64,000 bases of DNA. Source: Clostridiales bacterium (GTDB lineage: Bacteria > Bacillota > Clostridia > Christensenellales > DTU072). Positions 1-64,000 of the stretch are shown here, one piece after another (positions within the stretch are counted from its first letter, which is position 1; the number at the start of each line of letters is the position of its first letter). The DNA lies in contig DUUO01000032.1 of assembly GCA_012841525.1 (NCBI GenBank), positions 6,166 to 70,165 on the forward strand. Reading direction: 5' to 3'. A program made the position numbers and the translations under genes. The notes beneath the pieces were generated by a model. The model was not told the DNA's origin, ran no database searches, and saw nothing but the letters and a program-made list of their open reading frames with translations.

Positions 1-558
1 AAATTTCTGCATTTAGTATCTGCTGAAGAAGGCATAAATATAAGTCGCAGAAATATTACAATATCAACTTGTGGTCTTGCAGACAAGATAATAAAACTTG
101 CAAATTCAGGACTTGGTGTTAATTTGTCAATATCACTGCATTCATCAACTGATGATAAAAGAAAAGCAATTATGCCTGTTTCTAAAAAATTTAACATTGC
201 AGATATTTTATCAGCAAGTGAATATTATTTTGACAAAACTGGAAGAAGGGTCACTTTTGAATATGCTTTAATTCCAGGTCAAAATTCATCTGATATAGAT
301 GCCCATTCTCTAGGCGCATTGCTTCAAAATAAAAGTGCACACGTTAATTTAATTAAAGTAAATCTAATAGATGATAACAAACCTGTATTAATAAAAAACA
401 AAGATATTGTCAATTTTATGAAAATAGTCTCATCATATGGAGTTAATATTACTTTAAGAAAAAGCTTAGGTGAAGATATTGAAGGTGCTTGTGGACAGCT
501 AAAAAGAAAATATTTAGGAGACAATGTTCACTTAGAACAGTTAAAACATTGTTTTTAA
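1..558 (+). CDS. rlmN: Radical-SAM 23S rRNA/tRNA adenine-C2 methyltransferase RlmN, C-terminal part (5' end outside window)
   Basis: Frame 1 is open from base 1 (KFLHLVSAEEGINISRRNITISTCGL...) and runs into track ORF 124..558 (..NLSISLHS..VTFEYALIPGQNSS..NLIKVN..). This is the RlmN/Cfr C-terminal pattern. Position upstream of rsgA-rpe matches the Bacillus ylo cluster. Confidence 0.8.
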   Translation, partial: KFLHLVSAEEGINISRRNITISTCGLADKIIKLANSGLGVNLSISLHSSTDDKRKAIMPVSKKFNIADILSASEYYFDKTGRRVTFEYALIPGQNSSDIDAHSLGALLQNKSAHVNLIKVNLIDDNKPVLIKNKDIVNFMKIVSSYGVNITLRKSLGEDIEGACGQLKRKYLGDNVHLEQLKHCF

Positions 559-570
559 TTTAGGTTAAAT

Positions 571-1443
571 ATGAAAAAAACTTTTATAGGAAAAATTTCC
601 AAAAAAAAGGCTGATCGATTTGAGGTTATATTTAACGATGAGATTTTCATAGGCCGTCCTAGAGGAAGAATACAGTTAATTGATAATTTATATGTTGGAG
701 ACAATGTAGAGTTTACTATTGAAGATTCTTATGCAAATATAGAGAAAATTTTGCCGCGAAAAAATTTTTTTATAAGACCAAATGTAGCAAACATTGACAA
801 GCTCTTAATTGTTATTGCAAAGGAGCCAACAATAGACTGGCTTTTAGTTGATAAGATGATAATTAATTGCTATGCAAATAATATTGAGCCAATTATTTGT
901 TATAATAAAGCAGATTTAGTAAAAGACGAAGATGTTGAAAAAGAGCTCTCGCCATATGCTAAATTTATGGAATGCATTAAAATTTCTGCCATAAAAAAGG
1001 AAAATTTGGATGCTTTAGTTGATGTTTTAAGTGAGGGTGTTACTTGTCTTGCAGGGCAAAGCGCTGTTGGTAAAACTACGATATTGAATTCAATATTAGA
1101 TTTAAATTTGAGAACTGGTGGATTATCTGAAAAAATTAGCAGAGGTAAACACACAACAAGGCATGTTGAAATATATAAAGTTTTAGATGGACTTGTTATG
1201 GACACAGCAGGGTTTAGTGTATTTACTTTAATTAATAAAAAACCAAATGAATTAAAAGATTATTATCACGAATTTATTGAGCTTCAAAGAGGGTGTAGAT
1301 TTTCTTCTTGTTTACATATAAATGAACCAGATTGTGCCGTTATAAAAGCATACCAAAAAGGTCAAATAGATTCTGGAAGATATGATCGTTATCTTAAAAT
1401 TTATGAAGAAGTCAAAACTGCATACGATAAAAAATTTATGTAA
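571..1443 (+). CDS. rsgA: Ribosome small-subunit-dependent GTPase A (circularly permuted GTPase)
   Basis: Track ORF. Permuted G motifs are NKADL, AGQSAVGKTT and DTAGF. C-terminal zinc knuckle is CRFSSCLHINEPDCAV. Confidence 0.9.
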   Translation: MKKTFIGKISKKKADRFEVIFNDEIFIGRPRGRIQLIDNLYVGDNVEFTIEDSYANIEKILPRKNFFIRPNVANIDKLLIVIAKEPTIDWLLVDKMIINCYANNIEPIICYNKADLVKDEDVEKELSPYAKFMECIKISAIKKENLDALVDVLSEGVTCLAGQSAVGKTTILNSILDLNLRTGGLSEKISRGKHTTRHVEIYKVLDGLVMDTAGFSVFTLINKKPNELKDYYHEFIELQRGCRFSSCLHINEPDCAVIKAYQKGQIDSGRYDRYLKIYEEVKTAYDKKFM

Positions 1444-1537
1444 TTAAAACATTGTTTATATTTCGTTGCATATTGCATATTAATAATGTTCTGACTATAA
1501 AACTAGTTAAATTTAAAACATTGTTAGAGAGGGTTAA

Positions 1538-2191
1538 ATGGAAAAGAAAATTTTAATATCTCCTTCAATTTTATCTGGAGATTTTGTAAATATGGAAAAA
1601 AGTGTAAGACTTTTATCTGATTGGAATGCAGATTTAGTCCACTGCGATGTTATGGATGGTGTTTATGTTCCAAATATTACTTTTGGTATGCCAATGATAA
1701 GGGCAATTAGAAAAATAACAGATCTGCCATTAGATGTTCATTTAATGATTACGAAGCCAGAAAAATATGTTGAAGAATTTGCAGATGCTGGAGCAGATAT
1801 TATTACATTTCATCCAGAAGCCAGTGAAAATGCTTTAGAGACTATAAAATTAATTAAAAGTAAAGGCAAAAAAGCGGGAATTGTAATCAATGCAAAAGTA
1901 GATATAAAACCGTATTTATATCTCATTGATTATATTGATATGATTTTAATAATGAGTGTCAATGCAGGCTATGGAGGGCAAAAATTTATTCCTGAATCAT
2001 TAGAAAAGGTAAAAATTGCAAAAGAATACATCGAAAAGAACAAATTGAATGTAGATATTGAAATCGATGGTGGAATAAATGAAGATAATGTAAGTCTAGT
2101 TAAAAATGCAGGCGTAAATGTAATAGTTGCTGGAAGTGCCGTTTACAAATCAAGTGATCCTAAAAAGACAATTGAAATTTTGAAAAAGTAA
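1538..2191 (+). CDS. rpe: Ribulose-phosphate 3-epimerase
   Basis: Track ORF with HCDVMDG, VHLMI, MSVNAGYGGQKF and EIDGGI motifs. An SD-like gagaggg precedes the ATG. Confidence 0.9.
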   Translation: MEKKILISPSILSGDFVNMEKSVRLLSDWNADLVHCDVMDGVYVPNITFGMPMIRAIRKITDLPLDVHLMITKPEKYVEEFADAGADIITFHPEASENALETIKLIKSKGKKAGIVINAKVDIKPYLYLIDYIDMILIMSVNAGYGGQKFIPESLEKVKIAKEYIEKNKLNVDIEIDGGINEDNVSLVKNAGVNVIVAGSAVYKSSDPKKTIEILKK

Positions 2192-2269
2192 TTTTGTTGC
2201 TATAGATACAAAAATGTTTATTTTTAATTTGTTACTTTTAGTATTATAAATTCAAAATTTTATCAAAAT

Positions 2270-2307
2270 AAAAAAGGCCACTGCAATAGTGGCCTTGATT
2301 TTTTTAA
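2270..2307. terminator. Bidirectional intrinsic terminator between convergent rpe and rpmB
   Basis: Hairpin GGCCACT-gcaat-AGTGGCC at 2276-2294, flanked by an A-run upstream and a T-run (ttgattttttt) downstream, so it is usable on both strands. Confidence 0.75.
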
Positions 2308-2319
2308 AATAAAGGTGTT

Positions 2320-2502
2320 TTATATATTAGCGTTTTTTCTTTCAGTACGCATACATCTGGTGCAAATATATTTTCCTGAACCATCAGAAGTCTTCATTTT
2401 ATGAAGATTTGCACTCCAGCTTTTTCTTGTTTTAATATTACTGTGGCTAACTTTGTTTCCACTCATTGGACCTTTACCACATACACTACATTTTCTTGCC
2501 AT
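2320..2502 (-). CDS. rpmB: 50S ribosomal protein L28
   Basis: Track ORF MARKCSVCGKGPMSGNKVSHSNIKTRKSW.., a typical L28. SD ggaggtg lies upstream on the minus strand. Confidence 0.95.
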   Translation of the reverse strand: MARKCSVCGKGPMSGNKVSHSNIKTRKSWSANLHKMKTSDGSGKYICTRCMRTERKNANI

Positions 2503-2771
2503 AAGGTAACACCTCCTTGCTTTTGCTATAGTATTATATCTAGTATTTTTTAATATTGCAACAAATTTTTTATTATGAAAATAAAAAGATTTCTGAGAAA
2601 TTTTATAGATTTTGCAATAATTTTATAATTTCATCAATTAGTTAAGTTTAATATTAAGTAATTTAACATTTTTTCACATTATACATAATGTGTATTTTGA
2701 TACTATAGTATATTAGTTGCTTTCATTTAACATTTAATATATATTAAGACATAATAGTAGGAGTTCTATTT

Positions 2772-3122
2772 ATGGCGTTAAGCACTTCAAATATTTATGG
2801 GAACATCACAATTTACGATAACGTAATTTACAAAATTGTAGGTAGTACTGCATTAAAATGTTACGGAGTATATAGTCTTGTTTCACGTAGAATATCCGAC
2901 AGTATCCTTTCTTTATTTGGAAAGGAACCAATTAGTAAAGGTGTAAAAGTTCTTACAAGCGAGAATAAAACATACATAGAGGTATATGTTCTATTGAAAA
3001 GTGGAGTTAACAAAGAAGCTGTAGTTGAAAGTTTAAAATCATCAATAATTTATAACATTGAACACATTACGGGGATGATTGTTAAGTCTGTTAACATCCA
3101 TGTTGTAGGTGTACGCTTGTAA
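2772..3122 (+). CDS. Asp23/Gls24-family (alkaline shock) protein
   Basis: Track ORF of about 116 aa, with SD taggag upstream. The rpmB / Asp23 / DAK2 / recG order matches yloU-yloV-recG of Bacillus. Confidence 0.75.
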   Translation: MALSTSNIYGNITIYDNVIYKIVGSTALKCYGVYSLVSRRISDSILSLFGKEPISKGVKVLTSENKTYIEVYVLLKSGVNKEAVVESLKSSIIYNIEHITGMIVKSVNIHVVGVRL

Positions 3123-3133
3123 CATATATTGTT

Positions 3134-4780
3134 ATGGTTTTAAGTTTAAAAGCAGAAAAACTAAGAGATATCTTTATTGGTGGAATGATAAATCTTAGTA
3201 ATAATAAGGCATTAGTCAATAGTTTAAATGTTTTTCCTATCCCAGATGGTGATACGGGAACAAACATGTATTTGACTATGAAAAATACTGTTAAAGAACT
3301 CAACGCTGTTAAAAATCCTACAATGATAAACATATGCGAAGCTTTAACCAATGGAGCATTAAGTGGTGCTAGAGGTAATAGTGGTGTTATTTTATCGCAA
3401 ATTTTAAAAGGAATGGCTTCTGTTTTTGCTGAAGCAAATGAAGTTACAACAAGAACATTTACAAGAGCATTAAAAAATGGTGCAAAAGTTGCATATTCTA
3501 TTGTTGAAGAGCCACAAGAGGGCACAATTTTAACAGTTATTAGAATGATTTCAAATTATGCATATAGAGTTTCTTCAAGAAAAAATAATTTTATTGATTA
3601 TTTCACAGCAATATTAAAATACGGAGAAGAAGTTTTAGCAAATACTCCAAATCAATTACCTGTTCTAAAAAAGGCAGGTGTCGTTGATGCTGGTGGCAAA
3701 GGTTTACTTGTTTTGCTATATGGTATGTATAATGAAATTGCAGGTATTCCTCAACAAGAAGAAAACATAGAAGAAACAACAGAATTTGTAGAAGATCCTG
3801 TGCTTGAGTATGAAAACATTGAAGATATTAAATTTGCATATTGTACAGAATATTTTGTAATAAATTTATTTAAGAAAACAACTTTAGCAGATATTGATAG
3901 ACTTAGAGAGAATCTTAAAAAGATTGGCGATTGTGTGCTTGTTGTTGGTGATTTGAATTTAGTAAAAGTTCATGTTCATACAAATAATCCTGATATTGCT
4001 TTATCGCATGGATTAAAACTTGGTGAAATTAATCGTCCTAAAATTGACAATATGCTTGAACAACATAGAGAAATTTTAAAGAAAAAACAAGAGCAACTTG
4101 AAGAAGAACAAGAAGAATTAGAAGCAGGCATTATAGCTATTTGCAATGGTGAAGGAATTAGCAATATATTCAAAGAACTTGGCGCAAATAAAATAATTAA
4201 AGGTGGGCAAACAATGAATCCAAGCGTTGAAGATATTGTTGCTGCAACCGAGAAAATAAATGCTAAAACAGTTTATATTTTGCCAAACAATAGCAATATA
4301 GTTTTAGCAGCCGAGCAATCAAGGGCTATTGTTAAGAAAAATTTAGTAGTTATTCCGTCTAAAAATATTCCTCAAGGTATAGCAGCGGCTATGAATATTG
4401 ATGTGACTTTATCGCCTGAAGAAAACATTGAAAATACAAAAGAAATTATGAAATCTGTGCGTGCAGGACAAGTTACAAAATCAGTAAAGAAAACTGAATT
4501 AGATGGATTCAAGTTGGAGTTAGGAGACTATATTGGTCTTGATAAAGCCTTGGTAGCAAAAGGGAAGAATTTAGAAAAAGTAACGCTTGCATTAATTGAT
4601 AAATTAGTTTCCGATGATTTAGAAAATAGTGCAACAATTAGTTTATATTATGGAGAAGAGCTTACTAGAAAAGATACAACTGGAATTCAAAATAAACTTA
4701 TTGAAAAATATCCATATTTTGATATTATGATTTACGAGGGTGGCCAACAGCACTATTATTTTTATGTTTCTGTTGAATAG
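3134..4780 (+). CDS. DAK2 domain-containing protein (YloV-like)
   Basis: Track ORF with the N-terminal Dak phosphatase motif IPDGDTGTNM, about 548 aa, in conserved synteny. Confidence 0.8.
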   Translation: MVLSLKAEKLRDIFIGGMINLSNNKALVNSLNVFPIPDGDTGTNMYLTMKNTVKELNAVKNPTMINICEALTNGALSGARGNSGVILSQILKGMASVFAEANEVTTRTFTRALKNGAKVAYSIVEEPQEGTILTVIRMISNYAYRVSSRKNNFIDYFTAILKYGEEVLANTPNQLPVLKKAGVVDAGGKGLLVLLYGMYNEIAGIPQQEENIEETTEFVEDPVLEYENIEDIKFAYCTEYFVINLFKKTTLADIDRLRENLKKIGDCVLVVGDLNLVKVHVHTNNPDIALSHGLKLGEINRPKIDNMLEQHREILKKKQEQLEEEQEELEAGIIAICNGEGISNIFKELGANKIIKGGQTMNPSVEDIVAATEKINAKTVYILPNNSNIVLAAEQSRAIVKKNLVVIPSKNIPQGIAAAMNIDVTLSPEENIENTKEIMKSVRAGQVTKSVKKTELDGFKLELGDYIGLDKALVAKGKNLEKVTLALIDKLVSDDLENSATISLYYGEELTRKDTTGIQNKLIEKYPYFDIMIYEGGQQHYYFYVSVE

Positions 4781-4853
4781 TATTTTACAATTCATTTTAT
4801 TGAATAATGAAAAATGTAATTTATTAAATATTTTTAACAAATAAGGGTTAATT

Positions 4854-6851
4854 TTGAGTAAAAATTTTAATTTATCTGATGTGAAAGGCGTAGGGCCTGT
4901 AACAGAAAAAAAGTTAAATGAATTAGGAATTAAATCTATTAAAGATTTAGTTCATTTTTTGCCTTGTAGATATATTGATTTAGATGCACCTACATCTTTA
5001 TCTAAAGTAGAAGATGGCGATTATGTATTGTTAAAGCTTTTTATAAGTTCCATTTCAAAACCATATAAAATTAGGGGTTCACTATTAGTCAGAGCACATG
5101 GTAAAACTGATGAAGGTAAAAGTGTAAAACTTATATGGTTTAATGCTTCTTATGTTTATAAAACTATAGATAAAAATGCATATATTAGAGTTTTTGGCAA
5201 AATTTCAATGGATAATGGCTATCAATTAGTCAATCCAAAATTTGAAAAATTTCAAGAAAATAACACTAAGTTTCATGGTATATCTGCCATTTATCCTCTT
5301 AAGAAAAGAATTCCGCAACAAACATATGCATCTATTGTAAATGATGCAATAAGCAAAACAGAGATTAAAGGATTTATTCCAAGCGAAGTTGAAGAAAAAT
5401 TTAATCTTATGAAATATGAAAATGCCGTAAAATTAGTTCACAAACCAAAAAATATTGAAGATGGAGAAAATGCAAGTATAAGAATAGAACTTGATGAAAT
5501 AGTAAAAAAAGCATGTGCACATAAAGTGTTAAAAACAAACAAAAATAGACAAAAGATTTATAATGCGACATTAGATGAATTAAACTCATTAATATCTTTG
5601 TTGCCTTTCAAATTAAATGATTCACAAGAAAAGGCAGTTAAAAAAATTGTCAAATCTCTCAAATCAGAAAATCAATTAAATGCACTGCTCGCTGGTGATG
5701 TTGGTAGTGGTAAAACTGTCGTTAGTCTCATTATTGCATATTTTGCTGTTTTATCTGGTTATCAAGTTGCTTTTATTGCTCCAACTGAAGTGCTTTCTAT
5801 GCAGCACTATAATAATTTTATTTCTTTACTCAGCAATTTAAATGTAAACATTTCTCTATTGACATCTAATATAAAAACGTCAGAAAAAAAACAAATATTA
5901 AAAAAATTAAAAGAGGGTGAAACTGACATTATAGTAGGTACTCATTCACTACTTTCTAAAACTGTACAATTTAAAAATCTTTCTTTAGTAATTATTGATG
6001 AGCAACATAGATTTGGAGTTTCACAAAGAAATATGCTCATTTCAAAAACTGAAAATACAGACATATTAATGCTCTCAGCAACACCAATCCCAAGATCACT
6101 TAGGTTTATTATGCTAGGTGAAGTTGATTATATACAAATTGACAATAGGTTTTTGAAAAATAGAATTAAAACAAGATTAGTCCCAACTGAAAAATATGAT
6201 GATATGTTAAAGTATATCGTAAAAGAATGTACAAGTGGTGCACAAGCATTTTTTATTGCTCCAAAAATTTATGACTGTGAAGGTATTGAAACAGCAAATG
6301 TAGATAGGCTATATAAAAATTTATCTAAGAAAATTGGTAAAGAAGTTAATATTGGATATTTACATGGAAAATTAACATTTCAACAAAAGCAAAAAATATT
6401 GGATGATTTTAGTAACAACGAAATATCAATTTTAATAAGTACAACTGTTGTGGAAGTCGGAATAGACGTGCCAAATGCAAACTTAATGGTGATTTTTGAT
6501 GCAGATAGATTTGGTCTTGCAACGCTTCATCAATTAAGAGGACGTATAGGCAGGGATGGGAAAGAAGCATATTGTTTTTTATTTCCTCAAAAAGATGAAA
6601 ATGAAAGATTAGAAATGTTTTGCAAAATGGCAAGTGGAATGGAAATTGCAGAATATGATTTTAGTATCAGAGGCCCTGGTGCATGGTATGGACAAGAGCA
6701 AAGCGGTTACCTATCATCTGCTTTTAGTTTACCAATACGCTATATTGAGAACATAAAAGAAATAGTTGAAAATATTGACATTCAATCTATGCGATACGAA
6801 CTTTTAGCATATGCTTTAAGTTATGGATTAGATAAAGTTTCAATAACTTAA
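4854..6851 (+). CDS. recG: ATP-dependent DNA helicase RecG
   Basis: Track ORF with Walker A GDVGSGKT, DEQHRFG, SATPIPRS and QLRGRIGR. The TTG start comes from the track and the exact start is uncertain. Confidence 0.9.
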   Translation: MSKNFNLSDVKGVGPVTEKKLNELGIKSIKDLVHFLPCRYIDLDAPTSLSKVEDGDYVLLKLFISSISKPYKIRGSLLVRAHGKTDEGKSVKLIWFNASYVYKTIDKNAYIRVFGKISMDNGYQLVNPKFEKFQENNTKFHGISAIYPLKKRIPQQTYASIVNDAISKTEIKGFIPSEVEEKFNLMKYENAVKLVHKPKNIEDGENASIRIELDEIVKKACAHKVLKTNKNRQKIYNATLDELNSLISLLPFKLNDSQEKAVKKIVKSLKSENQLNALLAGDVGSGKTVVSLIIAYFAVLSGYQVAFIAPTEVLSMQHYNNFISLLSNLNVNISLLTSNIKTSEKKQILKKLKEGETDIIVGTHSLLSKTVQFKNLSLVIIDEQHRFGVSQRNMLISKTENTDILMLSATPIPRSLRFIMLGEVDYIQIDNRFLKNRIKTRLVPTEKYDDMLKYIVKECTSGAQAFFIAPKIYDCEGIETANVDRLYKNLSKKIGKEVNIGYLHGKLTFQQKQKILDDFSNNEISILISTTVVEVGIDVPNANLMVIFDADRFGLATLHQLRGRIGRDGKEAYCFLFPQKDENERLEMFCKMASGMEIAEYDFSIRGPGAWYGQEQSGYLSSAFSLPIRYIENIKEIVENIDIQSMRYELLAYALSYGLDKVSIT

Positions 6852-6897
6852 TTTTTTATTATGGATTAGATAAAGTTTCAGCAACTTAATTTTTATT
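6823..6897 (+). repeat. 38-bp tandem duplication spanning the recG stop codon (3'-end echo)
   Basis: atggattagataaagtttcaATaacttaatttttt(t)att at 6823-6860 is repeated at 6861-6897 with 2 substitutions and 1 T indel. Copy 2 still reads YGLDKVSAT-stop, against YGLDKVSIT-stop in recG. Confidence 0.85.
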
Positions 6898-7117
6898 ATG
6901 TTTATTGAAAGTAATGATATATGTAATTGCAAACAAAATTTCGCCTAAATTGAAAAAATCCAAGATAATTTGATTTAGATTACAATATAAAATTTAATTT
7001 AGTATTATTAGTTAAAATATTATTAGTCGTAATACCTTGATATTGTTTATAATAAAATGTAATATTTAATGTAATATATATTTAAACACATTCGCCAAGT
7101 GAAGAGGGAGGTTTTTT

Positions 7118-8053
7118 ATGGACTTTTTGAAATTAAAAACATTTGATAATAAAGAGATGACAGTTTGTGTATGGGATAAAGTTAAAGATCCTATTGCTGG
7201 AATTGTAATTAATCATGGTATGAGCGAGCATGCAGAGCGCTATGATGAATTTGCAAAGTTTTTAAATGAAAATGGTTATGTTGTATTAGCGGGTAATCAT
7301 AGAGCACACAAGTACAATGTAAATGGTGAAAAAACCATAATAGCAGGTGATAACTTTGAAGAAACTTTAGAAGATATAAGAATTGTTGTAGAATACACAA
7401 ATGAAAAATATAATGTTCCAGTTGTCATGTTAGGACATAGTTATGGAAGTTTTCTTTCACAAAGATTTATTGAACTAAATAGCAAAATGTTAAGTGGCTG
7501 CATTTTAGTTGGAACTGCATATATGAAAGGAAACAGCAATCCTTTATTGGTAGGTTTTGTCGGATTGATAAATCTTCTTGCTGGGAAAAACAAACCTGCA
7601 AAGTTGATTGATAAACTTTCATTTAGTTCATACAATAATGGCTTTGAAGATGAAGGAGATTTTGCATGGTTGTCTAGAGACCCAAATGAAGTGCAAAAAT
7701 ATAGAGATGATGAGTATTGTGGTTATGTACAATCCAATGGTTTCTATTACTATTTCTTGAAAGGTATGCGAAAGCTTTATAAAAAAGATGCACAAAAAAT
7801 TAGCAAAAATTTCCCAATATTAATTACTTTTGGTGGTGATGACCCAGTTTCAAAAAAAGGAAAATTAGCATATAAATTAAGAGATTTTTATGTTGATAAA
7901 CTTGGTCTAAAAAAAGTGGACATAAAAGAATATGAAGGTGGACGTCATGAAATCTTACATGAAACTAATAAACAAGAAGTTTATCAAGATATTCTTGCGT
8001 ATATCAATAGCCTTTTTTCCAAAAAACCAACAAAACAAGTTGAGAATGCATAA
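7118..8053 (+). CDS. Alpha/beta hydrolase (lysophospholipase / monoacylglycerol-lipase-like)
   Basis: Track ORF with HGMSEHAERY and the nucleophile elbow GHSYGS. Strong SD gagggagg upstream. Confidence 0.7.
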   Translation: MDFLKLKTFDNKEMTVCVWDKVKDPIAGIVINHGMSEHAERYDEFAKFLNENGYVVLAGNHRAHKYNVNGEKTIIAGDNFEETLEDIRIVVEYTNEKYNVPVVMLGHSYGSFLSQRFIELNSKMLSGCILVGTAYMKGNSNPLLVGFVGLINLLAGKNKPAKLIDKLSFSSYNNGFEDEGDFAWLSRDPNEVQKYRDDEYCGYVQSNGFYYYFLKGMRKLYKKDAQKISKNFPILITFGGDDPVSKKGKLAYKLRDFYVDKLGLKKVDIKEYEGGRHEILHETNKQEVYQDILAYINSLFSKKPTKQVENA

Positions 8054-8177
8054 ATAAGTGAAAGTTTCAATCATAACACTATAGGAAATACAAAAAATAA
8101 ATTGAAAACAAATAAATTAAATCAAAGTGCTATAGTGTAATAAGAAAATATAAAAAAATAAGATAAGTGATGAATTA

Positions 8178-10004
8178 ATGATTAAACAAAAAAGAAAAAT
8201 TAATATAATTGTACTGATTGTAATGCTAATGCTACTGATATTAGCGTTGATTTCTTGTAAGCCAACAGAAATAATAAAGGAAACAAAAACCGTAAAAATA
8301 AATAGCGAAGAAGATTTTAAAAATTTACTTGTAAAAAATACGGGTGAATTATATTCATTATATACTTATGAAATAAATGCTGATTTAGATTTTACAAATG
8401 AAATTTGGGAACCTATTGCTAAAGGCGATAATGAATTTTTTATGGGCACAATTAATGGAAATAATCATACCATTAAATATAAGATTGAAAAAGAAGCAGA
8501 AAAAACAGATCAAGGATTTGTTGATGTTGAAAATTTTAATGGTAGCGATTATTATTCTTTAATTGCAAAAGCAAAAAATTTAAAAATTACCAATTTAAAA
8601 GTAGAAGCAGACATATCTTATGAAGCTCAAACAAATATATCATATGCGTCTAGTTTAATAGGTTATGCTGTTGATAGCGTTGTTATTTCTAGTGTTTCTG
8701 TAAGTGGAAACATTTTAAGTAAAATGCCAGATTTGGCAGAACACAAAAACGACCTAGAAGATAAACCTTTAAAGCGACTCGATGTTTATGAAGGACACAC
8801 AACTCAATATATTGGTGGAATTGTTGGCTATGGTTTTGATAATATTAGTTTTATTAATTCAGAATCAAATGTAAATATTAAAGCTGAAAAGTCAAATAAT
8901 GGTTTTGCAAAGAATATTTTTGTTGGCGGATTAGTTGGATATATTAGGTCTAGTATTTTAACCAATGGAGCAAATAAAAACATAGTAAAACATGATGAAT
9001 ATTGTGGTCAAATTGATATTACTGGGGAAAATGTTTATGTAGGTGGACTTGCAGGCGATGCTGAAAATCTAAACACATCACAATTTATTTTAAAAAATTC
9101 AGACATTAAAGTTTATTTCATGGATAAATTAAAACTTGGTGGTATTGCTGGACAGGCAATGAAAAGTGAAATTACTGAGTCTATGATAACAGAAAATGTT
9201 AATTTAGAGGTCAACAAAATTACGGCTACTGGTGAGGATAGTGCAACAATAACAAATAATAACACACTTGAGGCTGCTAGCATTGGTGGGGCAGTTGGAT
9301 ATTTAAAAGATGATTCTTCAGTTAAGGATTGTTCTATTGAATTAAATATAATTGTTACACAAGGTAAAAAATATTATATTGGTGGAATTGTAGGAGTGCT
9401 TTTTGATTCTTCTATTCAAGATTGCATATCAAGTGGAGATTTAATGATTTCAAAGACTACTTCACTAAAAGATTATGAATTTAATTTTTTAGGAGCAGAA
9501 TACGAATCTAAAGAAGTGCTAAATAGAGTATTAAACTCTGCAGGCATTGTAGGAAAAGTTGGATATAAAGCAAGTTTTAACAATATTGCTACAAAATTTT
9601 TTGCTTTTAGAAATTCAAGTGCAGAAAAACATGATGATATAAAAAACTTTAGCATTGATGAAAAAGTTAGAAAAGACGATCCTGATTTAAAAAATTATTT
9701 ATATAGTAAGGGCTATTTACCATATGATGAAATAATAGAAAAAATCGTGTTTCAAGAGCAAAGTGCAAGTCAGAAAAAAGATAAAATAGTATCTTGTTCA
9801 GTGTTTTTCAAAATTTCAGAAAATGAAGTCACATATAGTGCAGATAGTGCTGTATATGAAAAAGTTAAAGAAAATAAAGATGCTAGAGAAATAACAGATA
9901 AAGTGGAACCTTTAGTATTTGGCACTACTCTAGAAAAAGTAGATGCTGATTCTAAGTTTGACAATTTAAAAGAAAAAATAGAAAGTAAAATTATAACAAA
10001 ATAA
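8178..10004 (+). CDS. Lipoprotein with repeated GLUG-type (GG[IL][VA]G) motifs, putative surface beta-helix protein
   Basis: N-terminus is KQKRK plus a hydrophobic stretch and lipobox L-I-S-C (..LALISCKP). There are at least 6 spaced motifs: GGIVGYG, VGGLVGY, VGGLAGD, LGGIAGQ, IGGAVGY, IGGIVGV. Confidence 0.65.
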   Translation: MIKQKRKINIIVLIVMLMLLILALISCKPTEIIKETKTVKINSEEDFKNLLVKNTGELYSLYTYEINADLDFTNEIWEPIAKGDNEFFMGTINGNNHTIKYKIEKEAEKTDQGFVDVENFNGSDYYSLIAKAKNLKITNLKVEADISYEAQTNISYASSLIGYAVDSVVISSVSVSGNILSKMPDLAEHKNDLEDKPLKRLDVYEGHTTQYIGGIVGYGFDNISFINSESNVNIKAEKSNNGFAKNIFVGGLVGYIRSSILTNGANKNIVKHDEYCGQIDITGENVYVGGLAGDAENLNTSQFILKNSDIKVYFMDKLKLGGIAGQAMKSEITESMITENVNLEVNKITATGEDSATITNNNTLEAASIGGAVGYLKDDSSVKDCSIELNIIVTQGKKYYIGGIVGVLFDSSIQDCISSGDLMISKTTSLKDYEFNFLGAEYESKEVLNRVLNSAGIVGKVGYKASFNNIATKFFAFRNSSAEKHDDIKNFSIDEKVRKDDPDLKNYLYSKGYLPYDEIIEKIVFQEQSASQKKDKIVSCSVFFKISENEVTYSADSAVYEKVKENKDAREITDKVEPLVFGTTLEKVDADSKFDNLKEKIESKIITK

Positions 10005-10081
10005 ATTATTCAAAATTAAATTTTTAATAAGCTCTGATTTAATTTAGTTAAACAAAAATTATATTGGTGAAGAATCAATAT

Positions 10082-10215
10082 ATCTAGAAAATGGTATTAA
10101 ACGATTTAAGTGGATAACAGCTAGAAAATAATATTTAATAATTCAGTACATAATAGCATTAAATAATTTAAGTGTATTATATCTCAAAAATAGTATTAAA
10201 TAATTTAAGTATATA
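10082..10215 (+). repeat. Degenerate intergenic tandem repeats (about 3-4 units of 33-50 bp) upstream of thrS
   Basis: Units are atctagaaaatggtattaaacgatttaagtggata, gctagaaaataatatttaataattcagtacata, (c)ataatagcattaaataatttaagtgtatta and atctcaaaaatagtattaaataatttaagtatata. Confidence 0.6.
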
Positions 10216-10287
10216 AATTTCTTTTTAATTTTAAACAATTTGAGTTATAATTTTTATTAATATTTATTATATAAAGAGGCAAAAAAA

Positions 10288-12219
10288 ATGAAAATTACAT
10301 ATAAAGATAAAGTTTATAACTATGATGATGGAGTTATGTTTATAGATATAGCAAAAGATTTAGCTCTTGAAGATTTTAAAAAAATTCTTGCTGTCAAAGT
10401 CGATGAAAAGCTTATAGGTTTATATACTCTTGTAGAAGGTGATTCAACAATAGATTTTGTTACTTTTGAGTCGCCAGAAGGAAAAGATATATATAGACAT
10501 AGTTCTGCTCATATTATGGCGCAAGCAGTTAAAAGATTATATCCAGATGTAAAAGTTGCAATAGGTCCTTCTATTGAAAATGGCTTTTACTATGATTTTG
10601 ATTTTACAAGCCCAATTAGTAAAGATGATTTAGAAAAAATAGAAAAGGAAATGACTAAAATCATTAAGGCAAATTATCCAATTATCAGACAAGAAATAAC
10701 AAAAAAAGAAGCATTTGAAATGTTCCAAAACCACAATGAAATATATAAAATTGATCTTATTGAACATTTGCCAGAAGAAGAGACAATTTCCATATATAAA
10801 CAAGAAGACTTTATCGATTTATGTAGAGGACCTCATGTTCCATCTACAAGATATATAAAAGCATTTAAACTTTTATCCGTGACAGGTGCTTATTGGCGTG
10901 GTGATGAAAAAAATAAAATGCTTACAAGAATATATGGAACCAGCTTTGATACAAAAGAAGCACTAGCAGCACATTTAGAAGCACTAGAAGAAGCAAAACA
11001 AAACGATCATAATAAGATTGGAAGAGAGTTGAGATATTTTATGACCGATGAAAATATTGGTCAAGGCTTACCTTTATTAATGCCAAAAGGTGCAAAGCTA
11101 TTTCAAATATTAACTCGTTTTATAGAGGATACCGAAGCAAAAGAAGGCTATGAACTAACGAAAACTCCATATCTTGCAAAAAGCAAATTATATAAAATAT
11201 CAAAACACTGGGATCACTATAGAGATGGAATGTTTATAATAGACAACGAAGATGAAAATGAAGTAATGGCATTAAGACCTATGACATGTCCATTTCAATA
11301 TACAATATATAATAACGGCTTAAAATCATATAGAGATTTACCAGTAAAATATGCTGAAACTTCCACATTGTTTAGAAACGAATCAAGCGGAGAAATGCAT
11401 GGTTTAATTAGAGTGCGTCAATTTACAATATCAGAGGCACACATTATGTGTATGCCATCACAACTTGAGGAAGAATTCAAAAAGGTATTAAATTTAATTC
11501 ATTATGTTTTGAAGGCTGTAGGTTTAGATGATGATATTAGTTATAGATTTTCTAGATGGGATCCTAGTGAAACTGGAAAGTATATTAACGCTCCAGAGAA
11601 ATGGGAAAAAGCAGAAAAAGAAATGGAAAAAATCTTAAAAGATTTAAATATTGAATATACTACAGGTATTGGAGAAGCTGCTTTTTATGGACCAAAGTTA
11701 GATATACAAATTAAAAATGTCTATGGAAAAGAAGATACATTAGTTACTGTACAAGTTGACATGTTTTTAGCAGAAAATTTTGATATGACTTATATTGATG
11801 AATCAGGACAAAAACAAAGACCATATATCATTCATAGAACATCAATTGGCTGCTATGAAAGAACAATGGCTCTATTATTAGAAAAATATAAAGGAGCATT
11901 ACCATTATGGCTTTCTCCTGAACAAGTAAGGGTAATTAGTTTAACTGATAGAACAATAGATAATACAATCGAAATTGAAAAAATATTGAGAAACGCAAAT
12001 ATTAGAGTAACTTCAGATACTAGAAATGAAAAAGTTGGTTATAAAATTAGAGAAGCACAACTTGAAAAAGTTCCATACATGTTAGTAATTGGTGATAAAG
12101 AAGTTGAAAATGGAGTTGTCGCAGTCCGAAAAAGATCAAAAGGCGATATTGGTACAATGACTCTAGACGAATTTATTAATATGTTGAAGGAAGAAATAGA
12201 AAATAAAGTATTGTCATAG
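10288..12219 (+). CDS. thrS: Threonyl-tRNA synthetase
   Basis: Track ORF with a TGS-like N-terminus, the editing-domain motif HSSAHIMAQAV, and class II motifs RPMTCPF and FRNESSGEMHGLIRVRQF. Confidence 0.95.
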   Translation: MKITYKDKVYNYDDGVMFIDIAKDLALEDFKKILAVKVDEKLIGLYTLVEGDSTIDFVTFESPEGKDIYRHSSAHIMAQAVKRLYPDVKVAIGPSIENGFYYDFDFTSPISKDDLEKIEKEMTKIIKANYPIIRQEITKKEAFEMFQNHNEIYKIDLIEHLPEEETISIYKQEDFIDLCRGPHVPSTRYIKAFKLLSVTGAYWRGDEKNKMLTRIYGTSFDTKEALAAHLEALEEAKQNDHNKIGRELRYFMTDENIGQGLPLLMPKGAKLFQILTRFIEDTEAKEGYELTKTPYLAKSKLYKISKHWDHYRDGMFIIDNEDENEVMALRPMTCPFQYTIYNNGLKSYRDLPVKYAETSTLFRNESSGEMHGLIRVRQFTISEAHIMCMPSQLEEEFKKVLNLIHYVLKAVGLDDDISYRFSRWDPSETGKYINAPEKWEKAEKEMEKILKDLNIEYTTGIGEAAFYGPKLDIQIKNVYGKEDTLVTVQVDMFLAENFDMTYIDESGQKQRPYIIHRTSIGCYERTMALLLEKYKGALPLWLSPEQVRVISLTDRTIDNTIEIEKILRNANIRVTSDTRNEKVGYKIREAQLEKVPYMLVIGDKEVENGVVAVRKRSKGDIGTMTLDEFINMLKEEIENKVLS

Positions 12220-12298
12220 AAGACAAAATTATATAACGACTCTAGATATTTTATTAATATGTTGAAGAAGAAAATTGAAGATAAAATATTTTCATAGA
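12159..12298 (+). repeat. thrS 3'-end echo: last ~61 bp of thrS plus a degenerate second copy 79 bp downstream
   Basis: gactctagacgaatttattaatatgttgaaggaagaaatagaaaataaagtattgtcatag (12159-12219) compares with gactctagatattttattaatatgttgaagaagaaaattgaagataaaatattttcatag (12238-12298). The echo reads MLKKKIEDKIFS-stop, against MLKEEIENKVLS-stop in thrS. Confidence 0.75.
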
Positions 12299-12372
12299 GT
12301 ATGAAAGATATAAATCATTTTGATTTCAGTTTAGAATTGAAGTCAATTGATTAATAAAAAAATATTATATAG

Positions 12373-12879
12373 TTGGGGATAAAAAAGGCAAAATCGAGCA
12401 AAAAAACTGCATCTAAGAAAAATATTGATGTTGTAAATTTAATTTTAGGTTTAGTTGCGATAATTTCAGGCATACTAATTAGTATTTTTGAAAACGATTA
12501 TCTACAAGGTATTATGATAGCTTTAGGGATATTTTTTGTTGCCTTGGTGCATATAACCTTGGTAAGAAGCAATATGTTCAAGAAATTGCATTGATAATAC
12601 TTGGCATTTTGCTTATATTTTTAACTGTATATGAATATGAAATTGCTCTTGTTATGCTAGGAGTTACAATTATACTTATATCTATCTTGATGCTTGTGGT
12701 GTCAATTAAAAGAAAAGGGTGCAAAGGCAGGTTTAATGTATGCAATTTTAATACTCGGACTTTTAGCAGGATCTGTTATTATTTCAATTGCTTATGTTTA
12801 TGAATCTTGGCTTTATATTTTATTTGGAGTATCATTTGCTGCTACTGGACTATTACTTTTAATAAAATCTGTTGTATAA
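12373..12879 (+). pseudogene. Frame-broken gene for a small polytopic membrane protein built of three ~55-aa two-TM repeats (or three overlapping mini-ORFs)
   Basis: Track ORFs 12373-12594 (frame 1), 12591-12803 (frame 3) and 12694-12879 (frame 1) each encode one copy of a K-rich segment followed by ..ILG.. and two hydrophobic helices. No SD precedes the 2nd or 3rd piece. The second junction lies at the A/G run attaaaagaaaagggtgc (12705-12722). Confidence 0.4.
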
Positions 12880-12945
12880 AAACTTAAAAATAAACATTAA
12901 ATATTTTATTGGCAAATTGATTAAAGTAAATGAGTTATTTAATTT

Positions 12946-12969
12946 GGGTATTTGAAAAAGTAAATACCC
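12946..12969 (+). terminator. Hairpin downstream of the membrane-gene cluster (possible terminator, no clear U-tract)
   Basis: GGGTATTT-gaaaaagt-AAATACCC is an 8-bp stem, but it is followed by aaataat rather than a T-run. Confidence 0.3.
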
Positions 12970-13007
12970 AAATAATATGCAAGAAGCAATATTTTTAAAC
13001 AATTTTC

Positions 13008-13037
13008 TTGACAACATATTTATGTTAATGTTATTAT
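13008..13037 (+). promoter_or_regulatory. Putative sigma-70-type promoter of the infC-rpmI-rplT operon
   Basis: TTGACA (13008-13013), then 18 nt, then TATTAT (13032-13037), about 220 nt upstream of infC. Confidence 0.45.
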
Positions 13038-13054
13038 TTGCAAGAAGTAGAAAA

Positions 13055-13160
13055 ATCTCACCAGATGTAATTAAGCAGTATGGTTCTAAAATTTAATAAT
13101 TATCAATAATACTTGATATTATTTTTTGGTGAGATGTGTTTTTAAACACATTTTTTATTT
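13055..13160 (+). promoter_or_regulatory. infC leader with long-range helix plus terminator hairpin (L20-leader-like attenuator)
   Basis: ATCTCACCA (13055-13063) pairs with TGGTGAGAT (13127-13135). Immediately after comes hairpin ATGTGTT-ttta-AACACAT (13134-13151) followed by tttttatttt. The position corresponds to the L20-responsive leader of Firmicute infC operons. Confidence 0.45.
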
Positions 13161-13258
13161 TAAATGAGTATTTTGTATTAATATCTATAAAGGTATTTAC
13201 ATAACTAAAATAAATACAAATATGTCAGTTTTATATCGCTGACTATAAGGAGGATAGT

Positions 13259-13792
13259 ATTATTAAAGAATTACCAATTAACTCTGAAATCAGATCAAAA
13301 GAAGTTCGTTTAATTGATTCAAACGGTGAAATGCTAGGGATTTTTGCACTTAACTACGCTCTAGATAAAGCATATGATCAAAATCTAGATTTAGTGTTAA
13401 TATCACCAGGTGCAAATCCACCTGTTGCCAAAATTATGGACTATAAAAAATATCGTTATGATCAAACCAAAAGATTAAAAGAAGAAAGAAGAAAGCAAGC
13501 ACAAGCATCAATTCAAGTGAGAGATATATGGCTTTCTGCAACAATTGATGTTGGCGATCTAAAAACCAAGGCTAAAAAAGGCAGAGAGTTTATAGAAAAT
13601 GGTGATAAGGTAAGAGCTAGCATTAGAATGAGAGGACGTCAAATGTTGCATCCTGAAGCAGGAATTGAAGTAATGAATAATTTCTTTGAACTCTTGTCTG
13701 ATGTTGCAGAAATTGAAAGTGCTCCAGTTCAACAAGGTCGTTCAATATATATGGTACTTGCTCCAATATCAACAAAGCAAAAAAACAAATAA
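13259..13792 (+). CDS. infC: Translation initiation factor IF-3, with non-AUG (AUU) start
   Basis: The track ORF starts at an internal Met (13331). The frame is open from 13214, and (M)IKELPINSEIRSKEVRLIDSNGEMLGI aligns with the IF-3 N-terminus. SD AAGGAGGA (13247-13254) is followed by ATT ATT at 13259/13262. Confidence 0.9.
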   Translation: MIKELPINSEIRSKEVRLIDSNGEMLGIFALNYALDKAYDQNLDLVLISPGANPPVAKIMDYKKYRYDQTKRLKEERRKQAQASIQVRDIWLSATIDVGDLKTKAKKGREFIENGDKVRASIRMRGRQMLHPEAGIEVMNNFFELLSDVAEIESAPVQQGRSIYMVLAPISTKQKNK

Positions 13793-13811
13793 TACACTAA
13801 GGAGAATAACT

Positions 13812-14012
13812 ATGGGAAAACAAAAAACACACAGTGCATCAAAAAAACGTTTTAGATTTACTGCAACAGGTAAAATTAAAAGAAACAAACAAGGCAAAAG
13901 TCATATTTTGACAAAAAAGACTACAAAACGTAAAAGAAATTTGCGTCAAGGAACATATGTTCATGAATCACAAGAAAAGACAATCGCAAACATGATTTAT
14001 AGTCAAAAGTAG
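13812..14012 (+). CDS. rpmI: 50S ribosomal protein L35
   Basis: [24 protein letters not shown].. preceded by SD aaggaga. The track ORF start at 13686 is an upstream extension that overlaps infC. Confidence 0.95.
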
Positions 14013-14022
14013 GAGGTGCAAC

Positions 14023-14373
14023 ATGAGAGTTAAAAGATCAGTAAACGCAGCAAAAAAACGCAGAAGTATATTAAAGAAAACAAAGGGATATTTCGGAAGA
14101 AAGGGAACGAACTATAGAATAGCAAGGCAAGCAGCCATGAAGTCTGGACAATATGCATATGTTGGCAGAAAACTAAAGAAAAGAGATTTTAGAAAAATTT
14201 GGATTACAAGAATTAATGCTGCAGCAAGAATGAATGATTTATCATATAGCAGATTAATCCATGGATTAAAAGTTGCTGGAATAGATTTAAATAGAAAGGT
14301 ACTTGCTGATATAGCAGTAAATGATAGTGCTGCTTTTACAGCCTTATGCGATAAAGCAAAAGCTGCTATCTAA
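14023..14373 (+). CDS. rplT: 50S ribosomal protein L20
   Basis: [25 protein letters not shown].., with SD taggaggtg upstream. Confidence 0.95.
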
Positions 14374-14395
14374 AAGTTATATAAATAAAACTTCG

Positions 14396-14420
14396 AAACC
14401 TCCTCAATGGAGGTTTTAAT
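14396..14420 (+). terminator. Intrinsic terminator after rplT
   Basis: Hairpin AAACCTCC-tcaat-GGAGGTTT (14396-16) is followed by ttaattt, a short and interrupted T tract. Confidence 0.6.
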
Positions 14421-14428
14421 TTAAAATA

Positions 14429-15175
14429 ATGTATATAAAATCAAAAGATAACAAGAATTTCAAATTATTACGTAGCTTAAGCAACAAAAAATATAGAGGT
14501 AAACTTAATCTTTTTGTAGCTGAAGGGCATAATCTGCTTAAAGATTTCGAAAACATTAAAATAAAAAATCTTTTTATTAGAGAAAGTGATCAAAAAAAAT
14601 ATTCTCAAATATATAGTGATTTAGAAAATATAACATATATTGTTGATGATGAAATTTTTAACAGTGTTGCTGATACAGTAAATAGTAATGGAATTTTGGC
14701 AATAATTGAAAAACCAGAAATTAAGAAAATTAAATCAGATTTGGTTGTGGTTTTAGATAGAATTAGAGACCCTGGTAATTTAGGGACAATTTTAAGAACT
14801 TCTGTTGCAATGGGAGTTTTAGATTTTGTTTTAATCAACTGTGTTGATCCATATTCTCAAAAAGTTGTAAGGGCCTCTATGGGTGGAGTTTTTTACGCTA
14901 ATATTATACAATGTAATATAGTTGATTTATTAGAAATTCTTCCTGATTATAAATTTTGTGCTTTAGATATGGAAGGAGAAAATATATATAAATTTAAGCC
15001 TTTTGAGAAACTTGCTTTAGTTGTAGGTAGTGAGGCTACTGGTTTGAGTGATGAAATAAAAAAACACACAGATATATATTTATCTATTCCAATGCAATCA
15101 GGGTTAATTGAGAGTTTGAATGCAGCAGTTTCATGTTCAATTGCTGTTAGTACAATTTTGAACAACAAAATATAA
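14429..15175 (+). CDS. TrmH/SpoU-family RNA 2'-O-methyltransferase
   Basis: Track ORF with SpoU motifs LDRIRDPGNLGTILRT, LVVGSEATGLS and IPM..IESLNAAVS. Confidence 0.75.
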   Translation: MYIKSKDNKNFKLLRSLSNKKYRGKLNLFVAEGHNLLKDFENIKIKNLFIRESDQKKYSQIYSDLENITYIVDDEIFNSVADTVNSNGILAIIEKPEIKKIKSDLVVVLDRIRDPGNLGTILRTSVAMGVLDFVLINCVDPYSQKVVRASMGGVFYANIIQCNIVDLLEILPDYKFCALDMEGENIYKFKPFEKLALVVGSEATGLSDEIKKHTDIYLSIPMQSGLIESLNAAVSCSIAVSTILNNKI

Positions 15176-15193
15176 TAAAAAAGGAGTTTTAAT

Positions 15194-15922
15194 ATGGCAG
15201 GTCATAGTAAGTGGTCAAATATCAAACATAAGAAGGGAAAAGCAGATGCTGCACGCGGTAATTTGTTTACAAAGATCGGAAGAGAAATTTCTGTCGCAGT
15301 CAAACAAGGTGGTCCTGATCCTGTTAGCAACTCTAGACTTAGGGATGTAATTGCAAAAGCAAAACAAGCAAATATGCCAAACGATAACATCAATCGTTCA
15401 ATTAAAAAAGCAAGTGGTGAATTGGATACCATTCATTATGAAGAAGTTGTTTATGAAGGTTATGGTCCAAATGGCGTTGCATTTATTGTAGAAACATTGA
15501 CTGACAATAGAAATAGAACTGCAGGCGATGTTAGACATGCTTTTGATAAGTTTGGTGGTTCTTTAGGGCAAACAGGTTGTGTTGGCTATATGTTTAACAG
15601 AAAAGGTGTTATAGTTGTTGATAAAACAATGAGCGATGAAGATATGATGCTTTTAGCTTTAGAAATAGAAGCTGATGATATAGTAATAGATGATGAAGTT
15701 TTTGAAATTTTTGTAAACCCTTCAGATGTTTTTGATAAAGCAGAACAATTAGAAAAAGCTGGAGCAGTAATTTTAAATAAGGCTGTTGATATGGTTCCAG
15801 ATAATTATGTTATTCCAGAAAATCCAGAGACATTACTCAAATTAATAAATGCACTAGAAGATAGTGACGATGTACAAAACGTCTATCACAATGCAGAAAT
15901 TGATGAAGATTTAGATGAATAA
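15194..15922 (+). CDS. yebC: YebC/PmpR-family DNA-binding transcriptional regulator
   Basis: MAGHSKWSNIKHKKGKADAARG.. is the signature N-terminus. SD aaaggag upstream. Confidence 0.9.
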   Translation: MAGHSKWSNIKHKKGKADAARGNLFTKIGREISVAVKQGGPDPVSNSRLRDVIAKAKQANMPNDNINRSIKKASGELDTIHYEEVVYEGYGPNGVAFIVETLTDNRNRTAGDVRHAFDKFGGSLGQTGCVGYMFNRKGVIVVDKTMSDEDMMLLALEIEADDIVIDDEVFEIFVNPSDVFDKAEQLEKAGAVILNKAVDMVPDNYVIPENPETLLKLINALEDSDDVQNVYHNAEIDEDLDE

Positions 15923-15984
15923 TATTGTATTAAATAATAAATTAAGTAAAAGATAAAGAGCAAATTCAGTATTTGGAGTACATT

Positions 15985-17232
15985 ATGGAAAATGAAATTA
16001 AAAATATATGTAAACTTGCAAAAGAAGCATCGCTAAAATTTTCAAGTGTTAGTACAGATGTTAAAAATGAACTTTTGAAAAACATAAAAAAACATGTAGC
16101 AAATAATACTCAAAAAATTTTAGAGGCAAATAAAAAAGATCTTGCTATTGCAAAAAGCAACAATAGAGATGCAGCATTTATGGATAGGCTTATGTTAAAT
16201 GAAGATAGAGTTTTACAAATGTGCAAAGGTGTTGATGCTGTAATTTCTCTTGAAGATCCAGTTGGTAAAATAGTCAGCAGTTACGATCTTAAAAATGGAT
16301 TACATGTTGATAGAGTTCGTTCACCACTTGGTGTAATTGGAATAATTTTTGAAGCAAGGCCAAATGTTTCTTTAGATGCCGCAATTTTGTGTATTAAAAG
16401 TGGAAATGGGGTTGTTTTAAGAGGTAGTAGAGAAAGCATTAATAGTGTTGAAGCAATAGTAGATGCTATAAAACTTGCCTTAGTAGAGTCAAATATAGAT
16501 CCAGCTCTAGTTAGTGTCATTAATAGTTTAGATAGAAAGGCAACTATTGAAATGTTAAAGCAAGACAAATATATAGATATTGTTATTCCAAGAGGTGGGG
16601 AAGGACTAAAAAAAGTAGTTCTTGAAAATGCTACTATGCCAGTACTAGCATCTGCTGGTGGAAACTGTCATATGTATATTGCAAAAAGTGCAGACATAGA
16701 TATGTCAAAGAAGGTCGTTTATAATGCAAAAGTAAGTAGACCTGGTGTATGTAATGCACTTGAAACATTGTTAATAGATAAATCTATTGCAAAAGATATA
16801 TTAAAAGATTTTTGTGATATGTTAAAAGATGCAGGTATTGAAATTAGAGTTTCAAAAGAAGCGAAACAATATTGTCCATATGGCATAGAAATTGAAGAAG
16901 AGGAATACTATAAAGAATATCATGGTCCACAAATTAAAGTTTTAATTGTAGATGGCATTGACAATGCAATTTACCATATTAATAAGTATAGTACCAATCA
17001 CTCTGATGCGATAATGACAACAGATAAAAAAGAAATGGAAAAATTCAGCAGAGAAGTTGATAGTGCGGCGGTATATATTAATGCTTCAACTAGATTTACT
17101 GATGGTTTTGAATTAGGGCTTGGTGCTGAAATGGGAATTTCAACTCAAAAATTACATGTAAGAGGACCAATTGGTATTGAAGAATTGACATCTGTTAAAT
17201 ATGTCATTAATGGCAATGGCCAAGTTAGATAA
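15985..17232 (+). CDS. proA: Gamma-glutamyl phosphate reductase
   Basis: Track ORF (TTG at 15973; ATG at 15985 is the more likely start). Motifs are GVIGIIFEARPNV, GVCNALETLL and NASTRFTDGFELG. No proB is adjacent. Confidence 0.85.
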   Translation: MENEIKNICKLAKEASLKFSSVSTDVKNELLKNIKKHVANNTQKILEANKKDLAIAKSNNRDAAFMDRLMLNEDRVLQMCKGVDAVISLEDPVGKIVSSYDLKNGLHVDRVRSPLGVIGIIFEARPNVSLDAAILCIKSGNGVVLRGSRESINSVEAIVDAIKLALVESNIDPALVSVINSLDRKATIEMLKQDKYIDIVIPRGGEGLKKVVLENATMPVLASAGGNCHMYIAKSADIDMSKKVVYNAKVSRPGVCNALETLLIDKSIAKDILKDFCDMLKDAGIEIRVSKEAKQYCPYGIEIEEEEYYKEYHGPQIKVLIVDGIDNAIYHINKYSTNHSDAIMTTDKKEMEKFSREVDSAAVYINASTRFTDGFELGLGAEMGISTQKLHVRGPIGIEELTSVKYVINGNGQVR

Positions 17233-17497
17233 AAAACAATAAATATTTTGTCAAAATGTATTGTTAAATTGATACAAATATACAAATAAATTAATATTAG
17301 TGTAAATTACAAAAATGCATGATCAAAATAAGTAGTATACAATAAAATATATGACTAAAAATAGGTAGTATACTATATAAGACCTTTGGTGTAAAAAAAA
17401 AGCCTTTTTAATTTATGATTAAATTAAACTTATGGGCTTATATATTTTTTTAAAATAGTTATATAAATCAAAATAATTATTAAATGAGGAGATGTAT

Positions 17498-18463
17498 ATG
17501 GCAAAAATAGCAGTTCTTACAAGTGGTGGTGATGCTCCTGGAATGAATGCTACTATTAGAGCAATAGTCAGAAGTGGTATTTACGCAGGGCATGAAATTT
17601 ATGGTATTGAAAGAGGTTTTGAAGGTCTATTAAACAGACAAATCAAGCGAATGGATTCCAGATGTGTGTCAGATATAATTCAAAGAGGTGGAACAATATT
17701 AAAAACTGCTAGAAGTGAAGAATTTAATACCCCAGAAGGAGTCCGAAAAGCTGCAGAAATATTAAAAGCATTTAAAATTGATGCCTTAGTTGTAATTGGT
17801 GGTGATGGTTCATTTAGAGGAGCAAAGGATCTTGTGAATTTAGAAAATTTTAATTGTTTGGGAATTCCTTGCACAATTGATAATGATTTATCATATACTG
17901 ATTATACTATTGGTTTTGATACGGCAACAAATACAGTAGTATCAGCAATTAATAGCATTAGAGATACAATGACTTCACATGATAGAGCTTGTATTATTGA
18001 AGTCATGGGCAGAAAATGTGGAGACATTGCTTTGTATTCAGGCATCGCATCTGGTGCAGAAAGTATTTTAGTGCCAGAATTGCCTTTTGATATAAAAGCG
18101 ATTACAAATAAAATGCGCACAAATCAAATTAAAGGAAAAGTTTCCGATATTATTGTGTTAGCAGAGGGGGTATGTGGTTGCGGTGAATTAAAGGCAATGA
18201 TACAAGAAGAAATCGATATTGTTATTAGAACAGTTAAATTAGGATATATACAACGTGGTGGCTCACCAACAATGGCAGATAGGGTGCTAGGTGCTCGTTT
18301 AGCAGAAAGAGCAATTGCATTATTTAATAATGGCTTTACTGGTGGTCGCTGTGTGGGAATAAAAAATGGTAAAATTATTGATTTATCAATTGATGAAGTT
18401 CTTAATGCCCCTTCAAAATTCAATAAAGAACTATATGACATAGCAACCAAATTGTCTTTTTAA
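17498..18463 (+). CDS. pfkA: ATP-dependent 6-phosphofructokinase
   Basis: MAKIAVLTSGGDAPGMNA, VIGGDGS, GIPCTIDND and MGRKCGDIAL. SD gaggag is spaced better for the ATG at 17498 than for 17492. Confidence 0.9.
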   Translation: MAKIAVLTSGGDAPGMNATIRAIVRSGIYAGHEIYGIERGFEGLLNRQIKRMDSRCVSDIIQRGGTILKTARSEEFNTPEGVRKAAEILKAFKIDALVVIGGDGSFRGAKDLVNLENFNCLGIPCTIDNDLSYTDYTIGFDTATNTVVSAINSIRDTMTSHDRACIIEVMGRKCGDIALYSGIASGAESILVPELPFDIKAITNKMRTNQIKGKVSDIIVLAEGVCGCGELKAMIQEEIDIVIRTVKLGYIQRGGSPTMADRVLGARLAERAIALFNNGFTGGRCVGIKNGKIIDLSIDEVLNAPSKFNKELYDIATKLSF

Positions 18464-18645
18464 TTGATAGTTGAACTAAATAAAAGTAGTATTAAATTAC
18501 TAGAATAATAACAACTAAATTGTCTTTTTAATTGGTAGTTGAACTAAATAAAAGTAGTATTAAATTACTAGAATAATAACAACTAAATTGTCTTTATAAT
18601 AGATAATTGAACTAAAGAAAAACAATGTTAAATTAATAAAATAGT
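18446..18645 (+). repeat. 68-bp tandem repeat (2 near-identical copies plus a diverged third) starting inside the last codons of pfkA
   Basis: The anchor attgtcttt recurs at 18451, 18519 and 18587, giving a period of 68. Each copy keeps ac(c/t)aaattgtctt(t/a)taa, read as TKLSF-stop, TKLSF-stop and TKLSL-stop. Confidence 0.85.
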
Positions 18646-18760
18646 TGTTACTTTGTTTCAAAAAAACATTTGTGTTTGTTATAATGAAATCGAGAGTTAT
18701 AAAAAACTACTTTATAAAAAATAAGTCAGTTTATTACTGTCTATAAAACAAGGAGAGATT

Positions 18761-20017
18761 ATGAAAAATTTAGTCGGAGCATGTATGTTTGGTCAATCAG
18801 GAGGTCCAACCTCAGTTATTAATGCCAGTGCAGCAGGAGTTTTTATGCAAGCACTTCAAGAGAAAAACATAACAGCAGTTTATGGATTAGCACATGGAAT
18901 TAAAGGACTATTAAACGAAGATTTTTATGACATTGGGCAAGAAGATATGAATGAATTAGAATTATTAAAATATACTCCTTCTTCAGCACTAGGCTCAGTT
19001 AGATATAAATTAGTCGATGAAAGTATAGATGATACTGATTATAAAAGAATATTAGAAGTTTTTAAAAAGTATAATGTAAGATATTTTTTCTATAATGGTG
19101 GAAACGATAGCATGGATACATGTAATAAAATTTCTAAATATTTACAAAAAGTTGGTTATGATTGTAATATTATTGGTGTCCCAAAAACAATAGATAATGA
19201 CTTATATGGAACAGATCATTGTCCTGGATATGGATCTGCTGCCAAATATGTTGCAACAACATTAATGGAAATAAATCTAGATGCAAAAGTTTATGATAAA
19301 CCTCAAGTTTGTGTTGTCGAAATAATGGGTAGACATGCTGGTTGGCTAACTGCTGCTAGTAAACTTGCAGATTATAAAGGCTTAGGCCCAGATTTAATAT
19401 ATCTACCAGAAGTTCCTTTTTGTATTGACAAATTTAAAAATGATGTTAAAAGGGTAATGGATGCCAACAATGGACATTGTATTGCTTGTGTATCAGAAGG
19501 AGTTCAAGACAAAGATGGTAAATTTATTGTTGAAGCATTGTCTGAAGCAAAAAGCAGAGACAATTTTGGACATGCACAATTAGGTGGACTTGCAATTCAA
19601 CTTTCTAGTTTAATTAATGAAGAATTTGGAGTAAAAGTAAGAGGTGTTGAATTTAGTCTTTTACAAAGATGTGCTGCTCATCTTGCATCTAAGGTGGATG
19701 TTGAGGAAGCATTTAACGCAGGAAAGAAGGCTGTTGAAGCGGCATGTGCTGGCAATACAGATAAGATGATTATATTTGAAAGAACAAATATTGATGGCAA
19801 ATATGGTTGCGATTACAAATTGATGGATTTAGAGCTTGCTGCTAATACAGAAAGAAAAGTTCCAGTTGAATGGATTACAGAAGATGGAACAATGCTATCT
19901 GATGAATTTGTAGATTATGCACTTCCTTTAATTCAAGGAGAAGCAAAAGCACCATTAGAAGATGGTCTACCAAGATTTGCAAAATTAAAAAAAGTACAAG
20001 CAGGAAAAGCAAAATAA
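18761..20017 (+). CDS. pfp: Pyrophosphate-dependent phosphofructokinase (PFK family, PPi-type signature)
   Basis: Track ORF with GGPTSVINAS, NGGNDS (Asp where ATP-PFKs have the second Gly of GGDGS), GVPKTIDND (Lys in place of Gly) and MGRHAGWL. Confidence 0.75.
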   Translation: MKNLVGACMFGQSGGPTSVINASAAGVFMQALQEKNITAVYGLAHGIKGLLNEDFYDIGQEDMNELELLKYTPSSALGSVRYKLVDESIDDTDYKRILEVFKKYNVRYFFYNGGNDSMDTCNKISKYLQKVGYDCNIIGVPKTIDNDLYGTDHCPGYGSAAKYVATTLMEINLDAKVYDKPQVCVVEIMGRHAGWLTAASKLADYKGLGPDLIYLPEVPFCIDKFKNDVKRVMDANNGHCIACVSEGVQDKDGKFIVEALSEAKSRDNFGHAQLGGLAIQLSSLINEEFGVKVRGVEFSLLQRCAAHLASKVDVEEAFNAGKKAVEAACAGNTDKMIIFERTNIDGKYGCDYKLMDLELAANTERKVPVEWITEDGTMLSDEFVDYALPLIQGEAKAPLEDGLPRFAKLKKVQAGKAK

Positions 20018-20105
20018 AGAATTAAATGTAGTGACAGTAAAGCACTTCATGCTAGTATTTTATAAATTAAAAAGGTGTAGACATTTATATAATATATTAA
20101 AAGAT

Positions 20106-20141
20106 GTACACGGCTAAACATAACTTGGTCGTGTATTTTTC
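20106..20141 (+). terminator. Possible intrinsic terminator after pfp
   Basis: Stem GTACACG / CGTGTAT (20106-12 with 20130-36) encloses a 17-nt loop and is followed by ttttt. Confidence 0.4.
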
Positions 20142-20175
20142 TTTAACTTTGTAGTAAAATATAAGAAAGGTTATT

Positions 20176-21006
20176 ATGGAAGAAATTAAAGAAACAAAAG
20201 AAGTAAAAGAAATTCCCAAAAAGCAAAGAATATTATTGATCACTATAGGCATTATTTTAATAGTGGCCATTATAGTGACATCTCTTACGGTTGCTATACT
20301 ACAAAAACAAAAAGAAGCGCCACAAGTTTCTGTAGAAGTTTTAGCACAACCAGATAATAAAATTGTTGTTTCATGGAACAAAAAAAATACTAAAAATTAT
20401 TTAGTGGAATTTTATTTTAGTTTAGATCAAAAAATAGAAGAGGAGAAAATAAAAAAAGAAAAGGGGAGTGCTTCTTTAAGTGAAGAGGAAAGAAATACAG
20501 CATATAAAAATTCTATAAAAACTCTTTCTACCAATGAAACAAAAATTGAACTCGATAGAAAAAGAGGAACTTTTAAGGTTAGAGTAAAAGGAGTTTCTGA
20601 AAAATCAAAAAACGATACGGCATTTTCTGAATGGCAAACGAAAGAAATTTCAGCATATAAATTAGATAAACCGCAGTTTAAATTAGAAAAAAAAGGAGAA
20701 AAAATTGTGATCAAAAATTTTATTTCTCCAACTTATGCAATTAATTCAACAGAAAGTGGTAAAATTATATTTTTCGAATACAAAGATTCAATAAATGATA
20801 GTATTGAAATATTTTCCAAAGTTCAAATTAATATTGCTGAGTGGACTATTCCAAGTCTACCTGAGGACATAAATCAATTAACTGTTTATATTAGAGCGGT
20901 TAATTTTGAGCAAACATACGATGGTAGTACAAAAAACATAGATACTGCCATATATAGGCTATACGAGTCATCTGATTTTGCCGAATATAGCATAGATATA
21001 ATTTGA
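20176..21006 (+). CDS. Hypothetical N-terminally membrane-anchored extracytoplasmic protein
   Basis: Track ORF with a charged N-terminus and then a TM helix (ILLITIGIILIVAIIVTSLTVAIL). The rest is Lys/Glu-rich with a beta-rich look. I recognised no family motif. Confidence 0.5.
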   Translation: MEEIKETKEVKEIPKKQRILLITIGIILIVAIIVTSLTVAILQKQKEAPQVSVEVLAQPDNKIVVSWNKKNTKNYLVEFYFSLDQKIEEEKIKKEKGSASLSEEERNTAYKNSIKTLSTNETKIELDRKRGTFKVRVKGVSEKSKNDTAFSEWQTKEISAYKLDKPQFKLEKKGEKIVIKNFISPTYAINSTESGKIIFFEYKDSINDSIEIFSKVQINIAEWTIPSLPEDINQLTVYIRAVNFEQTYDGSTKNIDTAIYRLYESSDFAEYSIDII

Positions 21007-21152
21007 TAAATTTTGTTTAATAATTTTTTGTTGTTAAATAAATATTTATTTGCTTGACGCTTAAATAAATAAAATATTAGGTTGTATCTAGATTATTTAT
21101 AAATAATAATGTTATAATAACCTTGTATTGTGAAAAGAGGGAAAGAAATTAA

Positions 21153-22067
21153 ATGCAATTAAATTTATTACTCAACATATTTTTAGCTACAACTCAAACA
21201 TATTTGCTTTTAGGCGTAGTGATATTAGTTATTATTGCGATTGTCTCAATAATTGCAACAATTTCTAAGAAAAAAGCCAGAAAAAAATCTCAAGCTAAAG
21301 ATGAAGTGAAATATGAAGAAAAACAAGATAACACATTTATTGAGCCAATATTTAGTAAAGATGATGAAAGTTCAAATGTTGATTTTGATTCTAGCCATCA
21401 AGATGTTATGAGATTAAGTTCCGCACAAACTTCTATTATGCTAAAACCAATTAAAAGTAGACCGCGTCCTCCTAAAAAAGCTCGCGCTAAGGAGATAAAA
21501 GAAGAGATAGTAGAACTAAAAGAAAGTTCTTTTAATAAAGATCATATTTACGATGAGGAATTATTTAAAAAGCCTGGAATAATAAGTATGTATTTAGATG
21601 TTGATGGTTTGTATCGTTTCAAAATAATAACAAGTGCAAATGAAACCATTGCTATATCAAAAGCACATATAAATCGTTTTTCATGTATTAAAGCAATTAA
21701 ACTTGCAATAGTAGCAGGAAAATATGCAGAAGTTGTAGATTCTACTGATGCAGAATATATGCAAATGTTGAGAATGTATATGTTTGAAATTTCAAGAGAC
21801 TTAGAAAATAAATTCAGATTTAAATTAAAAACTAGAACTTTACAAGATATTTTAGTAAGTCCAGGCTATGTTTCAAAATTCAATTGTATAAATGGAGTTA
21901 AATCGGTAAGAAATGTATTAGAATTTCATACTTTAAGAGATGATACATCTAAAACTTTTGTGGCAAACTTTGAAGAGGAAGTTAGGGCGGTTTGGCAAGA
22001 ATATATTTCCGATGATAGTGATAGTGAAGCTGCAAATGAAGATGTCAAGGCAAGCATTGGTTATTAA
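21153..22067 (+). CDS. Membrane-anchored protein with two C-terminal DUF1508/YegP-like repeats
   Basis: N-terminal TM helix (TYLLLGVVILVIIAIVSIIATI), then a low-complexity K/E/S linker. Next come GLYRFKIITSANETIAISKAHINRFSCIKAIKLA and NKFRFKLKTRTLQDILVSPGYVSKFNCINGVKSVRN. These match the YegP pattern (.F.F.Lka.NGe.I..S..Y.s...a..gI.sV). Confidence 0.6.
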   Translation: MQLNLLLNIFLATTQTYLLLGVVILVIIAIVSIIATISKKKARKKSQAKDEVKYEEKQDNTFIEPIFSKDDESSNVDFDSSHQDVMRLSSAQTSIMLKPIKSRPRPPKKARAKEIKEEIVELKESSFNKDHIYDEELFKKPGIISMYLDVDGLYRFKIITSANETIAISKAHINRFSCIKAIKLAIVAGKYAEVVDSTDAEYMQMLRMYMFEISRDLENKFRFKLKTRTLQDILVSPGYVSKFNCINGVKSVRNVLEFHTLRDDTSKTFVANFEEEVRAVWQEYISDDSDSEAANEDVKASIGY

Positions 22068-22126
22068 AAATTTTAAATTAAGTTTTGAAAATTAACTAAT
22101 GAAAGATATATGGAAAGGTATATTAA

Positions 22127-23095
22127 ATGATGAATAAAAAAACAAAAATAGTAGTGTTAGATGGTTATTGTGTTAATAGTGGTGATTTAAGTTGGGAAAA
22201 ATTTGAAACACTTGGTGATTTAGTAGTATATGATAATACACCATATGATTTAATCCCACAACGAGCAAAAGATGCAGATGTTATAATAACCAATAAATGC
22301 AATTTAGACTCTAATATTATAGATAAACTACCTTCATTGAAATATATAGGTGAGTTAGCAACTGGATACAATAATATTGATATTCAATATGCAAGAAAGA
22401 AAGGCATCACTGTTACAAATGTTCCAGCATATAGTACATCAAGTGTAGTACAAACTATTATTGGCTTTATAATTAGCCTATCTCTAAATTTACCGCATCA
22501 TTTTGAAAGAGTAAAAAAAGGTGATTGGGTAACTTGTGAGAATTTTTGTTTTTATGAACAAGGAATGGTTGAAATATCTGGAAAAACGTTAGGGATTATT
22601 GGTTTTGGAAATATTGGAATGAACTTAAAAGATGTAGCAAATGCTTTTGGAATGAAAGTTGTCGTTTTTTCAAATTCAAGACATAAAAAAGAAGATGGAA
22701 CATTTAATTATGTTTCAATGGACGATTTGTTTTCAACCTCTGATTTTATTGCCTTAACTTGTCCTTTAACAAATAAAAACAAAGGATTTGTTAATAAAGA
22801 TAAACTTTCACTTATGAAAAAAAGCGCATTTTTAATAAATACAGCAAGAGGTCCACTTGTAAATGAAGAAGATTTGGCATATGCATTAAATACAGGTTTG
22901 ATTAAAGGTGCAGCAGTGGATGTGTTGACCGATGAACCTCCAAAAGCATCAAATCCACTACTTAATGCAAAAAACATTTTGATTACTCCACATCTAGCAT
23001 GGGCAACTTATGAAGCACGTTCTAGACTATTAAATGCTGCATATGAAAATTTAAAAGCATTTTTAAACGGACATAATTTGAATGTTATTAATTAA
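22127..23095 (+). CDS. D-isomer-specific 2-hydroxyacid dehydrogenase (glycerate/hydroxypyruvate reductase-like)
   Basis: Track ORF with the NAD fold GIIGFGNIG, plus NTARGPLV, AVDVLTDEP and TPHLAW. Confidence 0.8.
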   Translation: MMNKKTKIVVLDGYCVNSGDLSWEKFETLGDLVVYDNTPYDLIPQRAKDADVIITNKCNLDSNIIDKLPSLKYIGELATGYNNIDIQYARKKGITVTNVPAYSTSSVVQTIIGFIISLSLNLPHHFERVKKGDWVTCENFCFYEQGMVEISGKTLGIIGFGNIGMNLKDVANAFGMKVVVFSNSRHKKEDGTFNYVSMDDLFSTSDFIALTCPLTNKNKGFVNKDKLSLMKKSAFLINTARGPLVNEEDLAYALNTGLIKGAAVDVLTDEPPKASNPLLNAKNILITPHLAWATYEARSRLLNAAYENLKAFLNGHNLNVIN

Positions 23096-23235
23096 ATAAG
23101 TTTAGTTTAGATATGTTGTTAAATGGGCAAAAATTGAATGATATGAATTAAATAAATTTAGATGTGTTGTTAAATTGATAAAAATTGAATGATATAAATT
23201 AAATAAGTTTAGTTTAGATATATTGTAAATTGAAA
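23068..23235 (+). repeat. Three degenerate tandem copies (period ~51-56 bp) beginning in the last codons of the dehydrogenase gene
   Basis: The anchor ttgaatg recurs at 23078, 23134 and 23185. The copies read ..LNVIN-stop (real gene end), ..LNDMN-stop and ..LNDIN-stop. Each is followed by aataa(g/a)ttt(agttt)agat(a/g)t(g/a)ttgt(t)aaat. Confidence 0.75.
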
Positions 23236-23281
23236 TATATATTATTTCGAAAAAAATGAAAATAAATAATAAGGAAGTAAA

Positions 23282-24793
23282 ATGGAAAAAATAGCAATTA
23301 TTGATTTAGGTTCAAATACTGCAAGACTAGTTATTGTAAGTATTTTGCCTGGTGGGTATTTTAAAGTAATTGACGAATTAAAAGAGCCCATCAGATTAGC
23401 AGAAGGAATGGAAATTGATGGCTTTTTGAGGCCACTTAGGATGGTGCAAACAATTCGCACACTAAAGACATTTAAAACATTATATGAAAGCCATAATGTA
23501 GATAAAGTTTTTGCTTATGGAACTGCTGCTGTTCGTAGAGCTAAAAACCAAGATGCTTTTGTTGAAGAAATAGAAAAGCAAGTTGGCATTCAAATTCAAG
23601 TTCTATCACAACAAGAAGAAGCCACACTAGTTTATACTGGTGTTATTAATTCTATGGAAATAGCAAAAGGTTTAATAATCGACATTGGTGGTGGTAGTAC
23701 AAAATTGATTTCTTATCAAAGACGAAACATGCTAAATCAAGATACTTTGCCTTTCGGTGCATTAACCTTGACACAACAATTTGCACATATAGAAAATGCT
23801 GAAGAAAGAGCAATGGCAATTGAACAATATGTTCGTGAAGAAATGGATAAAATAGAATGGCTTAAAAACATTGATCCAGAAACAAGATTAATTGGTGTTG
23901 GTGGTTCAATTCGAAATTTAGGCAGAATTAGCAGAAGACTTAAAAAATATCCACTTGATATGGCACATAATTATGTCATTTCTGTAGAAGAATTTGATAC
24001 GATTTATGATACTATTAAGCCTTTAAGCCCTGAATTAGTTTCAAGAATTAAAGGATTGTCTAGTGCTAGAGTTGATATTTTCCCAGCAGCATTATCTGTT
24101 CTTGCAGCACTAAAGTCATTTGTTCAAGCAGACGAATTAACTGTTGGTGGTGCAGGACTTAGAGAAGGAGCTATGTTTAGATATGCTTGTCCTATTACTG
24201 CGGAAAAACCATTGCCAGATATAGTAGGGCACGGTATTTATACAATGCTACATCATTTTGATATGAATATTGAACATGCAGAACATGTCTATGATTTATC
24301 CATGCAGTTATTTAGACAACTTCGTGTTTTGCATAAATTACCAAGGCCATATTTGAAAATATTAAGAGTTGCAAGTATGCTTCACGACGCAGGCATGACA
24401 ATTAAGTATTATGACCATCATAAACATTCAATGTATATCATTTTAAACAGCAATCTTTATGGCATACCACAAAAAGATTTAATAATGGCTGCTTTGGTCG
24501 CAGGAAGTCACCAAAGAGATAGTCTTGATAATTTGAATGCTAGTGAGTTTTTGAATTTATTAACAGAAGAAGAAATCGAGGCAGTTCACAAACTCGGTGT
24601 CATTGTTAGAATTGCAGAGTGCTTTGATAGAAGCTGTGGCAAGGTTATTGTTGGATTAAATGGCGACATCTTAGGCGATAGTGTAATTTTAAAAATAAAA
24701 TCTGAAGGTGACAGCGTTTTAGAAATTAAAAATGCATTAATGGCATTGCCTGAGTTTAAGCGAGCATTTAAAAAGAATTTAGAAATATTGTAA
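23282..24793 (+). CDS. Ppx/GppA-family phosphatase (exopolyphosphatase / pppGpp phosphohydrolase) with C-terminal HD domain
   Basis: Track ORF with IIDLGSNTARLV, DIGGGSTKL, and the HD region LHDAGMTIKYYDHHKHS. Confidence 0.8.
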   Translation: MEKIAIIDLGSNTARLVIVSILPGGYFKVIDELKEPIRLAEGMEIDGFLRPLRMVQTIRTLKTFKTLYESHNVDKVFAYGTAAVRRAKNQDAFVEEIEKQVGIQIQVLSQQEEATLVYTGVINSMEIAKGLIIDIGGGSTKLISYQRRNMLNQDTLPFGALTLTQQFAHIENAEERAMAIEQYVREEMDKIEWLKNIDPETRLIGVGGSIRNLGRISRRLKKYPLDMAHNYVISVEEFDTIYDTIKPLSPELVSRIKGLSSARVDIFPAALSVLAALKSFVQADELTVGGAGLREGAMFRYACPITAEKPLPDIVGHGIYTMLHHFDMNIEHAEHVYDLSMQLFRQLRVLHKLPRPYLKILRVASMLHDAGMTIKYYDHHKHSMYIILNSNLYGIPQKDLIMAALVAGSHQRDSLDNLNASEFLNLLTEEEIEAVHKLGVIVRIAECFDRSCGKVIVGLNGDILGDSVILKIKSEGDSVLEIKNALMALPEFKRAFKKNLEIL

Positions 24794-25359
24794 TGCAAAT
24801 TTTATTAGCATCAGCATCACCTAGAAGAAAAGAAATTTTATCTAGAATAATTGGCAATAATTTTATCGCCAAGGGTTTTGATGTTGATGAAAATTATTTT
24901 GCTGAAACACCAGAAGAAACAACCATAGAGCTTGCCAAACGAAAACTTAAAGCAGTTAACGATCCTCAATTATATGATGTCATAATAACGAGTGATACAA
25001 TTGTTTGGGAAAATGGTGTTTATTATGGTAAACCCAGCAATTTGGAAGAAGCAAAACAAATGCTTTTAGATCTTTCAGATAAAACTCATAAAGTTATATC
25101 TAGTATATTAGTAAAATATAAAGATAAAATTGAAATAGATACATCGGTAAGTTTAGTTAAAATAAAAAACTTAGGACTAAAAGACATCGAAAATTATATA
25201 AAAAACTTTTATGTGTTAGATAAAGCAGGTTCTTACGCCATACAAGATGGTGTAATTGTTGAAAAATATACTGGAAGTTATGATAATATTGTTGGACTTC
25301 CAAGCGAAAAATTAATAGAAATTTTCAAAAAATTAAACTTGTCTAATATAATAAAATAA
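24793..25359 (+). CDS. maf: Maf-like nucleoside-triphosphate pyrophosphatase
   Basis: LASASPRRKEIL, SDTIV and KAGSYAIQ. The start overlaps the upstream stop (TAATG). Confidence 0.85.
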   Translation: MQILLASASPRRKEILSRIIGNNFIAKGFDVDENYFAETPEETTIELAKRKLKAVNDPQLYDVIITSDTIVWENGVYYGKPSNLEEAKQMLLDLSDKTHKVISSILVKYKDKIEIDTSVSLVKIKNLGLKDIENYIKNFYVLDKAGSYAIQDGVIVEKYTGSYDNIVGLPSEKLIEIFKKLNLSNIIK

Positions 25360-25440
25360 ATAAAAATTAATTATAAAAAATTGTTTATTAACAATGAAAT
25401 TATGAAATATAAATATTGCAAAATTGATTAGGAGCTATTG

Positions 25441-26424
25441 ATGAAAAAAAGTCAATGTATTGTCGATATAGGGACAAATAATATTGCTTTTGTTAGTGAT
25501 ATGGGAGTTTTTATAGAACCAAATATTGCTATAGTGTCACGGTTTCCTAAAATTTCCTTAGTTGCTGCTGGAAAAGAAGCAAAGAAGGCTATGATTAAAT
25601 TAAAACAAGAAGAAACTGTGATTTATCCCGTAGTTGATGGAGCAGTAATAAATGTTGAGGTTTTAGCTTTAATGCTTAAACATTTTTTTTCTATATATGC
25701 ACCACCAAGATTGTTTCAGCAGATGGAAATTTATGTCCCAGTACCTTGTGGCTTATCAATTGTAGAGCGTGAAAACATAGAAGCGGCAGTTATAAAAGCA
25801 GGGTATAAAGATGTAACTTTATTTGAATCCATGGTCACATTATTGCCACACCTTCCTAAATTGCCTGTTGCAGTAGTGATTATTGGAGCAGGGAATACTG
25901 AAATTGGTGTTTTAGATAAAAACGGAATTGTTGCAGGTTGCTCTGTTAATATTGCAGGAAATTTAATAAACAGTAAAATAAAAGAACAGTTGTTGGAGCA
26001 ACAAAATTTTATGATAAGTTGGGCAATGGCTGAAGATATAAAAAACAATATTGGTAGTTTACATGAAAATGATTATAGTGGAATGGAAATTATTGGAAAA
26101 GATATTTTAGAAAATAAAATGAAAAAAATAGATATTACTGCTTCAAATATTAGGACGAGCATTCATTTTTGCTTCAAAAAAATAGCAGAAATTATTGAAA
26201 GCGTTTTAACGACACTTCCAAATAATATGTTGGATGAAGTTACAAAAAATGGTGTATATATAGCAGGTGGGGGGAGTAAAATAAACGGATTAACTAATTT
26301 TTTCTCAAATTATTTAAAACTTCCAATTTATACAATTGATAATCCTGAATATGCAGAAGTATTTGGGTTATCAAAAATGCTAGTAGAGCCAAAATATAAG
26401 AAGTTTTTTGCAAACACTAGGTAA
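25441..26424 (+). CDS. Divergent MreB-like actin-fold protein
   Basis: Motifs are DIGTNNIAF (phosphate-1), VVIIGAGNTEIGV (phosphate-2, with Ile where MreB has Asp), ..VNIAGNLINSKI.. and IAGGGSKINGL. It follows maf as mreB does in Bacillus. SD aggag is spaced for the ATG at 25441. Confidence 0.65.
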   Translation: MKKSQCIVDIGTNNIAFVSDMGVFIEPNIAIVSRFPKISLVAAGKEAKKAMIKLKQEETVIYPVVDGAVINVEVLALMLKHFFSIYAPPRLFQQMEIYVPVPCGLSIVERENIEAAVIKAGYKDVTLFESMVTLLPHLPKLPVAVVIIGAGNTEIGVLDKNGIVAGCSVNIAGNLINSKIKEQLLEQQNFMISWAMAEDIKNNIGSLHENDYSGMEIIGKDILENKMKKIDITASNIRTSIHFCFKKIAEIIESVLTTLPNNMLDEVTKNGVYIAGGGSKINGLTNFFSNYLKLPIYTIDNPEYAEVFGLSKMLVEPKYKKFFANTR

Positions 26425-26503
26425 AATAATATTTTTCAATTAAAAACATTTAGAAATAGTTAAAATTAGTGTTAAACTACATATATGTTATAAGGAGAAC
26501 GCT

Positions 26504-27265
26504 ATGAAAAAAGAAGAAATAAAAAGTCAGATTTTAACTATACCAAATATTTTAACTTTTATAAGAATTTTAGCAGTTCCATTTTTTATGTGGTTGACAA
26601 TTGATAAGAAAATGTGGGTAGCTGCAGGTGGATATAGTTTCCCAATTATAGGATTTGCAATTATGCTTTTTGCGGCAGCAACCGATGTAGTAGATGGTCA
26701 TATAGCAAGAAAATATAATCAAACAACTGCTTTAGGTGCAGCAATTGATCCTGTTGCAGATAAACTTATGCACGTAGCAACTTTAATTTGCTTGGTTGTA
26801 ATAGGATTTGTGCATTGGGCGTTTTTAGTTTTGATTTTTCTAAAAGAACTATTAATGGTCATAGGTGGCTTTGTTGTTTTGAAATATGCACAACCAATTA
26901 AAGCAAACATGGCTGGTAAAGTCGCTTCAGCAACTTTGTCACTAGGTGTGTTTTTGTCATTTTTCCATCCCATTTTTGCAAAATATGTTTTTTATTTAGA
27001 TTGGATAGTAATTGGGATAGCAACGGTTATGACATATTACGCATTTGCAGGATATGTAAAGCAAGTTATTCCTGTATATAAAACTATTTTTAAAGCGTTT
27101 AAAGAAGGTAAAGATCCAAATGATTATTTTTCTCAACCAGAAGAAGATAATTTGGAAAAAACTTCAAATAATGAGCAAACCGTGGAAGAAAATGATACAT
27201 CTAATTTAAATGCAGAAGAAAACGATATTGATAAAATTGTATCAAATAATGATAAAGATGAATAG
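26504..27265 (+). CDS. pgsA: CDP-alcohol phosphatidyltransferase (phosphatidylglycerophosphate synthase-like) with acidic C-terminal tail
   Basis: The motif DVVDGHIARKYNQTTALGAAIDPVADK fits D-x2-DG-x2-AR-x8-G-x3-D-x3-D. The protein has multiple TM helices. Confidence 0.8.
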   Translation: MKKEEIKSQILTIPNILTFIRILAVPFFMWLTIDKKMWVAAGGYSFPIIGFAIMLFAAATDVVDGHIARKYNQTTALGAAIDPVADKLMHVATLICLVVIGFVHWAFLVLIFLKELLMVIGGFVVLKYAQPIKANMAGKVASATLSLGVFLSFFHPIFAKYVFYLDWIVIGIATVMTYYAFAGYVKQVIPVYKTIFKAFKEGKDPNDYFSQPEEDNLEKTSNNEQTVEENDTSNLNAEENDIDKIVSNNDKDE

Positions 27266-27292
27266 ATTATAAGAATTTTACATAATAAGTCT

Positions 27293-27321
27293 AAATACAG
27301 TTCAATTCGAACTGTATTTTT
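27293..27321 (+). terminator. Intrinsic terminator after pgsA
   Basis: An 11-bp stem AAATACAGTTC / GAACTGTATTT with loop aattc, running into a T-run. Confidence 0.8.
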
Positions 27322-27342
27322 AGAAAATTAAAGAAGGTAATT

Positions 27343-29967
27343 ATGAACAAAAAACTAGCAAAAAACTTTGAACCGAAAAATTTTGAAAAGTCCATATATG
27401 AAAAATGGGAAAAATCGGGATATTTTACACCTGAAATTGATCCAAACAAAGAACCATTTTGCATTATGATGCCTCCACCAAATATTACGGGGCAACTTCA
27501 TATGGGGCATGCTTTAACATATACAATTCAAGATATAATTATTAGACATAGAAGAATGCTAGGCTATTCTACTTTATGGCTTCCAGGCACTGATCATGCA
27601 AGTATAGCGACAGAAGTTAAAATTGTTGAAATGCTTAATAAACAAGGCATGACTAAAGAGAGTTTAGGCAGGGAAGGTTTTTTAGAAAAAGCATATGAGT
27701 GGAAAGAAAAATATGGTGGGACAATTGTAAAACAATTGAGATGTTTAGGAAGTTCTTGTGATTGGACAAAAGAAGCGTTTACTATGGATGAAAGATGTTC
27801 AAAGGCCGTAAGAGAAGTGTTTGTTCGTTTATATGAAAAGGGCTTAATTTATCAAGGCGATAGAATAATAAACTGGTGTCCGAGTTGCTTAACTGCATTG
27901 TCAGATGCTGAAGTTGAATATGAAAATCAAGATAGTCATTTATGGTATATAAAATATCCTTATCTAGATGGCTCTGGATATATGGTCATTGCAACAACTA
28001 GGCCAGAAACTATGTTGGGTGATGTCGCTGTTGCTGTAAACCCAAATGATAAAAAATATAGAGATAAGGTTGGCAAAATGCTTAAACTGCCTTTAACTGA
28101 TAGGGAAATTCCTGTAATTGCAGATGATTATGTGGAATCTAGTTTTGGAACTGGAGCAGTTAAAATTACACCCGCACATGACCCTAATGATTTTGAGATA
28201 GGATTAAGGCATAATTTAGAAGTTATTAAAGTTATTGCTGACGATGGAAAAATGAACGAAAATGCCTTTGAGTATGTAAATTTAACCAGAGAAGAAGCAA
28301 GAGTTAAGGTTGTAAAAGACTTAGAAAAATTAGGATATATTGAAAAAATTGAAGATTATGAACACAATGTAGGCTGTTGTTATAGATGTCATACTAGCAT
28401 TGAGCCTATTGTAAGCAAACAATGGTTTGTTTCAATGGAAGAATTAGCAAAGCCAGCAATTGAAGTCGTTAGAGATAAAAGTGTAAAATTTATTCCAGAA
28501 AGATTTTCAAAAACTTACTTCAACTGGATGGAAAATATTAAAGATTGGTGTATTTCTAGACAACTATGGTGGGGACATAGAATTCCCGCATGGCATTGTA
28601 GAGATTGTGGGCATATCACCGTTTCAAGAGAAAATCCTACAAAATGTGAAAATTGTGGCAGCACAAATATTTATCAAGATGAAGACGTACTAGATACTTG
28701 GTTTAGTAGTGCACTTTGGCCTTTTTCAACTCTTGGTTTTCCTGATAAAACAAAAGAATTGGACTATTTTTATCCTACTAGTGTTTTGGTTACTGGTTAT
28801 GATATTATCTTTTTCTGGGTTGCTAGAATGATTTTCAGTGGAATTGAAAATATGGGTAAATATCCATTTAGCGAAGTTTTAATTCACGGTATTGTTAGAG
28901 ATGCTGAAGGAAGAAAAATGAGTAAATCTTTAGGCAATGGAATTGACCCTTTGATGCTCATAGAAAAATATGGGGCAGATGTTTTGAGATTTAGTTTATG
29001 CATGGGTGTAGCACCTGGTGCTGATATTAAATTTAGTGAAGATAAAATGGAGCCAATACGAAACTTTTTGAATAAATTATGGAATGCTTCAAGATATACA
29101 TTAATGAACATTGAAGGATTAGAGTTGCCAAAACTTGGAAGTTTTGAGCCCTCAAACATCGATAAATGGATGCTACATAAGTTAAATCAAGTTTCAGATG
29201 AATTAAATAAAAACTTTACTAGCTATGAACTAGGACTTGCATCTGCAAAATTATATGACTTTATTTGGGGCGAAGTTTGTGACTGGTATATCGAATTTAC
29301 AAAACCCGCAATTTATGGAGATGATGAAGAATCTAAATTAAAAACACTTGCAGTTTTGAAGTATGTAATGCAACAAAGCTTAAAATTATTACATCCATTT
29401 GCTCCATTTATTACAGAAGAAATTTGGCAAAATTTAGGTTATAGTGAAACTATTATGCTTGCAAGTTTTCCTGTTTTCAATGATGAGTTTTGCTTTGAGA
29501 AAGAACATTATGAAATTGAACATGTTAAAGATATAATTAAGGCAATTAGAAATTTAAGAGCTCAAATGGATGTTTTACCTTCTAAAAAAATTCAACTATA
29601 TATTCAAACTGACAAAAAAGATTTGATTGAGACAAATTCTGTATATATTGAGAAATTAGCAGGGTGTAAAGGAATTAGTTTTGTAAACTCTTCTTATGAA
29701 TTAAATGAAAAGTTTGCAACGATTGTTACAAGTATTGTCCAAATATATATTCCACTTGGCGATTTAATAGATGTTAAAAAAGAACTTGAAAGATTAAATG
29801 TTGAAATTGAAAAACTTAACAAAGAAATAAAAAGGGGAAATTCAATGCTATCAAATCAAGGATTTGTATCAAAAGCACCAAAACATTTAGTTGAGGAAGA
29901 AAGAAAAAAATTAGCAGCCAACAAAGATAAACTAGAAAGACTTTCGGCAAGAATAAAAGAGTTATAA
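27343..29967 (+). CDS. valS: Valyl-tRNA synthetase
   Basis: Track ORF with class I motifs (QL)HMGH and KMSKS, and a C-terminal coiled coil. Confidence 0.95.
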
Positions 29968-30123
29968 ACATAAAATTTTTGTTTGTATATTGTTTAAGTC
30001 AAAAAGAAGGTACACTAATATAAAAATATATGTATGTTTTGCCTAAAAAATATAGTATAATCTAAATAATAGATAAAGTTAATAAAATATTGTGGAGGTG
30101 GGCGTTAAAACGCTAGAAAAATT

Positions 30124-31776
30124 ATGAATAAGTTTAAATTGTGTATCAAATATAAAGTAGATGGAAAAGAAAAAATTAGTGATGCATATGAAAATCAAGA
30201 TTATGCAATAAAACAAAAAGATTCAGATAATCAATTAACATTAAAAATTATTCCTAAAAAAGAGCTTGAACTCATTAGATTTACGGCAGAATATCAATAT
30301 GATTTTGGAAGAGGTGATAGGTTCTTTGTTAATGGATATCAATCTTGGACTACTTCAAAAGAAGTTAGCTTTGCTGATAAAATGAAAAATTATAACAGAC
30401 TTGCTAATATAACAAAGAGAACTAAAGAATTTGCTAGATCTACAGGAGATTCATATATAATTGATTATCCTAAAAAAACAGGAATATTCCACTCATTTAC
30501 ATATACATATATCCGCAATGAAGAGAGTGTTGTTTTGTGGGGTTCAGCAAACGAGCGAACAGGCTATACCATATTTAGAGCTTTTATGGATGAAAATAAG
30601 CTTGAAGTAATTAAAGATGTTGAAGGTGTGGTAATAAGCAATGAATATGAATTGCTTGATATTGTAAGATACACTGGAACATATGATGAAGTTTTTGATA
30701 AGTATTTCAAATTTTTGGCATTTCCTGAACCAAAATTAAAATTCTTATCTGGATATACAAGCTGGTATAACTATTTTCAAAAAATTAGCGAAGATATAAT
30801 TTTAAGAGACTTAGAAGGAACTGAAAGGGTAAAAGAAAAAATTCAAATTTTCCAAATTGATGATGGATATGCACCAGCGGTTGGAGATTGGTTAGAATAT
30901 AATGAGAAATTCCCAAATGGGATGAAAGTTATTGCTGATAAAATACATGAAAAGGGCTACCTAGCAGGTATATGGCTTGCTCCTTTTAATGCGCAAATTA
31001 AATCAAAAATTGTTGAAACACATCCAGAGTGGTTTTTGAAACATCCAAATGGAAAATTTCAACTTGGCACAATTGCTTGGGGTGGTGCATATACATTAAA
31101 TCTTGATTTAGAAGAAGTAAAAGCACATATTAGAAATTTCTTTGATGTAATATTAAATGAATGGGGCTTTGACATGGTAAAGTTAGATTTTCTATATAGC
31201 CAATGTATATTCCCTAGAAATGGAAAAAGCCGTGGACAAATCATGTGTGAAGCGATGGACTTTTTAAGAGAATGTGTAGGTGATAAGCTTATACTTGGTT
31301 GTGGAGTTCCATTAGGACCTGCTTTTGGAAAAGTTGATGCTTGTAGAATTAGTTGTGATGTAGATCTATCTTTTAAGAATAGATATTATGCGAAAATGTT
31401 TTTAAATAATGAGATAATATCTACTAAAAATGCAATGACTAATTCAATATTTAGGAGACATTTAGATGGCAGAATTTTTTGCAACGATCCAGATGTCATG
31501 TTTTTCAGAAATAATAACTTAAGATTTAGTTGGGATCAAAAAATTATGCTAAGCACAGTAAACAATATGTTTGCCAATGTTTTATTTGTGTCAGATAATA
31601 TCGGAGATTATGATGATAGGGCCCTCGAGGCAATTAAAAATGCATTTACTAAAAAAGATATAGAAATTATTATGGCTGAATATATAGATGATGATTTTGT
31701 GAGAGTAAAAATAAAAGATGGCGAATATACTAAAGTTTTATCGTTTGACTTAAATAGCGGTGAAATGACACTATAA
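30124..31776 (+). CDS. Alpha-galactosidase-like glycoside hydrolase (clan GH-D, GH36/GH27-type)
   Basis: Track ORF with IFQIDDGYAP, the nucleophile region FDMVKLDFLY, and CDVD/NDPD motifs. The family call is by motif only. Confidence 0.55.
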   Translation: MNKFKLCIKYKVDGKEKISDAYENQDYAIKQKDSDNQLTLKIIPKKELELIRFTAEYQYDFGRGDRFFVNGYQSWTTSKEVSFADKMKNYNRLANITKRTKEFARSTGDSYIIDYPKKTGIFHSFTYTYIRNEESVVLWGSANERTGYTIFRAFMDENKLEVIKDVEGVVISNEYELLDIVRYTGTYDEVFDKYFKFLAFPEPKLKFLSGYTSWYNYFQKISEDIILRDLEGTERVKEKIQIFQIDDGYAPAVGDWLEYNEKFPNGMKVIADKIHEKGYLAGIWLAPFNAQIKSKIVETHPEWFLKHPNGKFQLGTIAWGGAYTLNLDLEEVKAHIRNFFDVILNEWGFDMVKLDFLYSQCIFPRNGKSRGQIMCEAMDFLRECVGDKLILGCGVPLGPAFGKVDACRISCDVDLSFKNRYYAKMFLNNEIISTKNAMTNSIFRRHLDGRIFCNDPDVMFFRNNNLRFSWDQKIMLSTVNNMFANVLFVSDNIGDYDDRALEAIKNAFTKKDIEIIMAEYIDDDFVRVKIKDGEYTKVLSFDLNSGEMTL

Positions 31777-31830
31777 TTTGTTTAGTATGATGAGTTTATT
31801 AGCATATAAAAATATTTAAAAATAAAATTG

Positions 31831-31867
31831 CTGCCTCAAATATTAATTATTGAGGCAGTGTTTTTTT
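31831..31867 (+). terminator. Intrinsic terminator after the alpha-galactosidase gene
   Basis: CTGCCTCA - 12-nt loop - TGAGGCAG, followed by tg and T7. Confidence 0.8.
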
Positions 31868-32133
31868 GTATCGCAATCAAAATAAATAGACATACAAAAA
31901 ATTATATTTGATATCGCAATTAATAGACTTAAGAAAAAGCATATTTTATATCGTAAAAAAGTTAATTTAATTACAAAAAAAGCATATATAATTTAGTAAA
32001 AAAACTATGTGATTTTAAATGAAAATATATAAAGTCTGAAATTTATTTAAAACACAACATATAGTGTAGTAAGGGATAAATTGACAATATAGGTTGTTTT
32101 TTGGTATATTTATTTAAGTTACAAGGAGGACAA

Positions 32134-34119
32134 ATGTCTAGAAAAAATACAAATAAATATAAAGCGGAAGATTTAGTTGTTCTAGAAGGCTTGGAGGCTG
32201 TTAGATTAAGGCCTGGAATGTACATAGGAACAACGGGAATAAAAGGGTTGCATCATATTCTTTGGGAAATTGTTGATAATGCAATGGACGAGGCTGCTAA
32301 TGGATATGCAGACACAATAAAAGTTTGCTTGAAAAAAGATGGCTCTGTTTCAGTCGAGGATAATGGCAGAGGAATTCCTGTAGATATACATCCAAAACAT
32401 AAGATAAGTGGTGTTGAATTAGTTTATACAAGACTACACGCAGGTGGTAAATTCGATAATAAAGAATATAAATTTAGTGGTGGTTTGCATGGTGTTGGTG
32501 CTTCTGTTACAAATGCTTTATCTAAGTGGCTAAAAGTTGAAGTTTATAAAAACAACAATTTATATATTCAAGAATTTCACAGTTATTCCGATGAAAAAGG
32601 AACTCATTCAGGTGTTCCCAAAGGACCGATTAAAAATACGGGTAAAGCAAAAGGAAGAGGAACTAGAGTAACATTTTTACCAGATGATGAGGTTTTTGAA
32701 AGCATATATTTTGATAGAAAAACAATTAGAACAAGACTTAAAGAGCTCGCATATCTTAATAAAGGCGTTAAAATGATATTAATTGATGAAAGAGAGCAAG
32801 ATGAAGATGGCGAAAATTATAAATATGAATTTTTATTCAAAGGCGGTCTTGTAAATTTCATTAATGACATTACAGAATCTAAACAAAGACGAAGTGATAA
32901 AGTTATATATTTTGAGGAAAAACAAGAGAATTTTGAATTAGAAATTGCGATTCAATATGCTGTTGAATATACAGAGACAATAATTTCATATGTAAATAAT
33001 ATTCCGACATCTGAAGGCGGCACACATGAAACTGGATTTAAGCAAGCATTTACAAAATGCATGAACAATTATGTTCAAAAGAATAATCTTGTGCGGAATA
33101 AAAACGTCAATATTATAGGTGATGATTATCGCGAAGGAATAAATGTTGTTATTAGCATAAGAATGCAAAATATACAATTTGAAGGTCAAACTAAAAACAA
33201 ACTAGGAAACCCTGAAGTTAAAGGCATTGTTGAAAGCATTGTAACTGAGCAATTTAATGCATATCTTAATGAAAATAAAAATAAAGATATGGCAAGGATG
33301 ATTGCTAAAATTGGAATTGACGCTGAAGAAGTTAGAAGAGCTGAAAAACATATTAAAAAAGTAATGCGTGAGAAAAACGCAAATACTGGTAAAATTTTAG
33401 CAGGGAAATTGAGTTCTTCCACAGGACGCAGGCCTGAAAAAAATGAAATTTTCATAGTTGAAGGTGATAGTGCAGGTGGTACAGCAAAACAAGCAAGGAA
33501 TAAAAGTTTTCAAGCGGTTTTACCTTTGAAAGGTAAATCCATAAATGTTGAAAAAAGAAGAAAATCAGAAGTTATAGGAAATGATGAGATCCAAACTTTA
33601 ATTTTTGCTTTAGGTTGTGATATTGACAAAGATTTTGATATTAATAAATTAAAATATCATAAGATTATAATATTATCCGATGCTGATCATGATGGTGAGC
33701 ACATAAGATCTTTGTTATTGACTTTTTTCTATAGATATATGAGACCACTAATAACAAATGGACACATATATGTTGGCGTTCCACCTTTGTATAAACTGAC
33801 AAAGAAAAAAGAAACGTTATATGCATACAATGATAGGGAATTAGATAAAATACTTGCAAATGATGCAACAAGAGGGAAATATGTCATACAAAGATATAAA
33901 GGACTTGGTGAAATGAATCCCTCTCAACTTTGGGAAACAACACTAAATCCAGAAACTAGAACTATGATGAAAATTACTGTAGAAGATGCAGCGGAAGCAG
34001 AAAGAATGATATCAATACTAATGGGTTCTGATAGTGTTGCAAGAAAGGATTTTATTAATGAAAATGCTGAGTTTAATAAAGAAGACTCATTTAGAAGTAA
34101 ATATGGAGGGGAAAACTAA
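32134..34119 (+). CDS. parE: Type IIA topoisomerase ATPase subunit, most likely topoisomerase IV subunit B
   Basis: SD aaggagga plus the ATG at 32134; the track start at 32101 is an upstream extension. Motifs are LEGLEAVRLRPGMYIG, EGDSAGG, PLKGKSINVEK and DADHDGEHI. The parE rather than gyrB call follows from the partner gene. Confidence 0.75.
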   Translation: MSRKNTNKYKAEDLVVLEGLEAVRLRPGMYIGTTGIKGLHHILWEIVDNAMDEAANGYADTIKVCLKKDGSVSVEDNGRGIPVDIHPKHKISGVELVYTRLHAGGKFDNKEYKFSGGLHGVGASVTNALSKWLKVEVYKNNNLYIQEFHSYSDEKGTHSGVPKGPIKNTGKAKGRGTRVTFLPDDEVFESIYFDRKTIRTRLKELAYLNKGVKMILIDEREQDEDGENYKYEFLFKGGLVNFINDITESKQRRSDKVIYFEEKQENFELEIAIQYAVEYTETIISYVNNIPTSEGGTHETGFKQAFTKCMNNYVQKNNLVRNKNVNIIGDDYREGINVVISIRMQNIQFEGQTKNKLGNPEVKGIVESIVTEQFNAYLNENKNKDMARMIAKIGIDAEEVRRAEKHIKKVMREKNANTGKILAGKLSSSTGRRPEKNEIFIVEGDSAGGTAKQARNKSFQAVLPLKGKSINVEKRRKSEVIGNDEIQTLIFALGCDIDKDFDINKLKYHKIIILSDADHDGEHIRSLLLTFFYRYMRPLITNGHIYVGVPPLYKLTKKKETLYAYNDRELDKILANDATRGKYVIQRYKGLGEMNPSQLWETTLNPETRTMMKITVEDAAEAERMISILMGSDSVARKDFINENAEFNKEDSFRSKYGGEN

Positions 34120-36636
34120 ATGTCTGATAATTTTAATGATTTTGAAGAAAAAAACGCAGATGGAGTTTTTGAAAAACCTCTAGAAGAACTTTTGCCAAAA
34201 TCCATGATGACATATGCAGAATATATAATTTTGGAAAGAGCATTGCCAAGAGTTGAAGATGGATTAAAGCCTGTTCAAAGAAGAATTTTATATACAATGT
34301 ATACATTGGGTATGCGACCTGATGCTGATTTTAAGAAATGTGCAAGAATTGTAGGAGATGTTTTAGGTAAATATCATCCTCATGGAGATACATCTATTTA
34401 TGACGCAATGGTAAAGCTTGCACAAGATTTTAATATGAGAAATATTTTAATCGAAGGCCAAGGAAACTTTGGATCAATTGATGGTGATAGCCCAGCGGCA
34501 ATGAGATATACAGAAGCAAGACTTGCGCCACTAAGCATGGAAATGCTAAAAGATATCGAAAAAAAATCAATAATTGATTGGAGAAAAAATTTCGATGATA
34601 CTCTAGACGAACCAGATTTACTCCCCGCAAGATTTCCAAATTTATTAGTAAATGGCTCAACTGGAATTTCTATTGGATTTGCAACTGATATTCCATCACA
34701 TAATCTTACAGAAGTTATCGATGGTTGCATTGCAATGATTGATAAGCCAAGCATAAAACTAGATGAGCTCATGACTATAATAAAAGGTCCTGATTTTCCA
34801 TCTGGTGGTTTTATGTATGGTGGTGATCAACTTGTACAAGCATATGAAACTGGTAGAGGTAGAGTAGAACTTAGAGGAAAAGTAGATATTGAAAATGAGC
34901 CAAATGGCTCTCAAAGTATTGTAATTACTGAAATACCATATAATGCTAAAAAAACAGGTATAATTGAAAAAATTTATCAACTAAAAGATAAAAAATCGCC
35001 TTTATATCTAGATGTAGTTGATGTTATAGATGAATCTGACAGAAACGGCATGAGAATTGTGGTCAAACTTAAAAAGGGAGCAGATTCAATAAAGCTACTA
35101 AATAAACTATATAAAGACACAAACTTACAAACAAGAGTAAGTATAAATATGGTTGCAGTTGCGGGTGGAAAGCCAAAGCAAATGGGACTTATTCAAATAC
35201 TAAAATATTATCTTGAGTATCAAAGAAAAGTTATTTATAGAAGAAGCTTACATGATATTAATAATGCAAAAGCAAGAGCGCATATACTAGAAGGATATAA
35301 TATTATTATTGCAGATATAGATGAAGTTATTTCAATAATTAGAAACAGCTCTTCTAGAACAGAGTCTAAAGCAAAATTAAAAGAACATTTTGAACTTTCT
35401 GAAGCACAAGCAGAAGCAGTGTTATCATTACAACTAGGTAATATTAATAAGTTGGATGTAAACAAATATACTCTAGAATTAGCAGAGCTTTTAGACACAA
35501 TTGATAAACTTTCAAAAGTCATTGCTTCAGTTAGAGAACAAGATAAAGTTATTAAAAGAGAATTAATAGAAATTAGAGATAAATATAAAGTTAAGCGTCT
35601 AACTACAATAGTGGATAGTTTTAAGGATATTGATGTTAGGCCTGCAGATATTGAACAATTAGGTGCCGGAAAGAGATGTTTTGTGGGTATTGATTTTGAA
35701 GGCCGTGTTAAAGTTTTGTCTAGCAGAAGTTATTTATGGGCAAACAGAGAAGCAGAATTTGTAGAATATAAATCACTTTTGACATCACTTGTTCAAGTTG
35801 AATCAAATCATACAACTTTGATTTTTGGCAATAAAGGTAATTGTTATAAATTGGACACAAATACTGCACCTGAAAGACCATGGGAAGAACCTGCAATGAC
35901 GCTTGAGGAATTGTTTGAAAATATAGAACAAAAAGATGAAAAAGCGGTGTTTTTACTTTCATTTGATGCTGATAAAGTAGATGATTATCAAGAGGTTTTT
36001 TATTATACAAAACAAGGTTTAATTAAAAGAACTTTATTAAAAAATTATATTGTTAACAGAGAAATATTCCAATATGGAAAGATTAATGAAGGCGATGAAG
36101 TCATCAATGGTGAAATTGCAGATCCTACAGCAACAGTGTTTTTCATTTCAAGCGACGGACTTTGTGTGAATATGTTAACTAATGAAGTTTCGCAACAAGG
36201 AAGAATTGCAGGCGGAGTTCAAGCAATGAATTTAAATCCTGGTGAAGAAGTTATTTATGCTGAACAAGCAACAGTAGAGAATTATTCTTTGCTCGAAGAA
36301 GATTGTTCTGCTCTTGGCGAAATTGTAATTATTAATGATAAAGGCATAGGGAAAAGAGTTGTTGCATCAACGTTTTCTCCAATGAGAAGGGCACGAAAAG
36401 GCATTAGAATTATGGATGTATATAAACAAAAAACCAAGGTTATGTTTGCAAAAAAAGTTTTAGAGCCTTTCGATGTTGTGTTTATATTTGATGATTATAA
36501 AACTAAAGTTGTTAATACTGAAGATATCCGTATTGAAAACAAGGATTCAAAAGGAAAAGCCATTGTTGCAAAATCAAATAAAATTTTGAAAATAATAAAA
36601 CATATTTCGGATGTAGATAGCGACGAAAATTTATAA
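34120..36636 (+). CDS. parC: Type IIA topoisomerase DNA-cleavage subunit, most likely topoisomerase IV subunit A
   Basis: Contains [11 protein letters not shown], whereas GyrA typically has KPVHRR. Active-site region [10 protein letters not shown] is present. I saw no GyrA-box (Q-x-R-G-G-x-G) at the start of the C-terminal domain, and there is no oriC/dnaA context. Confidence 0.75.
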
Positions 36637-36732
36637 TTTAATATTCAAAATATCCAATCTATTGATGAAAACAAAAATTGAGTTAAATAGGGATATAAAT
36701 ATTAATTATTTGTTTTAATAAGTTAGATTAAT

Positions 36733-38088
36733 ATGGAAATACAAAATCAAACAATTGAAAATGGAAATGCAAAAAAACCTTTAGTTGCAGTAGTAGGAAG
36801 GCCAAATGTTGGTAAGTCTACTTTCTTTAACAAGGTCGCAGGAAGAAGAATTTCTATTGTTGATAATGTTCCAGGAGTTACAAGAGATAGAGTTTATGTT
36901 GATGTTGATTGGGTAGGCTATAATTTTACTTTAATCGATACGGGCGGTCTTGAACTCAAAAGCGATGATTTAATGTGGAAACATATTCGTACTCAAGCAG
37001 AACTTGCAATAGACATAAGTGATGTTATAATTTTTTTAGTTGATGCAAAAACTGGTGTAACTACAGATGATTTAGAAGTTGCTAATATGCTAAGAAAATC
37101 TAACAAACGCATTGTCTTAGCAGTAAATAAAATTGATGGACAAGATCCAAGTGTAGTTTTTGATTTTTATTCTTTAGGCCTTGGACATCCAAATCCAATT
37201 TCAGCTGAGCAAGGTCTAGGTATTGGCGATTTATTGGATGAAGTTGTAAAAGAATTTGATAAATATGAAATAATTGAAGATGACAATGTATTAAAAATTG
37301 CAGTTGTTGGAAAACCAAATTCTGGGAAATCTTCTTTAGTTAATAGTTTGTTAGGATATGAAAGAAGCATTGTAACAAATGTCGCTGGCACAACTAGAGA
37401 TGCTATTGATACTCCAATTGAATATGATGGTCAAAAGTTTTTATTAATTGACACTGCTGGTATAAGGAAGAAGGCAAAAGTTTCAGAAGATGTAGAATAT
37501 TACAGCGTTATTAGAAGTATTGCGGCAATAAAAAGAGCAGATATTGTTTTAATTGTTATTGATGCTCAAGAAATGTTAACGGAACAAGATATTAAAATTT
37601 GTGGTTTAGTTCATGAAGCAAATAAGCCAAGTGTAATATTAATGAACAAATGGGATTTAATAGAAAAAGATACAAATACGGCATATCAATTTACAAATAA
37701 GCTTAAAGAACAACTAAAGTTTATGAGTTATTTTAAACCACTCTACATTAGTGCGTTGACTGGAAAAAGAGTTAATCAAGTATTAAAAGCTGCTATAGAA
37801 GTTTATGAAAATGCATCAAGACATATTTCAACTGGTTTGTTAAATGAAATAATTAATAATGCTATTTTAACTAATGAACCGCCATTAAAAAGTGGCAGAC
37901 GCTTAAAAATATATTATGCTGTACAAGGAGGGGTAAATCCTCCGACTTTTGTTTTTTTTGTAAATGATACTTCATTAATTCATTTTTCATATTTAAGATT
38001 TTTGGAAAATCAAATTAGAGATGCTTTTGTTTTTGAAGGAACGCCAATAAAACTAGTTACTAGGGCAAAGAAAGACAGTGAATTTTAA
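36733..38088 (+). CDS. der: Ribosome-biogenesis GTPase Der (EngA), tandem G domains
   Basis: GRPNVGKST and GKPNSGKSS P-loops, two DTGG/DTAG and NK.D sets, and a KH-like C-terminus. Confidence 0.9.
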   Translation: MEIQNQTIENGNAKKPLVAVVGRPNVGKSTFFNKVAGRRISIVDNVPGVTRDRVYVDVDWVGYNFTLIDTGGLELKSDDLMWKHIRTQAELAIDISDVIIFLVDAKTGVTTDDLEVANMLRKSNKRIVLAVNKIDGQDPSVVFDFYSLGLGHPNPISAEQGLGIGDLLDEVVKEFDKYEIIEDDNVLKIAVVGKPNSGKSSLVNSLLGYERSIVTNVAGTTRDAIDTPIEYDGQKFLLIDTAGIRKKAKVSEDVEYYSVIRSIAAIKRADIVLIVIDAQEMLTEQDIKICGLVHEANKPSVILMNKWDLIEKDTNTAYQFTNKLKEQLKFMSYFKPLYISALTGKRVNQVLKAAIEVYENASRHISTGLLNEIINNAILTNEPPLKSGRRLKIYYAVQGGVNPPTFVFFVNDTSLIHFSYLRFLENQIRDAFVFEGTPIKLVTRAKKDSEF

Positions 38089-38503
38089 AATAACTGTTAA
38101 TAGGCAATTAAAAGCAGCTCATTTTTCAAAGCATCGAAAAAGCAGTGAATATAAAAATTTTTATTAATGTAAAAAATAAATTAATTTAGTGCAAGCAATA
38201 GTTATTAATTTTTTTATAAACATCAAAAAACATAGATAAATTTAATTTAAAGTACTAATTACTAGAAATTTTATTGTTTTAGCATAAAAACATTATAAAA
38301 AATAATAACTAAGGTATATAATGAATTTAACAAAAAAACAAAATTTTTTGTTTTAATATTTTGTGATATATATTAGTCATTAGAATTTAGTGATTTATGA
38401 CAAAATAATTTAGTTACAACAGTGTTAGAAATTTATCGTTACTTTGTCAAATTATAAAATTAATGCTGCTAATCCTAGTGGTTAAATTTAAACGGCATTT
38501 TGT

Positions 38504-39781
38504 ATGTTAAATGATATGTTAGTTAATTTAAGTTTAGAAGAAAAAAGAAAAGTTTTTGATGTTGAAGCAAAAAAGCATAAGAATTTTTGCGAAATGAACT
38601 TGTCATTGAATATGGCAAGAGGTAAGCCTTCACCAGAGCAATTAGATATTTCTAATGGTTTATTAGATGAATTGAATTCAACTATAAAGTTTACTGGAAC
38701 AGATTATAGAAATTATGGTATTTTAGATGGTATTCCAGAACTTAAAAATCTTTTTTGTGATTTGTTAAATGTTGAAACTGATGAAATTATTGTCAATGAA
38801 AATGCAAGTTTAATATTAATGTATGACTCATTACAAAGAGCAATGCAGTTTGGTGTTTTAGGTGGTAAACCTTGGAACGAACAAGGTAAAATAAAGTGGC
38901 TATGTCCAGTGCCTGGATATGATAGACATTTTGCAATAACAGAATTATTTGGTATAGAAATGATAAATATACCTATTGATGAAAATGGGCCTGATATGGA
39001 CATGATAGAAGAACTTGTCAAAGATCCACAAGTTAAAGGTATTTGGTGTGTTCCAAAATATAGCAATCCAACAGGTGTAGTATATAGCGATGAAGTTGTA
39101 GATAGATTTGCTAAATTAAAACCTAGTGCTAGCGATTTTAGAATCTTTTGGGATAATGCATATATGGTTCATTGGCTATATGAAGACGATAAACTTCTTG
39201 ATCTTTTTGCACAAGCAAAAAAATATGGAAATGAAAATATGATTTACATGTTTGGCTCAACATCAAAAATTACTTTTGCAGGAGCAGGTGTTGCCTTCAT
39301 TGTTGCAAGTAAAGAAAATATTAAGTCATTAAAATCTTTAATGGGGATTCAATCTATAGGACCAAATAAATTGGTTCAATTTGCTCATTATAAATTTTTG
39401 AAAAATAAAGAAAATATTCAAAATATTATGAAAAAACATGCAGAAATTTTAAGGCCAAAGTTTGAAAAAGTCTTAGAGATTTTAGAAGCCGAACTTGGAA
39501 ATACTGGAATCGCCACATGGTTAAAACCTAGAGGAGGATATTTTGTAGCTTGTAATTTATATGAGGGAACTGCAAAGCGAACAGTTGAGCTTGCAAAACT
39601 TGCAGGTGTTACATTTACTGCTTCTGGTGCAACATATCCATATAAAAAGGACCCTAAAGATAGTAGTTTGCGAATTGCTCCATCATATCCATCATATGAA
39701 GATTTAGGTCTTGCTATGCAAATATTTTGCAATTCAGCAAAACTTGCTTACCTAGAAAAAGAATTGGGATTAACTGTTTAA
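38504..39781 (+). CDS. PLP-dependent aminotransferase (class I/II fold, aspartate-aminotransferase-like)
   Basis: Track ORF with NMARGKPSPEQLD near the N-terminus and a putative PLP lysine in FGSTSKITFAGAG. Substrate is unknown. Confidence 0.65.
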   Translation: MLNDMLVNLSLEEKRKVFDVEAKKHKNFCEMNLSLNMARGKPSPEQLDISNGLLDELNSTIKFTGTDYRNYGILDGIPELKNLFCDLLNVETDEIIVNENASLILMYDSLQRAMQFGVLGGKPWNEQGKIKWLCPVPGYDRHFAITELFGIEMINIPIDENGPDMDMIEELVKDPQVKGIWCVPKYSNPTGVVYSDEVVDRFAKLKPSASDFRIFWDNAYMVHWLYEDDKLLDLFAQAKKYGNENMIYMFGSTSKITFAGAGVAFIVASKENIKSLKSLMGIQSIGPNKLVQFAHYKFLKNKENIQNIMKKHAEILRPKFEKVLEILEAELGNTGIATWLKPRGGYFVACNLYEGTAKRTVELAKLAGVTFTASGATYPYKKDPKDSSLRIAPSYPSYEDLGLAMQIFCNSAKLAYLEKELGLTV

Positions 39782-39816
39782 TTCAACCAAATATTTATAG
39801 TAAGTATAATTCAAAT

Positions 39817-39857
39817 AAAAAAACTGGCATTTTATTTTATGCCAGTTTTTATTTTTT
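39817..39857. terminator. Bidirectional intrinsic terminator between the convergent aminotransferase gene and guaB
   Basis: A7 - CTGGCAT - tttatttt - ATGCCAG - T-run. It is symmetric and usable from both strands. Confidence 0.8.
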
Positions 39858-39872
39858 AGTAAAACAATTTTT

Positions 39873-41345
<1,473 letters not shown>

Positions 41346-41704
41346 TCATTTTTTTTATTATAAGAAATATAAGGTTAATAGTCAATTATATTGCTTGTAT
41401 TCATTTGTAGTTTTAATTAATTTAAGTAATTGTGAAAGTAAATATAAAAATAAAGCAAAATACTAATTTTACTGGTACTTCTAAGTAGCAGGGCTATGGA
41501 AAATAAAATATAGCAATAAAATCGAATGATAAACTTAAAAGGTGATTTTTAAATAACGGGTTATTACAAAAATAAATAAAAATATAATTAAAACATCAAT
41601 TTTTATAGTTAAATCTTAAGTAAAATGTTTTTGTTATGTATGCTTTTCTTGACAAAATTATTTGTGTGTTAGATAATCAATGTGTAAATTTTTTAGGAGA
41701 GAAA

Positions 41705-42880
41705 ATGAGTTTAATAGGAACTGTAGGTAGAGGCATAAAAGCCCCGATATTTAGAGAGGGTGATAATTTACCAGAAATGGTTGTTGATTGTGTAATAAAT
41801 GCATCTCAAAATGAAAATTTTGAATTAAATAATAAAGATATAGTAGGGGTAACTGAGGCGGTCTTAGCGAGGACTCAAGGTAACTATGCTACAATCGAGC
41901 AAATTGCAAAAGCAGTAAATCAAATATTTGGAAATGAAGAAGTTGGTTTAGTTTTCCCAATTTTATCTAGAAATAGATTTTTACCGATTTTAAAAGCCAT
42001 ATCTAAAGGGGTTAAAAAACTTTATGTTATGCTTTCATATCCAAGTGATGAAGTTGGAAATCCTTTGATTACTATTGAACAATTAAAACAATCAAAATTA
42101 AATCCATATACTGATGTTTTAACAGAAGTTGAATTTAGAAAAATCTTTCCTAAACTATCACATCCATTTACAGGTGTTGACTATATTAAGTTGTATAAAG
42201 AAGCAACTGATAATACTTGTGAAATTATTTTAGGAAATAAAGCAGAAGAAATACTTAAATATACAGATAAAATAATATGTGGAGACATTCATACTAGACA
42301 TAAAACAAAAAAAGAACTTTTGGATGCTGGAGCAAAAAATGTTGTTTCGCTCGATGAAATTTTAACTAATAGTGTTGATGGTAGTGGTTATAATGATAAA
42401 TACGGCTTGCTTGGGTCAAACCTTGCAACTGATGATTCAGTAAAATTATTTCCAAGAGACTGCCAAAACTTTGTTTTAGAAGTTCAAAAAATATTTAAAA
42501 AACGTACTGGTAAGGATATAGAAGTTTTAGTTTATGGTGATGGAGCATTTAAGGATCCTGTAGGTGGTATTTGGGAACTTGCTGATCCAGTGGTCGCACC
42601 TGCATTTACTCAAGGGTTAAGAGGAACACCAAATGAAATAAAATTAAAATATATTGCTGATAATAATTTAACAGATTTGAGTGAAGAAGAAGCTGAAGAA
42701 AAAATGAAACAAATTATAAAAAATAAGCAAGATATTAAAGATTCTAATGTAACTTTAGGAACTACCCCAAGGCAGTTTAGCGATTTGATAGGTTCTTTAT
42801 GCGATCTTTTAAGTGGAAGTGGAGACAAGGGAACTCCAATTGTATTGATACAAGGCTATTTTGACAATTATGCAAGTTAA
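41705..42880 (+). CDS. CofE-like (F420-0:gamma-glutamyl ligase fold) family protein, function unknown here
   Basis: SD taggagag plus the ATG at 41705; the track start at 41636 looks like an extension. N-terminal ..KAPIFREGDNLPEMVVD..DIVGVTEAVLARTQG and C-terminal ..DLLSGSGDKGTPIVLIQG resemble the conserved ends of CofE (PLIKEGDDL.., ..LLMGEGGDGIPAVVVRG). Confidence 0.5.
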   Translation: MSLIGTVGRGIKAPIFREGDNLPEMVVDCVINASQNENFELNNKDIVGVTEAVLARTQGNYATIEQIAKAVNQIFGNEEVGLVFPILSRNRFLPILKAISKGVKKLYVMLSYPSDEVGNPLITIEQLKQSKLNPYTDVLTEVEFRKIFPKLSHPFTGVDYIKLYKEATDNTCEIILGNKAEEILKYTDKIICGDIHTRHKTKKELLDAGAKNVVSLDEILTNSVDGSGYNDKYGLLGSNLATDDSVKLFPRDCQNFVLEVQKIFKKRTGKDIEVLVYGDGAFKDPVGGIWELADPVVAPAFTQGLRGTPNEIKLKYIADNNLTDLSEEEAEEKMKQIIKNKQDIKDSNVTLGTTPRQFSDLIGSLCDLLSGSGDKGTPIVLIQGYFDNYAS

Positions 42881-43030
42881 TTTTATTTAAAATAAAAAGA
42901 AAAAGCGTAGTTGTTGGTATATTCTAAAAAATCAAATTAAAACTTTATTATTATTAAAATTATTTAATATATACTAAAAGTAGTTAGTTATATTAAATGT
43001 GATGTTGTATAATTACACTATAGGGAAAAT

Positions 43031-45514
43031 ATGGAGCAAAAAATAAAAGATATTATTAGTCAATTAACTTTAGAAGAAAAGGCCGCATTGTGTTCTGGCA
43101 TTTCTTCATGGGATACTACGCCAATTAAAAGACTTGGAATACCATCTGTTAATATGGCTGATGGACCCCACGGCATGCGAAAAGAAGCAGATGAAGCAAA
43201 CTTTGCTAATTTATTTGATACATCTTATCCTGCAACTTGTTTCCCTCCTGCTGCAACATTAGCATCAACTTGGAATAAAGAACTAGTGTATAAAACTGGA
43301 AAAGCCATTGCTTGTGAAGCAAAAGATCAAGATGTTGCAGTTGTTTTAGGACCTGGTGTTAATATCAAAAGGTCTCCTTTGTGTGGTAGAAATTTTGAAT
43401 ATTTTTCAGAAGATCCATATCTTACGGCTGAGCTTGGTGTTTCTTATGTTAACGGTGTTCAAAGTGAAAATGTTGGGACATCTGTAAAACATTTTGCAGC
43501 AAATTCTCAAGAATTTAGGCGCTTAATTTCTAGTAGTGAAGTAGATGAACGTGCACTTAGAGAAATATATTTATATGCTTTTGAACAAATTGTTAAAAGA
43601 GCAAACCCTTATACAATTATGAGTGCTTACAATAAAATTAACGGCGTTTATGCTTCTGAAGATAAATATTTATTGAAAGATATATTGAAAAAAGAATGGG
43701 GATATAAAGGTATAGTTGTATCTGATTGGGGCGCAGTAAGTGATCGAGTTGAAGGTGTGAAAGCAGGATTACATTTAGAAATGCCTTCTTCTAACGGCAC
43801 AAGAGATATAGAAATTGTTAATGCTGTAAAAGATGGTGTCCTTTTAGAAAAAGATTTAGATGCCATTTTAGTTGAACTTTTAGATTTTATATTTAAGTGT
43901 GATGAAAATTTAACAAAAAACAAAAAATATAAAGCTGATTATGCTGCAAATCACATTTTAGCAAAAGAAGTGGCAAATGAAGGCACTGTTTTATTGAAAA
44001 ATGATGGTATTTTGCCATTAAAAGAAAATTCAAGTTTGGCTGTTGTTGGTAAGCTTGCTGAGCATATGCGCTATCAAGGTGGCGGAAGTAGCAATGTTAT
44101 TCCAAAACACGAAGTTAGTTTTTTAACTCATCTAGATACAATAGGAGTTAAGTATAGTTATTCTCCAGGTTATGCAATTGAATGTGATAAAGTATCAGAA
44201 TTAATGATAAAAGAGGCTGCAAATTCTACAGTTGGTAAAGATGTTGTGCTAGTTTACATTGGCTTAACTGATGAATTTGAATCTGAGAGCTTTGATAGAG
44301 AACACTTAGAAATACCAAAGGCACATATTGCCTTATTAGAAGAAGTTTATAAAGTAAACAAAAATATAGTTGTTATTTTAGTGGGTGGTTCACCTTCAAA
44401 TATAAATTATTATGATAAAGCAAGAGCAATTTTATATACAGGTCTTACTGGTGAGGCTGGTGGTGAATCGAATTATGAATTATTGACAGGTAAAGCAAAT
44501 CCATCTGGTAAACTTTCTGAAACTTTTCCAATAGATTTAGATGATGAAATGTCAACTCAATATTTTGGATCTCCTTATGCAGAATATAGAGAAAGTATAT
44601 TTGTAGGCTATAGATATTTTGACAAGGCTAAAAAGCAAGTTAGATTTCCTTTTGGTTTTGGCCTTTCTTATACAAAATTTGAATATTCTAATTTAAAAGT
44701 TTCTAAAAAATCATTGAAATGCGGAGAAAAACTTGTTGTATCGTTTAATATAAAAAACATTGGAAAATACGCAGGTGCTGAGGTCTGTCAGTTATATGTA
44801 AGCAATAAAAATTCTAAGCAAATTATGGCTGAAAAAGAGCTAAAAGGATTTGAAAAAGTATATTTAAGAGAGGGTGAAGAAAAAACTGTAGAAATTGAAT
44901 TAGATGATAGATCATTTTCTTTTTATAATGTAGCAGATAAAGAATGGCAAATTGAAAATGGATTTTTTGATATTTTAATTGGAAGTTCTTCAAGACATAT
45001 TTTATTAAAAGAAACAATTTCTCATGAGGGAAATGCTAAAAATATTACTGATTTTACTCTTTCTGCCCCTTCATATTTTAACTTAGAAAAAGTTGACTCT
45101 ATTCCTTTAAATGATTTTGAAAACTTATTAGGAAGACCAGTTAATATATATATGCGTCCTAAGCATAAAGAGTACACAATGGATACATGTATGGGTGAAT
45201 TGCATCCCAAGGGATTCGCTAGATTTTTGCTTTGGACTGTAAAAGTTAGTTCGCAACATTTTTTAGGCTCAAAAGAGAAAAAAACAAAGGCAAAAAAGAA
45301 AATGTTTTATGAAGGTGCGTTAAATATTCCTTTCCGTAACTTATATGCACAATCAATGGGTCATGTTTCAAAACATACAATTGATGGTTTGTTATTAATG
45401 ACAAATGGAAGATTTTTTAAGGGATTTTTCAAAATAATATCTTCAGCATTTGAAAAAAAGTTTGATAAAAAGAAGTTATATTTAACACCCCCTGAAAATC
45501 AAAAAGATAAATAA
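43031..45514 (+). CDS. Glycoside hydrolase family 3 beta-glucosidase (BglX-like) with C-terminal extension
   Basis: Track ORF with DGPHGMR, KHFAANSQE, the nucleophile region VVSDWGA, and an FnIII-like segment. The basic C-terminal tail of about 100 aa is unusual. Confidence 0.85.
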   Translation: MEQKIKDIISQLTLEEKAALCSGISSWDTTPIKRLGIPSVNMADGPHGMRKEADEANFANLFDTSYPATCFPPAATLASTWNKELVYKTGKAIACEAKDQDVAVVLGPGVNIKRSPLCGRNFEYFSEDPYLTAELGVSYVNGVQSENVGTSVKHFAANSQEFRRLISSSEVDERALREIYLYAFEQIVKRANPYTIMSAYNKINGVYASEDKYLLKDILKKEWGYKGIVVSDWGAVSDRVEGVKAGLHLEMPSSNGTRDIEIVNAVKDGVLLEKDLDAILVELLDFIFKCDENLTKNKKYKADYAANHILAKEVANEGTVLLKNDGILPLKENSSLAVVGKLAEHMRYQGGGSSNVIPKHEVSFLTHLDTIGVKYSYSPGYAIECDKVSELMIKEAANSTVGKDVVLVYIGLTDEFESESFDREHLEIPKAHIALLEEVYKVNKNIVVILVGGSPSNINYYDKARAILYTGLTGEAGGESNYELLTGKANPSGKLSETFPIDLDDEMSTQYFGSPYAEYRESIFVGYRYFDKAKKQVRFPFGFGLSYTKFEYSNLKVSKKSLKCGEKLVVSFNIKNIGKYAGAEVCQLYVSNKNSKQIMAEKELKGFEKVYLREGEEKTVEIELDDRSFSFYNVADKEWQIENGFFDILIGSSSRHILLKETISHEGNAKNITDFTLSAPSYFNLEKVDSIPLNDFENLLGRPVNIYMRPKHKEYTMDTCMGELHPKGFARFLLWTVKVSSQHFLGSKEKKTKAKKKMFYEGALNIPFRNLYAQSMGHVSKHTIDGLLLMTNGRFFKGFFKIISSAFEKKFDKKKLYLTPPENQKDK

Positions 45515-45537
45515 AATTTCAAATTCGGATTTATTTT

Positions 45538-46134
45538 ATGACTATTGATGAAATAGTAGTAGCAAGTAATAATTTAAATAAAATAAAAGAAATAAAAAAG
45601 ATTATTGGTGATGAGATAAATCTTTTTTCTTTGCGTTCTATTGGTTTTAATCAAGAAATTGAAGAAAATGGGAGCACTTTTTATGAAAATGCTTTAATAA
45701 AAGCAAAAACAGTTGCTAATTTTATTGATAAACCAGTACTTGCCGATGACAGTGGCTTGGTAGTCCCATATTTAAATGGTGATCCAGGTGTTTGTTCTGC
45801 AAGATTTGCAAGTTTACATGCAACTGATAAAGAGAATAATGATAAGTTGCTCTCATTGTTAGGTAATACCGATGATAGAAATGCAAAGTTTGTTTGTGAA
45901 TTAGTTTTATTATTTCCAAATGGTAAAATTTTGCATGCAACTGGTGAAGTAAGTGGCTATATATTAAGATCGCCTAAAGGTAATTTTGGCTTTGGCTACG
46001 ATCCATTATTTTACTCTTATGAACTTAAAAAAACTTTTGCCGAAGTAACTGATGAAGAAAAAAATTTAGTAAGCCATAGGGCAAGAGCAGTAAAATCATT
46101 GCTTTCCAAAATCAAAAAATTAAATGATTTGTAA
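45538..46134 (+). CDS. rdgB: Non-canonical purine NTP pyrophosphatase (RdgB/HAM1 family)
   Basis: VVASNNLNKIKEI, DDSGL, FGYDP and SHRARA motifs. Confidence 0.85.
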   Translation: MTIDEIVVASNNLNKIKEIKKIIGDEINLFSLRSIGFNQEIEENGSTFYENALIKAKTVANFIDKPVLADDSGLVVPYLNGDPGVCSARFASLHATDKENNDKLLSLLGNTDDRNAKFVCELVLLFPNGKILHATGEVSGYILRSPKGNFGFGYDPLFYSYELKKTFAEVTDEEKNLVSHRARAVKSLLSKIKKLNDL

Positions 46135-46338
46135 TACCAGATACATTTTTTTTCAAATTTAGTTAATCTATTGAATTTTTTTAATTGTTGTAATTATGTA
46201 TCCATAGCTACAATACAGTAGTTTATATTCGGATTAATAACCTTTTGGAATATTTTTTTAATACCTAATAAAATAAAAATATTTATTTTTTTATTGCACT
46301 CTCTCAAAATTAGATTGAAGTCTGTATAGTTCGATTTA

Positions 46339-46650
46339 TGTGAGTTTAGAATCAAAAAAATTTATATGTGTAAAACATTATTTGTTTTCTTAATTTTTGC
46401 AATTAATGTTGTAGATGGTTTGATTGTATTTGTGCATTTTGGAAAAGTTATTACAAATTTTTTATTGTGTGGTAAAGCATAATGTGATTTTGTTCTACTG
46501 AGGATAATTCAAATAAAAAATATTAATATTTTGTGATACTTTGAATTTTTAAAAATGTTAAGTTGTGAATTTTTTTTGTTTTACATTATTGCAATAATTT
46601 TTGTAAAATTTATACTTTCATTTTTGTTTTTTTTATGTGAAATAATGTGA
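46339..46650 (+). promoter_or_regulatory. Six same-strand TGTGA-core direct repeats in the long AT-rich region upstream of the giant gene
   Basis: WWTGTGAWWT cores sit at 46339, 46483, 46532, 46564, 46636 and 46646, all on the + strand. Confidence 0.3.
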
Positions 46651-46697
46651 AATTATATGAATTTTATATTTATTAGAATAAATTTATGTTGGCAATT

Positions 46698-46726
46698 TTG
46701 CATTGCTTACTCTAATATATTATAAT
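46698..46726 (+). promoter_or_regulatory. Putative sigma-70-type promoter of the giant gene
   Basis: TTGCAT (46698-46703), then 17 nt, then TATAAT (46721-46726), 37 nt upstream of ATG 46763. AT-rich DNA produces many -10 look-alikes. Confidence 0.45.
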
Positions 46727-46762
46727 GATAACAATTAAAGGTGCATAAGGGAAAACTATAAG

Positions 46763-49700
46763 ATGTTTGCAAAATCTAAAATTAATAATAAATTTAAAAA
46801 TCGTTTTATTTTTGCAACGCTTGTTGTTTTCTTATTTTTTATTGTTTTAGCATCTTTTAATTTTCAACACATCACAAATAATTTCAACTTTGGTAAAAAT
46901 ATTGTTGCAGAAGCCGCTGGTGGTGCAAATGGAACTGGAAGAAATTCGGCAGTATTTTACGAGTTTACTACCGCTAATTTAGGGAACATGATTGAATTTT
47001 TCCCTAAAAATGGGTTCGGTGAGAATGAAGTTAATAAAGTCGGTTATATCAGTAGTGCACCTACGCATGATGAAGATTTAAGTTTTATGCCTTTTGTGGA
47101 TCCAAATGTAATTGGTTATAAAATTGATAGCGGTAAGCAAGATGTATATACTTGGATGAAGTTTAAGTTGAGCCGCGAAATGGTCGCATTACGAAGAATG
47201 GATTCATTGACAATTTCTGTTAAAAGTCATTTTTGGACAACTGGTTATCCTGATGGTGGTTTCCTTGCACTAGGCATTCCTGGTTTAGATCAAGATGATA
47301 TTACATATGAAAATTTTATATTGTCTCAACCTGAAACATTTTTCCAAGTAATGGGCGAGCAATCTACTCTTGGATGGCCAGGTGGAAATACTAAGATATA
47401 TTTAGATACCACGGTTATGTCGTATCTTGGTGATGAAAGTGATGAATATTTTTATCTTTTTGCAAACACTAAAACAAATCATAACCACACTTCTACTCAT
47501 GGACAGTTTGAAATTACATTAAACTTTACATCAGGTAATTCATATAAACTCGCAAACAATGCAATAAGTATTGATGGTAGTCCCATACCACGTGAAAATA
47601 TAGGCGGAGAAATTAAATATAGGTGGAATAATTCAGGAAATTTCGCTACTGTTACAAATACTGGCGAATCTGAAAATCTTTTTTGGTCTCAACATAATGA
47701 CATTTTAAATCTACAAGCAACAAAAGATGTTGAAGGTTATAGATTTTTAGGTTGGGCAATATTTACATCTAAACTGACATTTAAACCAGTAATTGATGTA
47801 CTAGGAATTAATCCTAATGTTGAATCAGATCTTGCATTGCAGAATGTTAAAAACAAAACTCAAGAGGCGCTAGAGGGATTAGCACAATGGATTCCAGGTG
47901 ATGATGATGTAGATAATTTGACAAATAGACTAAATCTTAGAAGAAGCAGTGCAACGGGTTATGTCGTTCCCTTGGAGGGTTCACATATATATGCAATTTA
48001 TGCTCCTGTATATTTCAAGCTAGAGTACAGACCTGGTGAAGCGGGGAATTTTGCTAATGTAATCAAACGTGCACCACCTTTTGCTAGATATAAAACAGGT
48101 TCAACCGATATTTTCCCAGATTCCGATTATGCTTTATTATCATGGGAAGACACGAGCTCTCCTGCAAACAGCTATGCTCCAGAAACTTCCTATGTTTTTC
48201 CAATTGTTCCACAAATAAATACATTTGATGATGGGTATATTACTTCAACGACCACATATGTTTTAATTGCAAAATGGACTTTAGTAGCAGGAGAAGCAGG
48301 TGCTGGTGTTACAGCAACACCATATAGACGAGTTTTTCATGATAGATATGTTGATATGTATTATAGAATTGAATTATCAGGTGGCTTATCTATTGATAAA
48401 GTTTTTGTTAAATTTAATAGTGGCGATTTAAAAAATCAATATATTATGATGGACAAAGATCCAGATCCAAATGAACCTAATGGTTACATTGTTCCATATG
48501 CATCGGGTAGCTTTACCATTTTAGCAAGTGTAACTAAAGAAACTTATAACATTACTTATTATTATCCTTCCTGGAGTTGCTCACCAAGTGATAGTCAAAA
48601 AAAATACATACCAGGAATTGGTTTGAGTTCTGCAGATTTACCTATTCCAACACGTTATGGTTATAAATTTATCGGTTGGCGTCTCAATTCTTATTCTGGT
48701 GAAATTATTAAAACTAATGACCAATTGAAAAATTTGACTGGTGATATATCTCTTTATGCTTATGGTGAAAAAGTAAGTACAAATGCAGTAACCATTTCAG
48801 ATGTGGAAAGTTTTAATAAGTATATGGAATTTTCTATTGATGCAAGTAGCTATGTTTCATATCGAGATCAAAAATATGATTCAGGTTTTGGAGACCATCA
48901 AAATCATGATCACTTTGTTTTAAATGGTCTTAATTATCAGTCCGTGTCAAAAGGCGGTATATATGCAAGTAATGCAAATGAATCTGGAGATGCTATAGGG
49001 CATGGTTGGAAATCAACAAACACAGGTGGCACAGTTTCTATGCGAGGAGATTATTACATATCTTTTGAAGGAACTGCATTGCAATATATTCGTATGGGTG
49101 CAAAAGTCGAAGTTTATGCCACAGCAGACTTAGATGTTGGTTCAGGTAGAAATTCTCATATTACTTCGGGCTACCAAGGTTCTGCTGCGATGCGTTTTGG
49201 AATAAGAAAAGGCCAAACATCAAATAACTCTGATGAAGGAATGTTCAACTGGAATGGAACCATAGATGATTATTCATATAAATCAGATGAAGGTTCATAT
49301 AAAATGACGCCTGAGCTTGCTGTTAAAAGTGCTGGTTGGCACTTGAATAGTAACCATTGGAGGTATGATAATGTAAACGCTGCAAGTGCTGCGACTGATA
49401 CCGATCCGTTAATACTTGATGAAGATTGTGCTGGAGTAACAATAAGTCTTTTTGCAAGATTTTTTGACGAACATTCTTCAGTATGGTATGCCAACTATGC
49501 TAGAGCAAGAAATATGAAGGTATATGTTAGATTTTCAGAAGGGCTTGTTGAAACAAACAAAGTAATTTACAAAGGAAATGGAGGTCAAATTCCATCGACT
49601 GAAATGAATGAATATTCGCAAACTTTTGGAACTACTGTAGATACCCCAAATTATTATTCCACTCAAGCACAACGAAATCGTGTTATTGAAATTAGAAATA

Positions 49701-52700
49701 AAGTTCAAATCAAAGTTGCACCAAATATTTTTGAAAGACAAGGTTATGAGTTTTTAGGTTGGTCAACTTCATCTAGTTCAACATTACCAGATGCTAACTA
49801 TGGAGTAGGATCATATCTAAATACTCAAGGACACACTTATAATGTTTCAAGTTCTGGAGTTATAACAAGAAATAAGGCGCCGATAACTTTATATGCAGTT
49901 TGGCAAAGGATAGGTCGGGTAGTAGCATCTTATGATGTCTTTGTTGGAAATTTAAATGAAGACGGAGGAATTTATTTTAGACCAAGAAACACAAAAGTTA
50001 GGACAGGAGCTTACTATCTTCCTAACAATCCACAAACAGATCAAAATTTTGATTACAAAGGTTTTATCAGAAGTACAAACGCTCCCAGTATTTATCATTT
50101 AAGCCACGATTCATTAATTAAAATTGCAAATACAAATCACGATTATAATGCAATATATAGTTATAAAGATGGTAATGGAGATTCTATTTTGTATCCATAC
50201 ATAAGTGGTATACCAGAAGGCAATACGGAAATTACGCAAAATTTAATTTTTTGTTATATTTGGGAATTGAATGCTCCAAGTGTTGAGGCAACAGATAAAG
50301 AAGTTGTATATGGAACTCAGGTTAATTTGAAGGATTGTTTAAATTTTGCAAGTATTCCAGCATCAGATATCGCAACGCATGCAACATATAAAATTTCAAA
50401 CGGAAAAGATGCAGATGAGGGCACTGGTTGGAAACGCAACAATAATTTAATTACAGATAGTTATAATGGTAATGAATATTACTGGAGAGATCCTATAAAC
50501 AACAGAGGTGTCATCTTCGAGCATATTGAAAGTTCTGCATATAATCCGGCAAATATTTTTCAAGCATCAATATATTATCAAAAAAACATGGGCAATAATA
50601 TTGTTTTGACTAGTGTTAACAATAATGCCATAAATGGTGGTTTACGAGTTTATATTTATCCTATTGTTTTGGAGGTTTCATTAAATACAACAAATGAAAG
50701 AACATATGACGGAACTGCACAAAATCCTTATTTTGATATCGAAGTAAAATCTGAAAATCAAGTTGTTGCGCCAAATGCTAGCATTAGTAATGTGTATGCA
50801 AATGAGTTAGAAAATATTAATAATAACTTTAACCATTTAGATAAAGGCTTGAAATTCATCATATCCTATAAATATAAGAACTTTATTGATTCAGAATCTG
50901 AAATTTTTGATTCTGGAGTAAAAGAATTCAAAAATGCTGGTACATATACTATTAATTCTTTGAAGCCAATCTATGATCAAACAGATCAACATTTGGAAAT
51001 CAATAACTATAACTACGTCTTCAAAGTTGTAGGCGATAATCAGTCTGCAAACAGTATATATAATGTAAATCCTATGCATAATTTAACATTTGCAAGAGAC
51101 TTAAAAGACACAACTGAAGTTGATATGCAATCAAAAAATTTAGATGTAGTTTTGTTATATACTAAGAAAGCATACGGTACTACGGCATTTGAAAACACGA
51201 AAGAGATTGTAAATGAAATATCTGCTCTTTTAGAACTTTCTCAAGAAACAAGTCACTGGTTAATGTTTTTAGACGGAATAACTCAAGCAGATTTACAATC
51301 ATCAAATACTGTTGATGCATTGAAAGTGTTATTAGTAAGACAAGGATATGATGCTTCTGCAAATGAAACAAGTTGGCTAAGTGCACCAGCAGATGATACT
51401 GATCCCGTTAAAGATTATAATGGGAATATTTTGTATTATGAAATTGCTCTAAGAGCAAATAAACTATTAAAAGAAACATATTTAAGTGATGCATCTGATC
51501 CATATAATGCAGTTTATAAAGCACTAGCAAACAATTATAATTTTTCAGCAGGCTCACTTGATTATTCGGATTATTTAGTAGAGGAATATGCTGAATTAAA
51601 AGAAATCCTTAATTTTTATAATATTTTTGCAGATCAAAATACAGAAAAGAAGGAAATTAATTATAGGGGAACAAATGAACAATGCTTTGTTGGAGTATAT
51701 GATAAAAACGCAGAAGGAGAAGGATCACAAAAAGGTGTTTGGCTTGAGATTTCACAACTAGAAATCAATATAAATTGGACTACACCAGATTTAACATATA
51801 ATGGTTTAGCACAAGGTAAAACAGGTACAATTACGGGGATATTGCCAAATAATGAAGTGGATTTTTATGTTGAAAATGCAAATGGTAATATTTCCCTAGG
51901 TACAATCTCTGGTAGTGGAACACCACAAATTACTAATTTAACTAGTGTTGATGCTGGTTCATATTATGCAAAAATAGCAATTGCAAACAATAACTATGTC
52001 TTAGCAAATGGCGATGAGGTAGAGTGGACAATTAAAAAAGCACAAATTAACTTTGTTTCCACATCTGGATATGTAACAGGCGGTTCATATAACTCAGATG
52101 GTGAATTATTATCTGGAGATTTTTCTCAAAAATCTTTTACAACTGATAACATTTATGAGGCTAGCAAAGATTACGGATATAAATGGGATATATCAGGAAT
52201 TATGCAAGGAGACAGCGTATCGTTCCAAATTGCAAGATATAACAACACCTCTTTTTCACATGACGGTAATGAAGCTTTCCCACCAGGTATTAGTGGAAAT
52301 ATAAAGGTTATGACTAGTTATTTGACTGGACAGAATTGCGTTGATGATAATCCTACATTAACATTGACAAATTTAAATGGAGGTTCAACTTTAACACGCT
52401 ATTTCTTAGCGCATAATGTTGGAAGTTATTACTTTAGAATTGCAGGAAGTATATCAGATATGAAAAATCCTTCAAGTACTGCAAAATATACAAAGTCTGC
52501 TCCAATAGGAAAAGAAATTGATGGAGAATTTTTAGAAAGTGATTGGAGAAATTATTACATAGGCCAATATACCAATGATTATACTGAACATAGTTTCATG
52601 ATAACCAAGAGAGCTTTAAGCTTAAGTTGGCAAGATGTAGAAGAAAAAACATATAATGGAGATTATCAAGAAATTCTTGCTTTTTATGTTTTAGGACTTC

Positions 52701-55700
52701 AAGGACTTGATGAAGTTAAATTAAAATTAAGATTTCCTGAAGGAATGCAAATGGTTGAGGAAGAGACCGAAGATCATGTTGTCGAAGATCCAACAACAGT
52801 TATTCCTCCTAATTTAACAAAAGATTATGAAATGAATAAAAACATATTGTCATCTAGTCTATATTCAATTAGGGCAAAAGATGCAAAAACATATGGTATT
52901 GCCGTTTTACAATTAGAGGGAAAACATAAAGATAATTATGACTTTTTGACGGCACAAAAAGAGGCTACAATACTTAAAAAGATGCTTTTATTTGAATGGA
53001 GTGATGAATTTAATGATAAAGATAATGGTAGATATGTATATGAGAAAGGCTACATAGGGCCAAAGCTAGAAATTTCAAATATTCAAAGTCAAAATAATGT
53101 GTTAGACTCCATTAAACTTTATATAAACTTGCCAACTGGCATAAAGTTCCAAACTCAAATCAGAGATTCTGATACTAATCAATTTGTAAATACTGATATA
53201 ATTACTCCTTCACCTACAAATTCACCAATAGACTATGAGACATTAGTCAGTATGACAAATTCAACAAATGATAGTTTTTATAGGTTTTTAGCAAGAGATG
53301 CTCTAGCAAATGCTGGTTCATATAAAGCAACAATTGTTCAAATTTCTGGAGAACATGCATCTAATTATACTCTTGCTAATGTTGAAAATCTTTCAAAGGA
53401 ATTTATTATTTATCCAAAACCCATTACCTTAAATGCAACTAGCGAGACTAATTTTACATATAATGGACAAAGTCAAGGAGTAACTATTACTGCATCAGCA
53501 GGTGATATATATTCTGGTGATGTAGTAACTTTTGTTGTTCCATCACAAGGGGCAGGATCTAATCAATATGATTATTCCGGAAACAATGTTTCAAAGCCAG
53601 ACTATATTCCAGGTGCAAATAGTCATATGTTTAAGGCTGTATATGTTGCTAATTATAGAGTAGTGATTTATGGTTCTCAAAATAATAATTATTTCATCAA
53701 ATTGACAGATGATACCATAGTAAGTTCAACAAATCCATATACATTAGATTTTCGAATCAACAAATTAAAAGTTGGTTTGACTTGGGGAGTTTTATTGTTT
53801 ACCTATAATGGAAATATTCATACATTAAGTCTTCCCACAATAAACAATAAAATTACAGGCGAAGATGTAAATTTAAGTTGGAATGATGGCGTAGGTTATA
53901 CTCATGCTGAAAAAAATAAGGGTAACTATGTTGCAAGAATTTCAAATAGTTTAACAGGAACGCATGCAGATAACTATACTTTGGAAGGTGTTATTTTGAC
54001 CAAAAATTGGGAAATTGTACCAAAATTATTAACATTCACATTTAATTTGCCAGATCCTACACCAATATATTCTAAAAACTTCATAGAGTCTGCAAGTTTG
54101 GGTATTAACGGAATTTGTGCTGGGGATAATGTTAAATTGAAAATCAATGCAACTGCTGGTATAAAGATGCAATATAATAATGTAGATTACTTCAATCCAG
54201 CGATTACGTCAAATGGCTTTAATGTGACCACACCACTTGTAACCGCTGATGTAGTATATAAACTACTTGCGCAAAATGCAGGAAGTTACAATATAACAAT
54301 TGATGCAAATTCTATCCAAGGAGATTCGGCAGAAAACTATAAAATTGATGTAACTTATGCAAAAACATTTTCAATTAATAAAAAGGTCGTATCAATTAAT
54401 GCATGGTATGTAGGAGATTTTGTTTACGGCTCCAATACAAATGTAATATATAACAGTGCCCATAACCAATTTACATATGACAATACTAATAAAAAAGTAA
54501 CAGCAGGTTATACGATTGCTAACTCGGGTGTGATACTTCCTAATGATGGAAAAGTATATTATGGAGATAATTTGAGTCTTTCTTATACACCATCAGAGGG
54601 ATATCAATTAAATATCCAAAAAAATGCAGGCACATACAACTCAATAGTTCAAACCACAAACATAAACTATAAACTTAAAGAGGAAAAATTAACGCTTGAA
54701 TGGAAAATTAATCAAGCAACAGTTAACATTCAATTTATTGAAAAAGTAAATAGAAAAATTTCAGACTTTAATTATACATATTCTGGTGCAGAGCAAGGCT
54801 TGTATATAAAATTTACGGGTATTGCATCTGAAGATTATATTAAAGCGACGGTTGAAAAAGTAGGGAATTTTAGCGTATCAGGAGTTTTAACTGGAGAAAC
54901 TGAAATTGAAAATAATGTTAGTTATGAATTTTCTGCAAAACATGTAAATTATGATACTGTTAATAATGTGGTAATACCATATGTTGTTAAAATTACTCAA
55001 GTTTTTGATTCAAAAGGTCATACTGGCGTTAATTCTAATTATAAATTTACTGTTAATTTCCCAGTTAATAAAGAATTTACAATAAATCCCGTTGTTTTAG
55101 ATTTTACATGGGGGGCTGATGAAATTACTTACACAGGAAGCGAAATAGAGTATCCATTGCCTACAATCACTAATTTGGTCCCAGCAGATCAATCTAGAAT
55201 TTATTTAATTAAAAATGAAACTCTTTCATCTCCTAATTTATGGAAGGCAACTGCTGTAGGTACATATTATGCACATTTATCAGAAAATGTTGGTGTAATT
55301 GGTAGCAATGGATTATATGACTATGTAATGCCAACCGAATCAGATCCTAACTTTAATAAAATGGTAAAAGAGTGGAGAATTGTAAAGCGCATTATTGAAA
55401 TTTCACAATTTGAATCATTTGAGTTGACATATAATCAAACATTCCAGATTGCAAAGATATTAAAAATTACAGGATTACAAAATGCAAACGATGATATTAA
55501 AATAAAGTTTAGATTATCTGCTAATTTGAAAGTAAATAATTATAGTGCAGAAGATCAAGAAATTGGTGCATCTATAATAGGTGCTGATGATTATGTAACA
55601 CCTTCACTAAATAATTATGTAATGATATCTTCTCTTACTGCCGATGCAACAACAATTGCAGGACAACTGATAGCAGTGCAAGCAAAATATGGACAAGTAG

Positions 55701-58700
55701 CGCCATATCAAGTGTCAGCATTAAGTTTAGAAAGTGAGGATGAGGCTGCTGCAAACTATGAATTAAGTCAAGTATCTTTTAATTTCAATGTTGCTCAAAA
55801 AACTATCAATGTAGTAGATTGGTATATTGATGATGTTGGACAGACAAAATATACATCCTCTTCATTTGTTTATGATGGCAGTTCAAAATCAGTTTATCCT
55901 AAAGGTCCTAATGGTTCTAATTTAGATTTTATAGCTGGTGATAATGTTTCAATTATTTATGCTGGACATTCAAATTCACAAATAAATGCAGGAACATATA
56001 CAACAACAATTACTTTAGGCAGCGATTTGATTAGTGCAAGTTATAAACTAGAAGGAAATACTACATTAACTAATTGGATTATTGCAAAAAGGCAAATTTT
56101 ATTAAGTTGGAGTGGAGATGCATCTACAACATGGCAAACTGAAGAAATGATTTTAGTTACAACATATGATAGTAATGATCACCATATATTTGCAAATATT
56201 TTAAATAAAATTGCAACAGATGATGTCAGTTTTGTTTATAACACTAATGCTACTAATAAAGATGTTTCAACTACACCATATTCTAGAACAATTACTGGCC
56301 TTAGTGGTTCTAAAAAAGATAACTATACTTTAGATGGAGTTGATAATCTAACCAAACAATGGAAGATTTTACAAAGAACAATAAAATTTGTTTGGGATCC
56401 AAATCAAACTATGACATATAATGGAGATTATCAAGGTGTAAAACTAAATATTGAAAACATTGCAGGTAACGATGTTTTATCATTTATGTTTGATGCAACT
56501 GATAAAGTTAGAGGGACAAGTGTATCCAATTGTTATGTTTCAACTGATGATGCTAATGACACCATAAGTGTTACTAACACTGGCGTAGTTTTAAGTGTCA
56601 ACTTTGAGGCAAAAGATTATGGTGCATATACTGTATCAATCAACGAAAATACAGGAATCACTGGAGTTAAAGCAGGAAACTATAATTTAACTGGACAAGT
56701 GCTTTCAAAAACTTGGACAATAGGAAAAAAACAAATTACATTTGATGTTACATCTGAAAGTCCATTTACATATTTTGCACAAAATGAACAAGGTATTTTG
56801 GTCAAAGTAAATGGTATTGTTTCAGGAGATAATATAGTTTTAGAGACAAGCACAGCAGGTGGTGCTTTAACTACAAATGAATTAAATGATGTAGTAGTAA
56901 ATTCAACAACAAATTATAACTTAAAGGCTATAAATGCTGGCACATATGATACTGTTGTTAATGCAATTTCTGGCTCTTCTGCTAATAACTATCAAATTCC
57001 AGTTGCATTACCATCTAGGACATTTTCATTTGTTATTAACAAAAAGCTTATAGAAATTATTGATTGGTACGTTGGAGACTTTAATCCAGATGGCGGAAGT
57101 GTTTTATATAATTCAAACTCATTTGTTTATGATGGAACAAGTAAAAAGGTAACAGCAGGATTTAATATTGGTGCAGAAAGTGCAAATGATAAAAAAGTTT
57201 ATGACAGTGATAAATACACCATTTCATTGCTATATAACACTGGTGAAAACCCAAATATTCAAATTAATTCGGGTACATATAATACAAAAGTTAATTTAGC
57301 AAATAGTATACCAAGTGCAAACTATACTTTATCTTCCACAGATCCAAAATTAACATTGTCATGGCTTATTTCTCAAAGAGTTATTGATTTAACTTGGCCT
57401 TCGACTTTATTGTTTGTTTATGATGGAAATCAAAAAAATATCAATGCAACTATATCTAACATAGTATCTGGCGATACGGTAGGCCTTGTTTATCAAAATA
57501 CTGGAACAACTGAAATAGGTGGAGAGACTTATACATATACAAACTCTGCTATTAATTCAGGTAAATATATTTCTAAAGTTATAGAGTTAGTTAACAATAC
57601 AAACTCAAATTACAGATTACCTTTAGAAAGTGAAGCAGCACTTTATGAAAAACTATCAAAGCAATGGGAAATTACTAAACGAGAAATTTTGATAAGTTGG
57701 AGTGGTGCAGATTCGTTTGAATATAATGCAAATTGGCAAGGTACAGAGTTATCTGCTTCAAACTTTATAGCATCAGAAAGCATAGCATTGATGCTAGATA
57801 TAACTAGTGAAAATCCTGTCAATGTAACTTCAACAAATGCTTCCGTTAGTGGTAGCAAACCTAATTTTGTGCTCACATCAGAACAATTATCACTTAATGC
57901 AAATATAGAGGGCAAAAATGCTGGTACTTTTCAAGCAGATCTTAGACTGGCTGATTCATATACTAAAAACTATGTTTTAACTGGAAATCTTCAAAAGATC
58001 TTCAATATTACTAAAAAGATTATTTCTCTAGCATGGTCTGGTCCAAATTCGTTTATATACAACACTGAAAATCAAGGTGTTTCTTTAACCGTTTCAGGAA
58101 TTTTAGGAAGCGACGCTAATTTAGTGGAATTTATGCTAACAATTGTTGGCCAAATTTCTTTAATTGGCGCAGGCATTATTACAACTGGTCAAAGAAAACT
58201 AAAAAATGGTGTTCATAATTTTGTTGCAAAAGATGCAGGGGTATATTCTGTTAAAGTTGGAGAAAATCTTTTGGGTGAAAGTGGTGCTAATTATACTTTA
58301 ACAATATCTCCAACTGATACTTGTCAATTTGTAATTGCTAAGAAAAATATAACCATTCCAAATTGGTATATCTCCACATATACATTAGGTGGAAGCAATA
58401 CTAAATACACCAATTCTTCATTTACATATGATGGTAGTGCAAAAACAGTTGTTCCAGGATATTTAGGTGGGGCAACTCTAGCCAATGATGGAAGGTTTTA
58501 TACTTCTGATTTAAGTGAAAATATGTCCGATGCCTTCGAATTTAATGAAGCTTCAGATTCTAACACTCAAATCAATGCAGCTTCATATACAACCGAAGCA
58601 AGGCTTTCTGAAAGCTCACCTCTAAATACAAATTACTTAATAACTGCAGGAGCGGTATTAAATTGGTTGATAAGTCAAAAAACTATTACTGTATCATTTA

Positions 58701-61700
58701 CTGGTAGTTCAATATTTACATACAATGGACAAAATCAAGGAATTGCTGCAGTAGTTAATGGAATTGTTGAAACTGAACAAGTTAAATTAACTACAGTAAC
58801 TAATGTTGAAACAAAAGGATTTGATTCAACAATTTCAATATCAAATGGAACATATAACTTCCATAGTAAAAATGCTGGCAATTACAGTGTATCGATAACT
58901 GGCGTTGATAATGCAAATTATAAATTAGAAAATCCTCCAATTATTACTGACTTTACTATTTCAAAATTAACTATTCAATTATCTTGGGGCAATACAACAT
59001 TTGAATATAATGCATTCGAACAAGGGCCAAGTATACCTACAATTTCAAATTTGATTGCTAATGATACTGTTTCGTTAAGTTGGGATGATAATACAACTTA
59101 TACTCATTTAGAGACAAATAAAGGAAATTATGTTGCAAAAATTTCAGAAGAACTATCTGGGACAAGCTCTGAAAACTATACATTATATGGTGTTACATTA
59201 ACTAAAGATTGGAAGATTGTAGCAAAGAAAATTACATTTACATTTACTTCAGAAAACTTAACATATTCAGGTAATTTTGCTCAAATAGGAACAATGGAAG
59301 TTGTTGGTGTATATGCAAGTGATACCGTGAAAATAAATGCAAATGTTTCACCAGGTGTAAAATTGCAATATAACTTAGATGATTATTTTGATGTTGCAAA
59401 TGGAACGAGTCCTGGTGGCTTAGTTCCTACTACAGGTTTGCACTCTGGTGTTACATATGGAATTTTTGTAAAAGATGCAGGCTCATATAATTTTGTTATC
59501 AATACAAATGCTTTGCTTGAAAGCCATCCAACAAATAATAATTATGAAATTGCAACCACATATTCACAAACCTTTACGATGCAAAGAAGAGAGTTAAGCA
59601 TAACATTTAGTGAATATTATCAAACATATTTATCAGCATATAGTTATGAATATTCTGCAAATTACCAAGGTGTTAGAGCAGAAATTTCAAACATTGTTTC
59701 TGGTGAGGAAATTTATATACATTTTAATGTAACTGGTGGATCACCAATTAAAATCTATACAGATTATAGTTCAAATAATTTCGCAAATGATTTAGGAAAT
59801 GTTTCAAATGTTCAAACAAATGGTAATGCTAATTTTGATGTTGGATTTACCGCGGTTAATTATGGAAATTATACGGCATCAATTACACATATAATCGATA
59901 CAAATGGTGTTTCTAGTGTAACTGGTGGAAACTATAGTTTGCCTACAACAAAATCTCAAAGCTTTAATATTGAAAAGAAAACCCTAACAATTAATTGGCA
60001 AACAACAACAACTTATGTATATGACAAAACAGTAAAATCTGTTGTAGCAACTGCTGGTGGATTAATTAGTCCTGATGTTGCATCGTTTGTATATGATGAA
60101 ACTAATGAACTTCAAGATGGAAGAAATCTTCAGTCTTCGGCTATAAATTATGGATTATATCGTTCACTTATTATAGGTCTTACTGCTGAATCAAACATTA
60201 ACTACAAATTACCAACAATTAATTTATCAAAAGATTGGCAGATTGATCAAAAGGTTGTTGATATAATTTGGCCATCAACTTTATCTTTCGTTTATGATGG
60301 AACTTCAAAGAGTGTAAATGGGACCGTTTCTAACATAATATCTGGTGATAATATAAGTTTAGTTTATCAAGACGAAGGATCAATAGATATTGGTGGAGTA
60401 ACATATTTGTATAACAATGTTGCAATTCCTGCAGGAAAATATATTTCAAAAGTTATAGCACTAGATAATAATGAAAATTCAAACTATAGATTGCCTTTAG
60501 AAAGTGAAACGGTGCTTTATGAAAAACTATCAAAGCAATGGGAAATCACAAAACGTCAAATAAATATAAGCTTTAGTGGTAGTTCAAACTTTACATATAA
60601 TGGTCAAAATCAAGGAATTGATATTGTATTTTCAAATCTTGTTGCAAATGATTGTGCTGACAATACACTTCAAATAACTATTAATGTATCTGATGGGGTA
60701 AATTTAATCAATATACCAATTGAAACGTCGGGCAATTCTAATAATTTTACTTATCAAGTAAGAGAAATCGATGCAGCAACATATAATATATCATTTGTTT
60801 CTATGGAAAATACAAATTATGTTATTGATCTAACTCAACAAGCATCATTTACCATTTCTAAAAAAGTTTTGACATTAGATTTTGAAGAATTGTTTACACC
60901 TGGAATGAAAAAAGGCAGTTATGAATATACCTACTCAAAAGGTGAACAAGGAATAAGTTTTTCATTAAATGGTATTCTAAAACGAGGGGCATCTTTAGAG
61001 TATGAGGATGTTACACTAAATGCAAGTAGCAACACTCCAGTTTCAAATAGTACATTTAACAATACTTTTGAAGGAGCAAAAACAGACACTATTAGCGGAA
61101 GTTTAACTGCCATAAATGTAATTGATGGTCAATATCTTGCTAATTTTTATATTAATCATAAAAACTATACACTAGACAATTTAACAAACTCAATATCTTG
61201 GAAAATTGCTAAAAAGGAAATTGATATTAAAATATTAACTTTAGAAGATGCTGATTATACCGACACTTCTTTCTATTACGATGGCACAACAAAAGGTATA
61301 AAAGCTATTCCTCAATATAGCGAAGTAGACGTAAATACCAGCAATCCTGGTGTTTACTTTGGAGACAATGTAAACTTTGTATATGCTGGCACGCGTCAAG
61401 CAATTAATGCAAACACATACAATGCTACTGTCAATATGGCCTCTTCACTTCCATCTTCAAATTACTATGTAAACCAAAATGTAATATGGAAGATAAATCA
61501 AAAAGCTGCAATTATTTCTTGGGTTGGTAAAAATAATTTAGCAGACTGGTCATATGCTGATATGCCAAAAGTTATCTATGATGGCACACCTCACAATATT
61601 ATTGCAGTTGTTTCAAATGCAATCGCAGGCGATAGCTTTACATTCACATATACAGGCAGCGAAGATCAAGTTAATGTGAACTTAGATGGAAATCCATATT

Positions 61701-64000
61701 CAAGAACATTAACTGATGTTGGTAACACTAACTATACAATTTTAGAGTCATCAAATTTAACTCAAACATGGGAAATAACACCTAAATCACTTGTTGCAAA
61801 TTGGAGTGGAGAATCACAATATGTATATGCCAACAGTTTATTCGGTCCAACATTAACAATTTCAGGTTTAGTGGGCAGTGATACAATTTCTTATGATGCT
61901 ACAACAAAAATTACAAACAGTAGTGATAGCATTATTGCAAACAATGTTGCAAATTCTTCAGTTGTTGAAATCTCTCAAGATCCTCAAGTCTTTAGAGTTA
62001 ATGCATTGAGTGCTGCAACTTTTTCTACAAAATATCAAGCAAGAGAATATGGCTTATATGAAATTACAAATGTTTCTCTTGTAGATTCTACTGTTTCTAG
62101 AAACTATACTCTTTCTGTTGATACATTCCAATGGACAATAGGGAAGAAAACAATTATCTTTACTTTTGAAGGGAATACTTCGCTAATTTATAATGCTAAA
62201 AATCAAGGAATAAGTATTAAAATATCTGAAGATTCGATATATGAAAATCCTGCAAATACTAGCGGTTTTGATGAAGTGACACTAAATTTAACACTGCTTG
62301 GTAATTTTGAAATAGGCAATGCTCAAATTCAAAATATCGAAAATGATGGTATTTATGAATACTTTGGTAAAAATGTTGGAACTTATAAAATTACTGTTCA
62401 AGATTTAATAACTGGACAAGATGGGCACAATTATGAACTTAGCTCTACAAACATAAAAACTATAACATTTACAATTATTCCAAAAGAAATTTATATTTCC
62501 AATTGGTATATTGGCAATTTTGTTCAAGGCTCTACTGAAAACATTGTATATGATAAAGTAAATCACAATCAATTTACATATGATAATACTAATAAAGTAG
62601 TTACACCAGGATATGAAGTTGGTGCAACAAGTGATGATGATTATAAAGTTTATACACAAGATGCTGGAATGATTACCTTTGAATATTTATCAGATAAGGA
62701 TTTAAATATACAAAAAAATGCTAACGAATATGAAACAACTCCTAAAACTTTATCTACTGGCGTTAGTGCAAACTATGTTGTTGTTTCAAATTCTACAAAT
62801 CCATCTACATTAATATGGAAAATTAACAAGGCAACGGTAACATTAACTTTATCTCCAAGTACACCTCCAACTTATACATATAGTGCCCAAGAACAAGGAA
62901 TATCTTATGAAATTACAGGTATAGCAGCAAATGATACGATTTCACTTGATGTAGATTTTGTCGGACCATTTACTACAAGAGGATTTTTAAGTGGTGAAAG
63001 CCTTGCACAAAATACTACATATATGTTCAAGGGTAGAGATGTATATTTATCTGATGGTGCAGTACAATCATATGAAATTAAAATAAATTCATTAACAGAT
63101 AGCAAAGGAAACATTTCAACAGGAGCAGATTGCAACTATATCTTAGTAAAAACGGATGCTTCATTTATGATTACTCAAAAAACTGTAACGGCAATTTGGG
63201 GAACATATAATTACATATATAACGGTCAAGAACAATCTGTTTTAATGCCACAAGTAAGCGGAAAGTTAAATGGTGATATTGTAGGTTTTTCATTTACATC
63301 AGATTCAGTTAATAAAGCAATAAATGCAGGAACATATACAGCAAAAGTTTCCTCTACACTTATTGGTGAAAGTACATCTAACTATTCATTTGATGGCTCA
63401 CAATTAATTTGGAAAATTGCTACGAAAGAAATTAATTTAGTTTGGGAAGATGATCCAAATGAAACATTATTAACTGATGACTTTTCATATACATATACTG
63501 CAAAACTTATCGGTGTTAGATTATCTTTATTAGGTTTAATTGAGGGTGAAAGTGCATCTGTCAAATATGCAAATGATGGACTTGTCAGCACCACATCCAA
63601 TTATAATGCTAGTGGTATAACACCAGACATAAATAACGTTGATAAACATTATTTTGCTTCAATTAATGCAAGTGAAGGTCAAAATATTTCATATTATGGA
63701 ATTAAAATTACTGAAATTGATGATGAAAATTATCATATTAATCCTTTAAGCAGTAAGACAAAATCGTGGGCTATTGTTAAGAAAACATTAGATTTATCAT
63801 TTACATACACATCTAATGCAGAAGTTGTATATGATGGGTTAAATCATGGAGTAATATTGACAATAGCAGGTATTCAAACTAATGAAAATTCAGTTTTAGA
63901 TGAATTAACTCTATCTTATACTGCTACTAGTGGACTTAACCCAAGCGTTGAAAATTCTAATCCATTTGCAATTGAAAATACTAGCTATACATTCAATGCA
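46763..64000 (+). CDS. Giant repetitive surface protein, 3'-open (at least 5,746 aa in window): signal-anchor, non-repetitive head with three Listeria-Bacteroides-type repeats, then ~35+ tandem Y(D/N)G..AG(T/S)Y..NY modules (MBG/YDG-like adhesin repeats)
   Basis: The frame with codon starts = 2 mod 3 is closed by TAA at 46736-38 and then open to base 64000. The first ATG is at 46763. I hand-translated about 2 kb continuously and spot-checked 50.64, 50.70, 52.08, 53.76-54.04, 55.02, 57.36-57.69, 58.02, 58.92-59.25, 60.24-60.56, 61.02 and 63.96 kb without finding a stop. N-terminus is MFAKSKINNKFKNRFIFATLVVFLFFIVLASF. It is absent from the track, presumably because no stop lies inside the window. 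Confidence 0.9.
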   Translation, partial: MFAKSKINNKFKNRFIFATLVVFLFFIVLASFNFQHITNNFNFGKNIVAEAAGGANGTGRNSAVFYEFTTANLGNMIEFFPKNGFGENEVNKVGYISSAPTHDEDLSFMPFVDPNVIGYKIDSGKQDVYTWMKFKLSREMVALRRMDSLTISVKSHFWTTGYPDGGFLALGIPGLDQDDITYENFILSQPETFFQVMGEQSTLGWPGGNTKIYLDTTVMSYLGDESDEYFYLFANTKTNHNHTSTHGQFEITLNFTSGNSYKLANNAISIDGSPIPRENIGGEIKYRWNNSGNFATVTNTGESENLFWSQHNDILNLQATKDVEGYRFLGWAIFTSKLTFKPVIDVLGINPNVESDLALQNVKNKTQEALEGLAQWIPGDDDVDNLTNRLNLRRSSATGYVVPLEGSHIYAIYAPVYFKLEYRPGEAGNFANVIKRAPPFARYKTGSTDIFPDSDYALLSWEDTSSPANSYAPETSYVFPIVPQINTFDDGYITSTTTYVLIAKWTLVAGEAGAGVTATPYRRVFHDRYVDMYYRIELSGGLSIDKVFVKFNSGDLKNQYIMMDKDPDPNEPNGYIVPYASGSFTILASVTKETYNITYYYPSWSCSPSDSQKKYIPGIGLSSADLPIPTRYGYKFIGWRLNSYSGEIIKTNDQLKNLTGDISLYAYGEKVSTNAVTISDVESFNKYMEFSIDASSYVSYRDQKYDSGFGDHQNHDHFVLNGLNYQSVSKGGIYASNANESGDAIGHGWKSTNTGGTVSMRGDYYISFEGTALQYIRMGAKVEVYATADLDVGSGRNSHITSGYQGSAAMRFGIRKGQTSNNSDEGMFNWNGTIDDYSYKSDEGSYKMTPELAVKSAGWHLNSNHWRYDNVNAASAATDTDPLILDEDCAGVTISLFARFFDEHSSVWYANYARARNMKVYVRFSEGLVETNKVIYKGNGGQIPSTEMNEYSQTFGTTVDTPNYYSTQAQRNRVIEIRNKVQIKVAPNIFERQGYEFLGWSTSSSSTLPDANYGVGSYLNTQGHTYNVSSSGVITRNKAPITLYAVWQRIGRVVASYDVFVGNLNEDGGIYFRPRNTKVRTGAYYLPNNPQTDQNFDYKGFIRSTNAPSIYHLSHDSLIKIANTNHDYNAIYSYKDGNGDSILYPYISGIPEGNTEITQNLIFCYIWELNAPSVEATDKEVVYGTQVNLKDCLNFASIPASDIATHATYKISNGKDADEGTGWKRNNNLITDSYNGNEYYWRDPINNRGVIFEHIESSAYNPANIFQASIYYQKNMGNNIVLTSVNNNAINGGLRVYIYPIVLEVSLNTTNERTYDGTAQNPYFDIEVKSENQVVAPNASISNVYANELENINNNFNHLDKGLKFIISYKYKNFIDSESEIFDSGVKEFKNAGTYTINSLKPIYDQTDQHLEINNYNYVFKVVGDNQSANSIYNVNPMHNLTFARDLKDTTEVDMQSKNLDVVLLYTKKAYGTTAFENTKEIVNEISALLELSQETSHWLMFLDGITQADLQSSNTVDALKVLLVRQGYDASANETSWLSAPADDTDPVKDYNGNILYYEIALRANKLLKETYLSDASDPYNAVYKALANNYNFSAGSLDYSDYLVEEYAELKEILNFYNIFADQNTEKKEINYRGTNEQCFVGVYDKNAEGEGSQKGVWLEISQLEININWTTPDLTYNGLAQGKTGTITGILPNNEVDFYVENANGNISLGTISGSGTPQITNLTSVDAGSYYAKIAIANNNYVLANGDEVEWTIKKAQINFVSTSGYVTGGSYNSDGELLSGDFSQKSFTTDNIYEASKDYGYKWDISGIMQGDSVSFQIARYNNTSFSHDGNEAFPPGISGNIKVMTSYLTGQNCVDDNPTLTLTNLNGGSTLTRYFLAHNVGSYYFRIAGSISDMKNPSSTAKYTKSAPIGKEIDGEFLESDWRNYYIGQYTNDYTEHSFMITKRALSLSWQDVEEKTYNGDYQEILAFYVLGLQGLDEVKLKLRFPEGMQMVEEETEDHVVEDPTTVIPPNLTKDYEMNKNILSSSLYSIRAKDAKTYGIAVLQLEGKHKDNYDFLTAQKEATILKKMLLFEWSDEFNDKDNGRYVYEKGYIGPKLEISNIQSQNNVLDSIKLYINLPTGIKFQTQIRDSDTNQFVNTDIITPSPTNSPIDYETLVSMTNSTNDSFYRFLARDALANAGSYKATIVQISGEHASNYTLANVENLSKEFIIYPKPITLNATSETNFTYNGQSQGVTITASAGDIYSGDVVTFVVPSQGAGSNQYDYSGNNVSKPDYIPGANSHMFKAVYVANYRVVIYGSQNNNYFIKLTDDTIVSSTNPYTLDFRINKLKVGLTWGVLLFTYNGNIHTLSLPTINNKITGEDVNLSWNDGVGYTHAEKNKGNYVARISNSLTGTHADNYTLEGVILTKNWEIVPKLLTFTFNLPDPTPIYSKNFIESASLGINGICAGDNVKLKINATAGIKMQYNNVDYFNPAITSNGFNVTTPLVTADVVYKLLAQNAGSYNITIDANSIQGDSAENYKIDVTYAKTFSINKKVVSINAWYVGDFVYGSNTNVIYNSAHNQFTYDNTNKKVTAGYTIANSGVILPNDGKVYYGDNLSLSYTPSEGYQLNIQKNAGTYNSIVQTTNINYKLKEEKLTLEWKINQATVNIQFIEKVNRKISDFNYTYSGAEQGLYIKFTGIASEDYIKATVEKVGNFSVSGVLTGETEIENNVSYEFSAKHVNYDTVNNVVIPYVVKITQVFDSKGHTGVNSNYKFTVNFPVNKEFTINPVVLDFTWGADEITYTGSEIEYPLPTITNLVPADQSRIYLIKNETLSSPNLWKATAVGTYYAHLSENVGVIGSNGLYDYVMPTESDPNFNKMVKEWRIVKRIIEISQFESFELTYNQTFQIAKILKITGLQNANDDIKIKFRLSANLKVNNYSAEDQEIGASIIGADDYVTPSLNNYVMISSLTADATTIAGQLIAVQAKYGQVAPYQVSALSLESEDEAAANYELSQVSFNFNVAQKTINVVDWYIDDVGQTKYTSSSFVYDGSSKSVYPKGPNGSNLDFIAGDNVSIIYAGHSNSQINAGTYTTTITLGSDLISASYKLEGNTTLTNWIIAKRQILLSWSGDASTTWQTEEMILVTTYDSNDHHIFANILNKIATDDVSFVYNTNATNKDVSTTPYSRTITGLSGSKKDNYTLDGVDNLTKQWKILQRTIKFVWDPNQTMTYNGDYQGVKLNIENIAGNDVLSFMFDATDKVRGTSVSNCYVSTDDANDTISVTNTGVVLSVNFEAKDYGAYTVSINENTGITGVKAGNYNLTGQVLSKTWTIGKKQITFDVTSESPFTYFAQNEQGILVKVNGIVSGDNIVLETSTAGGALTTNELNDVVVNSTTNYNLKAINAGTYDTVVNAISGSSANNYQIPVALPSRTFSFVINKKLIEIIDWYVGDFNPDGGSVLYNSNSFVYDGTSKKVTAGFNIGAESANDKKVYDSDKYTISLLYNTGENPNIQINSGTYNTKVNLANSIPSANYTLSSTDPKLTLSWLISQRVIDLTWPSTLLFVYDGNQKNINATISNIVSGDTVGLVYQNTGTTEIGGETYTYTNSAINSGKYISKVIELVNNTNSNYRLPLESEAALYEKLSKQWEITKREILISWSGADSFEYNANWQGTELSASNFIASESIALMLDITSENPVNVTSTNASVSGSKPNFVLTSEQLSLNANIEGKNAGTFQADLRLADSYTKNYVLTGNLQKIFNITKKIISLAWSGPNSFIYNTENQGVSLTVSGILGSDANLVEFMLTIVGQISLIGAGIITTGQRKLKNGVHNFVAKDAGVYSVKVGENLLGESGANYTLTISPTDTCQFVIAKKNITIPNWYISTYTLGGSNTKYTNSSFTYDGSAKTVVPGYLGGATLANDGRFYTSDLSENMSDAFEFNEASDSNTQINAASYTTEARLSESSPLNTNYLITAGAVLNWLISQKTITVSFTGSSIFTYNGQNQGIAAVVNGIVETEQVKLTTVTNVETKGFDSTISISNGTYNFHSKNAGNYSVSITGVDNANYKLENPPIITDFTISKLTIQLSWGNTTFEYNAFEQGPSIPTISNLIANDTVSLSWDDNTTYTHLETNKGNYVAKISEELSGTSSENYTLYGVTLTKDWKIVAKKITFTFTSENLTYSGNFAQIGTMEVVGVYASDTVKINANVSPGVKLQYNLDDYFDVANGTSPGGLVPTTGLHSGVTYGIFVKDAGSYNFVINTNALLESHPTNNNYEIATTYSQTFTMQRRELSITFSEYYQTYLSAYSYEYSANYQGVRAEISNIVSGEEIYIHFNVTGGSPIKIYTDYSSNNFANDLGNVSNVQTNGNANFDVGFTAVNYGNYTASITHIIDTNGVSSVTGGNYSLPTTKSQSFNIEKKTLTINWQTTTTYVYDKTVKSVVATAGGLISPDVASFVYDETNELQDGRNLQSSAINYGLYRSLIIGLTAESNINYKLPTINLSKDWQIDQKVVDIIWPSTLSFVYDGTSKSVNGTVSNIISGDNISLVYQDEGSIDIGGVTYLYNNVAIPAGKYISKVIALDNNENSNYRLPLESETVLYEKLSKQWEITKRQINISFSGSSNFTYNGQNQGIDIVFSNLVANDCADNTLQITINVSDGVNLINIPIETSGNSNNFTYQVREIDAATYNISFVSMENTNYVIDLTQQASFTISKKVLTLDFEELFTPGMKKGSYEYTYSKGEQGISFSLNGILKRGASLEYEDVTLNASSNTPVSNSTFNNTFEGAKTDTISGSLTAINVIDGQYLANFYINHKNYTLDNLTNSISWKIAKKEIDIKILTLEDADYTDTSFYYDGTTKGIKAIPQYSEVDVNTSNPGVYFGDNVNFVYAGTRQAINANTYNATVNMASSLPSSNYYVNQNVIWKINQKAAIISWVGKNNLADWSYADMPKVIYDGTPHNIIAVVSNAIAGDSFTFTYTGSEDQVNVNLDGNPYSRTLTDVGNTNYTILESSNLTQTWEITPKSLVANWSGESQYVYANSLFGPTLTISGLVGSDTISYDATTKITNSSDSIIANNVANSSVVEISQDPQVFRVNALSAATFSTKYQAREYGLYEITNVSLVDSTVSRNYTLSVDTFQWTIGKKTIIFTFEGNTSLIYNAKNQGISIKISEDSIYENPANTSGFDEVTLNLTLLGNFEIGNAQIQNIENDGIYEYFGKNVGTYKITVQDLITGQDGHNYELSSTNIKTITFTIIPKEIYISNWYIGNFVQGSTENIVYDKVNHNQFTYDNTNKVVTPGYEVGATSDDDYKVYTQDAGMITFEYLSDKDLNIQKNANEYETTPKTLSTGVSANYVVVSNSTNPSTLIWKINKATVTLTLSPSTPPTYTYSAQEQGISYEITGIAANDTISLDVDFVGPFTTRGFLSGESLAQNTTYMFKGRDVYLSDGAVQSYEIKINSLTDSKGNISTGADCNYILVKTDASFMITQKTVTAIWGTYNYIYNGQEQSVLMPQVSGKLNGDIVGFSFTSDSVNKAINAGTYTAKVSSTLIGESTSNYSFDGSQLIWKIATKEINLVWEDDPNETLLTDDFSYTYTAKLIGVRLSLLGLIEGESASVKYANDGLVSTTSNYNASGITPDINNVDKHYFASINASEGQNISYYGIKITEIDDENYHINPLSSKTKSWAIVKKTLDLSFTYTSNAEVVYDGLNHGVILTIAGIQTNENSVLDELTLSYTATSGLNPSVENSNPFAIENTSYTFNA
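51750..64000 (+). repeat. In-frame tandem array of ~290-380-bp coding modules inside the giant ORF, with ~1.3-1.45-kb higher-order periodicity
   Basis: Recurring pattern: [KR]-x-[IL]-x-[ILV]-x-W ... (F/V/T)-Y-(D/N)-G ... SGD/AGD ... (N/K)AG(T/S)Y ... NY-x-L ... W-x-I-x-K-[KR]. Hand alignments of distant modules give 52/94 identities (53762-54043 vs 58964-59245) and 74/107 identities (57368-57688 vs 60242-60562), both ungapped. Confidence 0.8.

Follow-up and report, generated by a model that had tools for sequence, protein, structure and literature searches.

A three-copy 68-bp tandem array at the 3' end of pfkA and the excess of short local tandem duplications in an uncultured Clostridia genome

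Tandem duplications mediated by microhomology (MTDs) are common across bacteria, archaea, and eukaryotes, where most of them are neutral and coding DNA is depleted of them (PMC13167724; bioRxiv 10.64898/2026.02.28.708716). The arrays described here share with them (Dan et al. 2021, PMC8639346; Wei et al. 2026, PMC13167724; bioRxiv 10.64898/2026.02.28.708716) the head-to-tail repetition of local single-copy DNA over tens of bases, the microhomology arms of two-copy cases, the later expansion to several copies, and a mostly neutral character with depletion from coding sequence. They differ in the density of fixed arrays, which is unusual for a single bacterial genus, the arrays taking up about 15% of intergenic DNA and spanning the stop codons of about 5% of genes, and in that the array at pfkA, with which this analysis began, no longer has a readable microhomology of its own. 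The terms "stop codon" and "intergenic" are absent from the texts of PMC13167724 and bioRxiv 10.64898/2026.02.28.708716.

In yeast, deletion of rad27, which encodes the flap nuclease Rad27, raises the number of new tandem duplications 7-10-fold (PMC13167724). Duplication sizes, microhomology, and a genome-wide excess are common to the flap-nuclease mutators, rad27 as well as polA, and to the genome described here. The polA mutators are 5'-nuclease mutants of Escherichia coli, which produce duplications and are without flap-endonuclease activity. In contrast, the Pol I 5'-nuclease domain of the present genome appears to be intact, with its acidic motifs kept, and the likeness to these mutators would be one of mechanism only.

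The MIRUs of Mycobacterium tuberculosis are tandem units of 46-101 bp that overlap the stop and start codons of flanking genes, and they make up one dispersed sequence family. Like MIRU and other bacterial minisatellite (VNTR) loci, the present arrays consist of intergenic units of 40-100 bp in tandem, which may extend across the stop of the upstream gene, but each array is built from its own local sequence. By analogy with VNTR loci, their copy number is probably variable between strains. Tandem-duplication remnants are also described from organelles, for example as intergenic gaps in the mitochondrial genomes of mantises (PMC5370444) and as repeats linked by microhomology in the mitochondria of plants (PMC7643612). 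In organelles, too, spacers would lengthen as local sequence is duplicated and the copies then decay, a feature shared with the free-living bacterial chromosome considered here. Duplications in organelles can be much longer, however, and can rearrange gene order.

The genome is a metagenome assembly of an uncultured Clostridia bacterium (82 contigs, 1.52 Mb, 29.5% G+C, standard bacterial code). The window, by which we mean the whole 64,000-nucleotide stretch of DNA that was analysed, lies on contig C72 of this assembly and includes the following features around pfkA.

17312..17377, + strand: intergenic duplication of 33 bp x 2, 5' of pfkA (Tandem Repeats Finder)
17492..18463, + strand: pfkA, ATP-dependent 6-phosphofructokinase, 323 aa (ORF list; Pfam PF00365, E=6.6e-105)
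18440..18507, + strand: copy 1 of the 68-bp unit, comprising the final 24 nt of pfkA with the real stop and 44 nt 3' of it
18508..18575, + strand: copy 2, the youngest and probably a mosaic (variable-site table), with an echo stop at 18529-18531
18576..18643, + strand: copy 3, the oldest echo, reading TKLSL-stop, with an echo stop at 18597-18599
18657..18685, + strand: promoter-like site of the gene that follows (TTCAAA, 17 nt, TG-TATAAT), just 3' of the array
18761..20017, + strand: second phosphofructokinase-family gene, 418 aa

Tandem Repeats Finder describes the array as a 68-bp unit in 3.0 copies at 18440-18643, with 89% matches, no indels, and a score of 317. An earlier reading of the letters (hereafter the sequence-only reading) had reported an exact 68-bp period with the anchor ATTGTCTTT at 18451, 18519, and 18587, and both were reproduced; its description of copy 2 as near-identical to copy 1 and of copy 3 as more diverged also agrees with the pairwise identities (96% for copies 1 and 2, 84% for copies 2 and 3, and 82% for copies 1 and 3). 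The encoded protein ends in ...YDIATKLSF-TAA, the real stop lying at 18461-18463 within copy 1, and copies 2 and 3 are untranslated echoes of the pfkA 3' end. The statement in the same reading that TKLSF-stop occurs three times is right for copies 1 and 2 but not for copy 3, which ends in TKLSL-stop, as the codons given in its own text correctly show. The sequences flanking the array match the unit at 29-34%, which is the chance level. Of 30 relatives searched, 24 have the second phosphofructokinase-family gene after pfkA.

We compared the locus with that of G001, the sister species and the only other species of the genus compared. Gene order there is the same, and PfkA is 87% identical and ends in ...IANKLSF-stop. 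The spacer between pfkA and the second phosphofructokinase gene measures 92 bp in G001 and contains no tandem array, versus 297 bp here, and a similar promoter-like site (TTGATG...TATAAT) precedes the second gene in G001. Upstream of pfkA, the corresponding spacers measure 25 bp in G001 and 259 bp here. Together with the absence of the unit from the rest of the genome, this comparison marks the pfkA array as a local and derived insertion.

The copies of the array carry 13 variable sites, at which copy 2 is equal to copy 3 at unit sites 4 and 9 and equal to copy 1 at ten sites between unit positions 21 and 64, with the change at site 28 private to copy 2. Since G001 shows the G at unit position 4 to be ancestral, the A common to copies 2 and 3 is derived. 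Copy 2 would on this pattern be a mosaic, a reading that is moderately supported because just two sites lie on one side of the switch. We infer, as the simplest history, one of three steps, in which 68 bp made up of the last 24 nt of pfkA and the adjoining 44 nt downstream would have been duplicated in place, likely through replication slippage or template switching of the MTD type; the two copies would have drifted apart to approximately 82% identity; and slippage or an exchange out of register between the diverged copies would later have given rise to the mosaic middle copy. The repeat track is exactly 3 x 68 nt, and no further bases match; with this copy number and an outer copy of such age, the junction of the original duplication is no longer legible.

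Copy 1 retains the intact C-terminus and stop, and PfkA is therefore unchanged. The promoter-like site of the next gene lies beyond the end of the array, and with the protein unchanged and this site spared, the insertion was probably close to neutral and merely tolerated. We consider it likely that the pfkA array is non-functional debris of a local tandem duplication of the MTD type, one of approximately 230 in the genome. Taken alone, it is an ordinary and well-described kind of neutral local duplication, without sign of function.

Three further gene ends within the window are echoed just downstream.

6821..6900, + strand: duplication of 38 bp x 2.1 across the recG stop, with the 5-nt microhomology TTATG at its bounds (Tandem Repeats Finder)
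12153..12298, + strand: thrS 3'-end echo in two copies, older, with a spacing of 78-79 bp, 86% identity, and one indel
23063..23230, + strand: array of 51-56 bp x 3.1 across the stop of the 2-hydroxyacid dehydrogenase gene (Tandem Repeats Finder)

The sequence-only reading had listed these three genes along with pfkA, and all three echoes are real. In G001, the 3' ends of the recG, thrS, and 2-hydroxyacid dehydrogenase orthologues are single-copy, with no echo.

To place these loci in their genomic setting, Tandem Repeats Finder was run over the whole assembly, and genes were called by a simple longest-ORF rule, giving 1012 genes and 86% coding sequence. The genome has 415 arrays with a score of at least 50, comprising 224 intergenic, 119 interior, 59 stop-spanning, and 12 start-spanning arrays and 1 that spans both a stop and a start. 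A score of at least 100, which we used to define strong arrays, is reached by 227 (140 intergenic, 50 stop-spanning, 7 start-spanning, 1 both, and 29 interior), and a score of at least 200 by 115. An order-3 Markov genome of the same size yielded 54 weak rows and zero with a score of at least 100. A genome-wide comparison of stops with starts and gene interiors had been proposed in the sequence-only reading; once run, it showed more stop-spanning than start-spanning arrays at both of the lower thresholds (59 vs 12, binomial p=1.3e-8, and 50 vs 7) and strongly depleted interiors. Relative survival was calculated for the strong arrays (score of at least 100) as the number seen divided by the number expected from random unit placement, scaled to the intergenic class.

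Stop-spanning arrays: expected 39.8, seen 50, relative survival 1.26x
Start-spanning arrays: expected 40.3, seen 7, relative survival 0.17x
In-frame interior arrays: expected 331, seen 29, relative survival 0.09x
Out-of-frame interior arrays: expected 758, seen 0, relative survival 0

All strong interior arrays (29/29) are in frame. The genome thus shows the depletion from coding sequence that is typical of MTD-derived repeats, at 0.09x for in-frame arrays and with 0 of approximately 758 out of frame. The idea that duplications spanning a stop leave the protein unchanged and hence survive, also put forward in the sequence-only reading, is in accord with a relative survival of 1.26x at stops compared with 0.17x at starts. 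At 1.26x, stop-spanning arrays are not enriched over the intergenic class, so the stop is a tolerated position and not a preferred one. Array coverage reaches 6.3% over the final 20 nt of genes versus 1.25% over the first 20 nt, and approximately 15% in intergenic DNA, with a depletion throughout the 60-100 nt upstream of start codons. Selection has purged interior duplications unless they were in frame, as well as those within the 60-100 bp upstream of starts, and the surviving duplications are those in spacers and across stop codons.

The periods of the arrays cluster between 30 and 70 bp (median 54, maximum 156). Copy identity within arrays is mostly 75-95%, and array ages are even across 80-95% identity, with no young peak. 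We measured microhomology as the overshoot of the repeat track beyond one period. Among two-copy arrays (n=18), 56% have microhomology of at least 3 nt, compared with 9% by chance, and 44% have at least 5 nt, compared with 1.5% by chance. This overshoot pattern is the mark of microhomology-mediated tandem duplication.

The density of strong arrays was determined in the relatives as follows.

This genome: 1.52 Mb, 227 strong arrays, 14.9 per 100 kb
G001, sister species: 220 kb, 3 strong arrays, 1.4 per 100 kb
Ten other relatives, including two AT-rich genomes (32.5% and 34% G+C): 480 kb, 0 strong arrays, 0 per 100 kb

The array excess is common to the genus, weaker in G001, and there is none in the rest of the family sampled. 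The pattern (14.9 vs 1.4 vs 0 per 100 kb) fits the high rate of short tandem duplication that the sequence-only reading had proposed for the lineage. All three strong arrays in G001 are stop-spanning, at genes other than those hit here, and as a proportion of gene ends, stop-spanning arrays stand at 4.9% here versus 2.1% (3/140) in G001, a difference that is not significant. An exact-protein look-up gave no match, and scans of metagenome and genome collections returned only the sister species and distant relatives, with no second assembly of the same species among them.

The duplications have inflated the spacers of this genome about three-fold. Spacers have a median length of 161 bp in this genome, compared with 47 bp in G001 and 44 bp in G016, and coding density is 86%, 94.5%, and 93%, respectively. 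Summed over 18 syntenic spacers, the lengths are 2727 bp here versus 1506 bp in G001, and a hand count over these 18 spacers attributes roughly 40% of the extra length to recognisable duplicate copies. The duplications visibly enlarge the intergenic DNA of one genus in an otherwise compact family. In a compact genome, the stop-spanning position would be the main tolerated foothold, and each fixed array would add neutral DNA that is itself open to further duplication.

With some reserve, we lean towards a raised formation rate as the likelier cause of the array excess, because selection against harmful arrays is efficient and because, of the two species, this one has the smaller genome. Loss of flap endonuclease was considered as a source and is not supported, as the Pol I reading frame stays open for 851 aa and its 5'-nuclease domain (PF02739, E=3.7e-56) is apparently intact; compared with 11 relatives, the acidic motifs are all conserved, and one conservative change is specific to this genome. 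MutS1, MutL, RecJ, and RNase HII are present, full-length, and apparently intact, as in relatives. Ku (PF02735) is absent from this genome and from G001 and present in 6 of the 21 genomes searched, and its absence from both species of the genus argues against end-joining fill-in (Ku/LigD). None of the Pol I 5'-nuclease, MutS1, MutL, RecJ, RNase HII, and Ku genes sets the genus apart from its relatives, and no genetic cause of the excess emerged among these candidates.

A second explanation accepts the duplications as real and neutral and attributes their excess to weaker removal, through a small effective population or a weak deletion bias. We regard this as possible but on the doubtful side. 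It is consistent with the finding that no replication or repair gene is missing among those checked, and with spacers that are long overall (161 vs 47 bp), recognisable repeats explaining, by hand count, no more than some 40% of the length gained across the 18 syntenic spacers. An even spread of ages over 80-95% identity, without a young peak, and a frequency per gene 3' end only about two-fold lower in the sister species point the same way. However, a genome smaller than that of the sister species (1.52 vs 1.8 Mb) does not suggest a general failure to delete, out-of-frame and promoter-proximal arrays have clearly been purged efficiently, and the 480 kb of ten relatives, two of them AT-rich, contain zero strong arrays.

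Should the excess stem from duplications forming at a higher rate, this lineage could lead to a so far unrecognised factor that governs duplication or slippage in bacteria. A speculative suggestion, which we offer tentatively, is that a heritable mutator state for tandem duplication may be present in this genus of two digester-type Clostridia species, with stop-spanning duplications as the first tolerated footholds and a self-reinforcing growth of the median spacer from 47 to 161 bp. If true, it would represent a natural bacterial counterpart of flap-nuclease-deficient yeast in which the Pol I 5'-nuclease, MutS/MutL, RecJ, and RNase HII are intact. Under such a mutator state, the echo copies would be datable fossils of earlier C-terminal codons.

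A further possibility, raised in the sequence-only reading, is that the repeats are functional 3'-UTR elements, the genes concerned having no obvious hairpin terminator. Such 3' elements could serve as a terminator, as a transcript-stabilising 3' UTR, or as binding sites upstream of the next promoter, and would be retained for want of hairpin terminators. Between pfkA and the gene after it, prediction yields no intrinsic terminator, so that another kind of 3'-end signal is imaginable, and 12-16% of arrays fold at z below -2 relative to shuffled sequence, slightly over expectation. The pfkA array itself, however, folds no better than shuffled sequence (z=-0.57), and mean fold z over the strong arrays is -0.58 for stop-spanning and -0.38 for intergenic ones. 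There are zero terminator-like sites in 18464-18760, and the single Rfam match (E=0.91) lies outside the array and far under the family threshold, leaving none that is credible. No sequence is common to the units of different loci, G001 is without an array at pfkA, recG, thrS, and the dehydrogenase gene, and arrays are no denser in convergent spacers (11.7% coverage) than in divergent ones (16.0%). With neither terminator, structure, shared motif, nor conservation in the sister species, we consider a functional role highly improbable.

It is equally hard to credit that the arrays are artefacts of a short-read metagenome bin and absent from the cell. The genome is indeed an 82-contig metagenome assembly, and several contigs break off within arrays that have matching arrays at the ends of other contigs, which shows that the assembler did struggle with some of them. 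However, an artefact would yield identical copies, and those observed are diverged, being mostly 75-95% identical. Assemblers are also blind to reading frames and promoters, and yet 29/29 strong interior arrays are in frame, 0 of approximately 758 expected are out of frame, and arrays avoid the region upstream of start codons; the microhomology of two-copy arrays likewise speaks against an artefact. The longest stretch repeated exactly in the pfkA array measures 60 nt (hand count from the variable-site table), and typical short reads are longer than this, although the reads of this particular assembly may differ.

The least credible explanation, a dispersed repeat family inserting at gene ends in the manner of mycobacterial MIRUs, REP sequences, or miniature transposons, can be dismissed for pfkA based on a search of the whole genome with the unit, which matches its own locus only and elsewhere gives just 14-18-nt chance matches, and whose first 24 nt are the conserved C-terminal codons of pfkA itself. 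The overlap of MIRUs with the stop and start codons of flanking genes makes such a family conceivable, and a small one does exist in this genome, units at C74, C26, C13, and C62 matching 8-16 other places, but of the 215 strong units, 190 are without a copy away from their own locus, and the 14 similar pairs among 259 units lie mostly at contig ends or in overlapping arrays.

The pfkA array belongs to a known kind, and wider interest is confined to the genus-wide density of arrays and to the map of tolerance that they provide. This map is an unusually clean natural one, with spacers at 1.0, stops at approximately 1.3, starts at 0.17, in-frame interiors at 0.09, and out-of-frame interiors at 0. 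Arrays of this kind break short-read assemblies. They are probably good strain markers, with the proviso that copy numbers taken from metagenome bins are not to be trusted without the reads.

A polarity in which the youngest copy adjoins the gene could be scored in only five usable arrays, three of which agree and two of which are ties. The history of many arrays is a layered one. Fractional copy numbers are common, many young arrays having 2.3-2.8 copies, and the non-integer values of many young arrays go beyond what a single slippage step explains. Filler insertion, serial slippage, and partial deletion were considered as sources of the fractional copies, and the only source with statistical backing was an older flanking copy that has decayed. 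Calling a flank remainder when its alignment to the missing part of the unit exceeded the 95th percentile of controls, we found a decayed unit remainder at one flank in 43% of fractional-copy arrays, compared with a per-flank control rate of 5%, and a decayed flank copy accounts for under half of these arrays.

All three strong arrays (tandem repeats scoring at least 100 in Tandem Repeats Finder) in the 220 kb sampled from the sister species, the only other species of the genus, span stop codons:

L038:12345-12551, strong stop-spanning array, sister species
L013:16687-16762, strong stop-spanning array, sister species
L068:11349-11488, strong stop-spanning array, sister species

The genes carrying them differ from those affected in the assembly containing the window, and the duplication events are therefore independent in each lineage. 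A single gene of this assembly carries nested arrays over its stop codon (C7:29049-29442). There, a young array (2.6 copies of a 105-bp unit, 98% identical) overlaps an older one with a unit of 84 bp. The 3' end of this gene has gone through two or more separate duplications, with differing boundaries.

In the dehydrogenase array (window 23063-23230), echo copy 2 (ttaaatggg...) is nearer in sequence to the coding sequence of the sister species (ttaaatgggg...) than is the present functional copy (ttaaacggac...). Echo copies, the untranslated duplicates beyond the functional stop codons, may therefore retain earlier forms of the C-terminal codons.

The median intergenic spacer is 161 bp across the whole assembly, versus 47 bp and 44 bp in the samples of the sister species and of another relative from the same family (G016), respectively; coding density is 86%, versus 93-94.5% in those samples. 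Downstream of thrS, the ORF list holds no reading frame of at least 100 aa over approximately 1.1 kb (window 12220-13330), and the next gene in the sister species begins 46 nt beyond thrS. This stretch probably contains short genes or one gene with an unusual start codon.

Comparison of units showed that arrays at contig ends share a common unit in four contig pairs of the assembly:

C22:1-194 and C39:5719-5987, shared unit
C37:1-136 and C52:1-121, shared unit
C55:14887-15056 and C56:1-147, shared unit
C16:14547-14697 and C27:1-146, shared unit

Evidently the assembly broke inside tandem arrays at these ends, and the paired contigs are thus probably neighbors in the chromosome.

Five further arrays form a small dispersed repeat family, which may be the remnant of a mobile element, in contrast to 190 units that are purely local:

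C74:1704-1912, unit matching 8-16 other places in the assembly
C26:9329-9425, likewise
C13:2174-2445, likewise
C62:3173-3466, likewise
C79:2235-2418, grouped with the other four by unit similarity

Directly 3' of pfkA lies a second, longer phosphofructokinase-family gene (window 18761-20017; 418 aa; PF00365, E=2e-59), and a search of 30 relatives showed the two genes side by side in 24.

Follow-up and report, generated by a model that had tools for sequence, protein, structure and literature searches.

The 5′ half of a giant gene for a probable fibre-like surface protein in an uncultured Christensenellales-like Clostridia species from biogas reactors

Introduction

Fibrillar adhesins are exemplified by Ebh and SasG of Staphylococcus aureus and by CshA of streptococci. 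The main text of Monzon et al. (2021; PMC8286594), which deals with this class of protein, contains zero occurrences of MBG, YDG and Flg_new, the families that concern us here. Giant bacterial proteins are mainly NRPS/PKS and surface proteins (PMC11573180). Those closest to the present case are the predicted proteins of 10,000-30,000 aa with Listeria-Bacteroides repeats that have been reported in Clostridia from gut metagenomes (West-Roberts et al., 2023; bioRxiv 10.1101/2023.11.21.568195). Apilactobacillus kunkeei is reported to possess five extracellular proteins of 3,000-8,000 aa, Giant1-5, encoded by a cluster of five genes (PMC12863079).

Here we analyse a window of 64,000 nucleotides, meaning the whole stretch of DNA that was studied, in which the 5′ part of a comparable gene runs to the last base. 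Since giants of this type in Clostridia had already been described (bioRxiv 10.1101/2023.11.21.568195), a preliminary description of the locus, made from the sequence, overrated its novelty: this kind of protein is rare but recognised. At ~11,275 aa it lies in the far tail of bacterial protein lengths, and its gene represents a practical blind spot, being missed by ORF listers that require a stop codon and barely recognised by Pfam and NCBIfam.

Results

An open frame of 5,746 codons is one real gene

The gene and the region that precedes it are located as follows.

46135..46762, + strand: AT-rich leader of 628 nt between rdgB and the giant gene, from reading the sequence
46763..64000, + strand: first 5,746 codons of the giant ORF, a stop-free translation that continues past the window

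Machine translation with tables 11 and 4 detected no stop codon in frame +2 between the ATG at 46763 and base 64000 (TGA, TAA and TAG zero each in 5,746 codons, with TGG present 74 times), and an in-frame TAA is located upstream at 46736-46738, all as the preliminary description had proposed. The remaining five frames of 46763-64000 contain 317-728 stops each, with no run of open codons exceeding 95. Base composition gives a stop probability of 0.0835 per codon and hence a natural logarithm of about -501 for the probability of 5,746 stop-free codons. Codon usage appears native, since third-position GC (0.164) is close to that of the pooled housekeeping genes in the window (0.169). The gene was missing from the ORF list because it runs off the end of the window, which is the sole reason for its omission and bears out the warning that a caller requiring a stop would overlook it. 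The composition of the 5,746 aa (N 9.9%, S 9.3%, T 9.2%, Y 6.5%, G 7.2%, C 0.2%) likewise agrees with the modular protein, rich in Asn, Thr, Ser, Tyr and Gly and nearly free of Cys, that had been read from the sequence.

The frame is open over 796-3,124 aa in five independent assemblies, which come from different reactors and are 98.7-99.7% identical to the window protein (the full span of 3,124 aa being covered by L001, L002 and L005, at 98.7-99.7%), and every indel is in-frame. The contig of a near-identical strain (JBEFFC010048053.1, 230 kb; ~99% identity to the window protein over aa 1-3,124) bears the gene at about 178,989-212,817, called at 11,275 aa, so that the window contains about half of the gene. 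The call in another strain assembly (ERZ2647959 NODE_125) is 6,295 aa rather than 11,275, and one distant homologue carries an in-frame TAG; interrupted alleles may therefore exist. All of the source assemblies are metagenomic, and the one whose method was checked was built from short reads with MEGAHIT. DNA-level repeats or a collapsed array were considered and rejected: no DNA tandem repeats were found in the array and its modules share a median identity of 26%, so array collapse is not an issue.

An orthologue from a related species (L089/L090) was located by a DNA scan with the two closest module blocks, the module profile being too diverged to serve as a seed. It is colinear with aa 1036-5746 of the window protein at 66% identity, with 125 gap columns in ~4,700 residues, and is open for 6,920 codons in total, 2,225 of them beyond the window edge. 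This additional part consists of stalk modules only, and the 6,920-aa segment as a whole gives 50 module matches. Orthologous module pairs are 50-80% identical, as against a median of 26% for paralogous pairs. At least three related species retain the gene, which has been detected in German and Korean biogas reactors. The giant ORF is one real gene.

Neither of the protein search collections used contains the giant protein. A word-indexed protein search returned no match for aa 1-1100, for the last 200 aa or for the module profile, and an exhaustive HMMER search of 1.84 billion representative proteins did not recover the giant protein itself, from which it appears that such giants are missing from that library. 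The last 600 aa of the window protein have no relative among GTDB species representatives or JGI metagenome contigs.

Genomic context and leader

The gene lies directly downstream of rdgB amongst housekeeping genes, and no sortase, secretion or glycosylation gene is present among the window genes; on both points the gene annotation agrees with the preliminary description. A GH3 gene is located two genes upstream, and the order der-aat-guaB-cofE-like-GH3-rdgB-giant is shared by the window and two related species (L007 and L088). In distant relatives, rdgB is followed by a gene of ~470 aa that resembles a GH30-type glycosidase by eye only.

Within the leader, 46697-46726 reads as a promoter-like site (TTTGCA-18-TATAAT), and the ATG is preceded by the purine-rich stretch AAGGGAAAA. 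Promoter-like sites in the leader are no commoner than in shuffles, and the site is therefore not taken as evidence of function. No terminator was found within the 628 nt, and a riboswitch or other RNA element was rejected, as no Rfam match was obtained even at E<=1.

The N-terminus carries a single export segment

The N-terminal features are as follows.

46763..46864, + strand: export signal or signal-anchor, comprising the basic stretch KSKINNKFKNR and then a hydrophobic segment of ~20 aa (aa ~11-34)
46907..46918, + strand: AEAA motif (aa 49-52), a candidate signal-peptidase (A-x-A) site ~15 aa past the hydrophobic segment

The basic region and hydrophobic stretch of about 20 aa had been noted previously, and the Kyte-Doolittle profile (19-aa window) peaks there at 2.55; no other segment of the 5,746 aa is strongly hydrophobic. 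The same layout is found in the homologues, with P0070 having little or no basic stretch, and (A/V)EAA occupies the same alignment position in the window protein, L007, P0013 and P0070. A basic N-terminus with one hydrophobic segment, retained in homologues, is the type of export signal expected of a fibrillar adhesin, and cleavage would probably take place near the (A/V)EAA motif. If the segment were instead an uncleaved N-terminal anchor, the topology would be reversed and the head placed beside the membrane.

The head is nearly an orphan and contains a strain-variation hotspot

The putative export segment is followed by a region that we refer to as the head.

46916..50659, + strand: head (aa ~52-1300), beta-rich, with interspersed Listeria-Bacteroides-type repeats and otherwise without family match
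47735..47755, + strand: GYRFLGW motif (aa 325-331), second Flg_new-like repeat, at motif level only (regex)
48632..48760, + strand: Listeria-Bacteroides repeat at aa 624-666 (Flg_new, PF09479), Pfam score 36.1 bits (cutoff 27; E=7e-9)
49109..49714, + strand: strain-variation hotspot (aa 783-984), from the alignment of six assemblies
49742..49762, + strand: GYEFLGW motif (aa 994-1000), third Flg_new-like repeat, at motif level only (regex)

Pfam and NCBIfam recognise nothing in the head apart from Flg_new, and a PDB sequence search with the head matched no chain. Membership of Flg_new is thus established for one copy above the Pfam cutoff, in which GYKFIGW lies at 48659-48679, and is indicated for two more by the GY.F.GW motif only; the TIGR02543 score of the head repeat is below cutoff (17.9 versus 20.95). 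Weak self-similarity is apparent between aa 247-331 and aa 540-639. Most matches in the head search align to aa ~580-680, and many Flg_new-type proteins align to aa ~980-1060. True relatives of the head number about seven in the 1.84 billion representative proteins (P0001, P0002, P0008, P0012, P0013, P0055 and P0070), which makes the head, as judged from its sequence, nearly an orphan and upholds the earlier remark that it was unrecognisable. Structure prediction, which had been suggested for head and modules alike, succeeded for one module (see below) and failed for the head, where the AF2 model from an alignment of eight sequences consists mostly of strands with a mean pLDDT of 43.7 and is not usable.

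About half of the 98 variable columns in the six-assembly alignment fall within aa 783-984, and this hotspot includes a patch that is almost fully rewritten (aa 797-804; 49151-49174). Between the window and L001, the patch has dN 0.054 and dS 0.030, and the remainder 0.0028 and 0.0033, respectively. The within-species dN/dS of ~1.2-2.3, which is based on small counts, fits diversifying selection or recombination and also fits relaxed constraint. Hypervariation of the DGR type was rejected, since the substitutions in the patch are not adenine-specific: each of the four bases takes part, as in changes of C to G, G to T and T to G. There is no reverse transcriptase among the window genes.

The stalk is an array of remote YDG/MBG-like modules

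The remainder of the protein in the window comprises two regions.

50660..51787, + strand: YDG-like motif stretch and a segment matching no module (aa ~1300-1675), from reading the sequence, at motif level only
51788..64000, + strand: stalk of 37 contiguous diverged modules (aa 1676-5746), defined by an iterative HMM built on the protein itself

The motif stretch reads ERTYDGT...NAGTY...NNYNY; an additional module at aa ~1311-1444 was considered and rejected, as the module HMM was not significant there (iE about 1). The 37 modules of the stalk form the uninterrupted tandem array expected of a fibrillar adhesin, with a period of 82-164 aa (mean about 110), and the window edge cuts the last of them. 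Their consensus is F.Y(N/D)G..Q..I.G.V.GD.V.L...A.NAG.Y...L.G..A.NY.L...K.W.I.KK.I.I.W., and in an alignment of 36 modules Y4 and Y68 are invariant, and conservation is 90% or higher at N67, Y53 and I88.

To assign the modules to a family, we tested the superfamily formed by Pfam YDG (PF18657) and MBG (PF17883, PF18676, PF18887). A Pfam scan of the whole window protein detected no YDG or MBG family at E<=0.01, and the best match of any single module, to YDG with E=1.8e-4, did not reach the gathering cutoff; the distal part of the orthologue scores 20.6 bits against a YDG/MBG cutoff of 25. Among the 36 modules, sub-threshold matches were obtained to YDG (10/36), MBG_2 (5/36), MBG (2/36) and MBG_3 (1/36), giving 18 matches to YDG/MBG families, and any other family was matched by at most one module. 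A module HMM built from the window alone matches the L092 protein (E=1.4e-9) and the L093 protein (E=2.2e-24), overlapping the stretches that Pfam assigns to YDG and MBG_3. The Y-D/N-G near the start of the module and the NY.L near its end align to the YDG motifs of L092, and hhalign of the modules against certified YDG domains gives 75% probability with E=2.6e-5. These comparisons provide statistical support for regarding the modules as remote YDG/MBG homologues that lie below Pfam cutoffs. The families guessed in the preliminary description (MBG, YDG and List_Bact) were therefore the right ones, by HMM cross-matches and the profile-profile test for the modules and by the above-cutoff match for Flg_new, which is the only family to exceed its cutoff in the Pfam and NCBIfam scans recommended there (36.1 versus 27 bits), with YDG/MBG below threshold.

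The AF2 model of one module has a pLDDT of 95.5 and provides a confident prediction of a YDG/MBG-type domain for which neither sequence nor fold search finds a solved structure: a fold search of the model against the PDB returned nothing at E<=0.001, with TM-scores of 0.35 or lower, and searching PDB sequences with either the module profile or certified YDG domains gave matches at chance level only. The module HMM matches one of the 150 best proteins from the head search (P0012), most of which are Flg_new-repeat proteins, indicating that the window protein is not simply another member of that group.

Discussion

We consider, with a probability of roughly 70%, that the window contains the 5′ half of a functional ~34-kb gene (~11,275 codons) encoding a secreted, fibre-like cell-surface protein in an uncultured Christensenellales-like Clostridia species of biogas reactors. 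The protein would be exported by Sec, probably with cleavage near the conserved (A/V)EAA motif, and its C-terminus would hold it to the envelope, as SLH domains do in the smaller YDG protein L092; no LPXT[GAN] motif was found among its first 5,746 aa. Should modules recur throughout at one per ~110 aa, the stalk would comprise roughly 85-100 of them and could hold the N-terminal head hundreds of nanometres away from the cell, where the head may bind a partner cell, a plant fibre or another surface. Its variable patch could represent the face on which ligands, phages or competitors exert selection. The divergence of the modules (median identity 26%) may protect the array from recombination and misfolding and is proposed to be what allows short-read assemblers to get through the gene.

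An adhesin-like function is what we infer from the architecture. Of the fibrillar adhesin put forward in the preliminary description, the export segment, the modular stalk and the distinct head stand, whereas Pfam, NCBIfam and PDB sequence searches recognise no adhesive or ligand-binding domain in the head, so that the protein would be an adhesin by architecture only. The head may contain a novel binding domain. A more far-reaching proposal, which we regard as tentative and rather unlikely, is that the near-orphan head with its recombination-like variable patch is a new type of recognition domain serving partner-specific attachment in anaerobic digesters, the partner being perhaps a methanogen that consumes hydrogen or a certain plant-fibre surface, with a module fold that lacks a solved counterpart; in a variant of this proposal the C-terminal half could harbour an unexpected effector. 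Were it true, a single 34-kb gene would provide a lineage-specific attachment organelle.

Other functions have been weighed against that of a fibrillar surface protein. The protein could be a fibre that delivers a C-terminal effector, like those of polymorphic-toxin or contact-dependent-inhibition systems, in which the YDG/MBG rod presents a toxin or lytic domain to neighbouring cells and the N-terminal part serves mainly for export and anchoring. The ~5,500 C-terminal aa beyond the window leave room for such a domain, hypervariability between strains is typical of conflict systems, and YDG/MBG repeats also occur in filamentous-haemagglutinin-type proteins, according to Pfam annotations. However, the hypervariable patch lies in the N-terminal head and not in a C-terminal cassette, the additional 2,225 aa of the orthologue are stalk modules only, and none of the related loci showed a small ORF of immunity type or a toxin family, which renders the delivery fibre improbable. 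We find it doubtful, too, that the protein is a non-specific structural component of the envelope or matrix, a spacer, sheath or floc scaffold that sets the distance between cells or holds aggregates together. Such a role would accord with a head in which no binding domain is identified by Pfam, NCBIfam or PDB sequence search, with the flocs that Christensenella relatives form with methanogens (bioRxiv 10.1101/872333), and with the strict conservation of module copy number between species, evident from the few gap columns in the orthologue alignment, which suggests that length itself is under selection; a distinct, fast-evolving head with a variation hotspot is, however, expected of a recognition surface rather than of a passive spacer.

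A carbohydrate-active scaffold, either cellulosome-like or an enzyme-bearing surface protein, by which the cell is attached to plant polysaccharide, would suit the habitat in plant-fed biogas fermenters (PMC4897800), the GH3 gene upstream and the dockerin repeats reported on other Clostridia giants (bioRxiv 10.1101/2023.11.21.568195), but neither the 5,746 aa of the window protein nor the 6,920 aa of the orthologue contain a cohesin, dockerin, CBM or GH domain, and we consider this very unlikely. Finally, the metagenomic origin of every assembly (short-read MEGAHIT in the one checked), the call of 6,295 aa in one assembly versus 11,275, and a within-species dN/dS of about 1 or higher might be ascribed to an assembly artefact, that is a collapsed, expanded or chimeric array, or to a decaying pseudogene. 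This explanation is effectively refuted by diverged modules and the lack of DNA tandem repeats, which leave nothing to collapse, by five assemblies from different reactors that agree and differ in indels only in-frame, by the 66%-identical orthologue that keeps its 6,920 codons open, and by a chance of ~e^-501 for such an open frame.

The fibrillar surface protein that we favour is probably the main contact of the organism with its surroundings. Biogas microbiology relies on syntrophic, surface-attached lifestyles, and a conserved giant fibre with a fast-evolving tip is a candidate means by which an abundant uncultured fermenter attaches to substrate or partners. Giant surface proteins of Clostridia were known before, and no new mechanism is demonstrated for this one.

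Comparison with known systems

The giants described by West-Roberts et al. (2023) belong to the same class, Clostridia, span a size range that includes 11,275 aa and share the Listeria-Bacteroides repeats; like the present protein, they consist almost entirely of repeated beta-rich domains, derive from metagenomes only and are presumed to bind surfaces. They differ in that Flg_new is a minor element here (one certified and two motif-level copies, in the head), the bulk of the protein being a YDG/MBG-like array, and in that their habitat is the mammalian gut and not biogas reactors. Two smaller proteins share the stalk module superfamily, with the core Y(D/N)G...G.i..D.v...naG.Y...NY.L: the L092 protein (2,516 aa), which has a cleavable signal peptide, an N-terminal region, YDG repeats and three C-terminal SLH domains, and the L093 protein (2,125 aa), with DUF285 and MBG_3. 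The window protein is 4-5 times longer than these, its modules lie below Pfam cutoffs and its head is unrelated, and the organisms differ greatly in GC content (60% and 52%, respectively, versus 30% for the window organism).

By description rather than by sequence, Giant1-5 of A. kunkeei (PMC12863079) resemble the present protein in being very large and, as proposed here, extracellular; they occupy a sizeable coding share of a small Bacillota genome, and differ in lineage, in habitat and in being encoded by a five-gene cluster instead of a single gene. The fibrillar adhesins of Monzon et al. (2021; PMC8286594) have recognised adhesive domains, none of which was found in the window protein; both combine a tandem-domain stalk with a distinct non-repeat region at one end, carry an export signal at the N-terminus and evolve rapidly.

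An intact reading frame that continues beyond the window

Machine translation of positions 46763-64000 (+) under genetic codes 11 and 4 yielded 5,746 codons with zero stops, exactly the open frame that the preliminary description had reported. In-frame TGA, TAA and TAG each occur 0 times and TGG 74 times; the first ATG, at 46763, follows an upstream in-frame TAA at 46736-46738. Each of the remaining five frames has 317-728 stops across this 17.2 kb, with a longest open run of 95 codons, and at the per-codon stop probability of 0.0835 derived from base composition, ln P for an open frame of this length is approximately -501. GC at the third codon position is 0.164, similar to that of the housekeeping genes in the window (0.169), indicating that the gene is native and not recently acquired. 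The sole cause of its omission by the ORF lister is that it runs off the window, as had been anticipated from the requirement of the ORF track for a stop.

The frame is also open in other assemblies. The upstream RdgB protein was found unchanged on 18 public contigs, six of which carry the downstream giant frame open to the contig or locus limit (796-3,124 aa). Three strain-level loci (L001, L002 and L005) are 98.7-99.7% identical to the window when aligned across the full 3,124 aa, and no indel between assemblies breaks the frame (a single codon at aa 696, two at aa 2991-2992). The gene is called complete, with 11,275 residues, on the 230-kb contig JBEFFC010048053.1 (L001), whereas in ENA ERZ2647959 NODE_125 (L002) it is called at 6,295 aa, despite ~99% identity between the two proteins across the first 3,124 aa. 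When the two most similar module blocks were used to scan metagenome contigs, two orthologue contigs (L089 and L090) emerged, each of 20,762 nt and uninterrupted by a stop in one frame over all 6,920 codons. The encoded protein aligns colinearly with aa 1036-5746 of the window protein (66% identical, with only 125 gap columns) and extends for 2,225 aa more of stalk past the equivalent of the window end, with no stop. The orthologue remains open well beyond the point that corresponds to aa 6,295, so a strain-specific truncation or an assembly error probably explains the shorter call. The giant ORF is a real gene, about half of which is contained in the window, and its reading as an artefact or pseudogene is effectively excluded.

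A more distant homologue, on the Logan ERR14656823 contig (L087), is split mid-module by a single in-frame TAG at L087:12873-12875. The split module reads FTYDNTP*GLKLTLGNLV and resumes normally past the TAG, for which possible explanations are a sequencing error, a nonsense mutation of recent origin, and recoding or read-through of the codon.

The stalk is an old array of YDG/MBG-like modules

The portion of the protein encoded in the window comprises the following features:

aa 1-34, + strand: export signal, a basic stretch followed by the sole strongly hydrophobic segment in 5,746 aa (Kyte-Doolittle 2.55)
aa ~52-1300, + strand: beta-rich head
aa 325 and aa 994, + strand: likely further Listeria-Bacteroides repeats, with GY.F.GW motifs
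aa 624-666, + strand: Listeria-Bacteroides repeat, Pfam-certified (36.1 bits against a cutoff of 27)
aa 783-984 (window 49109-49714), + strand: variation hotspot holding about half of the variable columns among six assemblies
aa 797-804 (8 codons, window 49151-49174), + strand: rewritten patch, almost completely changed in L001
aa ~1300-1675, + strand: region resembling the module at motif level only
aa 1676 to the window edge, + strand: stalk made of one module repeated 37 times without interruption (period 82-164 aa)

The stalk modules share the consensus F.Y(N/D)G..Q..I.G.V.GD.V.L...A.NAG.Y...L.G..A.NY.L...K.W.I.KK.I.I.W, in which two tyrosines are invariant. They gave zero hits in a whole-protein Pfam scan; in scans of single modules, YDG was matched by 10 of 36 (best E 1.8e-4), MBG_2 by 5, MBG by 2 and MBG_3 by 1, and each unrelated family by at most one module. 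Similarity to the stalk module located two more distant loci that serve as a bridge, one (L092) encoding a protein of 2,516 aa that combines certified YDG domains (E=3e-35) with three SLH domains at its C-terminus, and the other (L093) a 2,125-aa protein with MBG_3. An HMM built from the window modules alone matches the first protein at E=1.4e-9, at the positions where Pfam places YDG, and the second at E=2.2e-24, at the MBG_3 positions. Profile-profile comparison of the stalk module with the L092 YDG domains gave 75% probability (E=2.6e-5). On these sequence comparisons the modules are classed as remote members of the YDG/MBG superfamily that fall under the Pfam cutoffs, which bears out an earlier guess of modular adhesin repeats including MBG and YDG. 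One module was modelled by AF2 at pLDDT 95.5, with 36 paralogues as the alignment; a Foldseek search with this model found no solved structure, and a PDB sequence search with the module profile and the certified YDG profile found no chain.

No DNA tandem repeats were found in the giant gene. Paralogous modules have a median identity of 26% (90th percentile 33%, with one pair at 69%), whereas orthologous modules are 50-80% identical between the window and the orthologue species (median 66%). This implies that the array is old, conserved in copy number and free of homogenisation, which removes the concern over collapse or expansion of the array as an assembly artefact and explains how short-read assemblers passed through it. 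Within the stalk, best paralogues offset by 8 and 16 modules hint that blocks were duplicated in the distant past.

The N-terminus and a near-orphan head

The basic region and hydrophobic stretch of about 20 aa noticed previously were confirmed by the hydropathy profile, and this layout recurs in homologues, although the head relative P0070 has little or no basic stretch. An (A/V)EAA motif lies ~15 aa past the hydrophobic segment in four of five aligned N-termini (aa 49-52 in the window protein), suggesting a Sec signal with a possible A-x-A cleavage site. In the distant locus L087, 235 nt separate the giant-gene homologue from an upstream gene for an S26 signal-peptidase-I homologue (L087:7296-8030; Pfam 25.1 bits against a cutoff of 22.9), which shares 4 nt with the gene before it. 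This enzyme may be dedicated to processing and, taken together with the conserved (A/V)EAA motif, hints that cleavage is specialised. No S26 counterpart adjoins the giant gene in the window.

Beyond the Listeria-Bacteroides repeats, the head has no match in Pfam, NCBIfam or PDB chains, in keeping with the initial impression that it resembled nothing recognised. Exhaustive HMMER searching of 1.84 billion representative proteins found just seven sequences matching the head outside the Flg_new-type repeats, mostly fragments, the best being 56% identical across 365 aa. An AF2 model of the head built with these relatives is mostly strands, but its mean pLDDT of 43.7 makes it unusable.

Variation between strains is concentrated in the head. 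Nei-Gojobori estimates against L001, which rest on small counts, gave dN 0.054 and dS 0.030 for aa 780-990 compared with 0.0028 and 0.0033 elsewhere, so that both are ~10-20 fold higher in the hotspot than in the rest of the gene. For the full 3,124 codons, dN/dS comes to 1.2 with L001 and 2.3 with L002 as the reference, compared with 0.09 for five neighbour genes, again from small counts. That dN and dS rise together in the hotspot suggests that divergent alleles were brought in by recombination and that selection is weak or diversifying. A diversity-generating retroelement target is ruled out, as the substitutions are not specific to adenine.

Genomic neighbourhood and habitat

The other genes in the window are all ordinary (rsgA, rpe, asp23, fakA, recG, a hydrolase, thrS, infC, rplT, an rRNA methylase, yebC, two PFK genes, ppx, maf, mreB, valS, gyrB/gyrA-type topoisomerase subunits, der, an aminotransferase, guaB, a cofE-like gene, GH3 and rdgB). 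Their annotation agrees with the preliminary description in revealing no sortase, dedicated secretion system, glycosyltransferase or chaperone, and the 628-nt leader of the giant gene has no Rfam match or terminator-like site. All genes but guaB (IMP dehydrogenase, 39873-41330, -), the sole sizeable minus-strand gene in the 64 kb, point one way, the giant gene included, consistent with leading-strand placement; the position of guaB coincides with the sole GC-skew dip (40001-42000).

Several further loci were observed. A 608-aa protein with GLUG motifs (8178-10004, +; PF07581, E=1e-10) is encoded amid housekeeping genes; such motifs are present in some surface proteins and proteases, and it may be a second surface protein. 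The ~1.1-kb gap between thrS and infC (12220-13330) contains no ORF of at least 100 aa and no Rfam match, so that neither a T-box nor an L20-leader was detected. The IF3 N-terminal domain match starts at profile position 19, which makes a non-canonical start codon further upstream probable for infC; this accounts for only a small share of the gap. Neighbouring phosphofructokinase-family genes (17492-18463 and 18761-20017, +; 323 aa and 418 aa) are possibly ATP-dependent and PPi-dependent paralogues. A 414-aa protein (41636-42880, +) with an F420-0:gamma-glutamyl ligase (CofE) Pfam domain and weak NCBIfam equivalog scores is kept at the same position, 88% identical, in the related species at locus L007; the host lineage is fermentative Clostridia.

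The Der GTPase is also 88% identical to that of L007, from the biogas MAG 'Clostridiales bacterium AS21ysBPME_203', and 58-70% identical to those of MAGs labelled Christensenellaceae, Ca. Coproplasma, Ca. Borkfalkia and Ca. Stercoripulliclostridium; no GTDB species representative exceeds 88%. In L007 the genes are arranged identically (der-aat-guaB-cofE-like-GH3-rdgB), and next comes a homologue of the giant N-terminus, which is just 50% identical, compared with 72-89% for neighbour genes. A third related species (L088) shares this order, in an assembly of 1.1x coverage shattered by frameshifts. In relatives further removed, rdgB is followed by another gene and the flank lacks a giant gene. 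All source samples that could be traced are biogas reactors: IMG 3300002898, a German agricultural fermenter (PMC4897800); JBEFFC, 'Ichon_M' from Korea, assembled from short reads with MEGAHIT (PMC11791102); LSQX, from a biogas-upgrading reactor (PMC5985405); the AS21ysBPME MAG set (PMC7038595); and SRR2917897 and SRR2917898 (PMC8879888).

Proposed function and relation to known giant proteins

The protein has the architecture of a fibrillar surface protein, with an export signal, a distinct N-terminal head, a very long rod of small, non-identical beta domains and a C-terminus that lies outside the window. The same order is seen in the L092 protein, which ends in SLH wall anchors. From this architecture and precedent, the most likely mechanism is that the protein would be exported by Sec and attached to the envelope via its C-terminus, projecting the head far from the cell, where it would bind a partner or substrate. 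At a constant density of one module per ~110 aa, the full protein could contain ~85-100 modules and span a few hundred nm.

An exposed recognition face would be expected to show just such a fast-evolving, recombining patch as the head does. Less probably, the protein is a fibre that delivers a C-terminal effector, a non-specific spacer or matrix scaffold, or a carbohydrate-active scaffold.

Neither the word-indexed collection of 5.8 billion protein clusters nor the library of 1.84 billion representatives gave a self-hit or high-identity fragment of the giant protein, even though public contigs carry calls of its gene; the searched collections seem to have a blind spot for giant proteins. This one is real, large and poorly annotated, and its ecological role is testable.

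In surveys of huge proteins, bacterial examples are chiefly of NRPS/PKS and surface-protein classes (PMC11573180), and West-Roberts et al. (bioRxiv 10.1101/2023.11.21.568195) described 10,000-30,000-aa proteins from Clostridia that carry Listeria-Bacteroides repeats. The giant gene belongs to the same kind as the latter; it shows no new mechanism, and its kind will not surprise a specialist. What distinguishes it is the sub-threshold YDG/MBG stalk, the near-orphan head and its absence from the searched protein collections.

What the first reader, a model, noticed from the sequence alone, without database searches (positions are those of the whole stretch)
51750..64000. Higher-order (about four-module, 1.3-1.45 kb) organisation and block duplications inside the repeat array
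**Module spacing.**
- Reading the frame, the Tyr anchor of the (F/V/T)-Y-(D/N/S)-(G/A) motif recurs about 35 times between roughly 52.65 and 63.83 kb. Mean spacing is about 330 bp, or about 110 aa.

**Subtypes recur in register.**
- One subtype starts with ..(N/D)-W-Y-(V/I)-x-(D/N/T)-(F/V/Y).. and then has F-x-Y-D-G-(S/T)-x-K. Its TGG-TAT sits at 54404, 55820, 57065, 58364 and 62504.
- The spacings are 1416, 1245, 1299 and 4140 bp (the last is about 3 x 1380). Degenerate counterparts appear near 59.98 and 61.23 kb.
- A second subtype has L-S-W-(N/D)-D..Y-T-H-x-E-x-N-K-G-N-Y-V-A-(R/K)-I-S..NYTL. It occurs at 53762-54043 and 58964-59245, with 52/94 identical residues, ungapped, offset 5202 bp.
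- A third subtype has W-P-S-T-L-x-F-V-Y-D-G..N-Y-R-L-P-L-E-S-E..L-Y-E-K-L-S-K-Q-W-E-I-T-K-R. It occurs at 57368-57688 and 60242-60562, with 74/107 identical residues, ungapped, offset 2874 bp.

**Interpretation.**
- The array seems to have grown by duplicating multi-module blocks rather than single modules.
- Copies have since diverged to roughly 55-70% amino-acid identity. At that divergence the array would be relatively stable against recombination.
- The ordered heterogeneity suggests a structural super-repeat rather than a simple beads-on-a-string stalk.
Basis: seen in the sequence. Interest (0 to 1): 0.65.

Follow-up and report, generated by a model that had tools for sequence, protein, structure and literature searches.

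The report
Four-module repeat blocks in giant protein
A giant bacterial surface protein carries at least 37 divergent Ig-like modules arranged in old four-module blocks, which is a real but ordinary result of ancient block duplication, plus one later single-module overwrite.

Summary
One open frame runs from 46739 (ATG at 46763) off the window end, more than 5,754 aa. From 51770 onward it holds 37 homologous modules of 83-166 aa.

Module order is not random. Similarity peaks at lags of 4, 8/9, 13, 16/17 and 25 modules. The collinearity statistic has z = 5.7. Five-module collinear runs link M12-16 with M16-20 and with M29-33. One module type ("A") recurs every fourth module, with one five-module irregular stretch (M24-M28).

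Block duplication is therefore supported, but it is ancient:
- An orthologue in a biogas Clostridiales MAG is collinear at 64% identity.
- 36 of 37 modules there have the positional orthologue as best match (58-79%), against 27-55% for the best paralogue.

The "55-70% identity" figure fits only two pairs; the median over all pairs is 26%.

Related giant proteins have their own periods (2, 4, 5) built from different module types. This argues against a conserved structural super-repeat.

The modules are divergent YDG/MBG-like, all-beta units. This is a new member of a known kind, of modest interest.

The parts
46763..64000 (+). Giant open reading frame, cut off by the window end (more than 5,746 aa from the ATG). 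The N-terminus is a basic stretch followed by a hydrophobic stretch (MFAKSKINNKFKNRFIFATLVVFLFFIVLASF), read as a signal peptide or signal-anchor.
   Evidence: The frame is open from 46739 to 64000. It is collinear with L002 over aa 412-5754 at 63.8% identity in a single HSP.
46763..51769 (+). Non-array N-terminal region of about 1,670 aa. It contains Listeria-Bacteroides (Flg_new) type segments.
   Evidence: Pfam Flg_new E = 5.8e-8 at aa 624-666 of the ATG-numbered protein. The GY.F.GW motifs were read from the translation.
51770..64000 (+). Array of 37 homologous modules (M01-M37, the last one truncated), 83-166 aa each. Consensus: ..TY.G...G......G....D ... NAG.Y ... NY.L ... W.I.KK.I.
   Evidence: Iterated HMM, all domain E-values between 1e-9 and 1e-27. 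Alignment A1.
54446..55843 (+). Unit U1 = M08-M11, order A-E-b-d.
55844..57100 (+). Unit U2 = M12-M15, order A-B2-C-D.
   Evidence: Five-module collinear runs with M16-20 and M29-33.
57101..58399 (+). Unit U3 = M16-M19, order A-[replaced B]-C-D.
58400..59620 (+). Unit U4 = M20-M23, order A-G-B1-D.
59621..61249 (+). Irregular five-module stretch M24-M28 (C-B3-B3-G-F). It shifts the phase of the period by one module.
   Evidence: Lag peaks move from 4/8/16 to 9/13/17/25. Type assignment.
61250..62548 (+). Unit U6 = M29-M32, order A-B2-C-D. M29 is type A but has no preceding WY.
   Evidence: The order is kept in P0081.
62549..63799 (+). Unit U7 = M33-M36, order A-E-B1-F.
   Evidence: M07-09 is collinear with M32-34.
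57395..57673 (+). Tract within M17 (about aa 3553-3645) that is M26-like rather than orthologous: a single-module replacement, or gene conversion.
   Evidence: M17 is 70% identical to M26 and 71% to the orthologue's O26, but its local alignment to the positional orthologue O17 covers only 73 aa (35 identical, score 102 against 371-376). The M17+M26+O26 clade has 100% bootstrap. The flanks return to orthology at about aa 3549 and 3643.
60263..60565 (+). M26, the module whose lineage supplied the sequence now at M17.
53777..54037 (+). M06, type B1, an old paralogue of M22 (55% identity).
   Evidence: M06 against O06 is 72%, so the duplication predates the species split. The 6+22 clade has 100% bootstrap.
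58979..59236 (+). M22, type B1, paralogue of M06. The adjacent M23 pairs with M07, giving a two-module block at lag 16.

Best explanation
The region encodes the repeat stalk of a giant secreted or surface protein of a low-GC Clostridia bacterium. The gene is more than 5,750 aa in the window and more than 7,900 aa in the orthologue.

**Shown**
- The stalk is a chain of at least 37 divergent, all-beta modules related to the YDG/MBG repeats of bacterial adhesins.
- The array grew long ago by tandem duplication of multi-module blocks, most clearly a four-module block A-B-C-D. The copies then diverged to about 26-35% identity.
- Since then the array has been inherited nearly unchanged. A species 64% identical keeps the same 37 modules in the same order with nearly the same lengths.
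- The one later event seen is a non-reciprocal replacement of exactly one module (M17) by a copy of M26. It is bounded by the conserved W-x-I-x-K/Q-K/R-x-I motifs at the module edges.

**Inferred**
- The four-module period is a historical footprint of block duplication, not a conserved structural period.
- The protein works as a long rod that spaces terminal domains away from the cell.
- Low identity between neighbouring modules helps both folding and genetic stability.
For: **Module array and family**
- 37 modules found by iterated HMM.
- 11 of 37 modules weakly match Pfam YDG (best E = 1.5e-4), 6 match MBG_2, 5 match MBG.
- The module HMM hits P0002 at E = 1e-39. P0002 carries a Pfam YDG domain at E = 2.5e-13.
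- A profile search of the PDB gives the LAR_0958 adhesin repeat 4ng0 at E = 0.1, aligned over its full length.
- The four-module AF2 model is all-beta (pLDDT 72, pTM 0.59). Its best Foldseek hits are tandem Ig chains, such as titin Ig81-83 at E = 1e-5.

**Block duplication**
- Lag profile peaks and collinearity z = 5.7.
- Collinear runs M12-16 with M16-20, M12-16 with M29-33, and M07-09 with M32-34.
- Type A clade has 85% bootstrap.

**Antiquity and stasis**
- A single 5,399-column HSP to L002 at 63.8% identity.
- In 36 of 37 orthologue modules the best match is the window module at the same position.
- 35 of 37 M/O pairs are sisters in the tree, with 94-100% bootstrap.
- Module lengths correlate at r = 0.96 between the two species.
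- P0081, at 38% identity, still reads A-B-C-D-A-E with best hits M29 to M34 in order.

**Single-module replacement**.

**No recombination substrate**: the longest exact DNA repeat is 22 nt and there is no TRF array.

**Neighbour identity**: mean 26%, maximum 39.6%.

**General precedent**: domain repeats often expand several domains at a time (PMC1553488).
Against: - No module reaches a Pfam gathering score, and the whole-protein scan gives nothing in the array at E < 0.01.
- The single-module model (pLDDT 94.6) has no Foldseek PDB match, best E = 1.2. Assignment to YDG/MBG therefore rests on weak and transitive sequence links.
- Deep relations among the long C and D modules are poorly resolved, with bootstraps of 1-56%. 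Only parts of the duplication history can be read.
- The direction of the position-17 change is inferred from the A-B2-C-D pattern, not from an outgroup.
- The surface or stalk role is inferred. The C-terminus lies outside the window and no anchor was seen.
Confidence: 0.8

Rival explanations
1. The four-module period is a true structural or functional super-repeat, as in titin or nebulin. The ordered A-B-C-D types would be kept by selection because the rod needs a fixed period of about 430 aa, for example to match a periodic partner or to pack side by side.
For: - Type-specific features are conserved in both species. Examples are the I-x-I-x-N-W-Y linker before five of six A modules, the A-type insertion (..ANDGKVY..D), and the short B modules without the central insertion.
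- Module lengths correlate at r = 0.96.
- The order is kept in three lineages, down to 38% identity.
- pTM of 0.59 for a four-domain chain hints at partly defined inter-module geometry.
- P0007 and P0009 also have a lag-4 signal.
Against: - With paralogue DNA this diverged there is little means to shuffle the order, so conservation of order follows from inheritance alone.
- Unit composition varies within the protein: A-B-C-D, A-E-B-D, A-G-B-D, and a five-module stretch.
- Unit lengths vary from 407 to 543 aa.
- Relatives show periods of 2, 3 and 5 as well as 4, and their type strings do not follow ABCD.
- M17 was swapped for another B subtype without loss of the reading frame.
Confidence: 0.12
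2. The apparent subtypes come from ongoing concerted evolution. Frequent gene conversion between non-adjacent modules would create the similarity classes, rather than old block duplications.
For: One clear conversion-like event exists: M17 replaced by M26-like sequence, with exact module boundaries.
Against: - Only 1 of 37 positions departs from orthology.
- Within-type paralogue identity is 28-35%, against 63-69% for orthologues.
- Collinear multi-module runs are the signature of block duplication, not of scattered conversions.
Confidence: 0.05
3. The periodicity is a chance pattern, or an artefact of how the modules were cut.
For: Single-lag tests are modest: lag 4 z = 2.6 (p about 0.014), lag 8 p about 0.026. 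Runs of two or more modules are only weakly enriched: 9 against 5.3.
Against: - Collinearity z = 5.7, reached by 1 of 5,000 permutations.
- Runs of three or more modules are enriched in both species: 19 of 2,000 and 6 of 2,000 permutations.
- The ungapped residue-level dot-plot, which needs no module definition, gives the same diagonals.
- Type A is a bootstrap-supported clade.
Confidence: 0.03

Closest known systems
YDG / MBG domain arrays of bacterial adhesins (Pfam PF18657 YDG, PF18676 MBG_2, PF17883 MBG, PF18887 MBG_3), for example L. reuteri CmbA / LAR_0958 (PDB 4ng0)
   Same: - Tandem modules of about 80-120 aa with a T/F-Y-D/N-G motif near the start and N-Y-x-L near the end.
- Found in very long secreted proteins of Firmicutes.
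- Weak direct Pfam hits, plus transitive links through P0002 (YDG). Hits to the orthologue's downstream part carry MBG_3.
   Different: - No module reaches Pfam's cut-off.
- Many modules are longer, with type-specific insertions.
- The cmbA repeats are described as an intragenic macrosatellite (PMC13339910, title and abstract). Here no TRF array is found and the longest exact DNA repeat is 22 nt.
- No fold match to 4ng0 was obtained.
Domain-repeat proteins expanded by multi-domain tandem duplication (Bjorklund, Ekman and Elofsson 2006, PMC1553488), for example nebulin with units of seven
   Same: The domain-similarity autocorrelation peaks at a lag greater than 1, and there are collinear multi-domain blocks. 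Relatives have different unit sizes, as that paper describes for many families.
   Different: This is a bacterial protein without exons. The blocks are old and imperfect, with one five-module interruption and two unit variants.
Titin Ig/Fn3 super-repeats (own knowledge; structural hits 7ahs and 5jde)
   Same: A long chain of Ig-like beta modules with an ordered, repeating sequence of module subtypes. Neighbouring modules are below 40% identical. Tandem titin Ig domains are the best Foldseek hits for the four-module model.
   Different: There is no evidence of a periodic binding partner. The period is not kept across the family. TM-scores are low, 0.2-0.33.

Membership tests
Pfam YDG/MBG repeat superfamily | A match to a family HMM at or above its gathering score | tested here: not met
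   The whole-protein scan gives no hit in the array at E < 0.01. Single modules: YDG in 11 of 37 (best E = 1.5e-4), MBG_2 in 6, MBG in 5, MBG_3 in 1, all weak.
Pfam YDG/MBG repeat superfamily | Sequence homology to proteins that carry bona fide YDG/MBG domains | tested here: met
   The module HMM hits P0002 at E = 1e-39 over five domains, one of them overlapping its Pfam YDG stretch (E = 2.5e-13) in the same register. Hits to the orthologue's downstream modules carry PF18887.
Pfam YDG/MBG repeat superfamily | A fold like the solved repeat of LAR_0958 (4ng0) | tested here: inconclusive
   The PDB sequence profile hit to 4ng0 has E = 0.1 over the full length. Foldseek with the single-module model (pLDDT 94.6) finds nothing below E = 1.2. 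The four-module model matches generic tandem Ig chains.
Domain repeats expanded by multi-domain block duplication | Similarity between modules peaks at a lag greater than 1, more than module-order permutation gives | tested here: met
   Lag 4 z = 2.6, lag 9 z = 2.6, lags 8 and 17 z = 2.2-2.3. Collinearity z = 5.7.
Domain repeats expanded by multi-domain block duplication | Collinear runs of several modules between distant parts of the array | tested here: met
   Two runs of 5, one of 3, six of 2. Runs of three or more: 3 against 0.44 expected. In the orthologue: 4 against 0.51.
Structural super-repeat (titin/nebulin type) | The same period and the same subtype order kept across homologous proteins | tested here: not met
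   The order is kept only in orthologues. Other family giants peak at lags 2, 3, 4 or 5 and have non-corresponding type strings.
Structural super-repeat (titin/nebulin type) | The period matches a periodic partner or a measured axial repeat | not testable with these tools
   No coordinates, geometry or partner data are available. Only pTM = 0.59 for one unit.
Cell-wall-anchored Gram-positive adhesin | N-terminal signal sequence and a C-terminal LPXTG or other anchor | tested here: inconclusive
   An N-terminal basic-plus-hydrophobic stretch is read from the translation. The C-terminus lies beyond the window, and the orthologue loci are still open at their ends.
Hypervariable repeat (macrosatellite) adhesin genes | Near-identical DNA repeats that allow copy-number change | tested here: not met
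   TRF finds no ~330-bp array. There is one 300-nt repeat at 74% identity, and the longest exact repeat is 22 nt. The module count is equal in two species.

The most novel reading that the evidence does not exclude
The A-B-C-D order is under selection because four modules form one structural period of the rod, roughly 430 aa. This would give a bacterial surface fibre a titin-like super-repeat that matches a periodic ligand or a lateral packing lattice. The exact, in-register replacement of M17 would then show that modules can be swapped only within a positional class.
Probability: 0.1. Interest if true: 0.6.

Novelty: new member of a known kind. Interest (0 to 1): 0.3.

Why it matters
- It gives a clean, dated example in a bacterium of how a very long repeat protein is built. 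Old multi-module duplications were followed by long stasis, and a single in-register module conversion is caught between two lineages.
- Ordered subtypes in such arrays can be read as history. They need not mean a structural period.
- A large family of giant proteins is mostly invisible to Pfam thresholds and to word-based searches. It has 3,493 representatives at E <= 1e-3, many of 5,000-8,000 aa. This matters for annotating Clostridia surface proteins in digester and gut metagenomes.
- It does not open a new kind of mechanism.

Tried and rejected
- **Self-BLASTP of the whole protein** returned only the self-hit, because contained HSPs are culled. It was replaced by an ungapped dot-plot and module-level alignments.
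- **First NJ run** failed because the Kimura correction gave NaN at high divergence. It was redone with a Poisson distance.
- **L001** is a frameshifted low-coverage assembly of the orthologue. It wrongly suggested that M06 was closer to O22 than to O06. The clean L002 removed that artefact.
- **L003** (31% identity) has only about 6 short modules and is not an orthologue, so it cannot serve as an outgroup.
- **The metagenome scan** found only the same species as L002.
- **Search for the orthologue's C-terminus** with the L005 tail found only distant MBG_3 proteins. The anchor remains unknown.
- **MAFFT of sliding four-module windows** staggered the rows (A3). It was replaced by eight non-overlapping units (A4).
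- **One literature search** on 'YDG domain / MBG' returned only bioactive-glass papers.
- **Gene conversion at M06/M22** was considered and rejected. Both copies have 71-72% orthologues.
Full report
**1. What is there**

The window is about 30% G+C, and all but one of its 30 ORFs of at least 150 aa are on the + strand. One frame is open from 46739 to the window end, 5,754 codons, with an ATG at 46763. Upstream lie housekeeping genes: valS, a gyrB/gyrA-like pair, der, an aminotransferase, guaB on the - strand, a GH3 glycosidase and rdgB. This is therefore a bacterial chromosome.

The N-terminus of the giant protein reads MFAKSKINNKFKNRFIFATLVVFLFFIVLASF, a basic stretch followed by a hydrophobic one. 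I read this as a signal peptide or signal-anchor; this is read from the sequence and was not tested. Pfam recognises only one Flg_new (Listeria-Bacteroides) repeat in the first 1,690 aa. It finds nothing in the array at E < 0.01.

**2. Check of the observation**

- An HMM iterated from one module converges on 37 modules covering aa 1678-5754 without large gaps, nt 51770-64000, each 83-166 aa long.
- The consensus is ..TY.G...G......G....D...NAG.Y...NY.L...W.I.KK.I..
- The five in-frame WY positions are exact, and they are the only WY dipeptides in the array. The one at 57065 is TGGTAC.
- The two ungapped identity counts, 52/94 and 74/107, are exact.
- A residue-level ungapped dot-plot gives strong diagonals at offsets of 958, 1734, 1817, 433, 625, 1380, 643, 986 and 2700 aa. 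Window scores range from 83 to 302, against a maximum of 27 in shuffled sequence.

**3. Is the order of modules non-random?**

All-against-all Smith-Waterman scores between modules show three things.

- Mean similarity by index lag peaks at 4 (z = 2.6), 8 (2.3), 9 (2.6), 13 (1.8), 16 (1.7), 17 (2.2) and 25 (1.8). Other lags sit at or below the mean.
- A collinearity statistic has z = 5.7, reached by 1 of 5,000 permutations of module order.
- Using the top 10% of pair similarities, the collinear runs are as follows:
  - M12-16 with M16-20 (lag 4) and M12-16 with M29-33 (lag 17);
  - M07-09 with M32-34 (lag 25);
  - M06-07 with M22-23 (lag 16);
  - M19-20 with M32-33, and M16-17 with M29-30 (lag 13);
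  - M17-18 with M26-27 (lag 9);
  - M07-08 with M15-16 (lag 8).
- Runs of three or more modules: 3 observed against 0.44 expected, reached by 19 of 2,000 permutations.

Clustering gives these types:

| Type | Modules |
|---|---|
| A | 8, 12, 16, 20, 29, 33 |
| B (short) | 6, 22, 35 / 13, 30 / 17, 25, 26 |
| C and D (long) | several subgroups |

The order reads A-E-b-d, A-B-C-D, A-B-C-D, A-G-B-D, then an irregular five-module stretch (M24-28), then A-B-C-D, A-E-B-F. The extra module explains why the lag peaks shift from 4n to 4n+1. Its counterpart at 61.23 kb (M29) is a real type-A module without the WY. The counterpart at 59.98 kb (M25) is B-type.

**4. Related sequences and the age of the pattern**

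*Finding the orthologue.*
- A word-indexed search with M16-19 found only two proteins.
- One of them, P0001, led to a frameshifted ENA contig, L001.
- A scan of GTDB genomes gave L002, from a MAG labelled Clostridiales bacterium AS21ysBPME_203. A JGI scan gave L004 and L005, which are the same species at 99.3-99.96% DNA identity.
- L002 is one open frame across the locus. It aligns to window aa 412-5754 in a single HSP of 5,399 columns at 63.8% identity.
- L005 is open for 7,527 codons, so the gene exceeds about 7,900 aa.

*Module by module.*
- 36 of 37 orthologue modules have the window module at the same position as best match, at 58-79% identity. The best paralogue of any window module scores 27-55%, M17/M26 apart.
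- In an NJ tree of 74 modules, 35 of 37 positional pairs are sisters with 94-100% bootstrap. Type A is a clade at 85%.
- Module lengths correlate at r = 0.96 between the two species.
- A 640-aa fragment from a more distant lineage, P0081, is 38% identical to window aa 4843-5487. It still reads A-B-C-D-A-E, with best hits M29 to M34 in order.

The block duplications are therefore older than all three lineages.

**5. The exception**

At position 17 the orthologue has a short B2-type module with a 12-aa N-terminal extension. It is closest to modules 13 and 30 (42-45% within L002). This makes its units 12-15, 16-19 and 29-32 all A-B2-C-D.

The window's M17 is instead 70% identical to M26 and 71% to the orthologue's O26. 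M17+M26+O26 form a clade with 100% bootstrap. The window sequence follows the positional orthologue up to about aa 3549 and again from about aa 3643. Only the roughly 95 aa in between are M26-like.

This is a non-reciprocal replacement of exactly one module, with edges in the conserved boundary motif. The direction (window lineage derived) is inferred from the unit pattern, not from an outgroup.

The 'second subtype' pair, M06/M22 at 55%, is an old duplication. Each copy has a 71-72% orthologue, and the neighbouring M07/M23 pair makes it a two-module block.

**6. Divergence and stability**

- Median identity over all module pairs is 26%.
- Within-type means are 28-35%.
- Only M06/M22 and M17/M26 exceed 50%.
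- Neighbouring modules average 26%, with a maximum of 39.6%.
- At the DNA level TRF sees no ~330-bp array. There is one 300-nt direct repeat at 74% identity, and the longest exact repeat is 22 nt.

The '55-70%' figure is not typical.

**7. What the modules are**

- Individual modules give weak Pfam hits: YDG in 11 of 37 (best E = 1.5e-4), MBG_2 in 6, MBG in 5 and MBG_3 in 1.
- The module profile finds the LAR_0958 adhesin repeat 4ng0 at E = 0.1 over its full length.
- The module HMM hits P0002 at E = 1e-39. P0002 carries a significant Pfam YDG domain.
- Hits to the orthologue's downstream part carry MBG_3.
- AF2 folds M17 with pLDDT 94.6, but Foldseek finds no PDB match.
- A four-module unit (M29-32) gives pLDDT 72 and pTM 0.59 and is all-beta. 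It matches tandem Ig chains such as titin Ig81-83, integrin legs, the BcpA pilin and Cpe0147, with low TM-scores.

I therefore call the modules divergent YDG/MBG-like, Ig-like units. Formal membership is not established.

**8. Is the four-module period structural?**

A HMMER search of 1.84 billion representatives with the four-module profile finds 3,493 proteins at E <= 1e-3 and 803 at E <= 1e-30. Many are 4,700-8,000 aa long.

| Relative | Main lag peaks (z) | Source |
|---|---|---|
| P0007 | 4 (3.3), 8 (2.1) | |
| P0009 | 4 (5.7), 8 (2.2) | |
| P0008 | 2 (5.2) | |
| P0006 | 5 (4.2) | |
| P0010 | 3 (3.3), 5 (3.2) | |

Their modules, typed against the window's classes, do not follow ABCD. Higher-order repeats are thus a habit of the family, with lineage-specific unit sizes. 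This is what Bjorklund et al. describe for domain repeats in general (PMC1553488).

This favours history over a conserved structural period. Conserved type-specific features, such as the WY linker and the insertions, leave some room for the structural reading. I give it about 0.1.

**9. Verdict**

This is a new member of a known kind, of modest interest.

Noticed in passing
Beyond the window end; L005 aa 5379-7527, island at L005 aa 5616: The orthologous gene continues at least 2,150 aa past the point that matches the window end. About 240 aa past that point lies a conserved Cys-containing island, G[FL]C[TN]CG..HQW..GP.HAG.YW. The same island is found in giants P0006-P0010 and P0020, always after the first long module run. 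Its function is unknown.
   Followed up: partly
window 46763-51769: The N-terminal 1,670 aa hold three GY.F.GW segments of Listeria-Bacteroides repeat type, near aa 333, 640 and 1001 of the frame. Only one is called by Pfam. The same head architecture, including a YDVYTDG-type stretch, recurs in the distant giants P0008-P0010 and P0020.
   Followed up: partly
window 50640-51769: Just upstream of the first HMM module there are module-like motifs, for example ..ERTYDGTAQNPYF.. near aa 1320 and NYNYVFKV. This suggests 2-3 degenerate modules that the HMM does not score.
   Followed up: no
whole array; against 75: The word-indexed search of 5.8 billion proteins found 2 relatives. A full HMMER profile search found 3,493, of which 803 are at E <= 1e-30. 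This family of giant proteins is largely invisible to k-mer prefilters and to Pfam cut-offs.
   Followed up: yes
window 57389-57691 (M17 model): A very confident single-module AF2 model (pLDDT 94.6) has no Foldseek match in the PDB, best E = 1.2. The four-module model does match tandem Ig chains. The sequence module may be offset from the structural domain, or the fold may be poorly represented in the PDB.
   Followed up: partly
window 61200-61260 (M28/M29 junction): M29 is a type-A module, but in both species it lacks the N-W-Y linker that precedes the other five A modules (IKILTLED and ILIYTLDD instead).
   Followed up: partly
window 46000-64000: GC skew falls from 0.2-0.29 over the housekeeping genes to 0.03-0.13 inside the giant gene. 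AT skew stays positive from 48 kb onward. This is a composition shift specific to the repeat gene.
   Followed up: no
window 32101-36636: In the gyrB/gyrA-like pair, the gyrA-like protein scores 763 bits, below the gyrA equivalog cut-off of 902. It passes the general type IIA subunit A subfamily model. It could be ParC/ParE rather than gyrase.
   Followed up: no
window 41636-42880: A 414-aa ORF has only weak, partial matches to the CofE (F420-0:glutamate ligase) models, E = 2e-10 and far below the cut-off.
   Followed up: no
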